Source of the DNA: Thalia democratica
Taxonomy: Eukaryota
Length of the DNA: 64,000 nucleotides
Assembly: GCA_965202585.1 (NCBI GenBank)
Contig: OZ241826.1
Location: 248,001 to 312,000, forward strand
Direction of reading: 5' to 3'
In this document: positions 1 to 64,000 of the stretch, piece after piece
Numbering within the stretch: the stretch's first letter is position 1
How the letters are laid out: each line of letters begins with the position of its first letter
Translations under genes and position numbers: made by a program
The notes under the pieces: model-generated
Databases searched by the model: none
What the model was told of the DNA's origin: nothing
The model's input: only the letters and a program-made list of their open reading frames with translations

Positions 1-3000
1 TAAACATGATCAAATAAATTTTGTAATGTTTAAGCTTTGATTTATTAATCTTTAAAAGGTATTTAAACGCACATTACCTACCGGTATGAAACAAAAATTT
101 CCTAACAATACAAAAAGGTTAACGAAGTTTATTTTACCGTTCGATTTAAAAGAAAATTAAAAGAAATATTTGTAATTAATTAGATTACATCACTTAAAAC
201 GTTTTGACGTCGGAAAACGTGAAATTTCAATTTTCTTTGTTGTTTCAATTAATTTGATTTGACGTCAAAAATTTCGACGTAAATATTTCAAACAAAATAT
301 ACTTTTAATTAAAAAATATTTCGTTTTATTGGAGGTCTTATAAGCTCGTTAGAAACAACAAAATATTTTTTTAATAAAATATATACAAATAAAATATATT
401 TGTAATTTTGCATTTTTAGTTTTGTTTACAGAATCAAGGCAATATATATAGTTGTTAAAATATATAAATAAGAAATCTTTTAACAAAAATTTGGTCATTG
501 TTTATACACAATGTATAATCTTAATTTAGCATACTTTTTTCAGAAAGTCTGATTGAGCACCTCAAGAACAAATAAAACCGTTATAGCTTGAATAAAATAA
601 ACTAAAAATCAGATGTTAACAACATATTTAAGTCTTGTATTAAATAAAATTTATAAGAAAATTACTCGCAAAATAATTTAAAAAATACAAAGTTTTACAA
701 AATACAAATTAAGTTTAAAATACTTACTAGTAAAAAGTTAAAAAAAAACTGACTAAATAATCTAAGAACAGTAATTTGGTTTCAGATAACATTTTTTTTC
801 AACTTTCAAACTAAATTAACTTTGTTTTTACCTTTGGAAGAGGCTTGGTAACTCTAGATTAATTAACAAAAGTATAAAAAACGTAAAAAAGTATAAAAAA
901 GTACTTTAGTATTAAAAACAAAACTCAAATGCATGGCATGATTTAAATTCAACTTAACTTAGCTACAAAAGTTGTATTTTTTTATGAATATCTTAAAACT
1001 TTTTTTGAAAAGTACAAGAAAAATAAGCTTTTTTTTTGAAATGAAAAAATATGTAGTCATTAAGATATGGACTTTAAATTTTAGGTGTTAATTAAGTTTT
1101 GTTTTTTACTTAAAATTTAGATATCTTGCTTAAAGTAAAAGGATTAAGACTAAAAAGTTTTTACACATTGAAAATTTCCAATGTTACAATTAAAACTGTT
1201 TTAACAACTTTGTTTGGTTTTTATTTAAAAATGTTAAACCTCATTAACGTTTTCAATAAAAAAGTTAAGTTGAAAACATTTGTTAAACAATAATTGCACG
1301 AACTATTAATAATTTATTAACATTAAAAATTAGAAGTGGAAATTTACAATAAGATAAAATCACGAAATAGTATCATTACATGAAGACTACATAAATTAAC
1401 AATTACAGCTACATAAAGTACTTCGCTAGAAGACAAATAAATTACAATTTACTTTGTTTTCGGCTTACAATATTAATTAAGTTTTGGCGTTATGATTAAG
1501 TACGAACTATTACAAAATCTTTTCGTAATAAATCAGTTACATCATATTTAAAAAACTTTACATTTAACTTTCAAAATGAAAATAAGTATTTGTTGTTGAC
1601 TATAGTTTTGAAAGTTTTTGTTTAGGGTAAAATTTTTTTTGTACAGCAACAACTAATGAATTTTATAAACACCTATAAAAAATTAAAATATTTGTGTTGA
1701 AAATTATTGTACACATCTTTACTAAAACTACATGACTAGTATTTATTATACTACATGACTTTAAAAATAAAGCAAAACTAAAAGTAGTTTAACTATAAGT
1801 TATTTAGTTTAAATTTAAAATTAAAATTTGAAATATATCACTAAACTAGTTTAATGAAGCTTTGTGCTAAACATAAACGAAAATTGAATAGTCCATTTGT
1901 AAAAATATTGCTTACGGTAAGTTATTAAAAAAATATGTTTAATGAAAACTTTTAATAGTGTATTTTAAAATATGTTTACGTCTTTATCTTTTATGTAAAA
2001 CGTTTAAACGAAATCAATAACTTAAAGTTTTTATTGTCTTATACTAAATCATTTTAAAGGCTTTTAATTATTGCATTAACTATTGAAAATGACTTTAAAA
2101 TAAATAAAAAACCAACTTAACATGAGTATGACTGTTCTAAAGTTGTATCTGAATATTAAAATTTGTATAATTATATCATATTTTTTATATTTTCCTAAAA
2201 AGTTACTTTTAAGGTTGTGTTATTTTTATCGGTACTTTAAACTGTAAATTTTCGTTTAACACCATAAACGCTAGTTTAAGTATTTAGTTAATGCTTATTC
2301 TAAGCAAAAAAAAAAAGGTTTTTGTATTTTTTAATTTAAAAATGTACTTCTCTTAAATTGCACTATAAAGTTATCCAAGCTTTAACTAATTAGTTTATGT
2401 TAAGTAAAATTTTGTATAAAAATCTTTAACAATTTTAAATTTTTTTTTTTCAAAATCTAATACAATATTTCATACCATTTGAAATTATTCAAAAAATAAC
2501 ATAGTATAAATAATAGTATAATTATACTAATCGCAAGTATAACAGATTAATAAAGTTGAACATAATTCATTACTTTGAATAATATGTTTTAATCCCTTTA
2601 TAATGGTTTAACGATATTACAAAGAAGATTTTTGTAATAAAACAATTACATCATACTTAAGAACTTACAGTGTTAAAAGACATCCAACATAAAACTAATT
2701 TATTTTGTTTTGTGTTAGTCTTAATTAACTTTTTTGATGTAAAGATAAAATTTAGCGGTATTACCAATGTGTTTTGTAATAATATAAATTACATCATCTT
2801 TAAAATTTTCTCGTGTTAGAATATATTGTAAAAATTAATAATTCCTATTAAAATAAAGTTTAAGCTTCAATCAAAAATTTAGTTAATTTTTAAGTTTTAT
2901 ATAGAACTTTCTATTTTTTTGGTGTTTGAAATTTTAAGGTATTTGAAAAAGTTTAAAAAGCTTATTTACCTATTTTATTGTTTGGTTAAAAGTGTAGAAT

Positions 3001-6000
3001 TATTAAGGAAAAAGATAGATCGTATAAAAAACAATAAACATAAAACTAAAATTTCATCATAGTTCCTTAGAATTTTTATTAATTTATATATTTTTGAGCT
3101 TCGTTTTCTCTAAGTAAAGTTATAAAGAATCTAAACTATAAAAACAATTCAAAATAAAACTAGATCAAAAATTGTATAAATAATGTGTTTTATGAATCTG
3201 TATTATTACTTTACATTTTTGAAATTAAAACACAGTCTCTACAAACACTAAATTATGATTAAATACTTTAGAAAAAATCTTGAATTTCTTTTCGATTTCT
3301 AAAAGATGTCGGTTCAAACTCACATAAATTTATTTACAAAATTGTTTCATTAAAGTATTTTTTTTACTTATAGACATGAAATTTTACTTTGATATTTTCA
3401 AAAAAATTACCAAGAACGTCTGAAAAATAATTAGCGGTTGGTAAACTAATATAGAATTTAATTAATTGTAAATTTAAAACTTTAATTTGATTTCATACCT
3501 TCTAATATACATTTTCGTGCTAAAAGTTCATTGTTAGCGCAAAATAACTCATTTATAAAAAATATAAAGATTTTAATACACGCAAAAAAGTCTTTATGAG
3601 TTGAAAATATTTTAAACTAAAATATTAGTGATTGAAAAACAAAATTTAGATGAAAAAAAGTTATAACTCTTAACCAATGTTGTTTTTATTTTTGAAAAAA
3701 AAAACCGCAGAAGCTGTTTATAAACAAACATTATTTGAAATATAAATGATGATTGACTTTTTTTAATACGAGTATGAATTAAATAAAACTTTTTAGAACA
3801 TTATTAAAACCGAATAGTAAAAAAATAATCTAATTTTCTGGTAATTAAATTTGTTTATGGTTGTTAAAGATTTCATCACCGATTAAAAAGCTCTTCTATT
3901 TTTAAATCCTAAATATTTAATTGACATCCAGTAATATTAAAAAAAAGCGTATAATAGCATAAACAAATACGATACTTGTTCATAAAAGTTGATAAAATCT
4001 TCTCATTTAACTTTACAGTAGAAATTATTTATTAATATTTTCTTAGACTCACTAAGATAAGTTTATAAAAATACATGTGACGCTAAGAGTTTTAAACTTA
4101 TTCATCAAAACAAAAATAAAAGCTGCAACTACTTATAAATTTAACTACTTCTATTTCTGTATCAAAAGTTATAGTTTTACCTTAAATTAAAGTTTTTTAT
4201 GACAAAAACGTTTGAAGTATTAGTCAATTATTTCAAGCTTTGTTAGTAAAAAAAAAAAACTTTCTTACTAACCAGACCAATAGATTTTTTTACACTTTAT
4301 GTTCTTTGTGAGCTTTTAGTTACGAGCGTCAATTTATTTTTAGTGTTTTATAAACTATAATCCCAACAAGAAAAGTTTAGTAGGTGTATAATAAAACTTT
4401 TCAACATTTGAAAAATCTTCAAATACTTTCTTCAAGTTGGAGCAATGATAAGAGTTAAAAGAAATATTTTTGATAAATAGTACAAAAATATATTTGTGTT
4501 GTTAACTGTAATTAAAGGAGTAAACAAACTTTGCAAAAAAATATGTATCTTAGAAAGCTTTCAATTTAAACTTTAATAGTGTTTAGTAGTTATATCATTA
4601 TGTTTAATAGTTAATGCTTTATTTTCTTTTATTAAAAGTATAAGTTTTAAAGTACTTATCTATATATTTTAATTTATAAAAGTTAAGTTCAGTTATTGTA
4701 AAAATCACTTCTTTAAAATTATTAAAAAACTCTACAATAGTTTATTTAAGTATTCAAATGTAAAATGGTTTTATTTTGCAAGTTAAATTATTAAATAAAA
4801 TAAAAATTACCCTTTTAGCACAAAATAGTGAAAAAAATAAATTTCGTGAAAATTTTTCAGCGTATTACAGTTTACTTTCTTTAAAGAGGTTGTAACTTAT
4901 AATTCAAACATCCACACGTTTGCTATTAGTGTTGTTTATTTCCCTTTAAAAGTTAATTTAAAATTATATATATATATTTACTTGTTCTTATGTTACTAAA
5001 CAAGATTCATAGTACATTATTAAACACAAAATTCAGTTAATTTTTGTTCAGTTTTATTTTCTTTCATTTTTAATTTTGTTTAACTGATTGTTTTATTAGT
5101 AAAGATTTAGGTGTTTAAATGATAAAAAAACTATGTGTAATAGCTCTTAAGAAACTTTATAAGTATGTGTGTACGACCCGATAACCGAAAGCTTCCTTTG
5201 TACACCAGGTCTTTAGACCAAACTTTTTGAGCGCTTTTTTTATCCTTCAATAAAATATAATGATCACATCTATTAAAATTTTGTTTTCGACACAAGTTAT
5301 TAATCTTAATTTGTGCTTAAGTTGTTGATATTTAATAGTATTCTAAGCATTACAAAAAAAAGGCAGACATTCATAAAAAAACTGTAAAAATTGTTTTTAA
5401 CTTATCAGAGGTTTGTTTTAGTTTAGTCTGCTTAATTTAGTTACTAGTGAACTAATAAAAATTAAGCAAATTTTAAATTTAATTTTAATTGACAACCGTT
5501 AACAACCCCAATTCAATACGATTTGGCAAAAACAATAATAGTTTTCTTAGTTGATATTCAGTAATTAATTTGTCTTTTTAATTACTTTACTTTTGTCGAT
5601 ACTCAAGTTTTTATTTAAACTATTTACTTAAAAAAAAATTAGATTGTTTTACCACTATGTTAAATTTACTTTCTGATAAAACTGTTTTATTTATCGAATT
5701 TTGTTAAAAACTGGTTCTTTATATATAAATAAAAATAAAGCAAATATAAAGCCATATAAAAGCAAAAACCAAACATTGTTATAAAATCAAACATGTTTTT
5801 AATGGGCTTCTTTTACTTAATACTTGTTCAGTAATTTTACACTTACTTTAAAGCTTAACATGAATTTTTTAATGAAAGTAGTCATGTTTAATTTGTTACA
5901 CTTAAAATTAATTCAATTTACGCAAATTTTTTGCATTGAAGTTGACCAAATTAATAAAGAGTGACACTTTTAGAAGTTAACTTTCATAACTTTTTCATGT

Positions 6001-6002
6001 TT

Positions 6003-6436
6003 GCTTGGCGATAAACTTTTTATAATTTGTTTACAATGCTAACCATTTGATTTATAATAAAATTAAAAGTCAGCCTAAAATGTATCAACTGACTTTATGA
6101 TAATTTTTATTTTACAAAACAATATTGTTGCAGCTTAGATTAGATAAATAAATGCGATTTTAAGTTAGATATTTTTATTGAAATTAAAATATCATGATCA
6201 TATAAAACTCATTAAATGTTTGTTTGGCGATATGCTTTTTTAATTTATTTACAACATTACTTATTTGATTAACAATAAAGTTGAAAGTCAGCCAAAAGTG
6301 TATTATTTTTTTCACTTAAAAAATTGCTAGTTTTTTACAAGTCTATATATTACTACTTGATTAAATAAAAATATGCAGTCTAAAGTTTTAATTTTTTATT
6401 AAAATTAAAATATCATGATCATACAAAACTCATTAA
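6003..6436. repeat. Diverged ~220-bp tandem duplication downstream of the gene
   Basis: AAATTAAAATATCATGATCATA(T/C)AAAACTCATTAA at ~6181 and ~6402; TTGGCGATA...AAAGTCAGCC blocks repeat at the same spacing. Confidence 0.7.
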
Positions 6437-6505
6437 CAGCGGTAGGCAACAGAAAGTAAAAAGTTAAAAATAATAAAGCTTTTTACGAATATTCCCAGGT
6501 TGTTT

Positions 6506-6511
6506 TTTATT
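6506..6511 (-). terminator. Candidate polyadenylation signal AATAAA
   Basis: First minus-strand AATAAA I found downstream of the stop (~390 nt); weak evidence in AT-rich DNA. Confidence 0.25.
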
Positions 6512-6898
6512 TTAAATATTAGAAACTTCAAAGGCGAAATATAAATAACGAAGCAAAAATTACCTATTACTGAGGCGGGGGTTTTGAAAATAAAAATAAA
6601 AAAACTTTTTTTTTTTAAATTAAGGCCTTAATGCTCGTAAAAGGCTTTTTATGTTTGCATTTTGGCCCCTTGTATGTTCGTGTGCGTGGTTAAAAAAACA
6701 AAAAGTCCATTTTGGCGTTTTGGTCGCATTTTTGAGACAAAAAAAAAGAATAAATGACAAAAACTTGCAAAAGTAAGAAAAAACAAAAGATTCGTAATAT
6801 TAAGAGGCAAATAAAGAGAGAGGCGCGAAATATGAAAGCTGTCCATTTGCTATATTTTCCTTATGACGTCATCCATTTAATTTTTGTGCATTATGACG

Positions 6899-7051
6899 TC
6901 ACTTTCCGCAGTTGGCTTCGGGCAGGGCCGCGGAGAGTTCTTCCAGCTGCGCCCACGACTCGATCTCAAAAACGTCCCTGGGGTCCTCGACCATGTCTCT
7001 CAGCGAGTCCTGGCACCGCGGGTCGAACGAGGGCAGCCCGACCACGTACAA
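6899..7051 (-). CDS. Exon 48: vWA C-terminus and stop
   Basis: [50 protein letters not shown]; no transmembrane segment or obvious GPI signal; the stop TGA lies inside TGACGTCA. Confidence 0.9.
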   Translation of the reverse strand: MYVVGLPSFDPRCQDSLRDMVEDPRDVFEIESWAQLEELSAALPEANCGK

Positions 7052-10000
7052 CTGTTGAGTGTTTAAATATTTGTTAAATAGAAGAAAAAAAATCATTTGG
7101 TTAGCTTTATTTACACGATTTTTCTTTAGATTTAAAGTTTTCAAATTGAAAAATAACTGTTGAGGAAAAATTTTTTCAAGGGGTTCTTAAAACTTATCTA
7201 GAGAAATTACACTTAACAACTTTTTCTGTGTTCTATTAATTTTATGTTATGATAATATTTACTAAATAAATTTTACTGAAGTTCAACTTTATACAGTAAA
7301 GTGCTTAAACGAGCTAGACAAAAAGCTTAAACAAATCTAGTATAATTTACTTTTAATTTTTGTAATCGCGTTAGTAAAGCAGTTAAACGAACAAATTTTT
7401 CGCACAGTGTTTCTATAGTTTTTCTTTTCAATATTTTACTACTTTAATGTTTTTGAAATACAAATTCGAACCTTGATGCCCCTCCTTCTGATTCTCTTGA
7501 GTCCTTGTTGGAGGTAGTATCCCTTATCTGTCCTGCATCCATCTGTGGCCAGGATGATGTCGTGATCGATGTTGTCATCCCTGCCTGGGAAACTTCTCAT
7601 ACCTGATTTAAATAGTTGTTTGTTGAACGACGCTCAAAATATTAGGACCTGGTGCACGAAAAAACCTTTCAGTTATCGAGTCGCACACCACGGACACCTT
7701 TTAATGTCTTGTCCAGGACTTTTGTGTTGATTAATACATGTTATCAATAACCAATTAATAACCATAAAAAAAAAACTCAATACAAATTGTTAATAGCTAA
7801 AAAGTAACCTCAGTTTTTAATGTTATAATCAATGAATTCACTTATCTCAAATAAAGCTAGACAAACTAACTTAATAATTATTGCCAAGTTTATGCAATGA
7901 TTAAAAAAAAAAATCAATACTTTTATTTAGTAAGTTCACAGTAGTTTGTATGTTTAAGTGTTATTTAAGTATGCCTTCTCTGTTTTGATATTTCAACTAA
8001 ACACTTTGTGAAAGTGTAAAGCTTGTAGGTAGTGCAAGAATGGGAAGCTTTGTAAACAAGTGGACTAGCAGTTCACATTAGTTTAAATCGTGTTGTTTAG
8101 TTAATAATATCACTAAAAACATCTATTGTTATTAAAACTTGTAACTAGAATGGTTCATAAAAAAATCGGATTATTTAATTAAATCCCTGATTTGAACTTT
8201 TATAAAGGTCAACTTTAAACGTTTTTTAATTAAATTTAAAATTTATTCAGTTTTATCTTTTTGGTTTTCTGCGTAAATCTGATGTTTTTTTTTTAATCCT
8301 GTTAGACAAAATCTCAACTTCTTAAGCTAGCTGATAGTAATTACATAATTTATTAAAGCGGTTTACAGATAATATTAATAATTAAATTAATGTTCAAATA
8401 GATTATTGATGCTGCTTTAAACTAACTTTCCTAAGTTAGGCTGATAAAAATTTAACTGTTTAGCTACGTCAAGCAAAAGTTGAAAAGTTTTAAACTTTAG
8501 CTGAATTAGTTTTAATTAAATAAATTTTACAGTCCTTAAGTAGGTTTAAAATCCAATAACACTTGAAAAAAATCTAATTTTTACAAAATTCAGTTTTTTT
8601 TAAATATCTTAATTAATTACGATCTTATTAACATTTAATTTTTATATCAAAGGTTGATATCATAACAGATGATTTAAAAATATTTCAATCCCGTCAGGTT
8701 TTAATGCTAATGGTGGGAAAATCTGACCAAAACTCTTTCATTTAATTAAGTAAAAATTTAAACACGAACTTTTAATAGCTTGATGACTAATTGATTAACA
8801 AACTTCAATTAAAATTTCATCAAAATATTTTGACTTAATTATCTGATGAGCTTAAAGTATGTTAAAATTTCATGTTTTATTTGTTTGAAAACTTTTAAAG
8901 TTTCAAACATTAAAATAACTTTCGCTTTTAAATTTATTTACTCATATACAAATATAAGTGAGTATAGTATAAAAGTTGCTTAATAATTATACTTCATAAA
9001 CATTTCCTTCATGTTTATTATTTTTAAGTATATTTTAATACATATATGAATTATAAGTTTGTAAAAGTTGAAGTTAAAGCTTGAAAAGATTGTTTTTATA
9101 TGCAAGGCTGCTACAATTAGTCGTGGCATTAAAAAATTGTTGTCGAAAAAAAAAACGAAAAATATTTTTAATTGATTTTTTTCCGGTCTATGAAAATATT
9201 CACTGAGTTATGTCATTACTGAATATCGGAAAAAGTTTTGTAAACATTTCAAGATTTTGAACACAAATAAAATATTTAAATAAAAATATAAAGTGCCTTG
9301 TTTATAAGACAAACAAAATTTTACGTATATGAAGAAATTTAGAACAAGTAAAATATAAACTGCTCTTGGTAAAGTTAATTTTTATTTGTGGTTAGTAAAC
9401 AGTTTTTTTGAGATATTTTTCAGGGAAAATTCGTTCTGCAACAAATAAACTCAAAAGACAGTGAAAATTTTTGATAAAATTTGTTTTTAATTAATACTAG
9501 CTGTTGTGTACAGCTGTCATAACAATGTTTTTATTGAGGTGATTTTATTAAAAGTATTTAAAGTTTGGTTGTTTTGAAAACACAACTTTATAATGTGAAG
9601 CAGTATTATAAGGAATTTGATAAAAATTAGTTTCTGACATTTATAATTTACCATAAAACAAAAAATTAAAAACCTTATTTGTTTACTAATGCCGACACAA
9701 TGGTTTTATTTTTCTGGCGTAATTAACTTTTTTGGTTGTTTTGTAAATAGTGGTAGAACCTTAAAAACAAAGATTAGGAATAAAACAAAGACTTTGCAGG
9801 TAAATGTTTTACAAAAACAGATTAAAATTTAAATAGTTTGGTTTAGTTATTAATACTTATTACAAACAGCTGTCAATATTGTGTTTATGTTTTGAGCTTA
9901 GTTTGTATTCATAATTCTGTTTGCCTATAAAAGAAATATTTTAAAACACCTAAAAGTTATTGAAGTTTTCTTCCTAATTTTTAACACACCTTAGAAACAA

Positions 10001-13000
10001 AATTTTTAATATTTACCAGATTATTTTGAGTGTACTGTTGTATATATACTGTTCTAATTTTTATTAGTGTGACACAATAACACAAAACTATTTATAATAC
10101 TATTAAACAATAGATTAAGTTTTGACAAAACTTGTCTAATTATAATAAGTTATTGTTTATACGTGTCAATTTAACTATTTTATTTTAAGATATTTTAGGT
10201 GTTATATGGTTATACACTGAAATTACTTAAAATATGGAAAAGGCATAGTCAGTTATAAATAGCAAAAATTTATCGTCAGAAATACTAACTAAATATGCAT
10301 TATTTTCTTTAGTTTTGTAAGTTATAGAAGAAAAAAAGTTGTTGGAAAAGAACAAACTAATGTTTGAAATAAACACTCTATAGTTAAGATTAATAAACAA
10401 AGATAATTTTCAAAGAAAAGCTTAAGGTTCTGTTCAGTATATAAACCACTTTTTTATAGAGGATTTAAAAGTAGATTAAGCATTTGTAAAAGTAAACTAA
10501 ATCTTAAGATTGGTGGAAATTGTTTACCTTCTTGGAGTAACATTTTAAATTTCTATTTATTTATATAATTAACCTGGTAACAAAAATTAACTCTAAAGTT
10601 CTTAATTTTAAGTTAAAAACCCTAAATAACAACCAATCAAACCTTCGGATTGTTGGAAAGTCCACTGGGACGCGTCCCTCAGAGCGGATCCGATCTTGGA
10701 CCTGTACCCGCCGTGGAACCGCGACCTGTCCATGGCTTTCAGCAGGGACGGCAGGTCCTGGTACGAGTCGAATCCGAACTGCTGGCGCGTGAACCTGGCG
10801 AATGACATCATGGCGAATTGCGCCCCCTGTGGACCGACCCCGTGGGGCACTGACGACGCTACCGCCTGTTGAGAAAATTTATATTTCAAGAAACAATTGT
10901 AAATTTTATTTATTGGGGATGCTATTAAAATTTTAATTAAATTACAATTATAACAATAACGCTTTTTTATTTTTACCTTTTTCATCAAAACTACATAATT
11001 GCTGCTAACAGAGTTTTAAGTTGATATTTATTGTAGACAACAGCTAGCAGCTACAATGAAAAACTTTAATTTTTTCTAGAGACTTTTTGAATTTAAATCT
11101 ATAAAACTGTTTACAACTTTTAGCGTCTAACTTACCTTGAAAAGACCCTTGATTTTATCATAATTGACCCAACCAATAGATCCGGACTCATCACCAACAA
11201 CAAGAATATCTCGCTTTCTTGATCCTAAAACAAATAAACAATACCGTCAGTTGTGCAAACAAAAGCTTTATTTATTCGATCTTAGAATCTTTTGAAGTTG
11301 TATAAACTACTTATAAATGTTCTACGAAGATAAACAAAAGAAAGTTTTAAAATTTTAGTTTCAAGTTTTAATAATCCAAATGGTAGAAATTGTTAAAAAC
11401 TAAGTGTAACATTGCTTTGTTATCTTTTAAATTAAAAAGCCATCATAAGCAAGTGTTCAGGACAAACTGTAATAACAATTTATATTTTTAGTTTAATTTT
11501 TTAATAAAAACCTCTGTTGACGAAATTGGCTTTGAATCTGCATATAAAATTGTCTGAAGGTAGCTCATCTACTTCGCATTCTGTAAAATGAAAATTTATA
11601 TCAAACTAACATATTTAAGTATATTATGTGTTTTGGTTTTAAGAAAACAAATAGAGAGATCTCAACTGCTGGAGGAGAAGTAATATATTTATTCTTTCAA
11701 AAATTTATTTTACAAACTAAGTTTTGGTCAATAATCAAAAATTTATTGTACAAACTAAGTTTCGGTCAAAGACTTTGACCGAAATTTAGTTTGTAAAATT
11801 AATTTTTGAAAGAATAAATATATTTAAGTATATTATAACTTTTGTGATAAGTTTAGTAAAGGTTTCTGAACTTATTGCAAGTTTGTAAGTTACATTAAAA
11901 TCACTACAAAAAAATATTTTTCTATTTAATCATCTGGTAAGCAATTTTAGTTTAACACCAATACAATCTTATACATATTTCGTTAGAAGCTATTACTTCT
12001 GGAAAAACTTTACCAATAATAATATAAATAATATAATACATTATAAATTATATAAAACAAATAAGTAACCTTCTTCATTAGAAGCAAGTACTTCTGGGCA
12101 AGCTTTTCCAATAATAATATAAATAATATAAAACATTATAAATAATATAAAACAAGTAAGTAACCTTCTTCATTAGAAGCTAATACTTGTGGACAAGCTT
12201 TTCCAGTACCTACAGCTGCTGATACGACAATTTCAATCTGTGTCTTCAGTCCATCGACGCATTCACTCCATGGTGATAGCTCCGTTACACAGTCAGCACA
12301 CGCTGTAAGAATAAAGAGGATAACATATAGTTCAGTTAACATTTGAAAAACAAACTTACACTTATTGAAAAAAAAAACGTTTATTAATGATATTTACAGT
12401 TGTTAAGCTTTTATATGTATGCTTTATAATTTTGTTGAACTAAATACAAGTATAAATGGAAAACGGTTTTTTTATCAATGCTAACAGTTTAGTAAAAGAA
12501 GTACTCTTATAATTATTTAAGAGTTTGTAAATTTTGCAAAACTAGCAACAGAAGAAACTTTACCTAACTTGCTATTATACTTTGTTAGCTACAAGCTTTA
12601 AGCAAAATAAAACAAACTCTAGGTGTCAGACTTGAGTCTTGGAGTTAGACTTACATATCTATTAAGAATATACTTTTTGTTTTTAATATAACCTCAATGG
12701 AAACATGGTGTGTTACTTTTTTTTTGGTAGTTTTACTCCTTAGTTTTCCACGAGTTTTTTTAAAAAGGTAGTATTTATAAATATATAAAGTTACACAAAC
12801 ATTGAGTGTCGGTTTTGAGCGCAGGGCATGCTTTTCCAACACCTTTGGGGGTGACCACCACAATTTGGCTCTTTGACATTTTTCCGTTGACACATGATGA
12901 ATATTCTTCCTCCCATTGGACAACGCAGTTCACACAATCTGGTTGGTTAATATTAATATTTTAGTAAAATTATGTCGTAATTAAACAATACAGAATATTA

Positions 13001-16000
13001 AATGTGAACAAAATTAGTATTTTACTGGGTAGCTTACAGAACCATTGTACAACAGAACAAATTTGTTTTGAAAATTTGAATACATTAAGAAAACTTTGAA
13101 AATTTCTAACTCAAACGTAAAATCTACAAGATGTATTTAAACAGAAAACAACAAACTTATTTATAAAGCAACTCTCTAAGCATTTACTTAGTACTGAAGT
13201 TTTATATGATTTATATCATAGAAATATATTCAAATTACCTTCAACTTGGTACTGAAGTTCTGGGCATTCAATTCCCGCGCCAACTTGATCTTTGATGACA
13301 ATTTGGCTTCTTTCTCTAATGCCACCACCGCATGCCGACCATGGCTCCCAATCAACAACGCAATCGATGCATGCTGCAGAATAAATAATTAGTTTAACAA
13401 TATTTGTAGGTAAGTTGTTTATTAAGTTTTTATTTTTTAACAGTCGACACTGTGTAAATTGATAGAATTTAAACAAAAAAATTTTGGAAGGCTTCTTCTT
13501 ACTGTATGGTTCAAATCAAGTTTAAGATATTTTCAATCCACAGTGTAATAAGCGTAGGTATGATTTTTTGGGTAATAATTTAGGTAAGGTAATAATTTTG
13601 AAAATTACTTTTTGATATTAACGTTTGTGTAAAGACTCACTGAAAAACTAAAGTAAACTATATGTAGTTAACAGCTTTATAAGATATTAAATACAACAAT
13701 TAAAGTTAATATATTGTCTTAAATTTCACTTATATATATTTTTAACTAACTTTCAGCTTCAGTTTGAAGGGGTGGGCACGCTTTGCCTACACCTAGTGGT
13801 TCAATTGCAACGTACTGGGATCTGTGTCTTTCTCCTCCAGAACAATCCAAGCTCCAAGGACCCCAATCCAATTCGCAGTCCCTACACGCTGTTTGAATTG
13901 TATTAATTTTGTTAACTTACTGACAGGTAAGAGAAGTTAAACATACTAGTCTGTGTACATGTGAAGTTTGTACTCTACTCTATAATTGACAAAATCCGAA
14001 ACATTTTGCTTTAATTAACTTTTAAAAATTTTTTAATATTCTGACTTAAAATTCTTCTTCACGGCTTAAAAAATGTGATACAAAAATTTAGAATGAAAAC
14101 ATTTAATATTTCCCTATACTAACTGCAGAACTTTTATTTTCTTACCATCAAAAATTATGGTGAACAATTTACTTGTTTTTTGAATGGACGTGTGCAAAAA
14201 GACGTGTGCTCAATTACTAATAAATTACTAACACCAAGTTTACTCAATATTTTATTACAAAATATCTCACCTTCTGTCTCGCTCTCCTTGGGAGGGCAGA
14301 GTTTACCTCCGGGACCCACGGGTTCCACATCAACGTACTGGAACCTCCTCCTCACCCCGTTTGCGCACTCACCCCAATCTCCCCACGCGATCACGCAGTG
14401 TACGCACTCTAGCGGATAGAAAAATTCAAACTTAGATATTTGATACTATCTTGTTATCAAATTTTTTATACTATTTAGACTTGAAATAGTTATCTGTGCT
14501 TGTCGTTATTTGGTAATGTCATCTTAAACAACCCGAATATATTTGTTAAATTGTCTATCTTCTCCTATAATAATCTAACATTACGCTATACTGTAAAAAA
14601 ATTCTAATAGTACAGCTGTATAGATAATGTTATAATTCTAATGCTACTTTAAGTTGCTTGGTTTAACAAGTTTACTACGCAGAACGAAGTTTTAATTTTT
14701 TAAATAATAATTTCAATCTCATCAGAATTGTGAAAAATAAGCGAAGACTATGTTTTAAGGCAGCTTACTGATGTAGTCCAGCTTTAAAAATTTCTTGCAT
14801 GCACTGTGAAATAATAAACCAAAAAGTTTGAGCTTTTATGTATGAGAAATTACATAAAAGAAACGAAACAGATCAAAACTTAAAAATTGTTGCTCTCACA
14901 TCAAAACTACCAAAAGTTCTGCATGTAAATCATTAGCAAATTTTAGTTTGATAAGATAAATAAAACATTAGTATAAAAAGTGCAGTGAACAAAAATTTAT
15001 AATAGATTTTATGAGGTATTTAAAATAATTTATTAATTGACAAACAACTTGTTGTAATATAAAAAAGCTTTAATGTTGTTTATACAAACAAAACTAGTTT
15101 TATTTATATTAAATTTAAAATTTATTATATCATAGTCATAATGTTAGTATTTTTTTATACTACATAAACTTTTATACTACATATGAAATGTTCATTACCC
15201 AAAAATCATTTATAAAACATAGATGTTTGAACTTAACATTTAACAAATAAATTTCCTAAAAAAGATTTACCTTAAAAAGTTAAACAGTAATATGCACATA
15301 ATTAAAGTAATAAAAAGAAGAAAATTAAAACGTTTACTTTGGTGTGAGACATTACTAATCAAAACAGTTTTTAAATAGTAAACTTATTTAATTTAAATAA
15401 CAGTATGAAGTTATCTTACACAAAAAGCTTTAACAAAACTAAAATATATGTTGTATGGTAGAAAGTTAAAAAGAAATTCTACACAAAAGTAATTACTTTA
15501 AAAAAATTATCAGTTTAAAACATAAAGAGAACAATAATATTTAAGAAAAGGTTTTTTTTAGTAGAAAATTTAACAAATTTGTAGCAAATTATCAATCTAA
15601 ACGAAAAACATTTAAGAAAATGTATTTTAAAAAGTAGAAGAAGTACTTGTTAGTGGAAAATTAAACAAATTTGTAGCAAATTATCAATTTTTACGGCTGC
15701 ACCCTTCGGAAATTTTGCAACATACAACTTTCTGCAACTTGCATTTGAACTTGTGACGTCACAGTGCAAAGCAGCTGCGTTGGCGCACCATCAAAGTGGC
15801 TTTCATTAAAAACTTTTGTTTTGTGTTCGTTTCTTGCCAACTTGATTATTAAAAAAGTTTTTGTTGTGTGCCAAACCCCTGGTTACCACTAATCAGTTTT
15901 AATTGGTCGACCGCGTTAATACTGTGTTACATTCGAAATGTTAATTAATAAACAAAAAGAAATAATTTAAAGTTGTTGGGTTGAACTGTTTTGTGTTATT

Positions 16001-19000
16001 TTTGCTATATGTAATGGCATTTTGAAAGGGGAAATAAGTTTTTATTTGAAGAGTACGAAGTTTTCCCTTCTTTTTGGATTAATTTCTTATTTTAAAAGGT
16101 TTTTAAGCAGTACCTTTATGCTTATAACTAATTAATTTGGTTAACCCATTGTGGTTGATAAATTACAAATTTGTTAATTAATAAAAATATTTGGTTGTTT
16201 TAGTGGTTCGTAATGTGTTTACAATAATGACTGTAACACCTATATGAATTTTTTCTAAAATATTTTTAAATTCTTATACCTCTTAGTGGTTTAACAAAAT
16301 AGCTTAGAAGTGATCAAAATTTATAAAGCAAAGCTTCATTGTTATTTAATGAGAAAACAAACAGAAGCTAATTATTTTTTAAATCAATAAGTGAGGTGGT
16401 GTAAGTAGAAATTCGAGTTTTTAGCAGGAAAATATCTTCACGCTTTTTACAGCTCAGTGGGGATTATTGTGCATAATTGTTTTACAAAGAGGTCGTTTGC
16501 GGGAATCAAAAAACAATTAAGTACAGATAATACTAAGTTAAGCTCTAAAACATTACATCAACATAAAATATCTTTTCTGATTTTAAAACACTAGTTTTAA
16601 TAGCGGCGTTCTAGAAAGATTAAACTTTAATAATTGTTTTTTATAATGAGTGAAAATTTGTTTGAAAACTATAATATTATTTTACAGCAAGAAATACAAT
16701 TCTGCTACTAACATTATGCTTTCTTTATTAAGCTCCTAACAACATTCATCTCTACACATTAAGTATATATGTTATGATGGAAGTACGACTGTTTTATTAC
16801 GTCATAAACAACCTTCCTACCACACATTAAGTACACAACATATAGGGTAATGTAACAAACAAATTGTACTGCAATAAACACAAACCTTCCTGTTTGACAT
16901 CAAGGACATGATAGTTGTGTAATTCTTGTATTACGTCATAAAAAATCTTGCTACTTACACATTAAGTACACGGAATACAAAACTTTTAACAAACCTTCCT
17001 GCTTGACATCAAGTGCTGGACAGGCCAGACCTCTTCCAACTTGTGGCTGGACGACCACTTCATCCAGTGTCCTGAAGCCGTGCGCACATTCGGACCATTC
17101 GTCTGACCAGTCAACTACACAGTTCTGACAATCTGTTTGAAATTATGGTGTTTCAATATATAGTCTGTTAGAGTATATTATTTCACTGCACATACCTTAA
17201 CAATAAAGAAAAGAAAAGAAAACAAGCTTGAAGAAATTTGGTGTAATTAAGCTAATATTTAATATTATTTAATTTAAGACATTATCAGGCTTTCTATAAC
17301 TTATATTGGAAAGTAACAAAACTTTTAACCCGTGCATTTTATATATTATATACCTTCAGTATCAACAGCGAGTTTAGGACACTGATCTGCTCCGTTTCCT
17401 TGTGGACTTGTCTTCACGTACTGGCTTCTGGACACTTTTCCTCCGAAACACTCTCCCCAGTCATCCCATTCTACCTCGCAGTGGACGCATACTGGAAAGA
17501 AAAAAATATTTGAGTACATATTTTATTGATAGCCAGTTTTAAGAAACCAAAGTAACAAGAGTATTTAAAAAAGTATCAGTGAACTTTACTAAATATTGTT
17601 ATGACTCTAGTTATTAATCTTATGAACATGTTAAACTATTAGACCTTCTTCTGCAGTAAGTAGTTCATCTGGACATTGGACTCCCGCCCCAATTGCAAGA
17701 AGGGTAATCACCTGGTTTCTGGTCCTGACACCGTCCGAACATTGAGACCAGCTGTCCCAGTCCAATTGACAGTCAATGCACACTGTTAATAAAATTAAAT
17801 TTGTTCGCTTTTGCAGCAAGTTTTGTTTTCTTTGTTAAGTTTGTACATACTGTTGAGTTTGTCAAAAAAACAGATTTATTTGCGTTCTGGATTATTTTTA
17901 TTCGATTTGTATTCTACAGTGTTTATAGAAATTGTGAAAAAAGAAATTGATTTATCTTATTTTTGTACAATTTTGTTTTTGTATCTCATGTGAGTTTCGA
18001 AAACAAAACATCTAAATAAAATTTATGTTTTTATTAACTTTTGTAGCATGTTTACGCTGCTGAGTTTGAGAATAAATAAAAAACTTTTGTTTTATTTCAG
18101 AATAATTTTAGATAGCTTTTTTTGAATATTTTACCTTCAGAATGAGTTTCGAGAGTGGGGCATTCCCTTCCACCGTTGAATGCTTCTTCCACCACAACTT
18201 CCTGCTTCGTCCTCTGTCCATCACTGCATTCGGACCAATCTCCGAACTCAGTCTTGCAGTCTCCACACTCTGTTTATATAACATGTTTACACAAAGTTTT
18301 TGAATGTTTTTTTTCGTTGTAATTTTTTATCAGGTTTTGAAACCACAAGTAAAAAGAACTTCACAGACATCGTACCAAGTAATAATTTCAATTATATATA
18401 TATATACATGAATGTAGTACCTTCAGTGACAACGGGCCAGTCTTTTTCATCGGGGCAGGTGCCTTGCCCGAGGGCCATGAACTTGACGTAAGAAGTTTTT
18501 GTGCGGGACGACCCGTCGCAAGGACCCCAATCGTTGAAGTCCAGCTCGCAATCGGCACAAGCTGGAAATAGTAACATTTTAAAATCCTAAATTTTTTTCA
18601 AATTAAGTTGCCGCTTGTCAGGAAAGTGTTATATATATATACTTTGAAATTTTTCTACAAATTATTTATATTACTGACGTTGTTCTTATTAAAACTATAT
18701 TTAAAAGGTTTTAAGCATCCACCTACAGAATATTTAGTAAATTATTGTTTGATTTTTTTTTATTTTTATTTATATCACTTACGTTGTTCTTCGGATAGCA
18801 GCCACTCTTCGGGTCTGCAATCGACTCCTCCAGGCCCTTTGCCCTCCTCCTTGATAAACTCGAACCTGGACGCTTTGAAGTCGATGCACGCGCTCCACTC
18901 CGTCCATTCGATCAAGCATGGTGTGCACTCTGTTTGAGTAAAATAAAATATAATATAAATAAAGGTGTGCACACTGTTTGAGTAAAATAAAATATAATAT

Positions 19001-22000
19001 AAATAAAGGTGTGCACTCTGTTTGAGTAAAATAAAATATAATATAAATAAAGGTGTGCACACTGTTTGAGTAAAATAAAATATAATATAAATAAAGGTGT
19101 GCACACTGTTTGAGTAAAATAAAATATAATATAAGTAAAGGTGTGCACACTGTTTGAGTAAAATATGTGAACATAAATCATGGTGTGCACTCTGTTTGAT
19201 TAAAATATGTAAATATAATTAATGGTGTGCACTCTGTTTGAGTAAAATATGTAATACTGAACATAATTCATGGTGTGCACTCTGTTTGAGTAAAATATGT
19301 AATACTGAATATAATTAAAGGTGTGCATTCTGTTTTAGTGTATTAAAATATGTAATATGAACATAATTAAAGGTGTGCACTCTGTTTGAGTAAAATATGT
19401 AAAACTGAATATAATTCTTGGTGTGCACTCTGTTTGAGTAAAATATGTAAAACTGAATATAATTCATGGTGTGCACTCTGTTTGAGTAAAATATGTAAAA
19501 CTGAATATAATTCATGGTGTGCATTCTGTTTGAGTAAAATATGTAATACTGAACATAATTCATGGTGTGCACTCTGTTTGAGTAAAATATGTAAAACTGA
19601 ATATAATTAATGGTGTGCACTCTGTTTGAGTAAAATATGTAATACTGAATATAATTAAAGGTGTACACTCTGTTGTTATTTGTTTGTTTTAAATTTTGGG
19701 AATTTATAAAAATTCTACATATACAAGTCACTGAAAGTTATGCTATCGCTGAAGCAGTATTAATTTAAGTGTAGTAGTATTTTTCTTCTTTTAATACTTT
19801 AGTGGTGGTTTCTAGTCATTTCAACTATAGTATTTACCTGATTCTTCTGTCAACAGCTCAGCGGGGCACTCCTTTCCAGCTCCGACGGTTTCCCGGCTGA
19901 TGATCTGGCTCCTCGTGGTCACTCCATCCGTGCAAGTGCTCCACTCATCCCACGATACCTCACAGTCGACACACGCTGTTGTGATGTTAAATATGTACTT
20001 GTTGTTGGTTGTTCGAGATGGAGAATTTATAAAAAACGTTGACACAGTAGGTTGAAAAAAATACTATAATGCAACTATATGTTACTAATAATAAAATATT
20101 TATACAACTATACAGTCAACTTTTGTACTTAAAAATTTAGATTTACAAAAAGTTGGAAAGTGTAGTGTCGTAATCAATGCAGTTGTCTGTTAGTTATTTT
20201 AATCTCTAAACAATGCACTTATATATAAAAATAGTTAATACCTTCTTGTTCAATCCAGCTTTTCAGAGTATCGTCATCAGGACACTGCAATCCTGCTCCA
20301 ACACTCTGAACTTTGACCTCGTTCCACCTTGCTCTTGATCCGTCCACGCATTCGGTCCATTCAGCCCAATCCCACACGCAGTCAACGCATGCTGTTCATA
20401 TTTTGTTATTATTTGAAAATTAATGAAGGAAGTCATACTAAATATACAAGAAGATCCTTTAATTTGTACTGAAAAGTTTTCACAAAGTTAGCTGTATTCA
20501 CCAAACACAGGGTTTAACAAAACTTTTAAGAGTTTATATTTTTCAGGTGCTATCTTACACAGTAGCAATCCATAGAAAGTTGTTTGTTTTTTAGAATGTG
20601 CAAATCCACCCAAAGATTTATACAAACAAAATAATCTCAATCATATAGTAAGTAACGTTTGAAAACTGACAATTAACAAAAAATTAACAACAAACGTTCG
20701 GATTCAGTCTGGAGCTCCAAGCACTGGATACCAGCTCCAACAGGTTCAACGGTGACCACCTGACTCCTGGATCTTGATCCTCCTGAACAATCAGTCGACC
20801 ACTCGCCCCATTCAACCACACAATCAATGCATTCTGGAAAAAGTTATATTTTGTTGTAAGATATGTTGATATACGTAGTATAAAACATAAGAAACAGAAT
20901 TTCAAATATATTTTTTTTTTATGGAATTAAAATTATGAAAACCATTCTAGTAACTTATATTTAGACCTAATCAATGATAAATTTTTCCCAATATTCTCTA
21001 TTAATAGTTATAACAAATCGTGTTTAAAACTCCACAAACCTTCGCTTTCAACTTGAAGTTCAGGACAAGCTTTTCCTGCTCCCACAACATCTTGTGTGAC
21101 AATTTGGCTTCTGTCTCTTTTACCATCTGCGCATGGTTCCCACACACCCCAGTCTACCACACAATCGATGCAATCTGTGAAAATTATGATTGATAAATAG
21201 AAAGCTTGTAGAAAAACGAGTCTTGAAACAAGAAATAAACTTAGTAAACTCTTGTTAAGGACTTAAAAAAACCTTATTTATATTATGTCACGGAATTAAT
21301 TAAAGAAAACCAGTTAGACTAGTGTAACCTAAATAATAAAATAACAACTGTAAATTTAATAAGTAGCTTAAAGACTGTTTTTTTCAATCATTGGTTTCAC
21401 AAACAGAACACCAATTCTTACTTAAAAAGTTTTAATAGTATTTCTGAACCTTAAAATATTATTAAAACTATAAAGATTTTAAATTTTAAATGTTCTAAAT
21501 ACTACTGCAACACTTAGAAAATGCATTAATTTTAAAAAAACAAGTAGTAGAAATTATAATTACATGTATTATAACCGAACGAAACTTTAAAGAATTAAGC
21601 TAATATTTGCAAACTAGAACTTATTTAAATAGCCGAGAGAATTATAAAAATGACATAATATTAAATTCCCGGAGCTTAAAGACTTTAAGCAGCTTAATTT
21701 GATAAAATCTTTCTCTAAATCTTGTACGTGACTCATTCACGTTTTGAATTGTTACGTCACAAGTAGTTCGCAAGTTTTTGAAAAGCAACGTGTTATAAAG
21801 ATTACATTTTTTCTAGAAATTTTCATGTTGGACAATGTTACCTGTTACGTATCACTACAGCATAGGTGAAAACGTATTTTAGTTTATGAATACATTTTTT
21901 GATTTATCGTAATAATGTGAAATCTATTGAGTTCAAACAAAGTATAGAAGTTAGTGTAATGCAGCAACATACTGTTAACTTTTTTAAATCCTACAATATC

Positions 22001-25000
22001 TTTAGAAACTTTTAGAAAGTTTATTTTTAGAAAGTTTTTAAAGTTTTCTAAGCAGTTTTGCCATTGTTTATGCTAACAAAACATTAAGATATAAAAAAAT
22101 GTTCTTATGAAAATCTAAGCTAACTAAATGTACGAAAAACAAAAACAAAATAATGTTTAATTAAAAGATACAGATATACATATAGTCTACAACTACAGCT
22201 TTAACTTATGTCAAAAAAAAAACCAGTTTAAAAAACTTATGCAAACTGTGAGTAAAACTAAATAAAAACTAAAATTGCAAACAACTCCAAAACCAAAAAT
22301 TTATTAAAAGTTTCGCTATAATTCAGTTCAAAAAATTGTAAAACAACAGTAGAATACCTTCGCTTTCAACTTGAAGTTCAGGACAAACTTTTCCTGCCCC
22401 CACAACATCTTGTGTGACAATTTGGCTTCTTTCTCTTTTGCCATCTGCGCAGGGTTCCCACACACCCCAGTCTACTACACAATCGATGCAGGCTGTGGAA
22501 AAACTGGAAACTCAGAAGCATCCGAAAACTTTAACTTACTCTATTTGCACGTTCTTTGTAAATTTTGCTAGTTTTATGAAGATTTGGTGATAAAAAAATA
22601 AATAAAAGATCACGATTAGTAAATTAATGTATTATGACGTCACAAACCTTCGTTTTCGCTTTGAAGCTCAGGGCAAGCAGATCCGGCACCAACTACGTCC
22701 TGAGTGACAACCTGGCTCCTGGATCTGGACCCTTCAGAACATTCTCCCCATGCGCCCCAATCGACAACACAGTCGATACAAGCTGTTGAAATAGTTTAAT
22801 AATTTAACAAAAAATTTTAATATAAAAATTGTATTTAATTTTACTTTATCGGCTAAGTGTATAAAATCATGTAACTCTCATACATCAAACAGACAACAAA
22901 AAATAAAACTTAACTAAGTACTTCAAGTATTAATTAACACAAAACTTAGAGATCAAAAAACATTATGACGTCACACAAACCTTCCTCCTCATCCTGCAGA
23001 CTTCCGCAAGCTTCAGCTCCCTCCCCCTCAGGTTTGACGAGGACGTACTGCAACCTCGTCCTCACACCGCCCTCGCACGCGGACCACTCTCCCCACGCGA
23101 GCTGGCAGTCCACGCAAACTTCCTCGTCGTACCGCAACTCTGGACACTGTGTGGCGCCATCGCCTTCCGGTTGAACCTTTATAAATTGCTGTCTGGTCCT
23201 CAAACCGCCGTCGCAGTCCGTCCAAGCTTCCCACGCGACCACGCAGTCGATGCATACTGTTGAAATTAATTAATTATTTGAAATTACATTACTTATTATT
23301 TATTTGGTTAAATTTTTATTTATTAATTATTTATTTGGTTAAATACTAACTATAACTGTAACTACGGTCTTAAGCTTTTATAAAAGAACTGAAAAAAAAT
23401 GGCTAAATAACTAAAAAAATAGTTTGTTTTAATAATAACGGTTATGAAAAATTAATTTAAATAAAAATAAAACTTAATTTTTCAGAACATTTTTTAAATT
23501 AAAATTAAGCAAGAAAAATAAGAAGTATTTTAATTACTAAATAACAATAAATTGATTACCAAGTTTTATTTATTTTAAAAGTTTTGTTTGTATATAACTA
23601 AATTTAATCATTTCATTCATAAAACAAAATTCGTGCAGTTTAATAAAACAAATGTATAAAAATTAAATTTATGCGAGATTAGTTACTTTCTTAACTAAAT
23701 TACAACAAAAATTTATGCTTTATCTGCTTTGATTTTTAATATTTATTAAATTAAAGTTTTGCTAATTCAAAAAAATACCGAAAAAAAAGCTAAATATAGC
23801 TTGGTAATACAAAACGTAACGGTTATAAATAAACAGGTCATACTAAAAATAAAACTGCCTTCAATAAAGTTAAAAAAAAAACTAAACCTTAAATGTTTTT
23901 AAACTTGAAAAGTTGTAATAAATGCTTGTATAACAGCAAAAATTGTATTTTTTAATAAAAAAGTATACCTCTATTTTATTGAAAGTAATAAAAGTTGAAC
24001 TACAATAACTGAACATAAAGGACAACTTTAAGTTAAGCAAAACTAGCGAAGAGTAACTTTGTAAAGTTGTTTTCAATAATTATGGTAGCTTAAAAGAAAA
24101 ATACTTTAAAAAAACAATACAACTAAAAGCAATTTGCCAAACTGTAATACAAAAATTAAAACAGTTTAACAAGTACATATAAAGTTAACATAGTGGCTAT
24201 CATAATATAATAGATTTTAAAACTTTCTTATAAGTAAATTAAAGTAAACCAAATATAAAATATATTCAATGCAACTCTATAATTTCGCTGGTACTAAATA
24301 AAAACTGAAACATTTAGTCGTTCAACACAAACTTAATTCTTATAACTAATTCTACACATATATTGCTTTAAAGTGGCTGGTTTATTTCTGAAACAAAAAA
24401 TACAGTTTTAAAAACACAACCAGCGACGTATCTAACATACAACAAATTTTGTAAAATCATTTACACGTGTTAATCTATGAACAGATTATAATTCTCAAGT
24501 ACTTCGAGTTTCGCACACAACTTACCTGCTGAACAATATATAAGCTTCCTATTATGAGGGGGATTTCAGGTAAGTATTAGTTCGTGTTCAAAGTTCACAT
24601 TACTAATATTATGTGAAAGTTCAAGTGCAACAAAATAAGTTTCTGGATAATTTTTTTGTGTGTTTTGGATTTAGTTGAGGAGGTAAGAAAAGTTTAAGGC
24701 ATTATTATTGAGCTAGTCTTAATTAATAGAAAAATATAGTACTATTGTGTTATTAAAATAGTTTGATCAAAGTTGATTAAACTTAAAAATATTTTTAAGA
24801 TAAAAAATATTAGACCTAAGTAATTATTTTTATAAATTAATTGAAATAAATTATCTAGTTATTTTTTTTGAAAACTTTAAAGTTCTTAAATAACTGTGCA
24901 AAGCTAACAAGTTTTAAATTTGTGAAATTTAACAATGTTTGTATATTTAACTTTGTGTCATTTTTTGACAAGTATAAATATACATATTACGAATTTAAAA

Positions 25001-28000
25001 AATATTTTTTGTCTTCAAGTTTTAAGAGATTATCAAATAAATCCGGTTGAAATTGTTTGTAACACAAACATTAGATGCTTCAAAACTTAAATACAATTAA
25101 CTTTGAAATTATATCTAATGTAAAATTTTAGACTGTGAAAATTTCGGTTTATTTTATGTGATCATAAACGTGGTATAACTTCGCTCTACTTACAATTTTA
25201 GTTACAATTTAATTTGTTTTTGTAGAAACAAATTACGATAATTTTTAGCTTGTAAAGCTTAGTAAATAAATTAAAACAATTTTTTCTTGAATTTGCTGGA
25301 GTTAAAGCTAGATTTAGTTTCACTATTTGTTAAGTGTTTGGTTTATTGATAAAATAAACATAACTTTGTTTTTTGACTTATTTCTAAGTAAAAAAAAACA
25401 TGGAAGTTATTTAAGTCATACAAAATTGTATCTTGAAATCACAATTCGCTGTTACGTCATAATTAACACAATTGTCGTCACAAGTTACAAACCTTCGCTT
25501 TCAACTTGAAGTTCAGGACAAACTTTTCCTGCCCCCACAACATCTTGTGTGACAATTTGGCTTCTTTCTCTTTTACCACCAGAACAAGCTCCCCATGACT
25601 CCCATTCGACTGCGCAATGGATGCAGGCTGTAAGAAGAACAAATTATTTGTCAATCTGAAAGTTCATTGATATTTTTAAAAGGTAGACAAGTTCACAAAT
25701 CATACCTTCAGTTTCACTTGTCAGTTCAGGACATTCACTTCCCGCACCAACACTCATGGTCAGTACTTGCTGGCTTCTAACCCTCTCACCATTGGAACAA
25801 GCCTCCCATTCAGCCCATCCTACTTCGCAATCGATGCAATCTAGAGAAATACATGAAGTTTATTAAAGCTAAATGTGTTTTGCTGTTAATCCTACTTCGC
25901 AATCAACGCAATCTGGAAAAGTATGAGTTTTTGCTATAATTGTTTTAATTTAGACTAAGTAGTGTGTTAAAATAGTGGATATTTTTTTTTGTACAAATAG
26001 GTTCTTATTAGCCCTAAATTAATCGCTTTATTGCGTTTACCTTTTCAACCAACAAAAAAATTGAAATAAACTTACAAGAGCTACAAAAAAACTTATTAAT
26101 ATAAAAAACAACTGAATCTACAAATAACAGTGAAACTTTGAAATTAAAACAATTTTGAGTTAATGTTTTTTAAAAGATAACAAAACAATCTACTTTGAAC
26201 AAAGTTTAGTGTAAAAACAAATTTAAAAATTATATATATATATATTCGCTATAGAAAAAAATTAAAATTTATCAACAGTTCAATAAAATTCAACATTCGA
26301 ACCTTCGGTTTCAGTTTGGAGATCGGGGCAAGCAGCTCCAGCACCAACCTGCTGAACTGAAACAATTTCGCTTCTTGATCTCTTGTTGTTCGAACATTCA
26401 TCCCATGATCCCCAGGCAACCACACAGTCAACACAAGCTGCAAGTAGTTGTTTGCAATTAAAATTATACAATTATACTTGTTAAATTTTCCTGACGTAAG
26501 TAACAGTTTTAAAGATAATGAAGTAAAAAAGTTGTTTTGGATATTAAGAAATAAGCACAATTAAGAAACAGTGTGAAGTAAAGAAATACTTTTTATTTTT
26601 ATTTACACTGTAACAATTTTCTTTTTCTTTTCTATGGATAAACACGAATAACCAGTTATAATTTTTTAAAATAATTTTTTGTTTATAGTACTGTAATAAA
26701 AACTGTGTCTTCTGTAATTTGTTGTACAATAAAGTTTCTTTTACTATAAAATTGAGAATTTCTACTAATAACGTTTAAATAAAATATATATTTGATAAAC
26801 ACATTTTTTTTGTAATAGTTGTATTATATATACGAAAAGTTCAATATTCTATACTTTTATTTTACGACGCTTTAAAATGCATTTTAATCAAAAACTTAGT
26901 GGTTATCTTGTTTACAATGTTCAGACGGATTGTTTATTGTAGATGCCAACTTTAAAACAAACATTCACTTCCTATGTTAATGTAAACATGTCAGTAAACA
27001 TGTGGTTTCAATCAACTTTTGTCAAAATAAAAGTCTTTTTTAGTAAAAGTATGTTTAAAATCGTTACTAGATTTATAAAACTTGTCTTAAAACTTAATGT
27101 TAACTTTGTAATTAAATAATGACGTCTAATAGAAGCACTTGTTTTTAAAGACTTTAAAATGTTTGAAAAAAGCGTATATTGGTTTAGTTTATTGAAAACA
27201 GTAACAAAATATTTGTACAAAAACATTTTTAAGCTAAGTTTTATAAAAACGTTCTTTCTTTACCTTAAATTAGATTTATTTATCTATAATAAATTATTAA
27301 AAAATGCGTGTTAGTGATAAAGAGATGTATTCTTTATTTAAATCAATACATATGTGTGCATTAATATGTTTTAAATATTTTTATTGTTTTCAAATGATAT
27401 TTACTAATATTTTAAACAAATAACAATCAAACCTTCTTCTTCAGTTCTGAGTTTTGGACACTGAACACCAGCACCGACCGGTTCCACCTGAATGATTTCA
27501 GACCTGTCCCTCATTCCATCTGAACAGGAATTCCAAGGAGCCCACGCTACCACGCAGTCGATACACACTGTTGAATACATTACGTGTAAACTGGGAAAAA
27601 TTGAAAGTTATAATGAAAGTTTTTACAATTGTTAAGAATATTGAAAATAAATATATAAACACTAGAGTTCTTAAATATTGTTGATTAATTAACTTAGAAT
27701 GAAGAAACATTAAATAATAAAGCAGCAGTTATTGCTTTGATAGAGCTGTTGATTATGTTACCGTCGGTACCAAATAACCTTACAATAAATATTTTTTTAT
27801 TGCTTCATCTGAACAGAATGTTTTTTACCAGATTCATACAACAAATGACTTGTTTTTGTCATTTATAATTAGAAATATGCGCATTGAATTTCGAACAACA
27901 AACTTTCAGATTCAGATTTGAGTTGAGGACACACTTTTCCGGCTCCTTCGGGCTCCACAGTGATTATTTGAGATCTTGATCTCGTACCTCCTTCGCACTC

Positions 28001-31000
28001 GTTCCACTCTTCCCAATCAACCTCGCAGTCAATACATACTGTGAATAATAAATAAATATATTAAAATAAATAAATTTGTATATAGTAGTTTTAATTCCAT
28101 TCTTCCCAATCAACCTTGCAGTCAATATATACTGTGAATAATTAATCAAGTATATATGTTTGTTGTACAATTGAAAAAAATGTTAAACAATCTAACAACT
28201 AATACATACTTTGTATAGATATAAATTAATGAGATAAACTAAACATATATATTACTTTTGAGTTTGATTGGCCTCCCAACAAATCTCGCTACCCTATCAA
28301 TATATGATGAGTTCTTACATAACTTAAACACGCTGATTATAAATTAAACTTTAATCGGTACATAAGCATTAAGATGTTTACAAACATTACAAAACGAAAT
28401 ACGTATTTATTAGTTGTTTTACTTATGATTATTTAACTATCTCAGTTTTTTCTTTGTAGTAGACAACCTTTTTGAAGTTAAGTTAAGTATTTAGTTTTAA
28501 TAAGTATTTCAACTTTTGTTTTGGTTGAAAAAACAAAAACTTAAAACTTTGTTTCTTTTTTTAGTAAGATTATATATAAATAAAATTAACGAAGTAGTGT
28601 TGTTTTGTATATTTAAGATATTAAAAAAAACTAATCAAATATTTAAACATATATTAGTTTTGCTTAAAGAATAGCTGAACATCATTTAAATAACTTATAA
28701 AATTAGTGTTTTCAATCATAATGAAGTTTAATATAAATTGATAGATACAATACAACTAATATAATGTTGAGTAACATTTTGAAACAATAATTTGAAAATG
28801 ATTTTACTAAGAACAAACATATTTTTCTTTATTAAACAAAACTGAAAAATAAATAGTTTGAAAGTTATGTCCACATTCTTAATTTGAACTTAGGCTCTTA
28901 CAGTTTAGTTATTTAAATTTTTTATGTAAAATTTTCTTATGTTTTTTTATGTTTTAATAGTTTTTAAAAACTAAAAAAAGTAAAAAGTAGTAAAGTCTAG
29001 TTTACTAAAAACATTATAAGTTTACAAAAAAGCATCATGTTTTATTCAAGTTAAAACTGTTTTATAACAACAAATATTTAAAGCTGTATTTAAAAATTAA
29101 TCTAAACCAAGTATAATGTAGGGTCCAACTAATTAAGCCTACATACCTTAATAATTTTTGAATTAATTAATTTGAACTTGACACGAGTGTCAAACTGAAT
29201 TAAAAGAATGTGGGAAAATATAAACCAGAGGAATTCAAAATGACATGCATCAGTTTTGATTTGTTTTAAGAAGATTGAAGCTCACTATTGCAACTAACTC
29301 GTTTCTTTTGTCATACAACTATATTTTGTTTCATACAAGTTATATTAATCGTTTGCTTTCTTACAAAAGTGGTTTTAGTAAAAAGAAATATAAAATTTAA
29401 TATACTAATCAAAATATTTTTATATATAAGTTATCATACAAAAGATTTTACTGAAACAAGTTTAGATTAATACGTCAAAAGACTTTTAAGTCAGTTGAAT
29501 TTATAAACAAACAACAAAATGCTTTGTATAAAACTTGCAGCATTATAAATTTATAGCAAACAAAAAAAAAAGTCTTAATAAATAAACTGAAGCCTCCTTA
29601 AACCTAAACTACTGATATTTGATATTTCAAAATATTTTCTTAGCTTATTCAGAGATTCAAAGTTTTTGTAAACAATAAATACTTTATCCAAGCAAACTTC
29701 GGTATAGAACTTGATACGTGAAATAATCTTACCAGAGATTTATTTACTTTTGTTTAAAACGTAGCATACGCACAATAAAAACATTGTTTGGTGTTTCTTT
29801 CAATTTTCTTTTGAAAATTAATAGGTTGGCAATTAAAGTAAATCCTACTATGATCTTTCAGTATGAATGTCTGAGAAATGGAAACAATAAACTGTTTTGT
29901 TTCAAGTGGAAACGAAATTATCAAAGTCCATCAATTTGAACAATTTATTATTTAATTTTGGATTGTTTGAGTTAATCAAGCGTTGAGGTGTTAAGTTAGA
30001 TAAAGTTTTTATTAATGCATCCACTTGTTTCAACGAGTTCCGAAAGTTTTTTGAAGTTTAAACAATGAACGCTATTTGTCAGACTGTCAAGTACTTACTT
30101 AAAAAATTATATTCAAAGAACTGGTTCTAATTTTGCAAATAACTAGTTTATAATAAAACTAGTCTAAATCAAAACAAAATAAAGAACGAAATTTTTTTGC
30201 TTTGTTTTTATTAAAATTGCTAAAGTAACTTGAAGATTTAACTAACATTTTTTCGAGTATAAACAGGTTATTAAACAAGTTAATTTAATGAAGAGAAGCT
30301 TTAATTCTGCAATTTTAAAGTTACCAAGAAAAAAAGATCATTCATATTTTACCTATTATTTAATTATCTTACAAAAAAACTGTTTGTTTTTATTCAGTTT
30401 TTAATTTGATGAGAAAAATATGTCAACTTATTCCTATAACATTTTTTTTTCATACAAAAACAATCAAATTTCAAGGAATATTCTTATCTTTATAAACGAT
30501 TAGACTTCTTCTAAATAGATACTGATAACTATTTGATCATTTAAATTGATATGCTTTTCAAAGAATTTCTTTGTAGATATTGATGTATGAAAAATTAAAT
30601 TAAGACTTTAACGGGAAATAGATTGTTTGAAAATAATTCAATTTAATTAAGATAACGTTTTAAATTTCTACAACAATACTAAGAAAAATGATGGAATGTT
30701 TTTGTTTATCTGTTTTTAACTGTAAATTTTTCTTGGAATTTAAATTTAAACCAAGTTAACAAGTTATCTGTTTTTCAGAAATCGGCTATTTTGAGTCGAT
30801 AAATCATAAAAGAAGATAAAGGTTTTTATTACAAGTAGTACTACTTGTTTCATGAACTTTGAAGATTAGTTTTAGAATGTTTGTTTATAAAATAGCAACT
30901 GTATGATAAATCTTTTTCTAGCTAAAAATGCTTGAAGTATGTAAAAACGATATTAGATAAGCATATACACAGATGATTGATAAATTTTGAGTTCTGGTGG

Positions 31001-34000
31001 CAAAAAAAAACAAAACAAAAATTGTTATAACTTTAACTAGATTACAATGTTTAAATAATTAAAATGTTGCATTTTTTTTAAACATTATATCTGATAAACT
31101 ATGTTTTATACTAACTGAATTACCTCAATTAAATTAACCTAAAGACGTTATGGTACATCAACAATGTCGCATCTTAAAGTTTGTAAATTTATTTTCTATA
31201 ATTGTTTGTTTTTACCAATAAAAAGTCTACAGCAAGAAAATAGTAAAATAAATCGAAATGTAGAAGAATAATAGCTTAACTGAAACTAACAACTTTTATA
31301 ACATTACAGTTAAAATTGGTTTAAAACATATTTACAAACCACCTTTAGTTTGTTAATGTAGTTAGTTACCATAACAGTAATATCATTACTACTATTTTTT
31401 TAACATGATCAATTTAGAGTATTGTATATATTTTTAGTATTTCATATTTACAAGTTTACCTTCAGTTTCTTCTTGCAACTCGGGACACGCATCACCTGCT
31501 CCCTGTGACGCAACAGTGACGTATTGACCTCTCCTCCTCGAACCATCGGAACATGACGACCACGACCCCCACTCCACCGAGCAGTGGACACAAACTGGAA
31601 AGAAAATTCGTATTGAAGTTTAAATATATCTTGTAAAAATATATCTTCTACGTATAAACCAATATAGTGTGTTGTACTTGGACACAAACTTGAAATTATT
31701 GTGAACATTTAACATTTTGCAAAAAAAATATCGTACAAACTCTTGGAATTCAATTTACTTAACAATTATTTTATAAGGTATCTAAACAAGTTCATCTTTT
31801 AAAGTAACAAATTGCACATTATATATATATATATATATATTACAAATTATACACATTTCCTACCTTCTCTTTCTTCCTTGAGATCGGGACACTGTTCTCC
31901 GGCTCCAACCGGATCGACAACGACCTTCTGGCTCCTGTGCCTCATTCCACCCTCGCACGCGCTCCACTCGTCCCAATCCACCTCGCAATCCACGCAAGCC
32001 TCGCTCGAGGGTCCCTCCAACTCCACACACGCTTTCCCCGCCCCCACGGCTTCCTGGGTCACCACTACCTGGCGCTCGCGAGTTCCTTCGTAGCATTCAG
32101 ACCACTCGGACCACACCGACACGCAATCGAAGCATTCTGTTTGTTAAATTGTAAAATAATATTAATTTTGTTTGTTTGCTTGGCTAATTATTAATGTTAG
32201 TGGCTGAAAATTATTTATATTCGTATCTTCTCCAATCGGGTCTTAACTTGTAGATAGATACTTGAATACTTTACTTTAAAAACTGTTTTGCAAGATAGAC
32301 TCACACTCAAATTATTTGTTACTTCAAAGTAGTAGTTCCCGAAATAAAAGGACCATTAAGGGCGATATCCCCTATTATGTATAAGTTTGATTTTATAATA
32401 AAAGTAGGCAATTTTGCTATTAAGAAAGCCTGATTTTAGTTAATGATATAAATCAAAAAATAAGTGTCACTAGTCGTTATAAAATGTTGGTGCTTCTTTT
32501 TAAATATACAAAGTTATAAAGCAAATATATGTTAAATCTCCATGGCAACCAGTAAACTGCGCATAGCAACCTTCGGACTCGATCTGCATGACTTCGGGAC
32601 ACTTGATCCCAGCTCCCACAGCTTCAATGACAACCAGTTGGGATCTGACCCTCATGCCCTCACTACATTCACTCCACACTCCCCATCCGAGCTGGCAGTC
32701 CACGCAGGCTGTGTGATGTCATAGTTAATACACGTCATAAATAGTTTTCATCATGCATTCTTTTAACTTTTCAGCAGCAGCTATTTATCTTTTTCATTCT
32801 TTCATTTCATATTCACTCAGCAGCAACAAGTATATTTGCTTGCAGCAGATTAGCCAATCACATGGTTTAAAATGCCAGCATTTGTTAGCTTTAATTGGCA
32901 GCTTAAATTTTCAATTCTTTTTTTTTTAATATTAACTCAGCAGCAAGTACATTATTTGCTTGTAATGCAGTAGATTCAGCTTTAAATATTACAATTTAGG
33001 TCTATATTACAATTTAGATTTTTTACAAGTAGTAAATTTCTCGGCATAACATAATATTGTACACTTGCTCAAATAAATTTAGGTTACAAAAGATTAAAGT
33101 GTTTTAGTGGCAATCAATTAAAAATCATTCTTTGTTAACAAATTTAATCAAATAGTCATAAATAGTTAATAAAGAAATTTCAAATAAAACTTTATGCACC
33201 AAATGTTTTGCTTGGGATGACAAAAACTTAAATTTTATTTATTTAGGTCTTGACAAACAAATAATTAGTAACAATTAGTTTCAGTTTAACAAACCTCAAT
33301 TAATATTAGAATTAAATATATAAACAGTTTTGTCATGCGTTAAATTTTATGTTAGCAAATAAAGTGACTAAAAGATATATTAAATTGATCAATATGATAA
33401 CTAAGACATATAATTTTTTATATTATAATTAGAAAAAGAAGTAGGTAGAGAATTTTCATTAGTAGAAGCTTCAGTATATCAGGTGCTCAAAAATTTTCCA
33501 GTCAAAAAGTTCGCAACGTTTTGAAACGTACTCAAGTAAAATCATGATGAAATTGACAAAGCAAACATGTAAATGAAATTTGTTCAAAAGAAGTTTTAGT
33601 TTTTACACAACTTAACAATTAAGTAAACAAAGTGTTTAACATATATTATGAAAGCTTTTATTTGTTTTACAATACCTAAAAAATAGATAGTACAACAAAA
33701 GGTTTCAAAAGAAGAAGAAGTTTAGTAATAGTTAGTACAGTTTACTTTTTTGTACATCACATTCAATTTGTTACATAACGATGTAAACACAATGTAGGTC
33801 ACGATCTGCGACGTCACATGAACACATTATTGCATCACAATAACAAATTGACATTATCTCATTAAGTGGCAATGTATAGAAATTTGTTTAAGTTTAAAGT
33901 TTACAAGAGTTCGTGTTTCATTAGAAGCCGGTTATTGCATGAAAATAATGTTTTTATTTTCAATTATAAGTGCTTCGGAAGTGTTTTGTAGTTTTGTTTA

Positions 34001-37000
34001 GAATTAAAATTCTGATGATAAAACTATTAATTGTACACTAAACAATTGCAATAAATTTTAAATCTTGTGTTTTACTAGATAGCTTTTTGGACAATTCAAA
34101 CTGTTCTGTAACTTGAAAATAAAAGTTTAACGACAAACTGTGTAAAAAATTACAAGCAAACTCTGGTTAGCAAATAAAATGTTAGTCAAGTTGCACAATT
34201 TTTATTAAACAAATGCTGAGAACATTTTATAAGTATTTTTGCAAATAATTTATCAGCAGCAGAGTAAAATACCCATATCACTTAAGCCTGTTTATAAACT
34301 TTAGAGTAGCAATCATTAATCCAAGCAAATTAAAAATTCCCGATCACAATCCTGCCCAATCGAGTTTTCAACTCTTCATACAATCCAAGCAATATGAAGA
34401 AAGTTGGGCAAAAATCATTAACAGCCAAATAAACAGCGAGATTCTCAATATTACGTCATTATAAACAGCCAGGCTTTCAGTCGCAACTGTGACGTCATAA
34501 TACCTTCAAATTCCGATTGTATTTCGGGACACTGCATCCCAGCCCCCACGGTTTCCATGGAGACGTACTGGGATCTGACCCGCTCCCCATCCTTGCATTC
34601 TCTCCACGGACCCCAATCAAGCTTGCAGTCCACACAAGCTAATTGGAAAAAAAAAACTTATTTCACCGACGAAAGATTTTTATAAATGGTATCGTTGAAA
34701 TGAAAAACATGTTATCAAAATAATAGACATAAGTACCAGTCTACACAAGCAAATTGTTCGATGATCAAAAATAAACACAAGTTATATAATTACTATCGAT
34801 GTAGTACTTTAACAAAACTAACTATTTAACGAAAATATAGTTGTTTTCATGAAGGTTAGCATATTAAAATTGTTGTAATTTACACTTTGTGCACCCATTG
34901 ATAACAAGTAAATAAATTATACCTTCAATTTGAGCGGGTTCGGGTTCAGGACATGCTGACCCCCCATTGAAGGGTTCTTTTGTGATAACCTGGTTCCTCG
35001 TCCTACTTCCGTCAGAACAAGAGCTCCATTCTCCCCATCCCATCTCACAGTTTGCGCATTCTATTGACAAGTTGTACAAAATATGAAAGTATGTTGATGC
35101 ATTAAGTTTTAATAAAGTTTGTTTAAAATTAGTTTGCACCTTCCTAAATGATTACAGTCAATAGTTATCATAGTTTTTACATTCTACAAAAAATAAGTGA
35201 AGAAAACGTTTTAACATGTAAAAAGTTGTAAGTGTATATAGAAAATTCAAAGAATCAATTAAGTCTTTGTTTAGTCGTAAACAAGTCCCGCAAATACATT
35301 TCCATTTCATACAAACAAACTTCTACAGTTTGTTGGTCTTATACAATATTACTTCATGTAACAAACACACAACAAACTTATGTTGTATATAAATATTCAT
35401 TATTCTTACTTCTAAAGTAAGCACAATAAACCTTATACATATGTATTTTAATTATTCTTACCTCTAGTAGTTGTTGTAAGAGGTTCACACTCCTTCCCAC
35501 CTCCAATCTTCTCTTGTGCAATAGACTCAGCTGAAAAAAAACATTGAAAAAGTTTTCTAAGTGTCCGAGGCTCAAAACAAGTTATTTACTCTTAATTGCT
35601 GAGAAATAACAAATAATTCTTTACATTCAGTTCTTTTAACGATGCTAATTATACAAAAAAAAAAATAAAAAAACTTTTAAAAACAAGCTTATAAATAGTT
35701 TAAAATAAATTTATAAAAACTTACTGATAGTCTGAAGATTGGTCTCAGGATCACATGAACTTTCTGATACGCTCTTTACACAATCCACACATGGGTCCTG
35801 TGAATAATATTTACACATGTATATACTCATTCAATATTGTATTAAGTTCAAATCTATTTAAATTACAATAACATAATTATAAAATCAAAAAAATCAAAAA
35901 AAAATTGTCACGATAATAGTTTTGTTACAATTGTAATAAGCAAAAGTTTGCTTACTAACAAAACTCCTTAAATGACAGTTGTAGAAAAGTTACAATTAAA
36001 AAACAATCTTTTCTCAAAGATATCAATAAGACTTAAATACAAAACGCTTCAGATGAAAAATTTTAGAAACCTGCAGTTTAATTTTTATTTTTCTACAACA
36101 CATACAACAATCATTCGTTTTATAATTTATGCTTGAAAAACAAAATAAAAACAAACGAATTCAGTGTTGAGTTCCCTGCAAGCTTCTCCTCCTCCGAACG
36201 CCTCCTGCGCCACATACTCGCTCCTCCTCCTCTCTGACCCTTTACCTCCCGGGTAACACTCTCCCCAGGGTCCCCACTCGATGTCGCAGTTCGCGCAGTC
36301 AACCGTGTCGATTTTCATGCGGTCAGGGCATTTCTCCCCGTGCTGGTTGGGCTGACTCACGACCACTTGGTGGCGCTTGTTCTCGTTGTTCTTGCACCCC
36401 TCGAACTCCGACCATCCCAGCTGGCAGTCAATGCACTCTGTTATGACGTCATAGTGATTATAAAGTTGTGACGTCATATTAAAAAGTCGCACTGTGATGT
36501 CATAGCGTTCACCAAAAATGTCATTGTAACTATATATTAGAAAATAAGTTCTGACATTGTTAAGTCAAAACGGCGGTTTGGAATCAATATAAGAAAGTTA
36601 AATGGACCAAGTATTTTTTTAATCTACTTAGTTGGATTTTGTTAATAGGTTGTTTGTGTTTCGAATAGATTATTAGCAATACTTGATAGCATTACAACCC
36701 AAGATATATACATTCTAGTTGTGTGATGAATTAAAATATAGGTTTTTTAAAAATATTTGGCTTAATTTAAGAAAAAGATTAAGTTTTCATACAAATTTTG
36801 CAAACACTTAGGTAAAAATACTGTTTAAAGCTTGTTTTTTACAAACTTGTTGTTTTTTAACTGTCTTAAAAAGCTTTTGTGATGTTAACCAACTACTGAA
36901 AACTTTAAGTTGAAAGCAGAGTGTTTTTGAAAAAAGGTATTGTAATTAAAACAACCTTGACAAAATTTTGCACGTTTTATAAAAGCAGCAAATAAATTAA

Positions 37001-40000
37001 GTTTGGAGTTTTAATGCATTTCTGAAGATTTACATCTAATCAAATTAAGTGTGTCATTGTAAAAAATAGTAACTTATGAGAAACGAAAATGTTTTGAACT
37101 TAATGTTTTCTAGCAGCGCTATAATAAAAAAAAAGCAAAACACTTTTACTTTGTTACAATAAAACAACAGTCTTATACTTTTTAATTAATTTATCGTAGA
37201 CATAATATATTTTATGGTAAAGTTGAAGTTTTAATGAAACTAATCCAACAGTATCTACTTTAAGTACAATAGTTAATTTAAACTTTTTTTTTGACCGTTG
37301 AGAAATATTAAAAGAAAGTTTTATTTATTTAAAACTTAAAATAAAGATAGATAAAAGTAAAGAAATAATTGAAACACCAAAAACGTAAAAACTGTTAGTT
37401 TAGCGTCAAATGTCTCAAGCCTTTAAACTTACTTGTGAACATTAAAGCACATAAAATTTGATATAAACTTTTCGGTGGGCTCTCTGAAATGCTAGTTAAC
37501 AATTCTACTCACTTTTTTCATTAGAAAATCAAATCATGTTACTTATCAACAATATTTTAATTCCTTATGATTTGTAGGCATATAAATAGCTAGTTTGAAA
37601 ATTAAAAATTGTAAATAATTTTTTTGTTAGTTCTTTAAAACTATGGGGAAAGTTGGTATTATTTAAAACAAACAAACCTTCTTTTGGACCCTCCAAAACA
37701 GCGGGGCAGGGTTTACCGGCCCCCGCACTCATGGTTACTATGGTAACAGCCTGGGTGGTGTACCCGAACACGCACGGTCCCCATTCTCCGTAAGCGATCT
37801 CGCAATCGACTGGCTCTGTGACGTAATAATGTTGATGTTACAAAAAATATATGTACGTAATTATAAATATTTTGATGATCAGTATCACACAATTTGCTGT
37901 TTCCGAAAACGTTGTGAACAAATTTATAAAAAAAAACTTTCACGCCTTAAAGTTAATAAACTGAATGGAATAAAATTACAATTTGTACTTTGAAAGCGGG
38001 TTCACAAAAAATATTTGTGAATCTTTGAAATAATCTCATCAACTAGATATCTCAAAAATTTGTATAGTTTTATGCTTATATTTACATTTTGAAAAATATG
38101 TTTAATGAAATCCACCTCTGTCCTATATCACTTTAAATTGAAAAATAACAAAAGAAAACGTACTCATAGTTGCACCTGCATTAACGAAATTGAGTTTAAA
38201 ATAACAATATTTCAACACTTGAAAACAAATCAAAGAAATACTTTCGTGATGACTTATATCTTTCATGAAGTGTGTGAAAACTATTTATAGGTATAAAAAG
38301 ACTTAATTGTTCTTAATCGCTTTGATTTGGACAACAATAAAGTCTAATTACTGTTTGTTGTTAAATAGCATAAATACCATCACGATTATTGTAAATACTC
38401 GAGATTATAATATTTTTACTTTGAAAAGAGCAATTAAAAGAAATCAGTCAAAACAAACGACTTGGGTGGTATTTTATTTGTTTTAAAACTAAACATAAAC
38501 AGGATTGAATACTAGTTTGAAAAATGATATAGGCTCGTCATGGCCTCCGAAATAAATTAGTTGTAGTTGGAAATTTAAAGTCCGAAATTAAAATGGGAAT
38601 AAAATAAATAATAACAGGTTTGATCACTCATAAAAGTTTTGTTGGTATAATTTTAAATTTAAACCCAAATAGACTTTGTAGTTTTAGTGTAATAACCTAA
38701 AGTCTATCTTTTTTTAAGAGACTTTTGTCAACTTTAGGTGAAATTTTTTTTTGTAAAAACTAAATTAAAGGTCTATTATTCAGCATTAGATTAAATTGTT
38801 TGTTTTAACTCTGTTTGGAAGTTAAATAGCACACGGAATGTAAGTTTCAATTTTTTACAAAGAAAATAGTGAGAAGTAAAATTAAACTTGTGATTTCAAA
38901 AACTATATATACATATGCATAATAAATAATACACTTTACAATTTGTTGTGGAATTTGCGGTTGACGTGCAACATAGGATAAGTGCACTTTATACTTGGGA
39001 ATTATGAGGATTTAATAATAAGTCTGCGTGCGTGAATATTATAGAAGATGTTTCACAAAACTTTTTATCTTAATTGTAAAATTACTTGTTTAGATTATTG
39101 AAAAAATTCTAAGTTTCTAGAAAGTATGAGTTATGTCTGTGGTTATTCATTTTTATATTTAGAACCATACATGTTTAAAAAATGTTTCAAACGTATACAG
39201 CGTTCTAAAATATAAACATTTTAAAGAAAAATTTGACTATATACGTATATACTCGTTGTTAGTAAAAAACCTAACAAATTAAGTCTGAAAAATTTCAATT
39301 GTACCCCCATTAGTTATTATTTTTTGATTTGTTAAACAGGTTTCTTGGTAAGCCGTATTTAGATTATGTTTGTTTTGTTAAGATTATTGAAAATAGTTGT
39401 CATATAGAGTTAAAATAAGCCAAAGTCAGTATATGCTGTAATTATTAGTTTATCAATAATAGACCATATACATTTTAATAAGTTATTAAACTTATAATAC
39501 GTGCAACCCTTTATAAAAAATAGAGAAATATTAATCTTCAATATTCATGTGTATTCTCCATGATTTTTGTTCTATGTTGTGTCTGAAAAACTTAACTGTA
39601 ACAAACTTAATTTTTAATTAAGTGAATAATTGAAACTAACCACAATTTCAGTTGATTAGTTTTTCAAAAAAAAAAAAAAACTGAATTCAAATCATACCAA
39701 CTCTCTTTATACTCATTACTGATGAATTTTAACAAAGTAATCCAGCTATCAATCATTAAACTACTCACAAATCGACTTTTGTTCCCAGTAAATCAACTAT
39801 TTTAAATTGATCATGTTGAAGTTTTTAAAGATATAAACATCCATCAATTAAAATCATACAACTTTTACTTATCAATTGAAAAGAAATAGCTTAATGACAG
39901 CTGCATCTCATTAAGTCTTATCTGAAACAAAGATCTTTTGAAATCCAATAATTGCTGTGAGTTAAATGGAAATGACAAGGTGTACATTAAGTGCTGGTAG

Positions 40001-43000
40001 TCTAGACTTTCAACAATTATTACAATGGAATTGTTTGATGTAACAACCGTGGAATTATCAGATGCGCTTAAACATACTTTGGAAATTGTTGCTGAAAATG
40101 CATGCTTGAAATTTCAGTTTAAAAGAAAATTGCTTAATTTGCTACTAAGAGTCATTTAATTTAGCTTGTATCAAAGTATACTACAAATTTTAATTATGGA
40201 GCACAAAATACAACAAATAAAATATGCTGCATTTATCAACGCAATTCAGAACTTAAAAATAAGTTATTACGTTTTATTAACTGTTCCAAACAGAAAAGCA
40301 CTAATTAAAAAAACTCGGCATTCCAACAACTGAATTTCTTTGTTAACACTGAAATTAACAATAAAGTTTTCAAAAGAAGTCTAGACCAAGTTTTAAAAAC
40401 ACAAAAGACTTGTTTGACGCTTAAGTAATTATATATATATTTATAATAAAAAAAAAAACAACTTATTTTCAAATCGTTTACTTAGTTTCAATGCTTTGTG
40501 CATCTCCTTAGAACGAAACAAAGAACAAAGTAAGATTTTTAAAGAATTACACAAAAAACACATTGTGACGTTTCAACTAAAATTCAATAATTTTAGTCAG
40601 CCTATTTTAAAAACAACTATATATATACATATATATATATATATTGTTGGAATACTTTAGTTTAGTTTGCTGCATTTAAGCTGGTATGAAACAAGTGTTG
40701 AACTTATGGGTTTTTCGTATTTAAAAAATGATCTTGTAAATAACAGTTAGTTGCATCATACTTTTTGAAAAAATTACAAGCCGTAGATTAAGATGGTTAT
40801 AAAAAAATTCCCTTAAATAAAAAGTTCCAACAAAAGTCCTGTAGATACTTACTTTTGCACATAACAACCCACCAAGCTAAAGATTACGAAATATTTAAGC
40901 GAAAATCTACGAAGCTTCCGTATAAATGTTACATTAGGTTGCCTGAGGTGCTATTTGTTGCTAAGTAACCACTTGTTGTTGTTAAGCACTCATATTACCA
41001 AGTATCAATGTCAAACATATTGAACGTTCTTAACTCTTTGATTTCAACTTTCGGTATGTGAAAAATAAAAGAAGTCTTTTGAAGTAGATAGTTTGCTGCC
41101 AGAGTTTTATACATTGAAAAAAATTATATTGAAATAAATTTAATATTAGTACCGAACATTACTTAGATTTTTACTAAAGACTTTAAAAATTCAGCAGTAA
41201 GAAATTATAGTTTTGAGTTTATGCCATGAAATCTTGAAAATACAGCTGACGAAAAATAATGACATCCAGCTTAATAACTTTATTTCCAAGTAGTGAAAAG
41301 TACAACTTTATGTTAAGAAATTAACAACATAGACCGCTGCTCAATTAAACACGTGTTATTAAAAATTCAAAGGTTGGTACAATTGCTGTTTTATCAAAAG
41401 ACATCCAAAAAACCTTGTAAAAATTTAAAGACCAGTGTATTTTGCTGAACATAGCTGTAAATTTAACAGGTTTTTATAACTATTTTACAAGAACAATTTA
41501 CGTAATCTTTTATTGCAAGCAAGTGTCGTAAAATCTCATCAAAGTTTTGAAATTCTTATATACACACATGTCATTTACTTCTTTCTACTAAGTTTCAAAC
41601 ACAATTATACAATTACATTTTTTTTGTGAATTATAAAAATTTGCTTTATTTTTTATTAGTGGTAAAATTTTTAAAAGTTTCTGTTATGCAACACTTGAAA
41701 GTTATCACTAAAAGTAAAAAAACTAGCTTAAATTCAAACACAGAACATTATCAAGTATTAAAAAACTTTCAACTAGTTTTTAGAATGCTTTTTTTTGTTT
41801 TAATTAATGGAATGATGCAAGAAGACAAATACTAAACTTTTTGATTATTTCCATATATATTTTATAATTAAAAAAAAATTCGATTTTATTGAACCATTAA
41901 TTACAGAGTCCACGTAAAATCAACACATTATACATTTTTTTAACCTAACACTTAAGTATGTTTTGTAGATAAAATATATGCAATTGGATGAAAAAATAAA
42001 CTAATTTAATCAATATTAACTAAATTAAATATATTACCCCCAAACTTATCAGTTATTTTGGGTTAAATTTGATTAATATTAAACTAATGTTAGTCACATA
42101 ATCAAAATCACAGGCATATTTAAAATAAAATTTTATTAAATGTAAGTAAAGAAAGTGTTGAGTCGAAAATTCGAAGTTTGTAGTTATTATAACAAATATA
42201 ACAAAGATATATTGTAGGGGTATTAAAAAAGTTTCATTTACAAAATTGTATGATTTTACGAAAGCCACAGTGAAATTGTATGATGCCAGCAAGTATTGAG
42301 AAGGATTATTCATACTTAAAAAGATTTTTGTATTAATTATTGGGATTATCTGTCTAAGTATTCGAAAACCTTCTACGAGGGTGGGATATATGGGATGCAC
42401 TGGTGAAATTTCCAGCATTCATCATGAGTTTTGGTGGTAAACTAACTTGTTTCAATATTTTTGATATACGTACTTACTTACATAAAGAGTTTATGTTTAA
42501 AAGATATAAACAATTAAGTGTTTACTTTTATATCAAGTTTCAAGAAGTATAAAAAGTAGATAGTTTTTTAGACTTAGCCTTGTTATACATCAAATTATAT
42601 TAGAAGGGTATTTTATCACCCATAAAATTTTTTCTAAAGTCTCTTAACGAATTTCAATCCGTATCAATAAACTTCAGCTGTTATTTTATGTCAAAACACG
42701 TTTTGTATTGTTTAAAAAGTTTAGAGGTTAATAAGTTTTTGCTTAAAAATTAAAACAAAAGACATGAATGAACAAAGTTAAGGGATGATTGAAACTAACC
42801 CTTCAACGAATTAAAGCATTGAGAAAATAAGACCAACTATGTTGAAAACAAAACAAACCTTCAACACAGATGGGCTCCCCATCAACGAAGGGCGACCACG
42901 TGGTGTCGCCCCTGCACTGAACCTCCGTGGTACCATCTAACACGTGACCACTGTTGCAAACGAACTTGCAAACCGAGTCCAGCTTGCTGCCGTCACTGCA

Positions 43001-46000
43001 CTCTATTATGCCGTTTGTGAGTCCCGTTGGCAGGTTGATGTCGTCGCTACACAAGATCTCTGTTTGTTATTTATTTATTTGTAGTATTTTATATATAAAT
43101 CGAATTTAAAATATTTAAAACTAGAAGAAAAGATCGATATTTAGAACTTTTAAGAATTCATTATGTGTTTTTTTTTTGTTTTTAACAAAATATAACTTTG
43201 TATATGTTTACCGACACTAATTTCTATTTCTACATGAATTATAACTTTTCAATAAAAGGAATGTTTTCTTAGCAAAAATTCAATCGTATTTTGCAGCTTG
43301 ATTTAAAAAAAATGTTTATCAACATGTTTTGATGAACTTTTATTCTTTATCACTTTAATACTAGTAAATGATTATAAGATGATGTATTAGACTACATTGT
43401 TCAAAATTAAACTATTTGGTTATTTAGTTAATTTTTTATTTGTCAAAATCGTAAGTTTCGATATGTCTTTTGGTAACCTTTTTATTAGTAAACTTTATTT
43501 TTGACAAGATTTATTACACTCTTACGTTGGCGAATAATCACCTTGAAGTGAAAAAATATAATAGAAATTTAAATCAAAAACAGTTGCAGCTCAAAGATTA
43601 TCAACTGTTTTGTTATTAACTTATTAAAATAACTCTTAAATATAATTGTAAAAACTAAATATGTTAAACAACTGTGGTATAGTGCATACAAATTTACTTA
43701 TTTTGTTCTTACACTTTTTTTATAACTGTTCAGTGAACATAGGTTCAAAGAAGTTTAGAAATTCATTTTGGGTTAAAACATTGTTTTATTGAATGAAATG
43801 CATAAAATACATACAATTAAACTACAGTTTTAAATGAACAAAAAAACTTATAAAATTCCTGATTTTTTGGTAAAATCTAATACTTGTTTGGAGTTGTTTA
43901 TTTAAACAGCTTTAAAGATATAAATAAAAAAAAAACTAGAAAGAGAAGTAGTTGAAACTCCAGTTTTCAAATATACAATTTCACCTGTACAAACTTGACA
44001 TTAATCCCATTAAAACTAAAAGAATATTAACAATCTCTCTTGCAATATAACTAGAAATTTTTTGAGCTAATCAAATAGATTAATATAATTTAAATTGCCA
44101 GTTTTAACCATCGCATTGTCATTAAGTGAACCACTACATAGAAATTTGGCAAAATGTTTAAGCGAATAGTTTCGCCAGATACCAACCTCTTTTATTGTGG
44201 TTGCATATTACTTGATAATTTGCCAAATGTTTTATTTCGAAAATTTGTAAAATTCTTTGTTTTGAAGTTTGTTTATAAAGATTAAAAAACTTACAACAGG
44301 CAACATCTGATAGTTAAAAAATGTATTTATGCTAAATTTAAAATCGCTTTATACTTATAAAGTTTCTAAAAATCAAGTTCCTCTGTAAACTGAAACAACC
44401 TGAAATAAAAGTTTAGATATAATGTTTTATAGATAATTTTTCAAACCTAGATAAATTTATTATTAGTTAAAGTACTTATCAAGAGCTACAAATATACTGC
44501 TTGATCCTTGTAGTTTTAAAAATTATGAGTTTTAGCTACCATACAGAAATTTAGCAGGTAAAGTATCTTGTTAGGATTGTTCATTAAGTAAACAAATTGA
44601 AATACAATATTAATCACCTACACCAAAAACCTTACCTACAACTAATGTATAATCTAAGACAATTCGTTTCAGCTGAAATATAACTGTCGAAACTAATACC
44701 AGTATATTTTCATTTAGATTTTTAAGTGTCTGACAAAAAATGTATGGTTTTTAAATTTATATTAATATAAAAAATCGTACTGAAAAACAGTAAAATAAAT
44801 GTTTATCTAATGGGTATAAATGTCTTTATTATGACAGTTTTTACTATTCTTTGACAAACTAATGTGTGCTGAAATATATTCAAAAAGAATTAACTTGAAA
44901 ATATAATTTTGGTAGATCAAAAAATCTTCAATTTCCGATATACGGTATTTTAAAGTTGGGGATAAAATGTTTTTTTGAAAATTAATTACACTAAAACACT
45001 GAATATGTTTTAATTTTTTTTATAAAGTCGCACGTGTAGATAATGGGTATACAATCCTCTTATCTTTGTCTGATTCTTGACACTTTCTGCTAAATTCGCT
45101 GATAAAAATTGAACAGATGTTAAAAGGTGATTTTAAATGTTGAAAGATAATTTGTTCCAGATTTATCTGACATTAACTTAAATTCACATTTGCAAATTGT
45201 CCATTAAGTAAATTGCGGTCTCTTCCTACTAAACCACAAATTCACTATAATTTGCATGTTTTAACATTTTAAAAGTTATCAGATATAATGTTATATTTCA
45301 AAGCCGTCATGACATTATAGCATTTAGAGCAATTAAATGTGGTAAAAAATAAATGATAAATGTTCTAAATCACTGCTCCCTAAAGTATTTTGCATACCCT
45401 AAAACGACCGTGCGAGTGTTATTAAGTGAATAATTACAATAATTGGTAATTAATTTATTTGTAATTACAATAATTTTAAGTACCAGTAACTATCAATTTA
45501 AGTTATAATCCATAGATTTATCAATTAAGGTAAAATTTAGGTAAATGTAAATTGTAATTACACTAATTTTATAAAAAGAAATTACTTTGTAAAACCAAAT
45601 ATCCATTAAGTAGATATGTTTAACAACAAACGTACAATTCACAAACTAATTTTGATATCTCTGATGGGAATTGAAATTGTAAACAACTATTAAATTGTTC
45701 CTATAAATTCTTTTATCTGAGTTGTAGTTAAAACTAGAGAGTTTTAAAACTAAAGGTGTAAAATAAAGCAGAACCTTGTATAAGTTACACTGAGGTTAAT
45801 ACTTAACTTAAAGTTGATAAGTTTTAATCATCGTATTCTTAGTACAATGCAATAATTAAAGGTAAAATTCAAGTAATTTAGAATATTGGCATAATGTAAT
45901 TTAATAGGCTTGTCAAACAGATTATTAGAATAATTGTGGTATTTACTTTTAAACTTTTTACGCTTTTTATTAAATACATAAGAGTACAGTAAGATTTAAG

Positions 46001-49000
46001 TTATCATAGAACAGTTATCTAAATTTAATTTAATTTAGTATTTAACCAACACCCACTGCTTAGTTATTATAATGAGTAGGAGTAAAATTTTTAGAGTAAT
46101 GCAGGTTTTTAAAAGTATTACTATTTTAGAACTCTGTATATCTAAAAAGAGTAAAAAAATCAAAAATAAGAATAATTTCAAGCCTAAGAGTAAAATTAGC
46201 AAAAATAAGTATAATTTAAAGCTTACATATAGATAACTTTATATCGTCTATTAACTACAATCGCATAAAAATTAGCTTAGATCTAAGTCCTAAATAAAAT
46301 TATTTTAAGCAAGTCTGTACAATTCATAACGAGATAAAGCGTTTCATATCTTTTATCTACAAATAAAGTAATTAAATGCATTTTCTTTCTTGAAAGCGCT
46401 TCAAGCATACATAAAAAAGCTAGTTTTGTTTATTTTATCTTTTATATGTACATGCAGACTTTCGAAGATCAACGAAGCAAACTTTCATGGGGATTAAAAA
46501 TCATTCGATCAGCTTTATAGCAATAAAACGCGCATTGCAGCAGAACAATAGATTAGAAAGCTGCACACGTCACTTGTTTATTGAAATTTGCTGTAAATCA
46601 CACAAAAGCAGTTAAAATGCCGACACTTTTATTGCTTTTTGGTTTATCGTGCAAATACTGGAATTTGTGGCTTATCGCACGAAGCATGGTAAAAGCAAAA
46701 GCCTGGTTTTTACTTAAGTTATTCGGAGTCGGTAGTTTCAGCGCATAACTGAAAAATGTTCGGATATAAGTATTTAGCAAATAAGCTTTTAATTCATGCT
46801 TTTTTTTTATATTTTTCATGTTAAAGCAAATGCGAAAACTCACTCGTTTTAAAATTATGACCTACAAAGTATAAAATAAAAGCCCGAAGTAGCTAAAAAG
46901 TCGATTTATCTGAAACCACCGACTCCTACTTTCATGACGTGTATGACGTCACAACTAACCGATACACTTGGGCGGTTTGTGGCTCCACCTCCCGCTTCCC
47001 TTGCACTTGGACTTCGCCTTCCCCTCCAGCTCGTAACCCTCGTCGCACTTGGACTTGCAGGTCGATCCAATGTAGTGTCTGTCCGAGCACTTGGTGGCGC
47101 CGTTCTGCGGTGGCGGGAAGTTTCCGCACGAGGGAGGTAGATCGCCCCTGCCCGAGGTCACTGAACCGTAGCGTGTGATTAGTCAAGCGTGTCGTGTTGT
47201 CACGTGGTTTAAAAACTGACCGTTTTGGGGAAAAGTTTTAGATGTCATTTAACTGTTTTTAAAACTTTTTTTAATAAAAAGAAAAAGTTAATGAAAAAAC
47301 GACTAAAACTTGCATGGTGTTTTTTATTCTTAAATAAAACTTTTGATTATTTGTTGTTGGGCAGAAATTTTTGAGAATGGTCAGTTTTTTAATCACGTGA
47401 TTAAACTGCAGTTGCAAATCAACAATCATCGATACATACGTCATAATAAGCTTTAGATAAGCAAATGCAGTGCTGCCTTAAAGTTACATGCTGCAATTTA
47501 TTTTGTAAAATTCTGTAAAAAGATAAATTTTAAGTTTTCGTACAAATTTGAAACTTTAATGACATATGAAAAATTTAATACACTGTACATTGGCTGTGAA
47601 AAGTTCTCACTCATATAATACAAATTTAACCAAGCAAATTTAGCTTTTGAGCTTCGCCGAAGCAAAAATAAATCAACAAAGTATCAAAGCATTGCTATCA
47701 TACAATAATAATAAAATCATGCAAAAGCAAATCATTATAAGCAGCTTTTATCGAAGTAGATAAAATAATGTTTAAAAAATTATAAAGTTAAATTAAACTT
47801 TGGAACTGAGTTAAATACTTGTTACAACTGGAATTAACTGTCTTAGTTTACACTACTTCTAACCGAAGTACTTTAACTTATCTAATACTTTTTACTGAAT
47901 TCTAAAGTTATTCAAAATTGTGGTCGTCAATTGTTCTTCCATTGTTTGTGTTTATTTACATTAAACAACCTTGAAATGAATTCTAAGAAAGTTGTTACAA
48001 AACCTCTTTGTTGCATTTCAATTCAACTCAATCTTAGCAAATAAAAGTATTCTTTTATATTTTAATAAAATGATGTGCAAACAAACTTCATACGCGCTTA
48101 ATCTCTGCAAATTTACTTTTTAAAGTTTTTCCAACACCTGTAAATTACGTAAACAGTGTTGACACAACAAAAAATGGCCCTGCTTTCGAGAATAAAAAGC
48201 CACATTAGTCCAATCAGAGCCAATTAAGTTTTCCCGCCACAAGTTTCAGCGTGTGGAATTTGAAGATGGAATGCAGCATAGTTGCCACGTGGATATAAAG
48301 TGAAAATTTTACTTTAAAAGCTTGTTTGCACCAACTTAAAAGCAAAAGTTTGGAAGTATAGTTTAGTTTGAAATAAATCTTAAATCAAAACCCTGTTTTC
48401 ATAGAACAAATTTATCAGTTTTAATTCTATCACATTCTGATAAACAAACTTATTTCGTGAAAATACTTCAACAGTGATAACTAAAACTTTATCTGATAAG
48501 CTTACGGGTAATTTTAACTTTTAATGATTTGCCTATTGAGTGACTTAACAATCAAGTTTTTGTATCTTTTGAAATTTTCAACTGTTTATAAATCTAAACA
48601 GTTTCGGCATTTCGTTGTTTCCAAACAAGTTAGTCTAAGCATAAAGGTCCTGTAAAACAAAGTTTCCTGACTATAATGGGGGTTTCAAAACTTGGCCACA
48701 AAATTCTACTTCTACATATCACTGAATTTGTTTTACTCAACTTTTATGACGTCACATCATGTTGTACGACGTCACGGTATACTAACCTGGATCTACAGGA
48801 GGCGCAGGAGTTGGTTCCTCCTCTGAAAATTCAGGAACTGCTTGCTCGGACCCGTCGTCCAAGATCTGACTTATTATTTCTGAAATATTTATATTTTAAA
48901 TACTTATATTTAAAAATCATCCAAAATCTCTTTTATTTTTTCTATAATAATCTAATAAATATGATTAAGCACCTAAATTTAATTAAAGCACAAAAACGCT

Positions 49001-52000
49001 TACCACTTGTTATTTTCCGAATTTATAGTCAATTTCCTTATAAAGTAAACAGCTTTTAAAGTTTTAAAAAGTAATTGATATTCAACTTAGTGTAAAAATA
49101 AAAACCTATTTCTACCATATTTTGTTAACATGGCTTTAACAGAACATTTATTACTAGATATATACACCAGTTATAAAAGTTAAAATGAAAGTTGTTTTAG
49201 TAGTTAACCAACTTTAAAAGATTTATTATTGGTTATAGTTTCAACTCAACAGTATAAAAATAGCTGTGAAAAAAACAACAAATAAGAAAGTTAGTGTAAA
49301 GCCTTTAGTTATATGAGTATTAGAAAATCAATAAGTAATTAATAGTATAAATTATAATTTACTAATAATACATAAGCATGTAGTAGTAATTATAATCTAA
49401 ACAATTTTTCATGTAAAAAGTTCTTACATGAATAATTACAACAAACATAGTAACATAAGCAACAATTACAATAAAAATAACAAGAGAAATTTTAAAGACT
49501 CACTCGAACTGATGATGCTACCTACGTTGACGATCTCCTTATTCATCAGATCCCTGATTGTCGATTGAAGAAGATCGAAATTCTTCTCCTGGATACCTAT
49601 CGAGAGGTAGGCTGCGGTTCTCTTTCTGTCTGCCTTTTCGAAGTTGATGAAGCTCACTTGTTCCTGTGTAAATATTATTGAAAAGTTTGTTATGATATTT
49701 GTGTATAAATTTATTCTTTCAATAATTTGTTTTACAAATTAAGTTTCGGTCAGAGACTTCGTCAGTGCTTGAATAAATCTTGATATTTGTGTATAATTTA
49801 AACTTTGATGAAGCTGTTTTTTTCAATATAAGTTTTAATCAATTTACAAGGCAGTTCAAATTGATTATTTGAAACATGTAGAAATTATTAACCTTAGTTA
49901 TAAAAAGGTGATTAAACATAAATGTTTACTTTTATGATTAAAATATTTAATACTTAATATGCTTCTAATGAATGAGACCCGCTTCTATTAAAATAGAGAA
50001 ACATATTGAAAAAGAAAAGAATTGTAACTGAATACAAAGCAAAAATAAATAGTATAACTTGTTATAAAAATTAACTACTAACAAACGAAGTGTGATCTTC
50101 AGAGAATTGTTCAATCATCACCAAGTTGACCTGAAAAAATGTTATTTAATATTATAATGGCAGTATCTCAATAAGACAACTTTTAATTTTTTTATCATGA
50201 TAAAAACAAAACAAATTTCATTAAGCATATTCTATTAAAAAATATTTTTAAATGTTCAGTACAAAAAGTGATGATTAAAATAATTTTTACATTGAGTATT
50301 TTGATAGTGTGCGTACTCAATAGAAAGTGCGTACTTGAGAAGTTCGTACTTGAGAAGTGTGTATTCAAAAAGTGCGTACTCAATAGAAAGTGCGTACTTA
50401 AGAATTTCGTAATTAAGAAGTGCGTACTTGAGAAGTTCGTACTTGAGAAGTGTGTATTCAAGAAGTGCGTACTTGAGAAGTGCGTTTTGAGAAGTGCGTA
50501 CTTAAGAAGTGTGTATTCAAGAAGTGCGTACTAACATGTTCGGTGATGGAGGTCTTATCTTGCTGGTATCTTTGTGAATCTTCCTTCCTCAATTTCTTGT
50601 TGAACTTCTTATCAACAATGATCTCCGCCTTGTAAGTTGCAAGGATCACAGGTTCGTCTTCATCTCCGGTTAGTTTGATTGCTATATTGTAAATTTGGTT
50701 TCAAGTTTTGCAAAAAAAGTTTTTTTTTAAATATATCTTAAAAAGAAAACAAATGCAAACACTTACAAAAAAGTATATATTGTAGTCGCTTATATTGCTT
50801 ATAAGAATTTACAAACCTTAAGAGGTTCAACAGCCTTAAAAAACTATACTTGTACTGAATACTACATTCCAAGAAAACATAAAAATGCGACAACTACAAT
50901 ACGTGTATATTGAAGTTCAACCTTCAACAAAAGTCACGACTACAATACGTGTATATTGAAGTTCAACCTTCAACAAAAGTGACGACCCTCTTCATCACCT
51001 TCCCGTTGTTCTCCGGCCATGACGTCATCACGTTCTCCAGCTCGCTGTAAGTCGTCCCGTAGGTTTCCTGCACCTTCACGTTGATCAGCGCTCTCGTGTC
51101 CTTGCCCAGCGACGCTCCCGGCTCGAACTTCTCAAGGCTGATCTTCATGTCGTTCTCGGACACCGACAGGATGTCTGACACGTACTTGGTTGTCTGTTGG
51201 GAGGAGTTGTTTGTTGATTGAATTAGTTAGTTAGTTGTTATATTTATAGTTAATTGCTATTTGTTACATGTGTTAAGTTGTATTTGTTGTTTTTACATTG
51301 ATATCGCTTCAAACATGCGTTTATGTGGAAACAAAATCGGCTGAGAAACAAAACATATTTGGGTTAAAAGAAAGCGACAGCTTGTAATATTTTATACCAA
51401 TTAAGATTTCAACTCAGACAAAGATACTCTGTGAATGTGTTTAAAGTAAATAGTTTTAGACTTAGAATTTGATTAACAATGTTGAACTCTCCTAACATTA
51501 TTTCAATTCTTGAACGCCTTATGTTAAAAAGAGTTTCAAAAGTATTCAATATTCAGAAAACAAAAAGTGTTGTAAGCTGACAAGTTAGCTGATGATGTGT
51601 TACAGTTAGTACACATTATTATGGGTGTGTCCCAACCTTGCACCAATTTAAACAACGTTATTCAATCATCTTCAATTATTTACACCCAGTAAACCTTTTT
51701 ATCACTTTATAGGTGCTACATGTTCAATGATGATGTTTGATAAATGCATAAGATCAATCATAATAGTTTGAATATACACATTTTCAATGTAGTTTTACAT
51801 AGAGGTGTGTTTAAACTTAATCAAGCTTAAAATTTAATTTTCTTCTTTTACACAATCTGGCCGTCAGTTTAATAATTACGTCACAAACGTTCTTTTAAAC
51901 CTGGGAAGAAATTAATTGAACCGGCGATAGTTTCATTAGAACTGAAATTATTATGTTCATATTTCTTTGTTCAATGCTAACTACATTAAAGGCTTTTCTA

Positions 52001-55000
52001 AACACCTCTAATTATTTAAACACGAATTACCTCAAAGTTAATTAAGAGCAACTTCGCAAATACACAAAAGAGCTTTTCAGCTTTATTGTATTACCTCTGC
52101 GCGCTGATAAATCCCATTTTAACACCGTAAGAAGCCGCAAATTAGCCCAGAAAATAATTTCTTCAGCAGGGTAGTTACCTAATTTTCTCAAATAACTTCC
52201 GAACTTACACCGGGATGATCTGTGTAAAGCTAATAAAGAAAATAATTAAACAACTCAGCTGAAAATGACTTAATGTGTTCACGCTTTTTTTTTAGACATT
52301 ACACACTATTTTAGAATGTTGAATGTCTTTAGTTACAATGAGTTAATCCGCAAAAGTAGTTTTTTAATGATCGCAATTAGAAGATTCCAGGTAAGTTTGT
52401 AATGAAATTAAAGTATATAAATTGGATCAGCAGTGAGTTAAGCTAATAAGTAATGTTATTAGGGTTTTCAACTTGAAATATGACATAATGTATTTTTGTA
52501 CTTTTGCGTTATATTTTAACAAAAACATCAAGATAAAATAAAAGAAGTATATATCTTTTTTAAAATTTTGAAAAGTTGTTTTTTGCAAATTGTTATTAGA
52601 TTTAACTTTTATAATTGAGTTTATAGTAGTTCAGCATTTTTGATATTTCTCTTAAGAGTATCATTTTTGTTTTATCAAAAAATGTTTTGAATTTGTTATT
52701 AAAAACACTACTCTTTATTATTCAAAGTTTTAAGAAAACTATAAGATTATATTACTTAAATATTTATTGAGAGTGTAAATTAGAATTAAGTATTTTATAA
52801 TGTTATGTTCAATTTGTACCATCTTGTTAAAATAAACAATTTTTTAAAAGCCTTTTATAAGAAGTATAACTTACTATTTATTACGAACAAATAAAACTAA
52901 CATCTTTAATGAAGCTGGCTTCAAGTTTTCTGTACGGTTTAGAAGCTGTATCGAAGTAGGCCTCCTTGAACTTTTGTTTGATGGTGACAGCAAAAAGACC
53001 TGAACGTTTTTCATTGTATAAACTATAATGAGAAAAAAAAGTTTGCAAAATAGATTATTGAAAACTGTTTCGTAATTGGTATTTAACAAAAGTTCACTAT
53101 AAAACTGTTTTTAATGCAGTTGTATTATTCTGATAAGCTTGAATATCAACAAAGTTAAGGTCTTCTAAAGTTTATGATAGTTTGTACGTTAAGTGAAAAA
53201 AGAAGTTAATACTCATACGTCAAGTGAAAATCATACAAAACTTGTCGAAATGTAATAAGTGTTAAGAAAACTGGATTTAACATATAAAAACTGGTTTTAA
53301 GATATATAGTAAAAGGTATGTACAAGTCTATAGGTACTTGGGACCAAAATTTTTAATTTTGACAAAACTCTTAAAAGTGTACTTTTTATAAAGATATTTA
53401 ACTGAAATAAAAACAAGCAATGATAACTGATTTGTCATTAAAATATTGTATACATAGTTGCTTATATAAAATAGAAATGTCATATCATCATTAAGCTGCA
53501 AAAAAACTATTTATATACATGGTTGACTTAAGTAAGTTTAAGTTTCATGAAAACAAAATATTAATAGTTTCACTGTCAAAAAGACAGGTACTGCTCTTTT
53601 TAGCAACTCGTTTCGGTTGAGTGATTTTTGTTTTGATTCAATTTAATTTCTGTTGTGCATTTCACGCTTGAACAAGCATGAACAAAAGTGAACCTTTTTG
53701 ACTTATGAATTTTTATACCGAAACTTGTAATAACTATAAAAATATTGTAAATTTCTAAAACATTAAGTCTGTAAGTTAGGTCTCTTTTTTATTAGTCAAA
53801 ACTAAAATTCTTTAAAGTTTGTAAACATAATTTTGCTTCGTAAAAATTTTGTAAAATAGAAATAAATAAAATAAAAAGACTCACCCTCTGGAGTATTGTC
53901 GTCCTGTAAAAATTGTTGTATTAATAAATATTACAAATAGAAAGTTTATTTAATAACTACTAAATAAACAAATTAACTTTCTAAATTTTAAAATTAGATA
54001 TGCTTTTATTTTACATATAAGATTGCTTGTTTACTTATAGGCTAACTGATGATATAATGCTTATAACTTATAGTATAAAGATATTTTATGGTCAATATAA
54101 ACGTTTTCTGAGAACAAGCTAAGTTAGGTTAACGAAACTTGTGGTCTGATGATCGAATTGGCATGATCAACCCTTTTGTTAAGTTAGGTTACTTAAAACA
54201 GTAAAGTAATTTAGATTTCACAACATAATTTATACTTTACAGAACACTGAATTAGCATTACATTATTTTCAGCTATTCAATAGCAAACTAATCATACAAC
54301 AATGTTTATTAATGAACTTCTTGCTTATAAACTTTTACAAATAAAACTAAATTCAGGGCATCAAACAAAGTTGTGCTAAACTAAGACTGTGCAAAATTTT
54401 TATTTACATTCATGCATATAACTTAAACAATATAACTGTCTTAAAAACGTTCGATGTTATTAAATCAGTATGAAATAAGGGTAATTGACATGACAACATG
54501 ACAATATAATATGACGTCACAATGTAAGTATAAAAACACTAGGATAATATTGATATCACAATATAGTATGACGTCATAATATGACGTCACAATATAACTA
54601 TAAAACACACTAGGATAATATTGATATCACAATACACAATGACTGTATGATATTACGTCACATTGATATATGTCGTATACATACTATGACGTCACTAACC
54701 CCGCTACCGGACCCGTCGTACACGTCAGGGTTGTATACGTCAGGGTACTCGTACCCGTCCCCATATTCCCCCCCGTAGTTGTTGGTGTACCCGTAATCTA
54801 TGGGGCTCGACTCGCCGTATTCGCCCCCGTAATCGTAATTATCCGGGTATTCCCCGTCATCGGTAACAGGATTGAAACCTGGTGAGCATTTTAATTTAAA
54901 TCCCTGTCTTTTGTTGTTAATGCAGAAAACAAGTAAAATATTTATTGTTCATATTAATAATGTCAACACATTAAACATACGGTTTAGCTGTGTGAAAACA

Positions 55001-58000
55001 CCTTTGTTGCCAGCAATTGGTTTATCCTAACTGCTTAACACTTTAACATGTTCACATTGTAAATAACATATACATGTAGCAACATATGATTTTACCATTG
55101 CTGTCTGGGTAGTCCTCATAATCCTCATAGTCATCAGGGTAATCCTCGTACTCTTCGGAGTAGCCGTTATCGTACTTGTTGTAGTCGTACCCTCCATTGG
55201 ACGCACCGTCGTTGTAACCCCCTCCGTATCCCCCCGCGTAATCGTAGTCCCCTCCGTCGTAACTATAATCGTAATTCCCGTCGTATCCGTCTGTGTATAT
55301 GCGAGTTTTTATTTGTAGTTTGTCTTCTGTTGAAAAAAAATTAACGTACACAAAAAATGCGTGCAACTGACAACAGAGACTTGTATTTGATTGGTTAATA
55401 AATTATGTACTTGTATTTGATTGGTTAATAAATTATGTGCTTGTACCGAGCGGGGTAATTTAGTCGAATTAAATTCTTGTGATGTGGAGAGTTTTGAAAG
55501 TAGTATTTGTTGTATGATAGCTGTATTAGGCGTCGTAATTCATAACAAAACTGCTTCTTTTATGTTTTTACTTTTTGTAAGCAAAAGAACTGTTACAATC
55601 CAAAGTTGACTTATACAATTGTTTCAAATAAAAAAGTAGTATTAATAGTTTACTTATTTTAGTTTATTAGAACTAATACTTCTTAAACTTCTCAAAAAGG
55701 GTTTAAAGAGTTCAGACAAATTGTTCAGTTGGTAAGTAAACTGGATAAGTCGTACTTACTATATGTATTTCTATTTTTGATTCAAACCGTATAAAATAAT
55801 TTAAAGTTGTGTTGAACTCGTAAAAGTTCATTGGTGCAAACTTGCAATGTACAACTAAAACAAGGCATTGTGTTCAAAAATGCAGAAAACAGTGTTTTAA
55901 AGTTATATTTGTTTAAAAGTTTATGAAAATAATGTGCGTGCAAAGTAAACACTTGAAAGATAAAATAACTGCACAAAAGTTTCTCAGAATTTTCAGAAGA
56001 TTTGCATTAAAATTTGTTGACACATCAAACTTGTGTTGAGACTTTAAAGTAATAAAAATCTTGTGCCCCTCATAAGTTAAGCTGGTTGAAGTTGTGAAAA
56101 AGAACTTTGATAAAAAAAATATTTTATAATGACAGACTATTTTTTTATTAATATTTAAGAAGACGCATCAGTTTTACTAAAAAATAAAGTTTAGTAAAAA
56201 TTACTGGAACCCAAGTCTTACAGCGTTATTTTATCTTAAGTTAGAACTCAAACCAGAGTTTTATAAAACAAAAGTTTTCAAAACCTCACACAAAGCCAGA
56301 AGTCAAACCAAAATGGTAAAAAAGTCAATTCCTGCCTATTGTTTGTGATTTCAAACAAGACGCCGGCTTGGTCAAGTAAACAGAAAATAATTTTAAGAAT
56401 CCAAACAAAGAAATTCTTCATTGTGTTGAGCAAGCGGAGCGGAAAAGAATCTTTCATCTTTTGTGGAGAGTTTCGGAGAGATTTGTCGAAAATCCAACGA
56501 ACAAATCTTTTCTTTTGTCACACCGTCTCCCACCTACTACAACTCCACGCTTGACTGATTCACGTTGTGGCTGTGAGTGACGTCACAAAGAAGCCATCTA
56601 CCGGCTTCTGTTGGCTTTTGAAGTGTCTTGGTTTTATTGTTAACTCCACATCTCCTATCCCCCCATAACCTCATATTGTCTTCCCCACATTCCTGTACTT
56701 ACTTCTGTCACCCCATGCCTTCTCCTTTTGCGTGGCTTTTAAGCCGGTTTGTTTTTGAGATTTTACTGGTTGAAGTGCAAACATTTCGCTCTTTTCATGC
56801 TTGCAAGAAACTTTTTGCAGCTTTTAAAAAAACTTTGTTTTTTTAAAGAAACTTTTCGCAGCTTGCAAACTAGCTGTAAAAGTCTTTTATTTTTGCAATT
56901 TATTATTCATTTAAATGTTTTATTACCTTTTTCAATGGAAAAACTAGACTCTTTTCAAATTATGTTAAAAAATAATCAGTTTAGATTTAATCTCTTTAAT
57001 TGTGGCTACAAACGACCAACTTCAATGTTTGTTGATGATGTTTGAAAAATTTTTTGAAAAATGTTTGAACAAGGACCGTTTGTTCTTAAAACAGAGCTAA
57101 AACTAAACAGGGCTTAAAAAACCAAAAAAGACTAAGAATAAAGAGTAAGATACTTGAATGTAAATTAAATTAATGATTGTTTTTTAAAATATTTATTTTT
57201 TACTTTTTATTAAAAGATAAACATGAATATTTTTTAGATGTACAAGTAGCTACGGTAAAAGTTCCATAAAAAGTATATTTATTTTCAAATCAAAACGATT
57301 TGTCAACGGAAAATAAAAAGATAGAGAAAAATGTAGAAAAACTTCTGACTGGATGTACTTTCATTGCAATTTAAGCCTTGAAACCAGCGATGTGTGACGA
57401 AACAGGGCACAAAGTTCATTAAAGTGATCGGTAGAGCTAGTTAATACTTTTGTTAAGTAAACAAAATACTTCGATTAATCTTAAATGTCTAGACCTGGTT
57501 GATTGATCATTTTGTATTAAACCTTTCTATGGGATAGTTTTGTGTGTTTTCAAATTTTATGGTTATAAAATTTAAATGGCATTAATTTTTTACGATTTTG
57601 AAAAGTTAGTTATGTTTCAAAGTTTGTATTAGTAGATAGAATCAATACTGTTAAAGCTTTACTTTGAAAATATAGGTTTTAGTTTTACAATTAAATATTA
57701 AACATTTTTTTATAGGTGTTTTATTATCATTAGGTTATGGACTTGAGTATTAAGTTAAACACTTCAAATAATCATTTCAATATTTTCAAAATTCTATTAA
57801 TTTTAATAGACAAAACACAAAACTGAATTTTTTAAGTAAAGTTTTTAAGTAATTTTCATAATTACCTTATTCAGCTGTTAAGCTTATAAAAAACTAAGAT
57901 AAAACAGATAGGAAACTTAAAGTTTTTAGTTTAGAAACTACAAAAAATCTAGAAAAAAACTAACTTGCAGTAATTTACAACTTAAAGTTTATATTTGTCA

Positions 58001-59039
58001 AATTATATATGTTAACTTTAAGTTTAAGTTCATATTTATATTTAATTTTATTCATTAAAATAAGTGTATACACCAATACAAGCGAGACAAGTAAATTAAA
58101 AGCCGTCTAATGACCTCAAAAATGGGGGTATTATTTCATGTTTATCTTGTAATTGTTAATTTATTATTTTCAAAAACTTTTTCATCGTGTCTAGACGTCT
58201 TAAAATGCATTATAACATAAACAGCCGTAAAGTTAATGAAATTTTGAGGCGTAAAGTAAATTAAATTACACTTTAACAAAGCATTAGCACTTTTTAGTTA
58301 ACAGAAAATATTTCATATAATTTTAATCAAGCCCTAAATACCGTTACGAATATTACTGAAATTTTTTCTAGTGTTTACAAAATGAAAAGTATTTGATCTT
58401 TGTGTACACTTAAATGCAATTATTAAAATTTAACATATGCTTTTAAATATTAATTAATTAAGTATAAGACTCAGGTGCAATTTTTTTCTAATTAATTTTT
58501 GATGTATGAAGAAAAGACATTGTTAATAAAAAAAACTGTCTTTATACGATTACAATATAGTTAAAACACTGACTGTAATGTTAAAAAAGAGAAATACTAC
58601 TTAAAGTCATTTTTTTATAAATTTTTTTTGGTATTTGTTAACAAAATTAATCGTGTAGCCTACATTAGTAATTGCCTAGTTGACCAAATATACTTCTTTA
58701 GTAAATTAACATTTTTGATTGTGCTTTTTTTTGAATATCTTTATGTAGAATATAATAAGTTAGACACAATCAATTAAATTTATCATAAATAACATATATT
58801 GAAAGAAACAGATTATTTATTTATCAAATTGGTGTTTAAGATGTTTAATAATAATAAACATTAAAATGATATATAAATTTTACAACTCTTAAATTCGTTC
58901 AACGTAAATTTTGTTGAAACGAGTAAGACAATTATTTATAAGTAATAAAATTAATTCAAAAAAAAAAAAAAACAAACAAACCGTCTTGGCAAGTCGCAAT
59001 GCCGACAAGCAACAGGACAAGCAAGCATCTCAGCACCAT
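6899..59039 (-). CDS. Complete 48-exon gene for a ~2308-aa secreted modular ECM/adhesion protein: SP - Tyr/Asp/Gly-rich - SG site - SEAx2 - CCPx2 - TSR-like x34 - vWA
   Basis: complement(join(6899..7051,7472..7602,10643..10865,11136..11224,11512..11580,12165..12302,12801..12938,13239..13373,13751..13888,14271..14408,16995..17132,17354..17491,17645..17782,18135..18269,18421..18561,18783..18929,19838..19975,20242..20391,20696..20833,21040..21174,22358..22492,22648..22782,22981..23256,25493..25627,25706..25840,26303..26437,27433..27567,27904..28038,31460..31594,31864..32136,32571..32708,34504..34638,34923..35060,35462..35530,35725..35797,36157..36437,37678..37815,42859..43059,46960..47160,48787..48879,49504..49663,50536..50681,50968..51193,52902..52999,53885..53903,54700..54878,55096..55290,58982..59039))). 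Every intron is GT-AG, phases are compatible, the total of 6927 nt is divisible by 3, and there are no internal stops. Extra exons hidden in long introns cannot be excluded. Confidence 0.88.
7472..7602 (-). CDS. Exon 47: vWA domain (TDG motif)
   Basis: [44 protein letters not shown] matches G.RP..PKV.I.LTDG.....A..LR..GI; AATCAG / GTTCGA. Confidence 0.88.
10643..10865 (-). CDS. Exon 46: vWA domain middle
   Basis: [74 protein letters not shown] follows the vWA pattern GP..T.V.VVQF...F.L..Y....L..AI..I.Y.GG.T.TG.AL. Confidence 0.9.
11136..11224 (-). CDS. Exon 45: vWA domain start with MIDAS DxSxS
   Basis: [30 protein letters not shown]; TTTTAG / GTAAGT. Confidence 0.9.
11512..11580 (-). CDS. 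Exon 44: final TSR Cys plus linker
   Basis: [23 protein letters not shown]; TTTACAG / GTTTTT; 69 nt, phase 1-1. Confidence 0.75.
11682..11824. mobile_element. Palindromic MITE/foldback-like element in intron 43
   Basis: ~49-bp arms AATATATTTATTCTTTCAAAAATTTATTTTACAAACTAAGTTTTGGTCA and its reverse complement (about 3 mismatches); central hairpin TTCGGTCAAAG-A-CTTTGACCGAA; a related fragment occurs at ~49730-49760. Confidence 0.55.
11981..12204. repeat. ~95-bp tandem triplication of the exon 43 3' end and donor
   Basis: GTAACCTTCTTCATTAGAAGC at 12065 and 12160, with a third decayed copy at ~11981; AT-rich spacers are shared. Confidence 0.85.
12165..12302 (-). CDS. Exon 43: TSR-like module 34
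   Basis: [45 protein letters not shown]; phase 1-1. Confidence 0.88.
12801..12938 (-). CDS. Exon 42: TSR-like module 33
   Basis: [45 protein letters not shown]; phase 1-1. Confidence 0.88.
13239..13373 (-). CDS. Exon 41: TSR-like module 32
   Basis: [44 protein letters not shown]; phase 1-1. Confidence 0.9.
13751..13888 (-). CDS. Exon 40: TSR-like module 31
   Basis: [45 protein letters not shown]; phase 1-1. Confidence 0.9.
14271..14408 (-). CDS. Exon 39: TSR-like module 30
   Basis: [45 protein letters not shown]; phase 1-1. Confidence 0.9.
16872..17022. repeat. Partial duplication of the exon 38 3' end and donor
   Basis: ACAAACCTTCCTGTTTGACATCAAG (~16880) versus ACAAACCTTCCTGCTTGACATCAAG (16989). 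Confidence 0.8.
16995..17132 (-). CDS. Exon 38: TSR-like module 29
   Basis: [45 protein letters not shown]; phase 1-1. Confidence 0.9.
17354..17491 (-). CDS. Exon 37: TSR-like module 28
   Basis: [45 protein letters not shown]; phase 1-1. Confidence 0.9.
17645..17782 (-). CDS. Exon 36: TSR-like module 27
   Basis: [45 protein letters not shown]; weak donor GTCTAA. Confidence 0.88.
18135..18269 (-). CDS. Exon 35: TSR-like module 26
   Basis: [44 protein letters not shown]; phase 1-1. Confidence 0.9.
18421..18561 (-). CDS. Exon 34: TSR-like module 25
   Basis: [46 protein letters not shown]; phase 1-1. Confidence 0.88.
18783..18929 (-). CDS. Exon 33: TSR-like module 24
   Basis: [48 protein letters not shown]; its acceptor is the last unit of a minisatellite; donor GTAAGT. 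Confidence 0.87.
18920..19672. repeat. Minisatellite of ~17 units (42-52 bp), each carrying the exon 33 splice acceptor
   Basis: Unit GGTGTGCACTCTGTTTGAGTAAAATA..., which on the sense strand reads TTTTACTCAAACAG|AGTGCACACC; 44-bp subarray near the exon, mostly 48-bp units distally. Confidence 0.95.
19838..19975 (-). CDS. Exon 32: TSR-like module 23
   Basis: [45 protein letters not shown]; phase 1-1. Confidence 0.9.
20242..20391 (-). CDS. Exon 31: TSR-like module 22
   Basis: [49 protein letters not shown]; phase 1-1. Confidence 0.9.
20696..20833 (-). CDS. Exon 30: TSR-like module 21
   Basis: [45 protein letters not shown]; phase 1-1. Confidence 0.9.
21040..21174 (-). CDS. Exon 29: TSR-like module 20
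   Basis: [44 protein letters not shown]; phase 1-1. Confidence 0.9.
22358..22492 (-). CDS. Exon 28: TSR-like module 19
   Basis: [44 protein letters not shown]; phase 1-1. Confidence 0.9.
22648..22782 (-). CDS. Exon 27: TSR-like module 18
   Basis: [44 protein letters not shown]; phase 1-1. Confidence 0.9.
22981..23256 (-). CDS. Exon 26: TSR-like modules 16-17 (double exon)
   Basis: [91 protein letters not shown]; 276 nt, phase 1-1. Confidence 0.9.
25493..25627 (-). CDS. Exon 25: TSR-like module 15
   Basis: [44 protein letters not shown]; phase 1-1. Confidence 0.9.
25706..25840 (-). CDS. Exon 24: TSR-like module 14
   Basis: [44 protein letters not shown]; phase 1-1. Confidence 0.9.
25889..25914. 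repeat. Partial duplicate of the exon 24 acceptor and first codons
   Basis: ATCCTACTTCGCAATCAACGCAATCT versus exon ATCCTACTTCGCAATCGATGCAATCT. Confidence 0.8.
26303..26437 (-). CDS. Exon 23: TSR-like module 13
   Basis: [44 protein letters not shown]; phase 1-1. Confidence 0.9.
27433..27567 (-). CDS. Exon 22: TSR-like module 12
   Basis: [44 protein letters not shown]; phase 1-1. Confidence 0.9.
27904..28038 (-). CDS. Exon 21: TSR-like module 11
   Basis: [44 protein letters not shown]; phase 1-1. Confidence 0.9.
28095..28140. repeat. Partial duplicate of the exon 21 acceptor and first ~12 codons (93-bp offset)
   Basis: TTCCATTCTTCCCAATCAACCTTGCAGTCAATATATACTGTGAATA versus 28002-28047, 3 mismatches; the copy reads [12 protein letters not shown]. 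Confidence 0.85.
31460..31594 (-). CDS. Exon 20: TSR-like module 10
   Basis: [44 protein letters not shown]; phase 1-1. Confidence 0.9.
31864..32136 (-). CDS. Exon 19: TSR-like modules 8-9 (double exon)
   Basis: [90 protein letters not shown]; 273 nt, phase 1-1. Confidence 0.9.
32571..32708 (-). CDS. Exon 18: TSR-like module 7
   Basis: [45 protein letters not shown]; phase 1-1. Confidence 0.9.
34504..34638 (-). CDS. Exon 17: TSR-like module 6
   Basis: [44 protein letters not shown]; phase 1-1. Confidence 0.9.
34923..35060 (-). CDS. Exon 16: TSR-like module 5
   Basis: [45 protein letters not shown]; phase 1-1. Confidence 0.9.
35462..35530 (-). CDS. Exon 15: TSR-like module 4, C-half
   Basis: [23 protein letters not shown]; TTTTCAG / GTAAGA. 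Confidence 0.8.
35725..35797 (-). CDS. Exon 14: TSR-like module 4, N-half
   Basis: [24 protein letters not shown]; TTCACAG / GTAAGT; phase 0 to phase 1. Confidence 0.8.
36157..36437 (-). CDS. Exon 13: TSR-like modules 2-3 (double exon)
   Basis: [93 protein letters not shown]; phase 1 to phase 0. Confidence 0.88.
37678..37815 (-). CDS. Exon 12: TSR-like module 1
   Basis: [46 protein letters not shown]; canonical PVDC start; GTCACAG / GTTTGT. Confidence 0.9.
42859..43059 (-). CDS. Exon 11: CCP/sushi module 2
   Basis: [66 protein letters not shown]; phase 1-1, 201 nt. Confidence 0.92.
46960..47160 (-). CDS. Exon 10: CCP/sushi module 1 (six-Cys type)
   Basis: [56 protein letters not shown] matches C..P.NG...C...G..C...C..GY.L.G....C...G.WS..P.C; phase 1-1, 201 nt. 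Confidence 0.92.
48171..48300. promoter_or_regulatory. Promoter/enhancer-like motif cluster in intron 9
   Basis: AAAATGGC (YY1-like) 48171; CCAATCA 48210 and CCAAT 48220; TTTTCCCGCCA (E2F-like) 48229; CCACGTGG (E-box) 48285. Confidence 0.35.
48787..48879 (-). CDS. Exon 9: acidic/Pro linker
   Basis: [31 protein letters not shown]; TTTCAG / GTTAGT; phase 1-1. Confidence 0.75.
49504..49663 (-). CDS. Exon 8: SEA-like domain 2, C-half
   Basis: [53 protein letters not shown]; ACACAG / GTGAGT. Confidence 0.75.
50306..50531. repeat. 15-bp minisatellite (consensus GAAGTGCGTACTTGA), about 15 copies, abutting the exon 7 donor
   Basis: Directly visible tandem variants; explains ORFs 50195-50461 and 50268-50534. 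Confidence 0.9.
50536..50681 (-). CDS. Exon 7: SEA-like domain 2, N-half
   Basis: [49 protein letters not shown]; ATAG / GTTAGT. Confidence 0.75.
50895..50986. repeat. 46-bp tandem duplication spanning the exon 6 donor
   Basis: TACAATACGTGTATATTGAAGTTCAACCTTCAACAAAAGT(C/G)ACGAC twice. Confidence 0.9.
50968..51193 (-). CDS. Exon 6: SEA-like domain 1, C-half
   Basis: [75 protein letters not shown]; FEPG resembles SEA FRPG; GC-rich codons; CCAACAG / GTTGAA. Confidence 0.78.
52902..52999 (-). CDS. Exon 5: SEA-like domain 1, N-half
   Basis: [33 protein letters not shown] resembles the SEA pattern F-x-I...F...L/Y-x-D-x-x-S-x-x-Y/F-x-x-L; GTTCAG / GTTAGT. Confidence 0.72.
53885..53903 (-). CDS. 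Exon 4: 19-nt micro-exon (DDNTPE)
   Basis: TTTTACAG|GACGACAATACTCCAGAGG|GTGAGT; needed to bridge phase-0 exon 3 to phase-1 exon 5. Confidence 0.8.
54511..54694. promoter_or_regulatory. Cluster of four TGACGTCA (CRE-type) motifs within a ~70-bp direct repeat, intron 3
   Basis: Exact motifs at 54512, 54569, 54582 and 54687, plus TTACGTCA at ~54653; the segment TAAAA..CACTAGGATAATATTGATATCACAATA occurs twice. Confidence 0.5.
54700..54878 (-). CDS. Exon 3: Tyr/acidic region ending in DGSGSG
   Basis: [60 protein letters not shown]; acceptor CACCAG, phase-0 donor GTTAGT. Confidence 0.85.
55096..55290 (-). CDS. Exon 2: Tyr/Asp/Gly-rich low-complexity region
   Basis: [65 protein letters not shown]; acceptor ACACAG (an in-frame alternative TTCAACAG would start the exon at 55326); donor GTAAAA. 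Confidence 0.8.
55379..55445. repeat. 30-bp tandem duplication in intron 1
   Basis: ACTTGTATTTGATTGGTTAATAAATTATGT twice plus a partial copy. Confidence 0.85.
58982..59039 (-). CDS. Exon 1: start codon and signal peptide
   Basis: ACA-ATG-G Kozak context; [17 protein letters not shown]|QD has a basic residue, a hydrophobic core and small residues at -3/-1; phase-1 donor GTTTGT. Confidence 0.85.
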
Positions 59040-62039
59040 TGTGACGAAATTGTAATATGACGTCACAAAAACCAAGAGTTCCAATAAAAAGCTGCAAAAC
59101 TTACGAGCTAAAAAGTTAAAAAATTTTAATTAAAAATTTATATTCGTTAAATATTATTGTAAATTTTTTAAGGGAAAGCTTTTAGGTATTAATTACAAAA
59201 ATAATTCTTTATAAAGTTGTTTAGCTTTTGCTTTTGTAATTTATTATGCAAACTTACTATTTTAAACATTATTCAGTATACTAATCTAATACTAACAGTT
59301 TAAAACACTTAAAAAAATTGACTTTGATTAGTTTATTCGATAACCTATTACAGTACACTATATACTAATGTAAATAAAGTTGAATTTAAAAATTTTATTT
59401 AGGATAGTTTGTATACAAAAATAGTAAGTTAATTACGGAAACTAAATTTGGATTATTTGAAGTCAAAAAAAAAAACAGCTTTTTTTTTTTTCTAAAAAGT
59501 AATTGGTTCTTAACTACTATCTATAAATACCATTGATTAGATTAGAGAAATTATATACTTCAGTTGGTCAATGATTCATCTATTATAAAGAAAATCTTTA
59601 ACAAAGGTAATTTAAAACGTTTTTAGTAATGTTTATCTTCAAATTATCAGTATAAAATGCATGACTGATCAGCTAATCTTTAAATTAATTGGGCAATAAA
59701 TTAACTTTTCAACGATTAACTAATTGCTTCATCGAAATATAAACATAAATTATAAGTAGAATTATTTCTTAACTGCAGATCAAAAAAAAATAAGATAAAG
59801 ATATATTTTGCTGATAAATAGATTATATCTATAGTCTGTTACCTAAAGTGTTGAAACACAACTACAAAAAATACTGCCATTAATGTGTTTAAGTATGTAT
59901 AAGTTTTTCCTTTTTTTTCCATAAAAACTTGAAAACACTGAAAAAGTATGATTAGTTGCTAATTGCTTTTCAAGAAACAAAAGAGCAGTTGAAATTAAAA
60001 ACAAAAGAAACCAACATACTGACAAAGTGCACCGCGTATCAGGAAATCAAAATAAAAGTGTAAAACCACAAATTAAATACAACAAAACGCCTGTTAATTA
60101 CGTTGGGTTGGGATTAAAAGATGAAATATAATCTTTGCCTCAATTAAAATAATTCCCCACCACATTATTTGATCAGGTGGACCACATAAATTAAATTATT
60201 TTTTATCAAACCACAAACATTAAATTATTTTATCGTCTATTAACAATAGGCGCAGTCGATAATTGAGTAAACATTCGAGCTAGTGAACGAAGTTTTTATG
60301 TGTTTAAACAGTTTTCAAGCTAAAAACTCAAGTTTTGAAGTATGAAATTTTTGTTGGCCAGTTAAACTTGTTGCTTATAATTAAAATTATCTTTAAAAAG
60401 TTTTTTGCACAAAAGTGTTTAATACAACAGTTGTGTTTTTGTTTTGATTTTTTTGTACTGTCATAATTACAGTCATGTACTATTTTATAAAAACACCGGG
60501 TATATTTTTTCTGTTTAAATAACCTTATTTCACTGTAAAAAGTTTTTTATAAACGAAATATTCAACCGTCTGTCCATCAAACAAATAAACAATGTTGATG
60601 TTTCCTGTTTATAATAAACACACCCTCACAAGCAACATAACTCGGAACACACCTAACTAAAACTAAAAATTTTCAAAGTAAAATGCAGCTGTCTACAAAA
60701 AATTTTTAATACTTGTTAACAACAGCAACTGTTCTGAGAAAGTTTAAGTTGTTGATGGAAAGTTCATAGATAAAATGATTAAAAAAATCTTTCGTTGCCT
60801 TTAATTGAAGATATTGTTTGTTATCAAATTTGTGATAAAAACTAATTTTAAGCAAACAATCTTATTGTAAATTCACTTACAACAAATTGTAGAGAATTTA
60901 AAATGCTTTAAAATAGTTGTAAAGTTATTCGTTGATTTATATGAAAATTGTGCATTACAATTTGTACTAAAATTAAATTAAAACACATATGATAGGTTAG
61001 TATTAATAATCTTGAGTTAAAAGTTTGTTTTAAAATTATACTTAAAAATAATTTAAGCTTATTATTTCTTTTTTAATTTTTCTAAACTCTTTATTTTTAA
61101 TGAACAACAAAAAGATTAAAAAAAAAATATAAAAATTATGTTCTATAAAACAGGATGTAAAAAAAAAACTATGTTTGGAGATTTATCTTAGTGTAATTTC
61201 TATAAGAAAAAAAAAAGGATGGTGTTATTAACACAAAACATAACTAGTTATTTTCTCATATAAACAATAAATAACACACTGAAGAAACTTATACACATAT
61301 TGTGTTTAATGATAGTTTAAGCTTTGAGAAAAATTGATAAAAAAGGAGACTGAAAAATAAACTTTGTACAAAGTTTACAAACAAAAAATATCTTCTTTTG
61401 ATATAAATGAAAACCTTCTTGTACCCGTTGAAAGATATAGCACTTTCAACAGTATAATAAAAGCACAAACAAAGTTTAAATGAAAAGCTATAGTTAGTCC
61501 TAAGTGTTCTTTAAAACACTATTAACAAAACGAATAATCAAAACTTATCGAAACTAAACAATTACTATTGACTTCTATCAGCAGTTTTCTAATCGGTGTT
61601 TTAAAATAATTTTTTTTTACAGAATTTTCTTTTAAACATTATGATAGTAAAACATTAAGAAAAACAAACATTTACTGTTATGGGCTAATATAAAAAAAGT
61701 TTCCCATTCTTTTGTATTACATAGTAAAAAGGTATCAATGATAAATGTATTTTCAAAACATAACAATACCTATCTACCGAGAGCGAAAATAATGTAAAAT
61801 AATTCAACAGTATTACAACAAACTTAAACTTTAAAGACGAAAAACCTTTCGGTTCACTAATGCTTTGTGCATAAAGCAAAAAGAAAAAAAAAAAACTTTA
61901 AATTCAATCCAAAACTGACTCGCAAAACAGTATGCATAAAGAAGTAAAACAAAAAAGTACTTTAAAAACGTCTTGAAAAAATACGCTGAATTTTTTTTTG
62001 TAAATCACAACTGAACTATAAGTAAACAAAAAACTTAGA

Positions 62040-62640
62040 ACCACTCGCAAACTTTTAATTTTCAGCAGTCCACTTAGCAAGTTGCAATCAATCAGCCCCC
62101 CAACAACCACGCCCAACGAGTTGCTTCAGAGACACCATGTCTGCAGCACTTGCAATCACGAGTTTTAAACTTTTGACCCTGAGAGCAAATATCACATAGT
62201 CGCGACTTCACAAGCTGCGACATTGAAGCGAATAAGTTGCACAAGTTTCAACTGAAAACTTGTATGTCCGCTTTGCTACGAAAAAAATCTGCCTTTTTCT
62301 CATGAAAAATATTCGGAAAAACACAAAAAAAGTTGACGAAAAATAACGCTTTCAAGTTGGCTAAACTGGAAAAAAAGTTTCACTGGTTCGTGCAACTTTT
62401 CGAGTTTGAAAATTTTGATGGAAATAATGCAAATAAATGTTTCCGTCTCTCCGTCCTGAGTTGCGTTGGAACAAAATCGAGTGCCGACAAACAAATTAGC
62501 TTTTCTCGGTCGAAGAGCAGCGCAAGTAGAGAAACGAGAAAAAAGCGGTTCACAAGGAAACACGAAGGGAAGAGAAACGAAAAAGGACCTGAGTTGTGAT
62601 TTGTAAATAGGAAACCGGAGATTGTTGCGTCATAATGGTA
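62040..62640. promoter_or_regulatory. Candidate promoter / 5' regulatory island upstream of the gene
   Basis: Locally GC- and CpG-enriched non-coding block ~3 kb upstream of the ATG, with CCACGCCC (GC-box-like), TTGCAATCA and TTGCGTCAT motifs. Confidence 0.3.
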
Positions 62641-64000
62641 GTTTGCAAGTATTAAATAAAAAAATTGTTGATTGCTTATTTTATATTAGAACATAGTAAT
62701 TATACTAAACGAGTAATTGTGCTCAAAATACAAAGATACTAGAAAGCGTATACTTTTGTTAGCTACAATATTGTTTGGAAATTTTGATTGCAAATCTAAT
62801 GTCAATATTTTTACTTGTTTAAGATCGCTGCTTCTCGATTAGAAACGTTTTAACTTGAAAAAAGAAACTTTTGTTTACAAACACTTAACGGAAAACCAAC
62901 TAGATTTCAAACAATCGCTAGTTAGTCGTACAAAAAGCACACATGCAAGGCTAATTGAAATAAACTTCAGAAATTAAACAAAACCTTGAATTTTCTTTAT
63001 AATTTAAAAATTGACCTTATAAAACATCGGAAACACAGCAAATGTAATCCTAAAACAAACTTTACACGAAATATAAATCAAAAATAAACAGCCTGATAAC
63101 AACGACATCAAACACGTCTAGTTATACAAAGTTGTAACTTGATTAAAATATATCTGAGGCTTTAAAAACAACTTTTGCAACTTTAAACCTTAAAACTTTT
63201 TTGTAAAGAAATATTCTTTTAAAGATTTATAACAAAACTAAAGATTTAGTTTAAAAATAAAAAAATATAAAAAAATATAAAGTTTTTTTTTAATAAAACG
63301 TAACATTTGTAACTAAGCTCAAGTAGTTAACAAACAAGTTAATGCAAACTGCAGCTAAGAAGGCAACATTTACTAGCCCCGAGGTAAACTGTAAAAAGAC
63401 AAATAAAATGTTACGCGCATTAGTGATAAGTTAAAACATCAGGGAAAAAGAACCATCGAAGTGTAAATACTAATAAGTTGGTATAAACGTTAAAAATTAG
63501 CTTTTAAAAGATTTAAAAAATATTATTAAGGTTGTCAGTTGCAACCTAGGGTTAAATATTTGAATAAAATGCAAGTTATAACTACTCAAAAGAACTATTT
63601 ATCAGAATTAGTACAATAAAAATATTATCAAACTTGTTGATATACTGTATATGGAAAAAAATTAAAAAACATTTGTGCTTTTTAAATTTTTTTTTGCTTG
63701 AAGAAACCAACTTGTAATTTAAAGTTTTAAATTCTTTTTAAAGCTTTTAAGTTGACAATTAAAAAAAAAAAAACGAATTCTTGGACCTTTTATCCTGAAA
63801 AAGTGGGTACAACAAACAATGACTCACTATGACGTAACAAAAGAGTTGCGTGACGTCACAAAAGAATTTGAAACTCTTCAATTCTTTTGTGCTAAATCTT
63901 GCCTCGAAAACAAATAAAATGACACCCCAAGTTTGATTGAAAAACCGTTTTAAAAAGATTTATAAAAAAAACTTATTTGTTGTTTATATTGCAAAACATT

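What the first reader, a model, noticed from the sequence alone, without database searches (positions are those of the whole stretch)
6864..63858. TGACGTCA palindrome strongly enriched and sitting beside splice sites of GC-rich exons
Seen: 19 exact copies by eye (260, 6864, 6894, 15754, 22635, 22966, 34490, 36444, 36469, 46944, 48747, 51020, 54512, 54569, 54582, 54687, 56578, 59058, 63851), against about 0.3 expected at 25% GC. Twelve lie in or within ~35 nt of a coding exon, six of them 5-8 nt from a splice site (exons 3, 10, 13, 17, 26, 27). One overlaps the stop codon and one is 18 nt upstream of the ATG. Variants (TTACGTCA, TGATGTCA) flank exons 12, 18 and 25. The AT-rich exons 5, 14, 15, 43, 44 and 45 have none. 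Known: this is the CREB/ATF site, binding is CpG-methylation-sensitive, and a palindrome reads the same in DNA and pre-mRNA. Inference: an exon-marking code rather than promoter CREs - either bZIP-set local hypomethylation or nucleosome boundaries that preserve GC/CpG-rich exons, or an RNA-level splicing element.
Basis: partly seen in the sequence, partly recalled or inferred. Interest (0 to 1): 0.7.

Follow-up and report, generated by a model that had tools for sequence, protein, structure and literature searches.

The report
CRE palindrome hugging exon edges
In this very AT-rich tunicate (salp) gene the eight-letter palindrome TGACGTCA occurs about 60 times more often than chance and sits preferentially a few letters inside introns next to exons; it looks like a docking site for a paired DNA-binding protein used in an unexplained, exon-linked way.

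Summary
All 19 exact TGACGTCA copies are at the stated coordinates, against 0.28 expected, and it is the most over-represented 8-mer in the window.

I built my own 46-exon model, without RNA support. The gene lies on the minus strand and encodes a secreted protein with Sushi, TSP1 and VWA domains. Against that model:
- Six of the 12 intronic copies lie within 10 nt of a splice junction (P about 3e-6): five start at donor +6 to +9 and one ends 6 nt before an acceptor.
- One copy supplies the stop codon and one lies 18 nt before the ATG.

New points:
- **Longer word.** The real word is a 12-bp palindrome, T-R-TGACGTCA-Y-A, with the same flank preference on both sides.
- **Selective variants.** Only the TGACGTAA hybrid is clearly enriched among variants.
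- **Clustering.** Sites come in pairs 13-57 nt apart.
- **Mismatched pairs.** Variant pairs are not compensated for base pairing.
- **Not an artefact.** The copies are not a dispersed repeat and are not explained by GC.

Together this favours a two-fold symmetric reader on double-stranded DNA, of the ATF/CREB bZIP type, over an RNA element.

It is not a general exon code. Only 11 of 46 exons have a copy within 40 nt, and GC drops abruptly at junctions whether or not a motif is there. The function is unknown.

This scan has noted the same word before on other pieces of this genome. I found no paper describing it.

The parts
6899..59039 (-). Coding span of the host gene. It has 46 modelled exons: signal peptide, acidic Tyr-rich region, 2 Sushi domains, about 36 TSP1 exons of 135-138 nt, and a C-terminal VWA domain.
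   Evidence: My own exon chaining; Pfam TSP1 and VWA and Sushi; ATG and stop read directly. No RNA evidence was available.
59058..59065 (.). Exact site 18 nt upstream of the ATG (59039-59037), in the 5'UTR or core promoter. A CGTCA half-site lies directly before the ATG.
56578..56585 (.). Exact site inside the putative exon 2, in frame T-GAC-GTC-A (Asp-Val). This exon call is uncertain.
54687..54694 (.). Exact site starting at intron +6 after the donor of exon 54700-54878. The hybrid TGACGTAA (54653) follows 26 nt further on.
54512..54589 (.). Three exact sites (54512, 54569, 54582) inside a 71-nt tandem repeat, 111-181 nt into the same intron. They are copies multiplied by duplication of the donor-proximal stretch.
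51020..51027 (.). Exact site inside exon 50968-51193, in frame A-TG-ACG-TCA (Met-Thr-Ser). It is the only one of three synonymous opportunities in the gene that is used exactly.
48747..48774 (.). Pair after the donor of exon 48787-48865: the variant TGACGTCG starts at +13 (48767) and the exact site at +33 (48747).
46944..46951 (.). Exact site starting at intron +9 after the donor of the Sushi exon 46960-47160. An ACGTCA half-site follows 3 nt later.
36444..36502 (.). Triple before the acceptor of exon 36157-36437: an exact site ending 6 nt before the junction (36444), an exact site ending 31 nt before it (36469), and the variant TGACATCA ending 57 nt before it (36495).
37819..37826 (.). Hybrid site, TTACGTCA in the sense orientation, ending 3 nt before the acceptor of exon 37678-37815.
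34451..34497 (.). Pair after the donor of exon 34504-34638: the exact site starts at +7 (34490) and the hybrid TGACGTAA at +46 (34451).
32714..32721 (.). Variant TGACATCA (sense orientation) ending 5 nt before the acceptor of exon 32571-32708.
25452..25480 (.). Variant pair after the donor of exon 25493-25627: TGACGACA starts at +13 and the hybrid TGACGTAA at +34.
22966..22973 (.). Exact site starting at intron +8 after the donor of exon 22981-23256.
22635..22642 (.). Exact site starting at intron +6 after the donor of exon 22648-22782.
15754..15761 (.). Exact site deep in a 2.6-kb intron, inside a small island of 43% GC. No open reading frame or exon relic is recognisable there.
6864..6901 (.). 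Pair at the 3' end of the CDS. The first three letters of 6894-6901 are the stop codon TGA (6901-6899). The second exact site (6864-6871) lies 22 nt further on, in the 3'UTR.
205..267 (.). Cluster 6.6 kb beyond the 3' end of the gene: the exact site at 260 and CGACGTCA at 205, with an ACGTCG nearby.
63830..63858 (.). Cluster 4.8 kb upstream of the ATG: the exact site at 63851 and a hybrid at 63830, 21 nt apart. An AP-1-type TGAGTCA word follows directly.

Best explanation
TGACGTCA is the core of a 12-bp palindrome, T-R-TGACGTCA-Y-A. I think selection keeps it as a double-stranded-DNA binding site for a two-fold symmetric dimer, most plausibly an ATF/CREB-class bZIP factor.

In this gene the sites are intragenic. 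They come singly or as homotypic pairs and are pushed as close as possible to the edges of coding segments: directly after the 5' splice-site consensus, directly before the acceptor, at the stop codon and just before the ATG. The TSP1 coding sequence offers almost no synonymous room for the word, which would explain why it sits beside the exons and not inside them.

The most likely function is a DNA-level, co-transcriptional mark for a subset of exons: a bound factor that pauses RNA polymerase II or fixes chromatin at the exon edge. That would be analogous to what is reported for CTCF at mammalian exons (from my own knowledge, not checked here).

Shown: the enrichment, the 12-bp symmetry, the variant grammar, the clustering and the exon-edge bias. 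Inferred: the protein reader and the effect on exon recognition.
For: - **Enrichment.** 19 copies against 0.28 expected, and at least 20-fold in every class of sequence.
- **Sharpness.** The 19 exact copies compare with 24 copies for all single-mismatch variants together, against about 12 expected.
- **Symmetric flanks.** T at -2 in 31 of 38 half-flanks (16/19 on one side, 15/19 on the other). R at -1 in 36 of 38.
- **Selective variants.** The TGAC/TTAC hybrid occurs 11 times against 2.1 expected. The transition variant TAACGTCA/TGACGTTA occurs 0 times against 2.1.
- **Specificity.** TTACGTAA, TGACTCA and other palindromes of the same composition are not enriched.
- **Clustering.** 12 gaps of 60 nt or less against 1.6 expected.
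- **Exon-edge bias.** 6 of 12 intronic copies lie within 10 nt of a junction, P = 3e-6; the result survives collapsing duplicated copies.
- **Recurrent donor-side layout.** At four donors and at the stop codon, a first site at +2 to +13 is followed by a second 12-31 nt further on.
- **Mirror orientation.** All six hybrid sites within 60 nt of an exon have the TTAC half pointing away from the exon: four on the donor side, two on the acceptor side. This is mirror symmetry about the exon (two-sided P = 0.03).
- **Little coding room.** Only 3 synonymous opportunities in 2147 codons.
- **bZIP-like intergenic cluster.** The cluster at 63830-63858 sits beside an AP-1 word.
Against: - No binding, chromatin, methylation or RNA data exist for this locus.
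- Only 11 of 46 exons are marked, and marked donors are neither weaker nor followed by clearly longer introns.
- Donors outnumber acceptors 5 to 1 for exact sites. A purely DNA-level exon mark would more likely be symmetric.
- There is some sense-strand asymmetry. G..T flanks outnumber A..C flanks 9 to 2, the -1 flank gives Fisher P = 0.04, and intronic TGACGTA outnumbers TACGTCA 11 to 2. That could point to an RNA-level reading or to overlap with the donor consensus.
- The gene model is ab initio.
- Conservation in relatives could not be read from the laid contigs.
Confidence: 0.4

Rival explanations
1. The sites are ordinary transcriptional CRE clusters. They would be intragenic enhancers or internal promoters bound by ATF/CREB or AP-1 factors that control expression of this secreted-protein gene. 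Under this reading the exon-edge position is incidental, for example because elements persist better next to other constrained sequence.
For: - The same DNA-level evidence as the best explanation applies: the 12-bp symmetry, the hybrid half-site grammar and the homotypic clusters.
- Clusters outside the CDS at 205-267 and 63830-63858 look like classical bZIP modules; the latter has an AP-1 word beside it.
- The site at 59058 is near the likely transcription start.
- Earlier scan notes describe the word in promoter-like cassettes elsewhere in this genome (unchecked).
Against: - Enhancer logic does not predict 6 of 12 intronic copies within 10 nt of a junction, against a composition-weighted chance of 4% per copy.
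- It does not predict a copy exactly at the stop codon.
- It does not predict the exon-centred orientation of the hybrids.
Confidence: 0.2
2. The word is an RNA-level element. UGACGUCA in the pre-mRNA would be an intronic or exonic splicing enhancer or regulator. It would be bound by an RNA-binding protein next to the 5' and 3' splice sites, or would act by pairing between copies.
For: - The position directly after the donor consensus (+6 to +9) and just before acceptors is typical of splice-site-proximal enhancers.
- There is modest sense-strand asymmetry of flanks and half-sites.
- Because many copies are intronic, the signal cannot act in the mature mRNA. Both the pre-mRNA and the DNA readings remain compatible with that.
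Against: - A single-strand reader gives no reason for the flanks to be reverse complements of each other, yet both sides independently show T-R.
- If copies paired with each other, 4 of the 5 variant pairs would carry an uncompensated mismatch. Those four are 54687/54653, 34490/34451, 25473/25452 and 36469/36495. Only 48767/48747 gives a G-U wobble (sequences).
- Hybrid orientation flips between the donor and acceptor sides.
- The word is equally enriched outside the gene.
- 35 of 46 exons splice without it.
Confidence: 0.2
3. The sites are recombination hotspots of the M26/CRE type, as in fission and budding yeast. An ATF/CREB-bound ATGACGTCAT would focus meiotic breaks near exons and drive gene conversion among the tandem TSP1 exons, or GC-biased conversion.
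For: - ATGACGTCAT is the M26/CRE hotspot word and is active through ATF/CREB bZIPs in two distant yeasts (PMC3534124).
- Two donor-proximal sites (22635, 22966) and a variant pair (25452/25473) lie in the 21.0-25.6 kb block. Another note on this window reports exon homogenisation in that block (unchecked).
Against: - GC does not decline gradually from the sites. It drops within 10 nt of every junction, and unmarked exons are equally GC-rich, so there is no conversion-tract footprint.
- Hotspot motifs are expected to erode, not to be kept sharply exact.
- No recombination data exist.
Confidence: 0.05
4. The excess is an artefact or a by-product. The copies would belong to a dispersed repeat or MITE, or would follow from locally higher GC near exons.
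For: - Four copies (54512, 54569, 54582 and partly 54687) are multiplied by one 71-nt tandem repeat.
- 22635 and 22966 follow paralogous exons.
Against: - Outside that tandem repeat, similarity between site flanks is limited to 10-20 nt around the word itself.
- The local-composition null gives 0.35 expected in total and 0.009 in the junction-proximal class.
- Significance survives collapsing duplicated copies.
Confidence: 0.02

Closest known systems
cAMP response element (CRE), the ATF/CREB bZIP site TGACGTCA
   Same: It has the identical 8-bp palindromic core. The R/Y flanks are as in ATF-type sites. Tolerance of a TGAC/TTAC hybrid half-site fits bZIP half-site logic. Sites occur in homotypic clusters, one of them beside an AP-1 word.
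   Different: Classical CREs sit within a few hundred bp of transcription starts and are rare. Here 17 of 19 copies lie within a 52-kb stretch from just before the ATG to just past the stop codon. Half of the intronic copies abut splice junctions, and the density is about 60 times chance.
CTCF-type DNA roadblock that promotes exon inclusion (DNA-bound factor downstream of an exon, methylation-sensitive; from my own knowledge, not checked here)
   Same: It is a CpG-containing DNA site placed just downstream of exons. That is the arrangement needed for polymerase pausing to aid exon recognition.
   Different: The motif and the presumed protein family differ. There is no evidence here for pausing, binding or methylation. 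Sites also occur before acceptors, at the start and stop codons, and between genes.
Splice-site-proximal intronic splicing enhancers (for example U-rich TIA-1 sites or UGCAUG RBFOX sites downstream of donors)
   Same: The position is the same, within about 10-40 nt downstream of the 5' splice site, and elements are often repeated.
   Different: Those elements are strand-specific and not palindromic. This word has two-fold symmetric flanks, and the orientation of its hybrid form flips from one side of the exon to the other.
M26/CRE meiotic recombination hotspot of yeasts (ATGACGTCAT; PMC3534124)
   Same: It is the same 10-bp word, found in 4 of the 19 copies (the 10-mer GTGACGTCAT or its reverse complement accounts for 11 more). 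It functions inside coding regions through an ATF/CREB dimer.
   Different: There is no sign of conversion-tract GC gradients, and hotspot activity is untested.

Membership tests
CRE / ATF-CREB bZIP binding site | 8-bp palindrome TGACGTCA with ATF-type purine/pyrimidine flanks | tested here: met
   There are 19 exact copies. 18 of 19 are R-TGACGTCA-Y, and T at -2 occurs in 31 of 38 half-flanks.
CRE / ATF-CREB bZIP binding site | Half-site modularity: functional variants combine bZIP half-sites such as TGAC and TTAC | tested here: met
   The TGACGTAA/TTACGTCA hybrid occurs 11 times against 2.1 expected. TAAC variants occur 0 times against 2.1. However, the TTAC/TTAC and AP-1 palindromes are not enriched.
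CRE / ATF-CREB bZIP binding site | Bound by a bZIP dimer; binding blocked by CpG methylation | not testable with these tools
   No protein, ChIP, DAP-seq or methylation data are available.
CRE / ATF-CREB bZIP binding site | Promoter-proximal location, within a few hundred bp of a transcription start | tested here: not met
   Only 59058, and possibly the clusters at 205-267 and 63830-63858, could be promoter-proximal. Fourteen copies lie in gene-body exons and introns, and two more at the stop codon and in the 3'UTR. Transcription starts are not mapped.
Intronic/exonic splicing enhancer (RNA element) | Positional enrichment next to splice sites | tested here: met
   6 of 12 intronic copies lie within 10 nt of a junction, P = 3e-6.
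Intronic/exonic splicing enhancer (RNA element) | Strand-specific (sense) sequence preference | tested here: inconclusive
   There is modest asymmetry in which purine occupies -1 (Fisher P = 0.04), and intronic TGACGTA outnumbers TACGTCA 11 to 2. But the T at -2 and purine at -1 preference recurs on both sides, and hybrid orientation flips between the donor and acceptor sides.
Intronic/exonic splicing enhancer (RNA element) | Mutation changes splicing | not testable with these tools
   No RNA runs were found for this locus. A minigene test is needed.
Dispersed repeat / MITE terminus | Copies share sequence beyond the short word | tested here: not met
   All-against-all blastn of 208-nt site windows found only 10-20 nt around the word, apart from one 71-nt tandem repeat and overlapping windows.
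M26/CRE recombination hotspot | Word ATGACGTCAT; raises local meiotic recombination or conversion | tested here: inconclusive
   The word is present: 4 copies of ATGACGTCAT and 11 of GTGACGTCAT or its reverse complement. There is no GC gradient around the sites. Recombination itself is not testable.

The most novel reading that the evidence does not exclude
Salps use a bZIP-read 12-bp DNA palindrome as a genome-wide mark for exon edges. It is written inside exons where the protein allows and otherwise packed against the splice-site consensus. Its asymmetric variants point mirror-symmetrically away from the exon. It couples chromatin or polymerase II behaviour to exon recognition in a genome whose introns have drifted to about 25% GC.
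Probability: 0.2. Interest if true: 0.85.

Novelty: new variant of a known kind. Interest (0 to 1): 0.62.

Why it matters
If a transcription-factor-type DNA site is systematically placed at exon borders and inside exons, that would be a concrete, sequence-defined link between DNA-bound factors and exon definition in an animal. It would also be a second layer of constraint on coding and intronic sequence in an extremely AT-rich, fast-evolving chordate genome.

The idea can be tested directly:
- Orientation metaplots would separate a DNA reader from an RNA reader.
- The 12-mer gives a defined probe for finding the binding protein.

If it turns out to be only dense intragenic enhancer CREs, it still flags an unusual regulatory architecture in thaliaceans. 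The salp genome paper searched, and the literature searches, do not mention it.

Tried and rejected
- **RNA evidence.** No RNA run holds the locus.
- **Conservation from laid contigs.** I laid contigs of four runs on 32400-38399. None of the 40 listed differences touches a site, but 542 rows were hidden, so this says nothing about conservation.
- **Orthologues.** A protein word search with the Sushi exon found nothing. A metagenome scan with the same exon found no relative. I therefore had no orthologous introns to compare.
- **Known RNA families.** Rfam has no match in the window.
- **Literature.** No paper links TGACGTCA to salps or to splice sites. The salp genome paper discusses only G-quadruplex motifs.
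- **Maximal-order Markov ranking of k-mers.** It was uninformative because the sub-words are themselves enriched.
- **Intron-bridging pairing.** No intron carries the word at both ends, so I rejected pairing across introns.
- **TSD or TIR origin.** The sequence between paired copies shows no inverted repeats.
- **Link to donor strength or intron length.** Neither is significant.
- **GC halo around sites.** There is none.
- **The deep intronic site at 15754.** I looked for an exon relic and found none.
- **Joined protein model.** Only single exons were searched, by reference.

Full report
**Observation.** The window is 27.8% GC. Under order-1 to order-3 Markov backgrounds, TGACGTCA and its one-letter extensions are the most over-represented 8-mers. 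The only other top-ranked words belong to a minisatellite at 18.9-19.7 kb. Allowing one mismatch adds only 24 sites against about 12 expected. The exact word is therefore kept sharply.

**Host gene.** The GC-rich islands are exons of one long minus-strand gene. My own exon chaining gives about 46 exons from the ATG at 59039 to the stop at 6901-6899. I started from composition and then retrained on codons and splice sites.
- Pfam confirms TSP1 repeats and VWA and two Sushi domains.
- The first exon encodes a clear signal peptide.
- Most exons are 135-138-nt TSP1 units in the same phase.
- No RNA run holds the locus, so the model has no transcript support. Exon 2 (56538-56697) and some 5' exon boundaries are uncertain.
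- Earlier notes of this scan call the genome a salp. I did not verify that independently. The composition fits published thaliacean genomes of 25-28% GC (PMC13746493).

**Where the sites lie.**
- Five exact copies start at intron positions +6 to +9 after donors: 22635, 54687, 34490, 22966 and 46944.
- One ends 6 nt before an acceptor (36444).
- Two more are at -31 (36469) and +33 (48747).
- Three are multiplied by a 71-nt tandem repeat 111-181 nt into an intron (54512, 54569, 54582).
- One is deep in an intron (15754).
- Two are exonic (51020, 56578).
- One supplies the stop codon (6894), with a second copy 22 nt later in the 3'UTR (6864).
- One is 18 nt before the ATG (59058).
- Two lie well outside the gene (260, 63851).

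Against a null built from base composition in a window of ±50 nt, observed versus expected counts are as follows:

| Class | Observed | Expected |
|---|---|---|
| Intron within 10 nt of a junction | 6 | 0.009 |
| Intron 11-40 nt from a junction | 2 | 0.02 |
| Deep intron | 4 | 0.19 |
| Exon | 2 | 0.074 |
| Outside the CDS | 5 | 0.048 |

The chance that 6 of 12 intronic copies fall in the junction-proximal class is 3e-6. It stays at or below 1e-5 when the tandem copies and the two paralogous donors are collapsed. GC alone therefore does not explain the pattern. Nor does a dispersed repeat. Apart from the tandem repeat, flank similarity between sites is limited to 10-20 nt around the word.

**What the word really is.** When both half-sites of all 19 copies are pooled, position -2 is T in 31 of 38 flanks and position -1 is a purine in 36 of 38. 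Each side shows this on its own: 16/19 and 15/19 for the T. The unit is therefore a 12-bp palindrome, T-R-TGACGTCA-Y-A.
- The variant spectrum is selective. The TGACGTAA/TTACGTCA hybrid occurs 11 times against 2.1 expected, and CpG-transition variants 5 against 1.6. The transition variant TAACGTCA/TGACGTTA occurs 0 times against 2.1.
- TTACGTAA, the AP-1 word and other palindromes of the same composition are not enriched.
- Sites cluster: 12 neighbour gaps of 60 nt or less against 1.6 expected.

A recurrent layout appears at exon edges: a first site at +2 to +13, then a second 12-31 nt further on. It occurs at four donors and at the stop codon. A triple sits before one acceptor.

**DNA or RNA?** Two-fold symmetric flanks, bZIP-like half-site grammar and homotypic clusters point to a dimeric reader of double-stranded DNA.
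- If copies acted by pairing with each other as RNA or as a cruciform, variants should be compensated. Instead, four of five variant pairs would carry a mismatch (sequences).
- All six hybrid sites within 60 nt of an exon have the TTAC half pointing away from the exon: four TGACGTAA after donors and two TTACGTCA before acceptors. That is mirror symmetry about the exon, not a fixed sense orientation. The sample is small (two-sided P = 0.03; orientation by side, Fisher P = 0.067).
- Some evidence points the other way. Sense-strand G..T flanks outnumber A..C flanks 9 to 2, partly because the donor consensus supplies the G. Intronic TGACGTA outnumbers TACGTCA 11 to 2. I therefore do not exclude an RNA-level reading.
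- Because many copies are intronic, the signal cannot be read in the mature mRNA.

**What it is not.** It is not a general exon code.
- Only 11 of 46 exons have a copy within 40 nt. These are slightly GC-richer (0.56 against 0.51, P = 0.009), but several of the GC-richest exons have none.
- GC falls from about 0.5 to about 0.25 within 10 nt of junctions regardless of motifs. This argues against the idea that the sites preserve GC-rich exons, and against a gene-conversion halo.
- CpG observed/expected is similar in exons and introns, 0.82 and 0.75.
- Marked donors are not weaker, and their introns are not significantly longer.
- No intron carries the word at both ends, so intron-bridging pairing is unlikely.

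**Why beside the exons?** The confident coding sequence of 2147 codons offers only three places where the word could be written synonymously. One is used exactly (51020), one carries a CpG-transition variant, and one is unused. The intronic copies start right where the splice consensus ends. The donor consensus GT(T/A)(T/A)GT supplies the T-G-T start of the 12-mer, and the acceptor consensus (Y)A(A)CAG follows its Y-A end. This fits a signal that needs to be in or next to coding segments and is displaced into the intron edge when the protein leaves no room. Earlier notes on other genes of this genome report the word inside exons and at exon borders. Those notes agree with this reading but are unchecked leads.

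**Mechanism.** My best reading, at about 0.4, is an ATF/CREB-type bZIP dimer bound to DNA at the edges of a subset of exons, influencing polymerase or chromatin there. Rivals are:
- ordinary intragenic enhancer or promoter CREs (0.2);
- an RNA-level splicing element (0.2);
- an M26/CRE-like recombination hotspot (0.05; word and yeast precedent in PMC3534124);
- an artefact (0.02).

The remainder of the probability goes to something not yet thought of.

**Comparison and novelty.** The core is the classical CRE, but the promoter-proximal location that defines CRE usage is not met. The junction-hugging distribution and the density have no description that I could find. The same phenomenon has already been noted by this scan on other pieces of this genome. 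What this window adds:
- the clearest intron-edge series;
- the 12-bp symmetry;
- the hybrid-site grammar and its exon-centred orientation;
- the uncompensated pairs;
- the near absence of synonymous room in the TSP1 exons.

**Limits.** There is no transcript evidence, no orthologous introns and no chromatin data. The laid contigs could not be read at single-site resolution.

Noticed in passing
window 6903-59039, donor sites: About half of the donors of this gene read GTTTGT, with T at +3 in 17 of 35 and at +4 in 19 of 35. The usual metazoan form is GTRAGT. Many are followed by GT-rich runs such as GTTTGTTTGTTTT. Acceptors favour A at -4 and -5, giving (T/C)AACAG.
   Followed up: partly
window 16780-17011: The last 25 nt or so of exon 16995-17132, together with its donor, is duplicated downstream in the intron. 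There are pseudo-donors near 16880 and 16812. A TGATGTCA variant is carried along, and a TGACGTAA hybrid starts at +8 of the second pseudo-donor.
   Followed up: partly
window 54498-54662: A 71-nt tandem repeat of 2.3 copies just downstream of the donor of exon 54700-54878 multiplies the palindrome. It appears to derive from the donor-proximal stretch.
   Followed up: partly
window 63810-63860: Two CRE-like words 21 nt apart share the left flank TCTTTTG. An AP-1 word, TGAGTCA, follows directly. This looks like a small bZIP module, 4.8 kb upstream of the ATG of the TSP1 gene.
   Followed up: no
window 21040-25627: Three TSP1 exons (21040-21174, 22358-22492, 25493-25627) encode almost identical peptides. 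Two donor-proximal palindromes and one variant pair lie in this block. A link between the word and gene conversion was not tested.
   Followed up: no
window 55096-55290 and 54700-54878: Two exons encode an acidic, Tyr/Gly/Asp-rich low-complexity stretch with no Pfam match, lying between the signal peptide and the Sushi domains.
   Followed up: no
window 18918-19674: A 48-nt minisatellite of about 16 copies lies directly upstream of exon 18783-18929. It accounts for the other top-ranked 8-mers, such as GTGCACAC.
   Followed up: no
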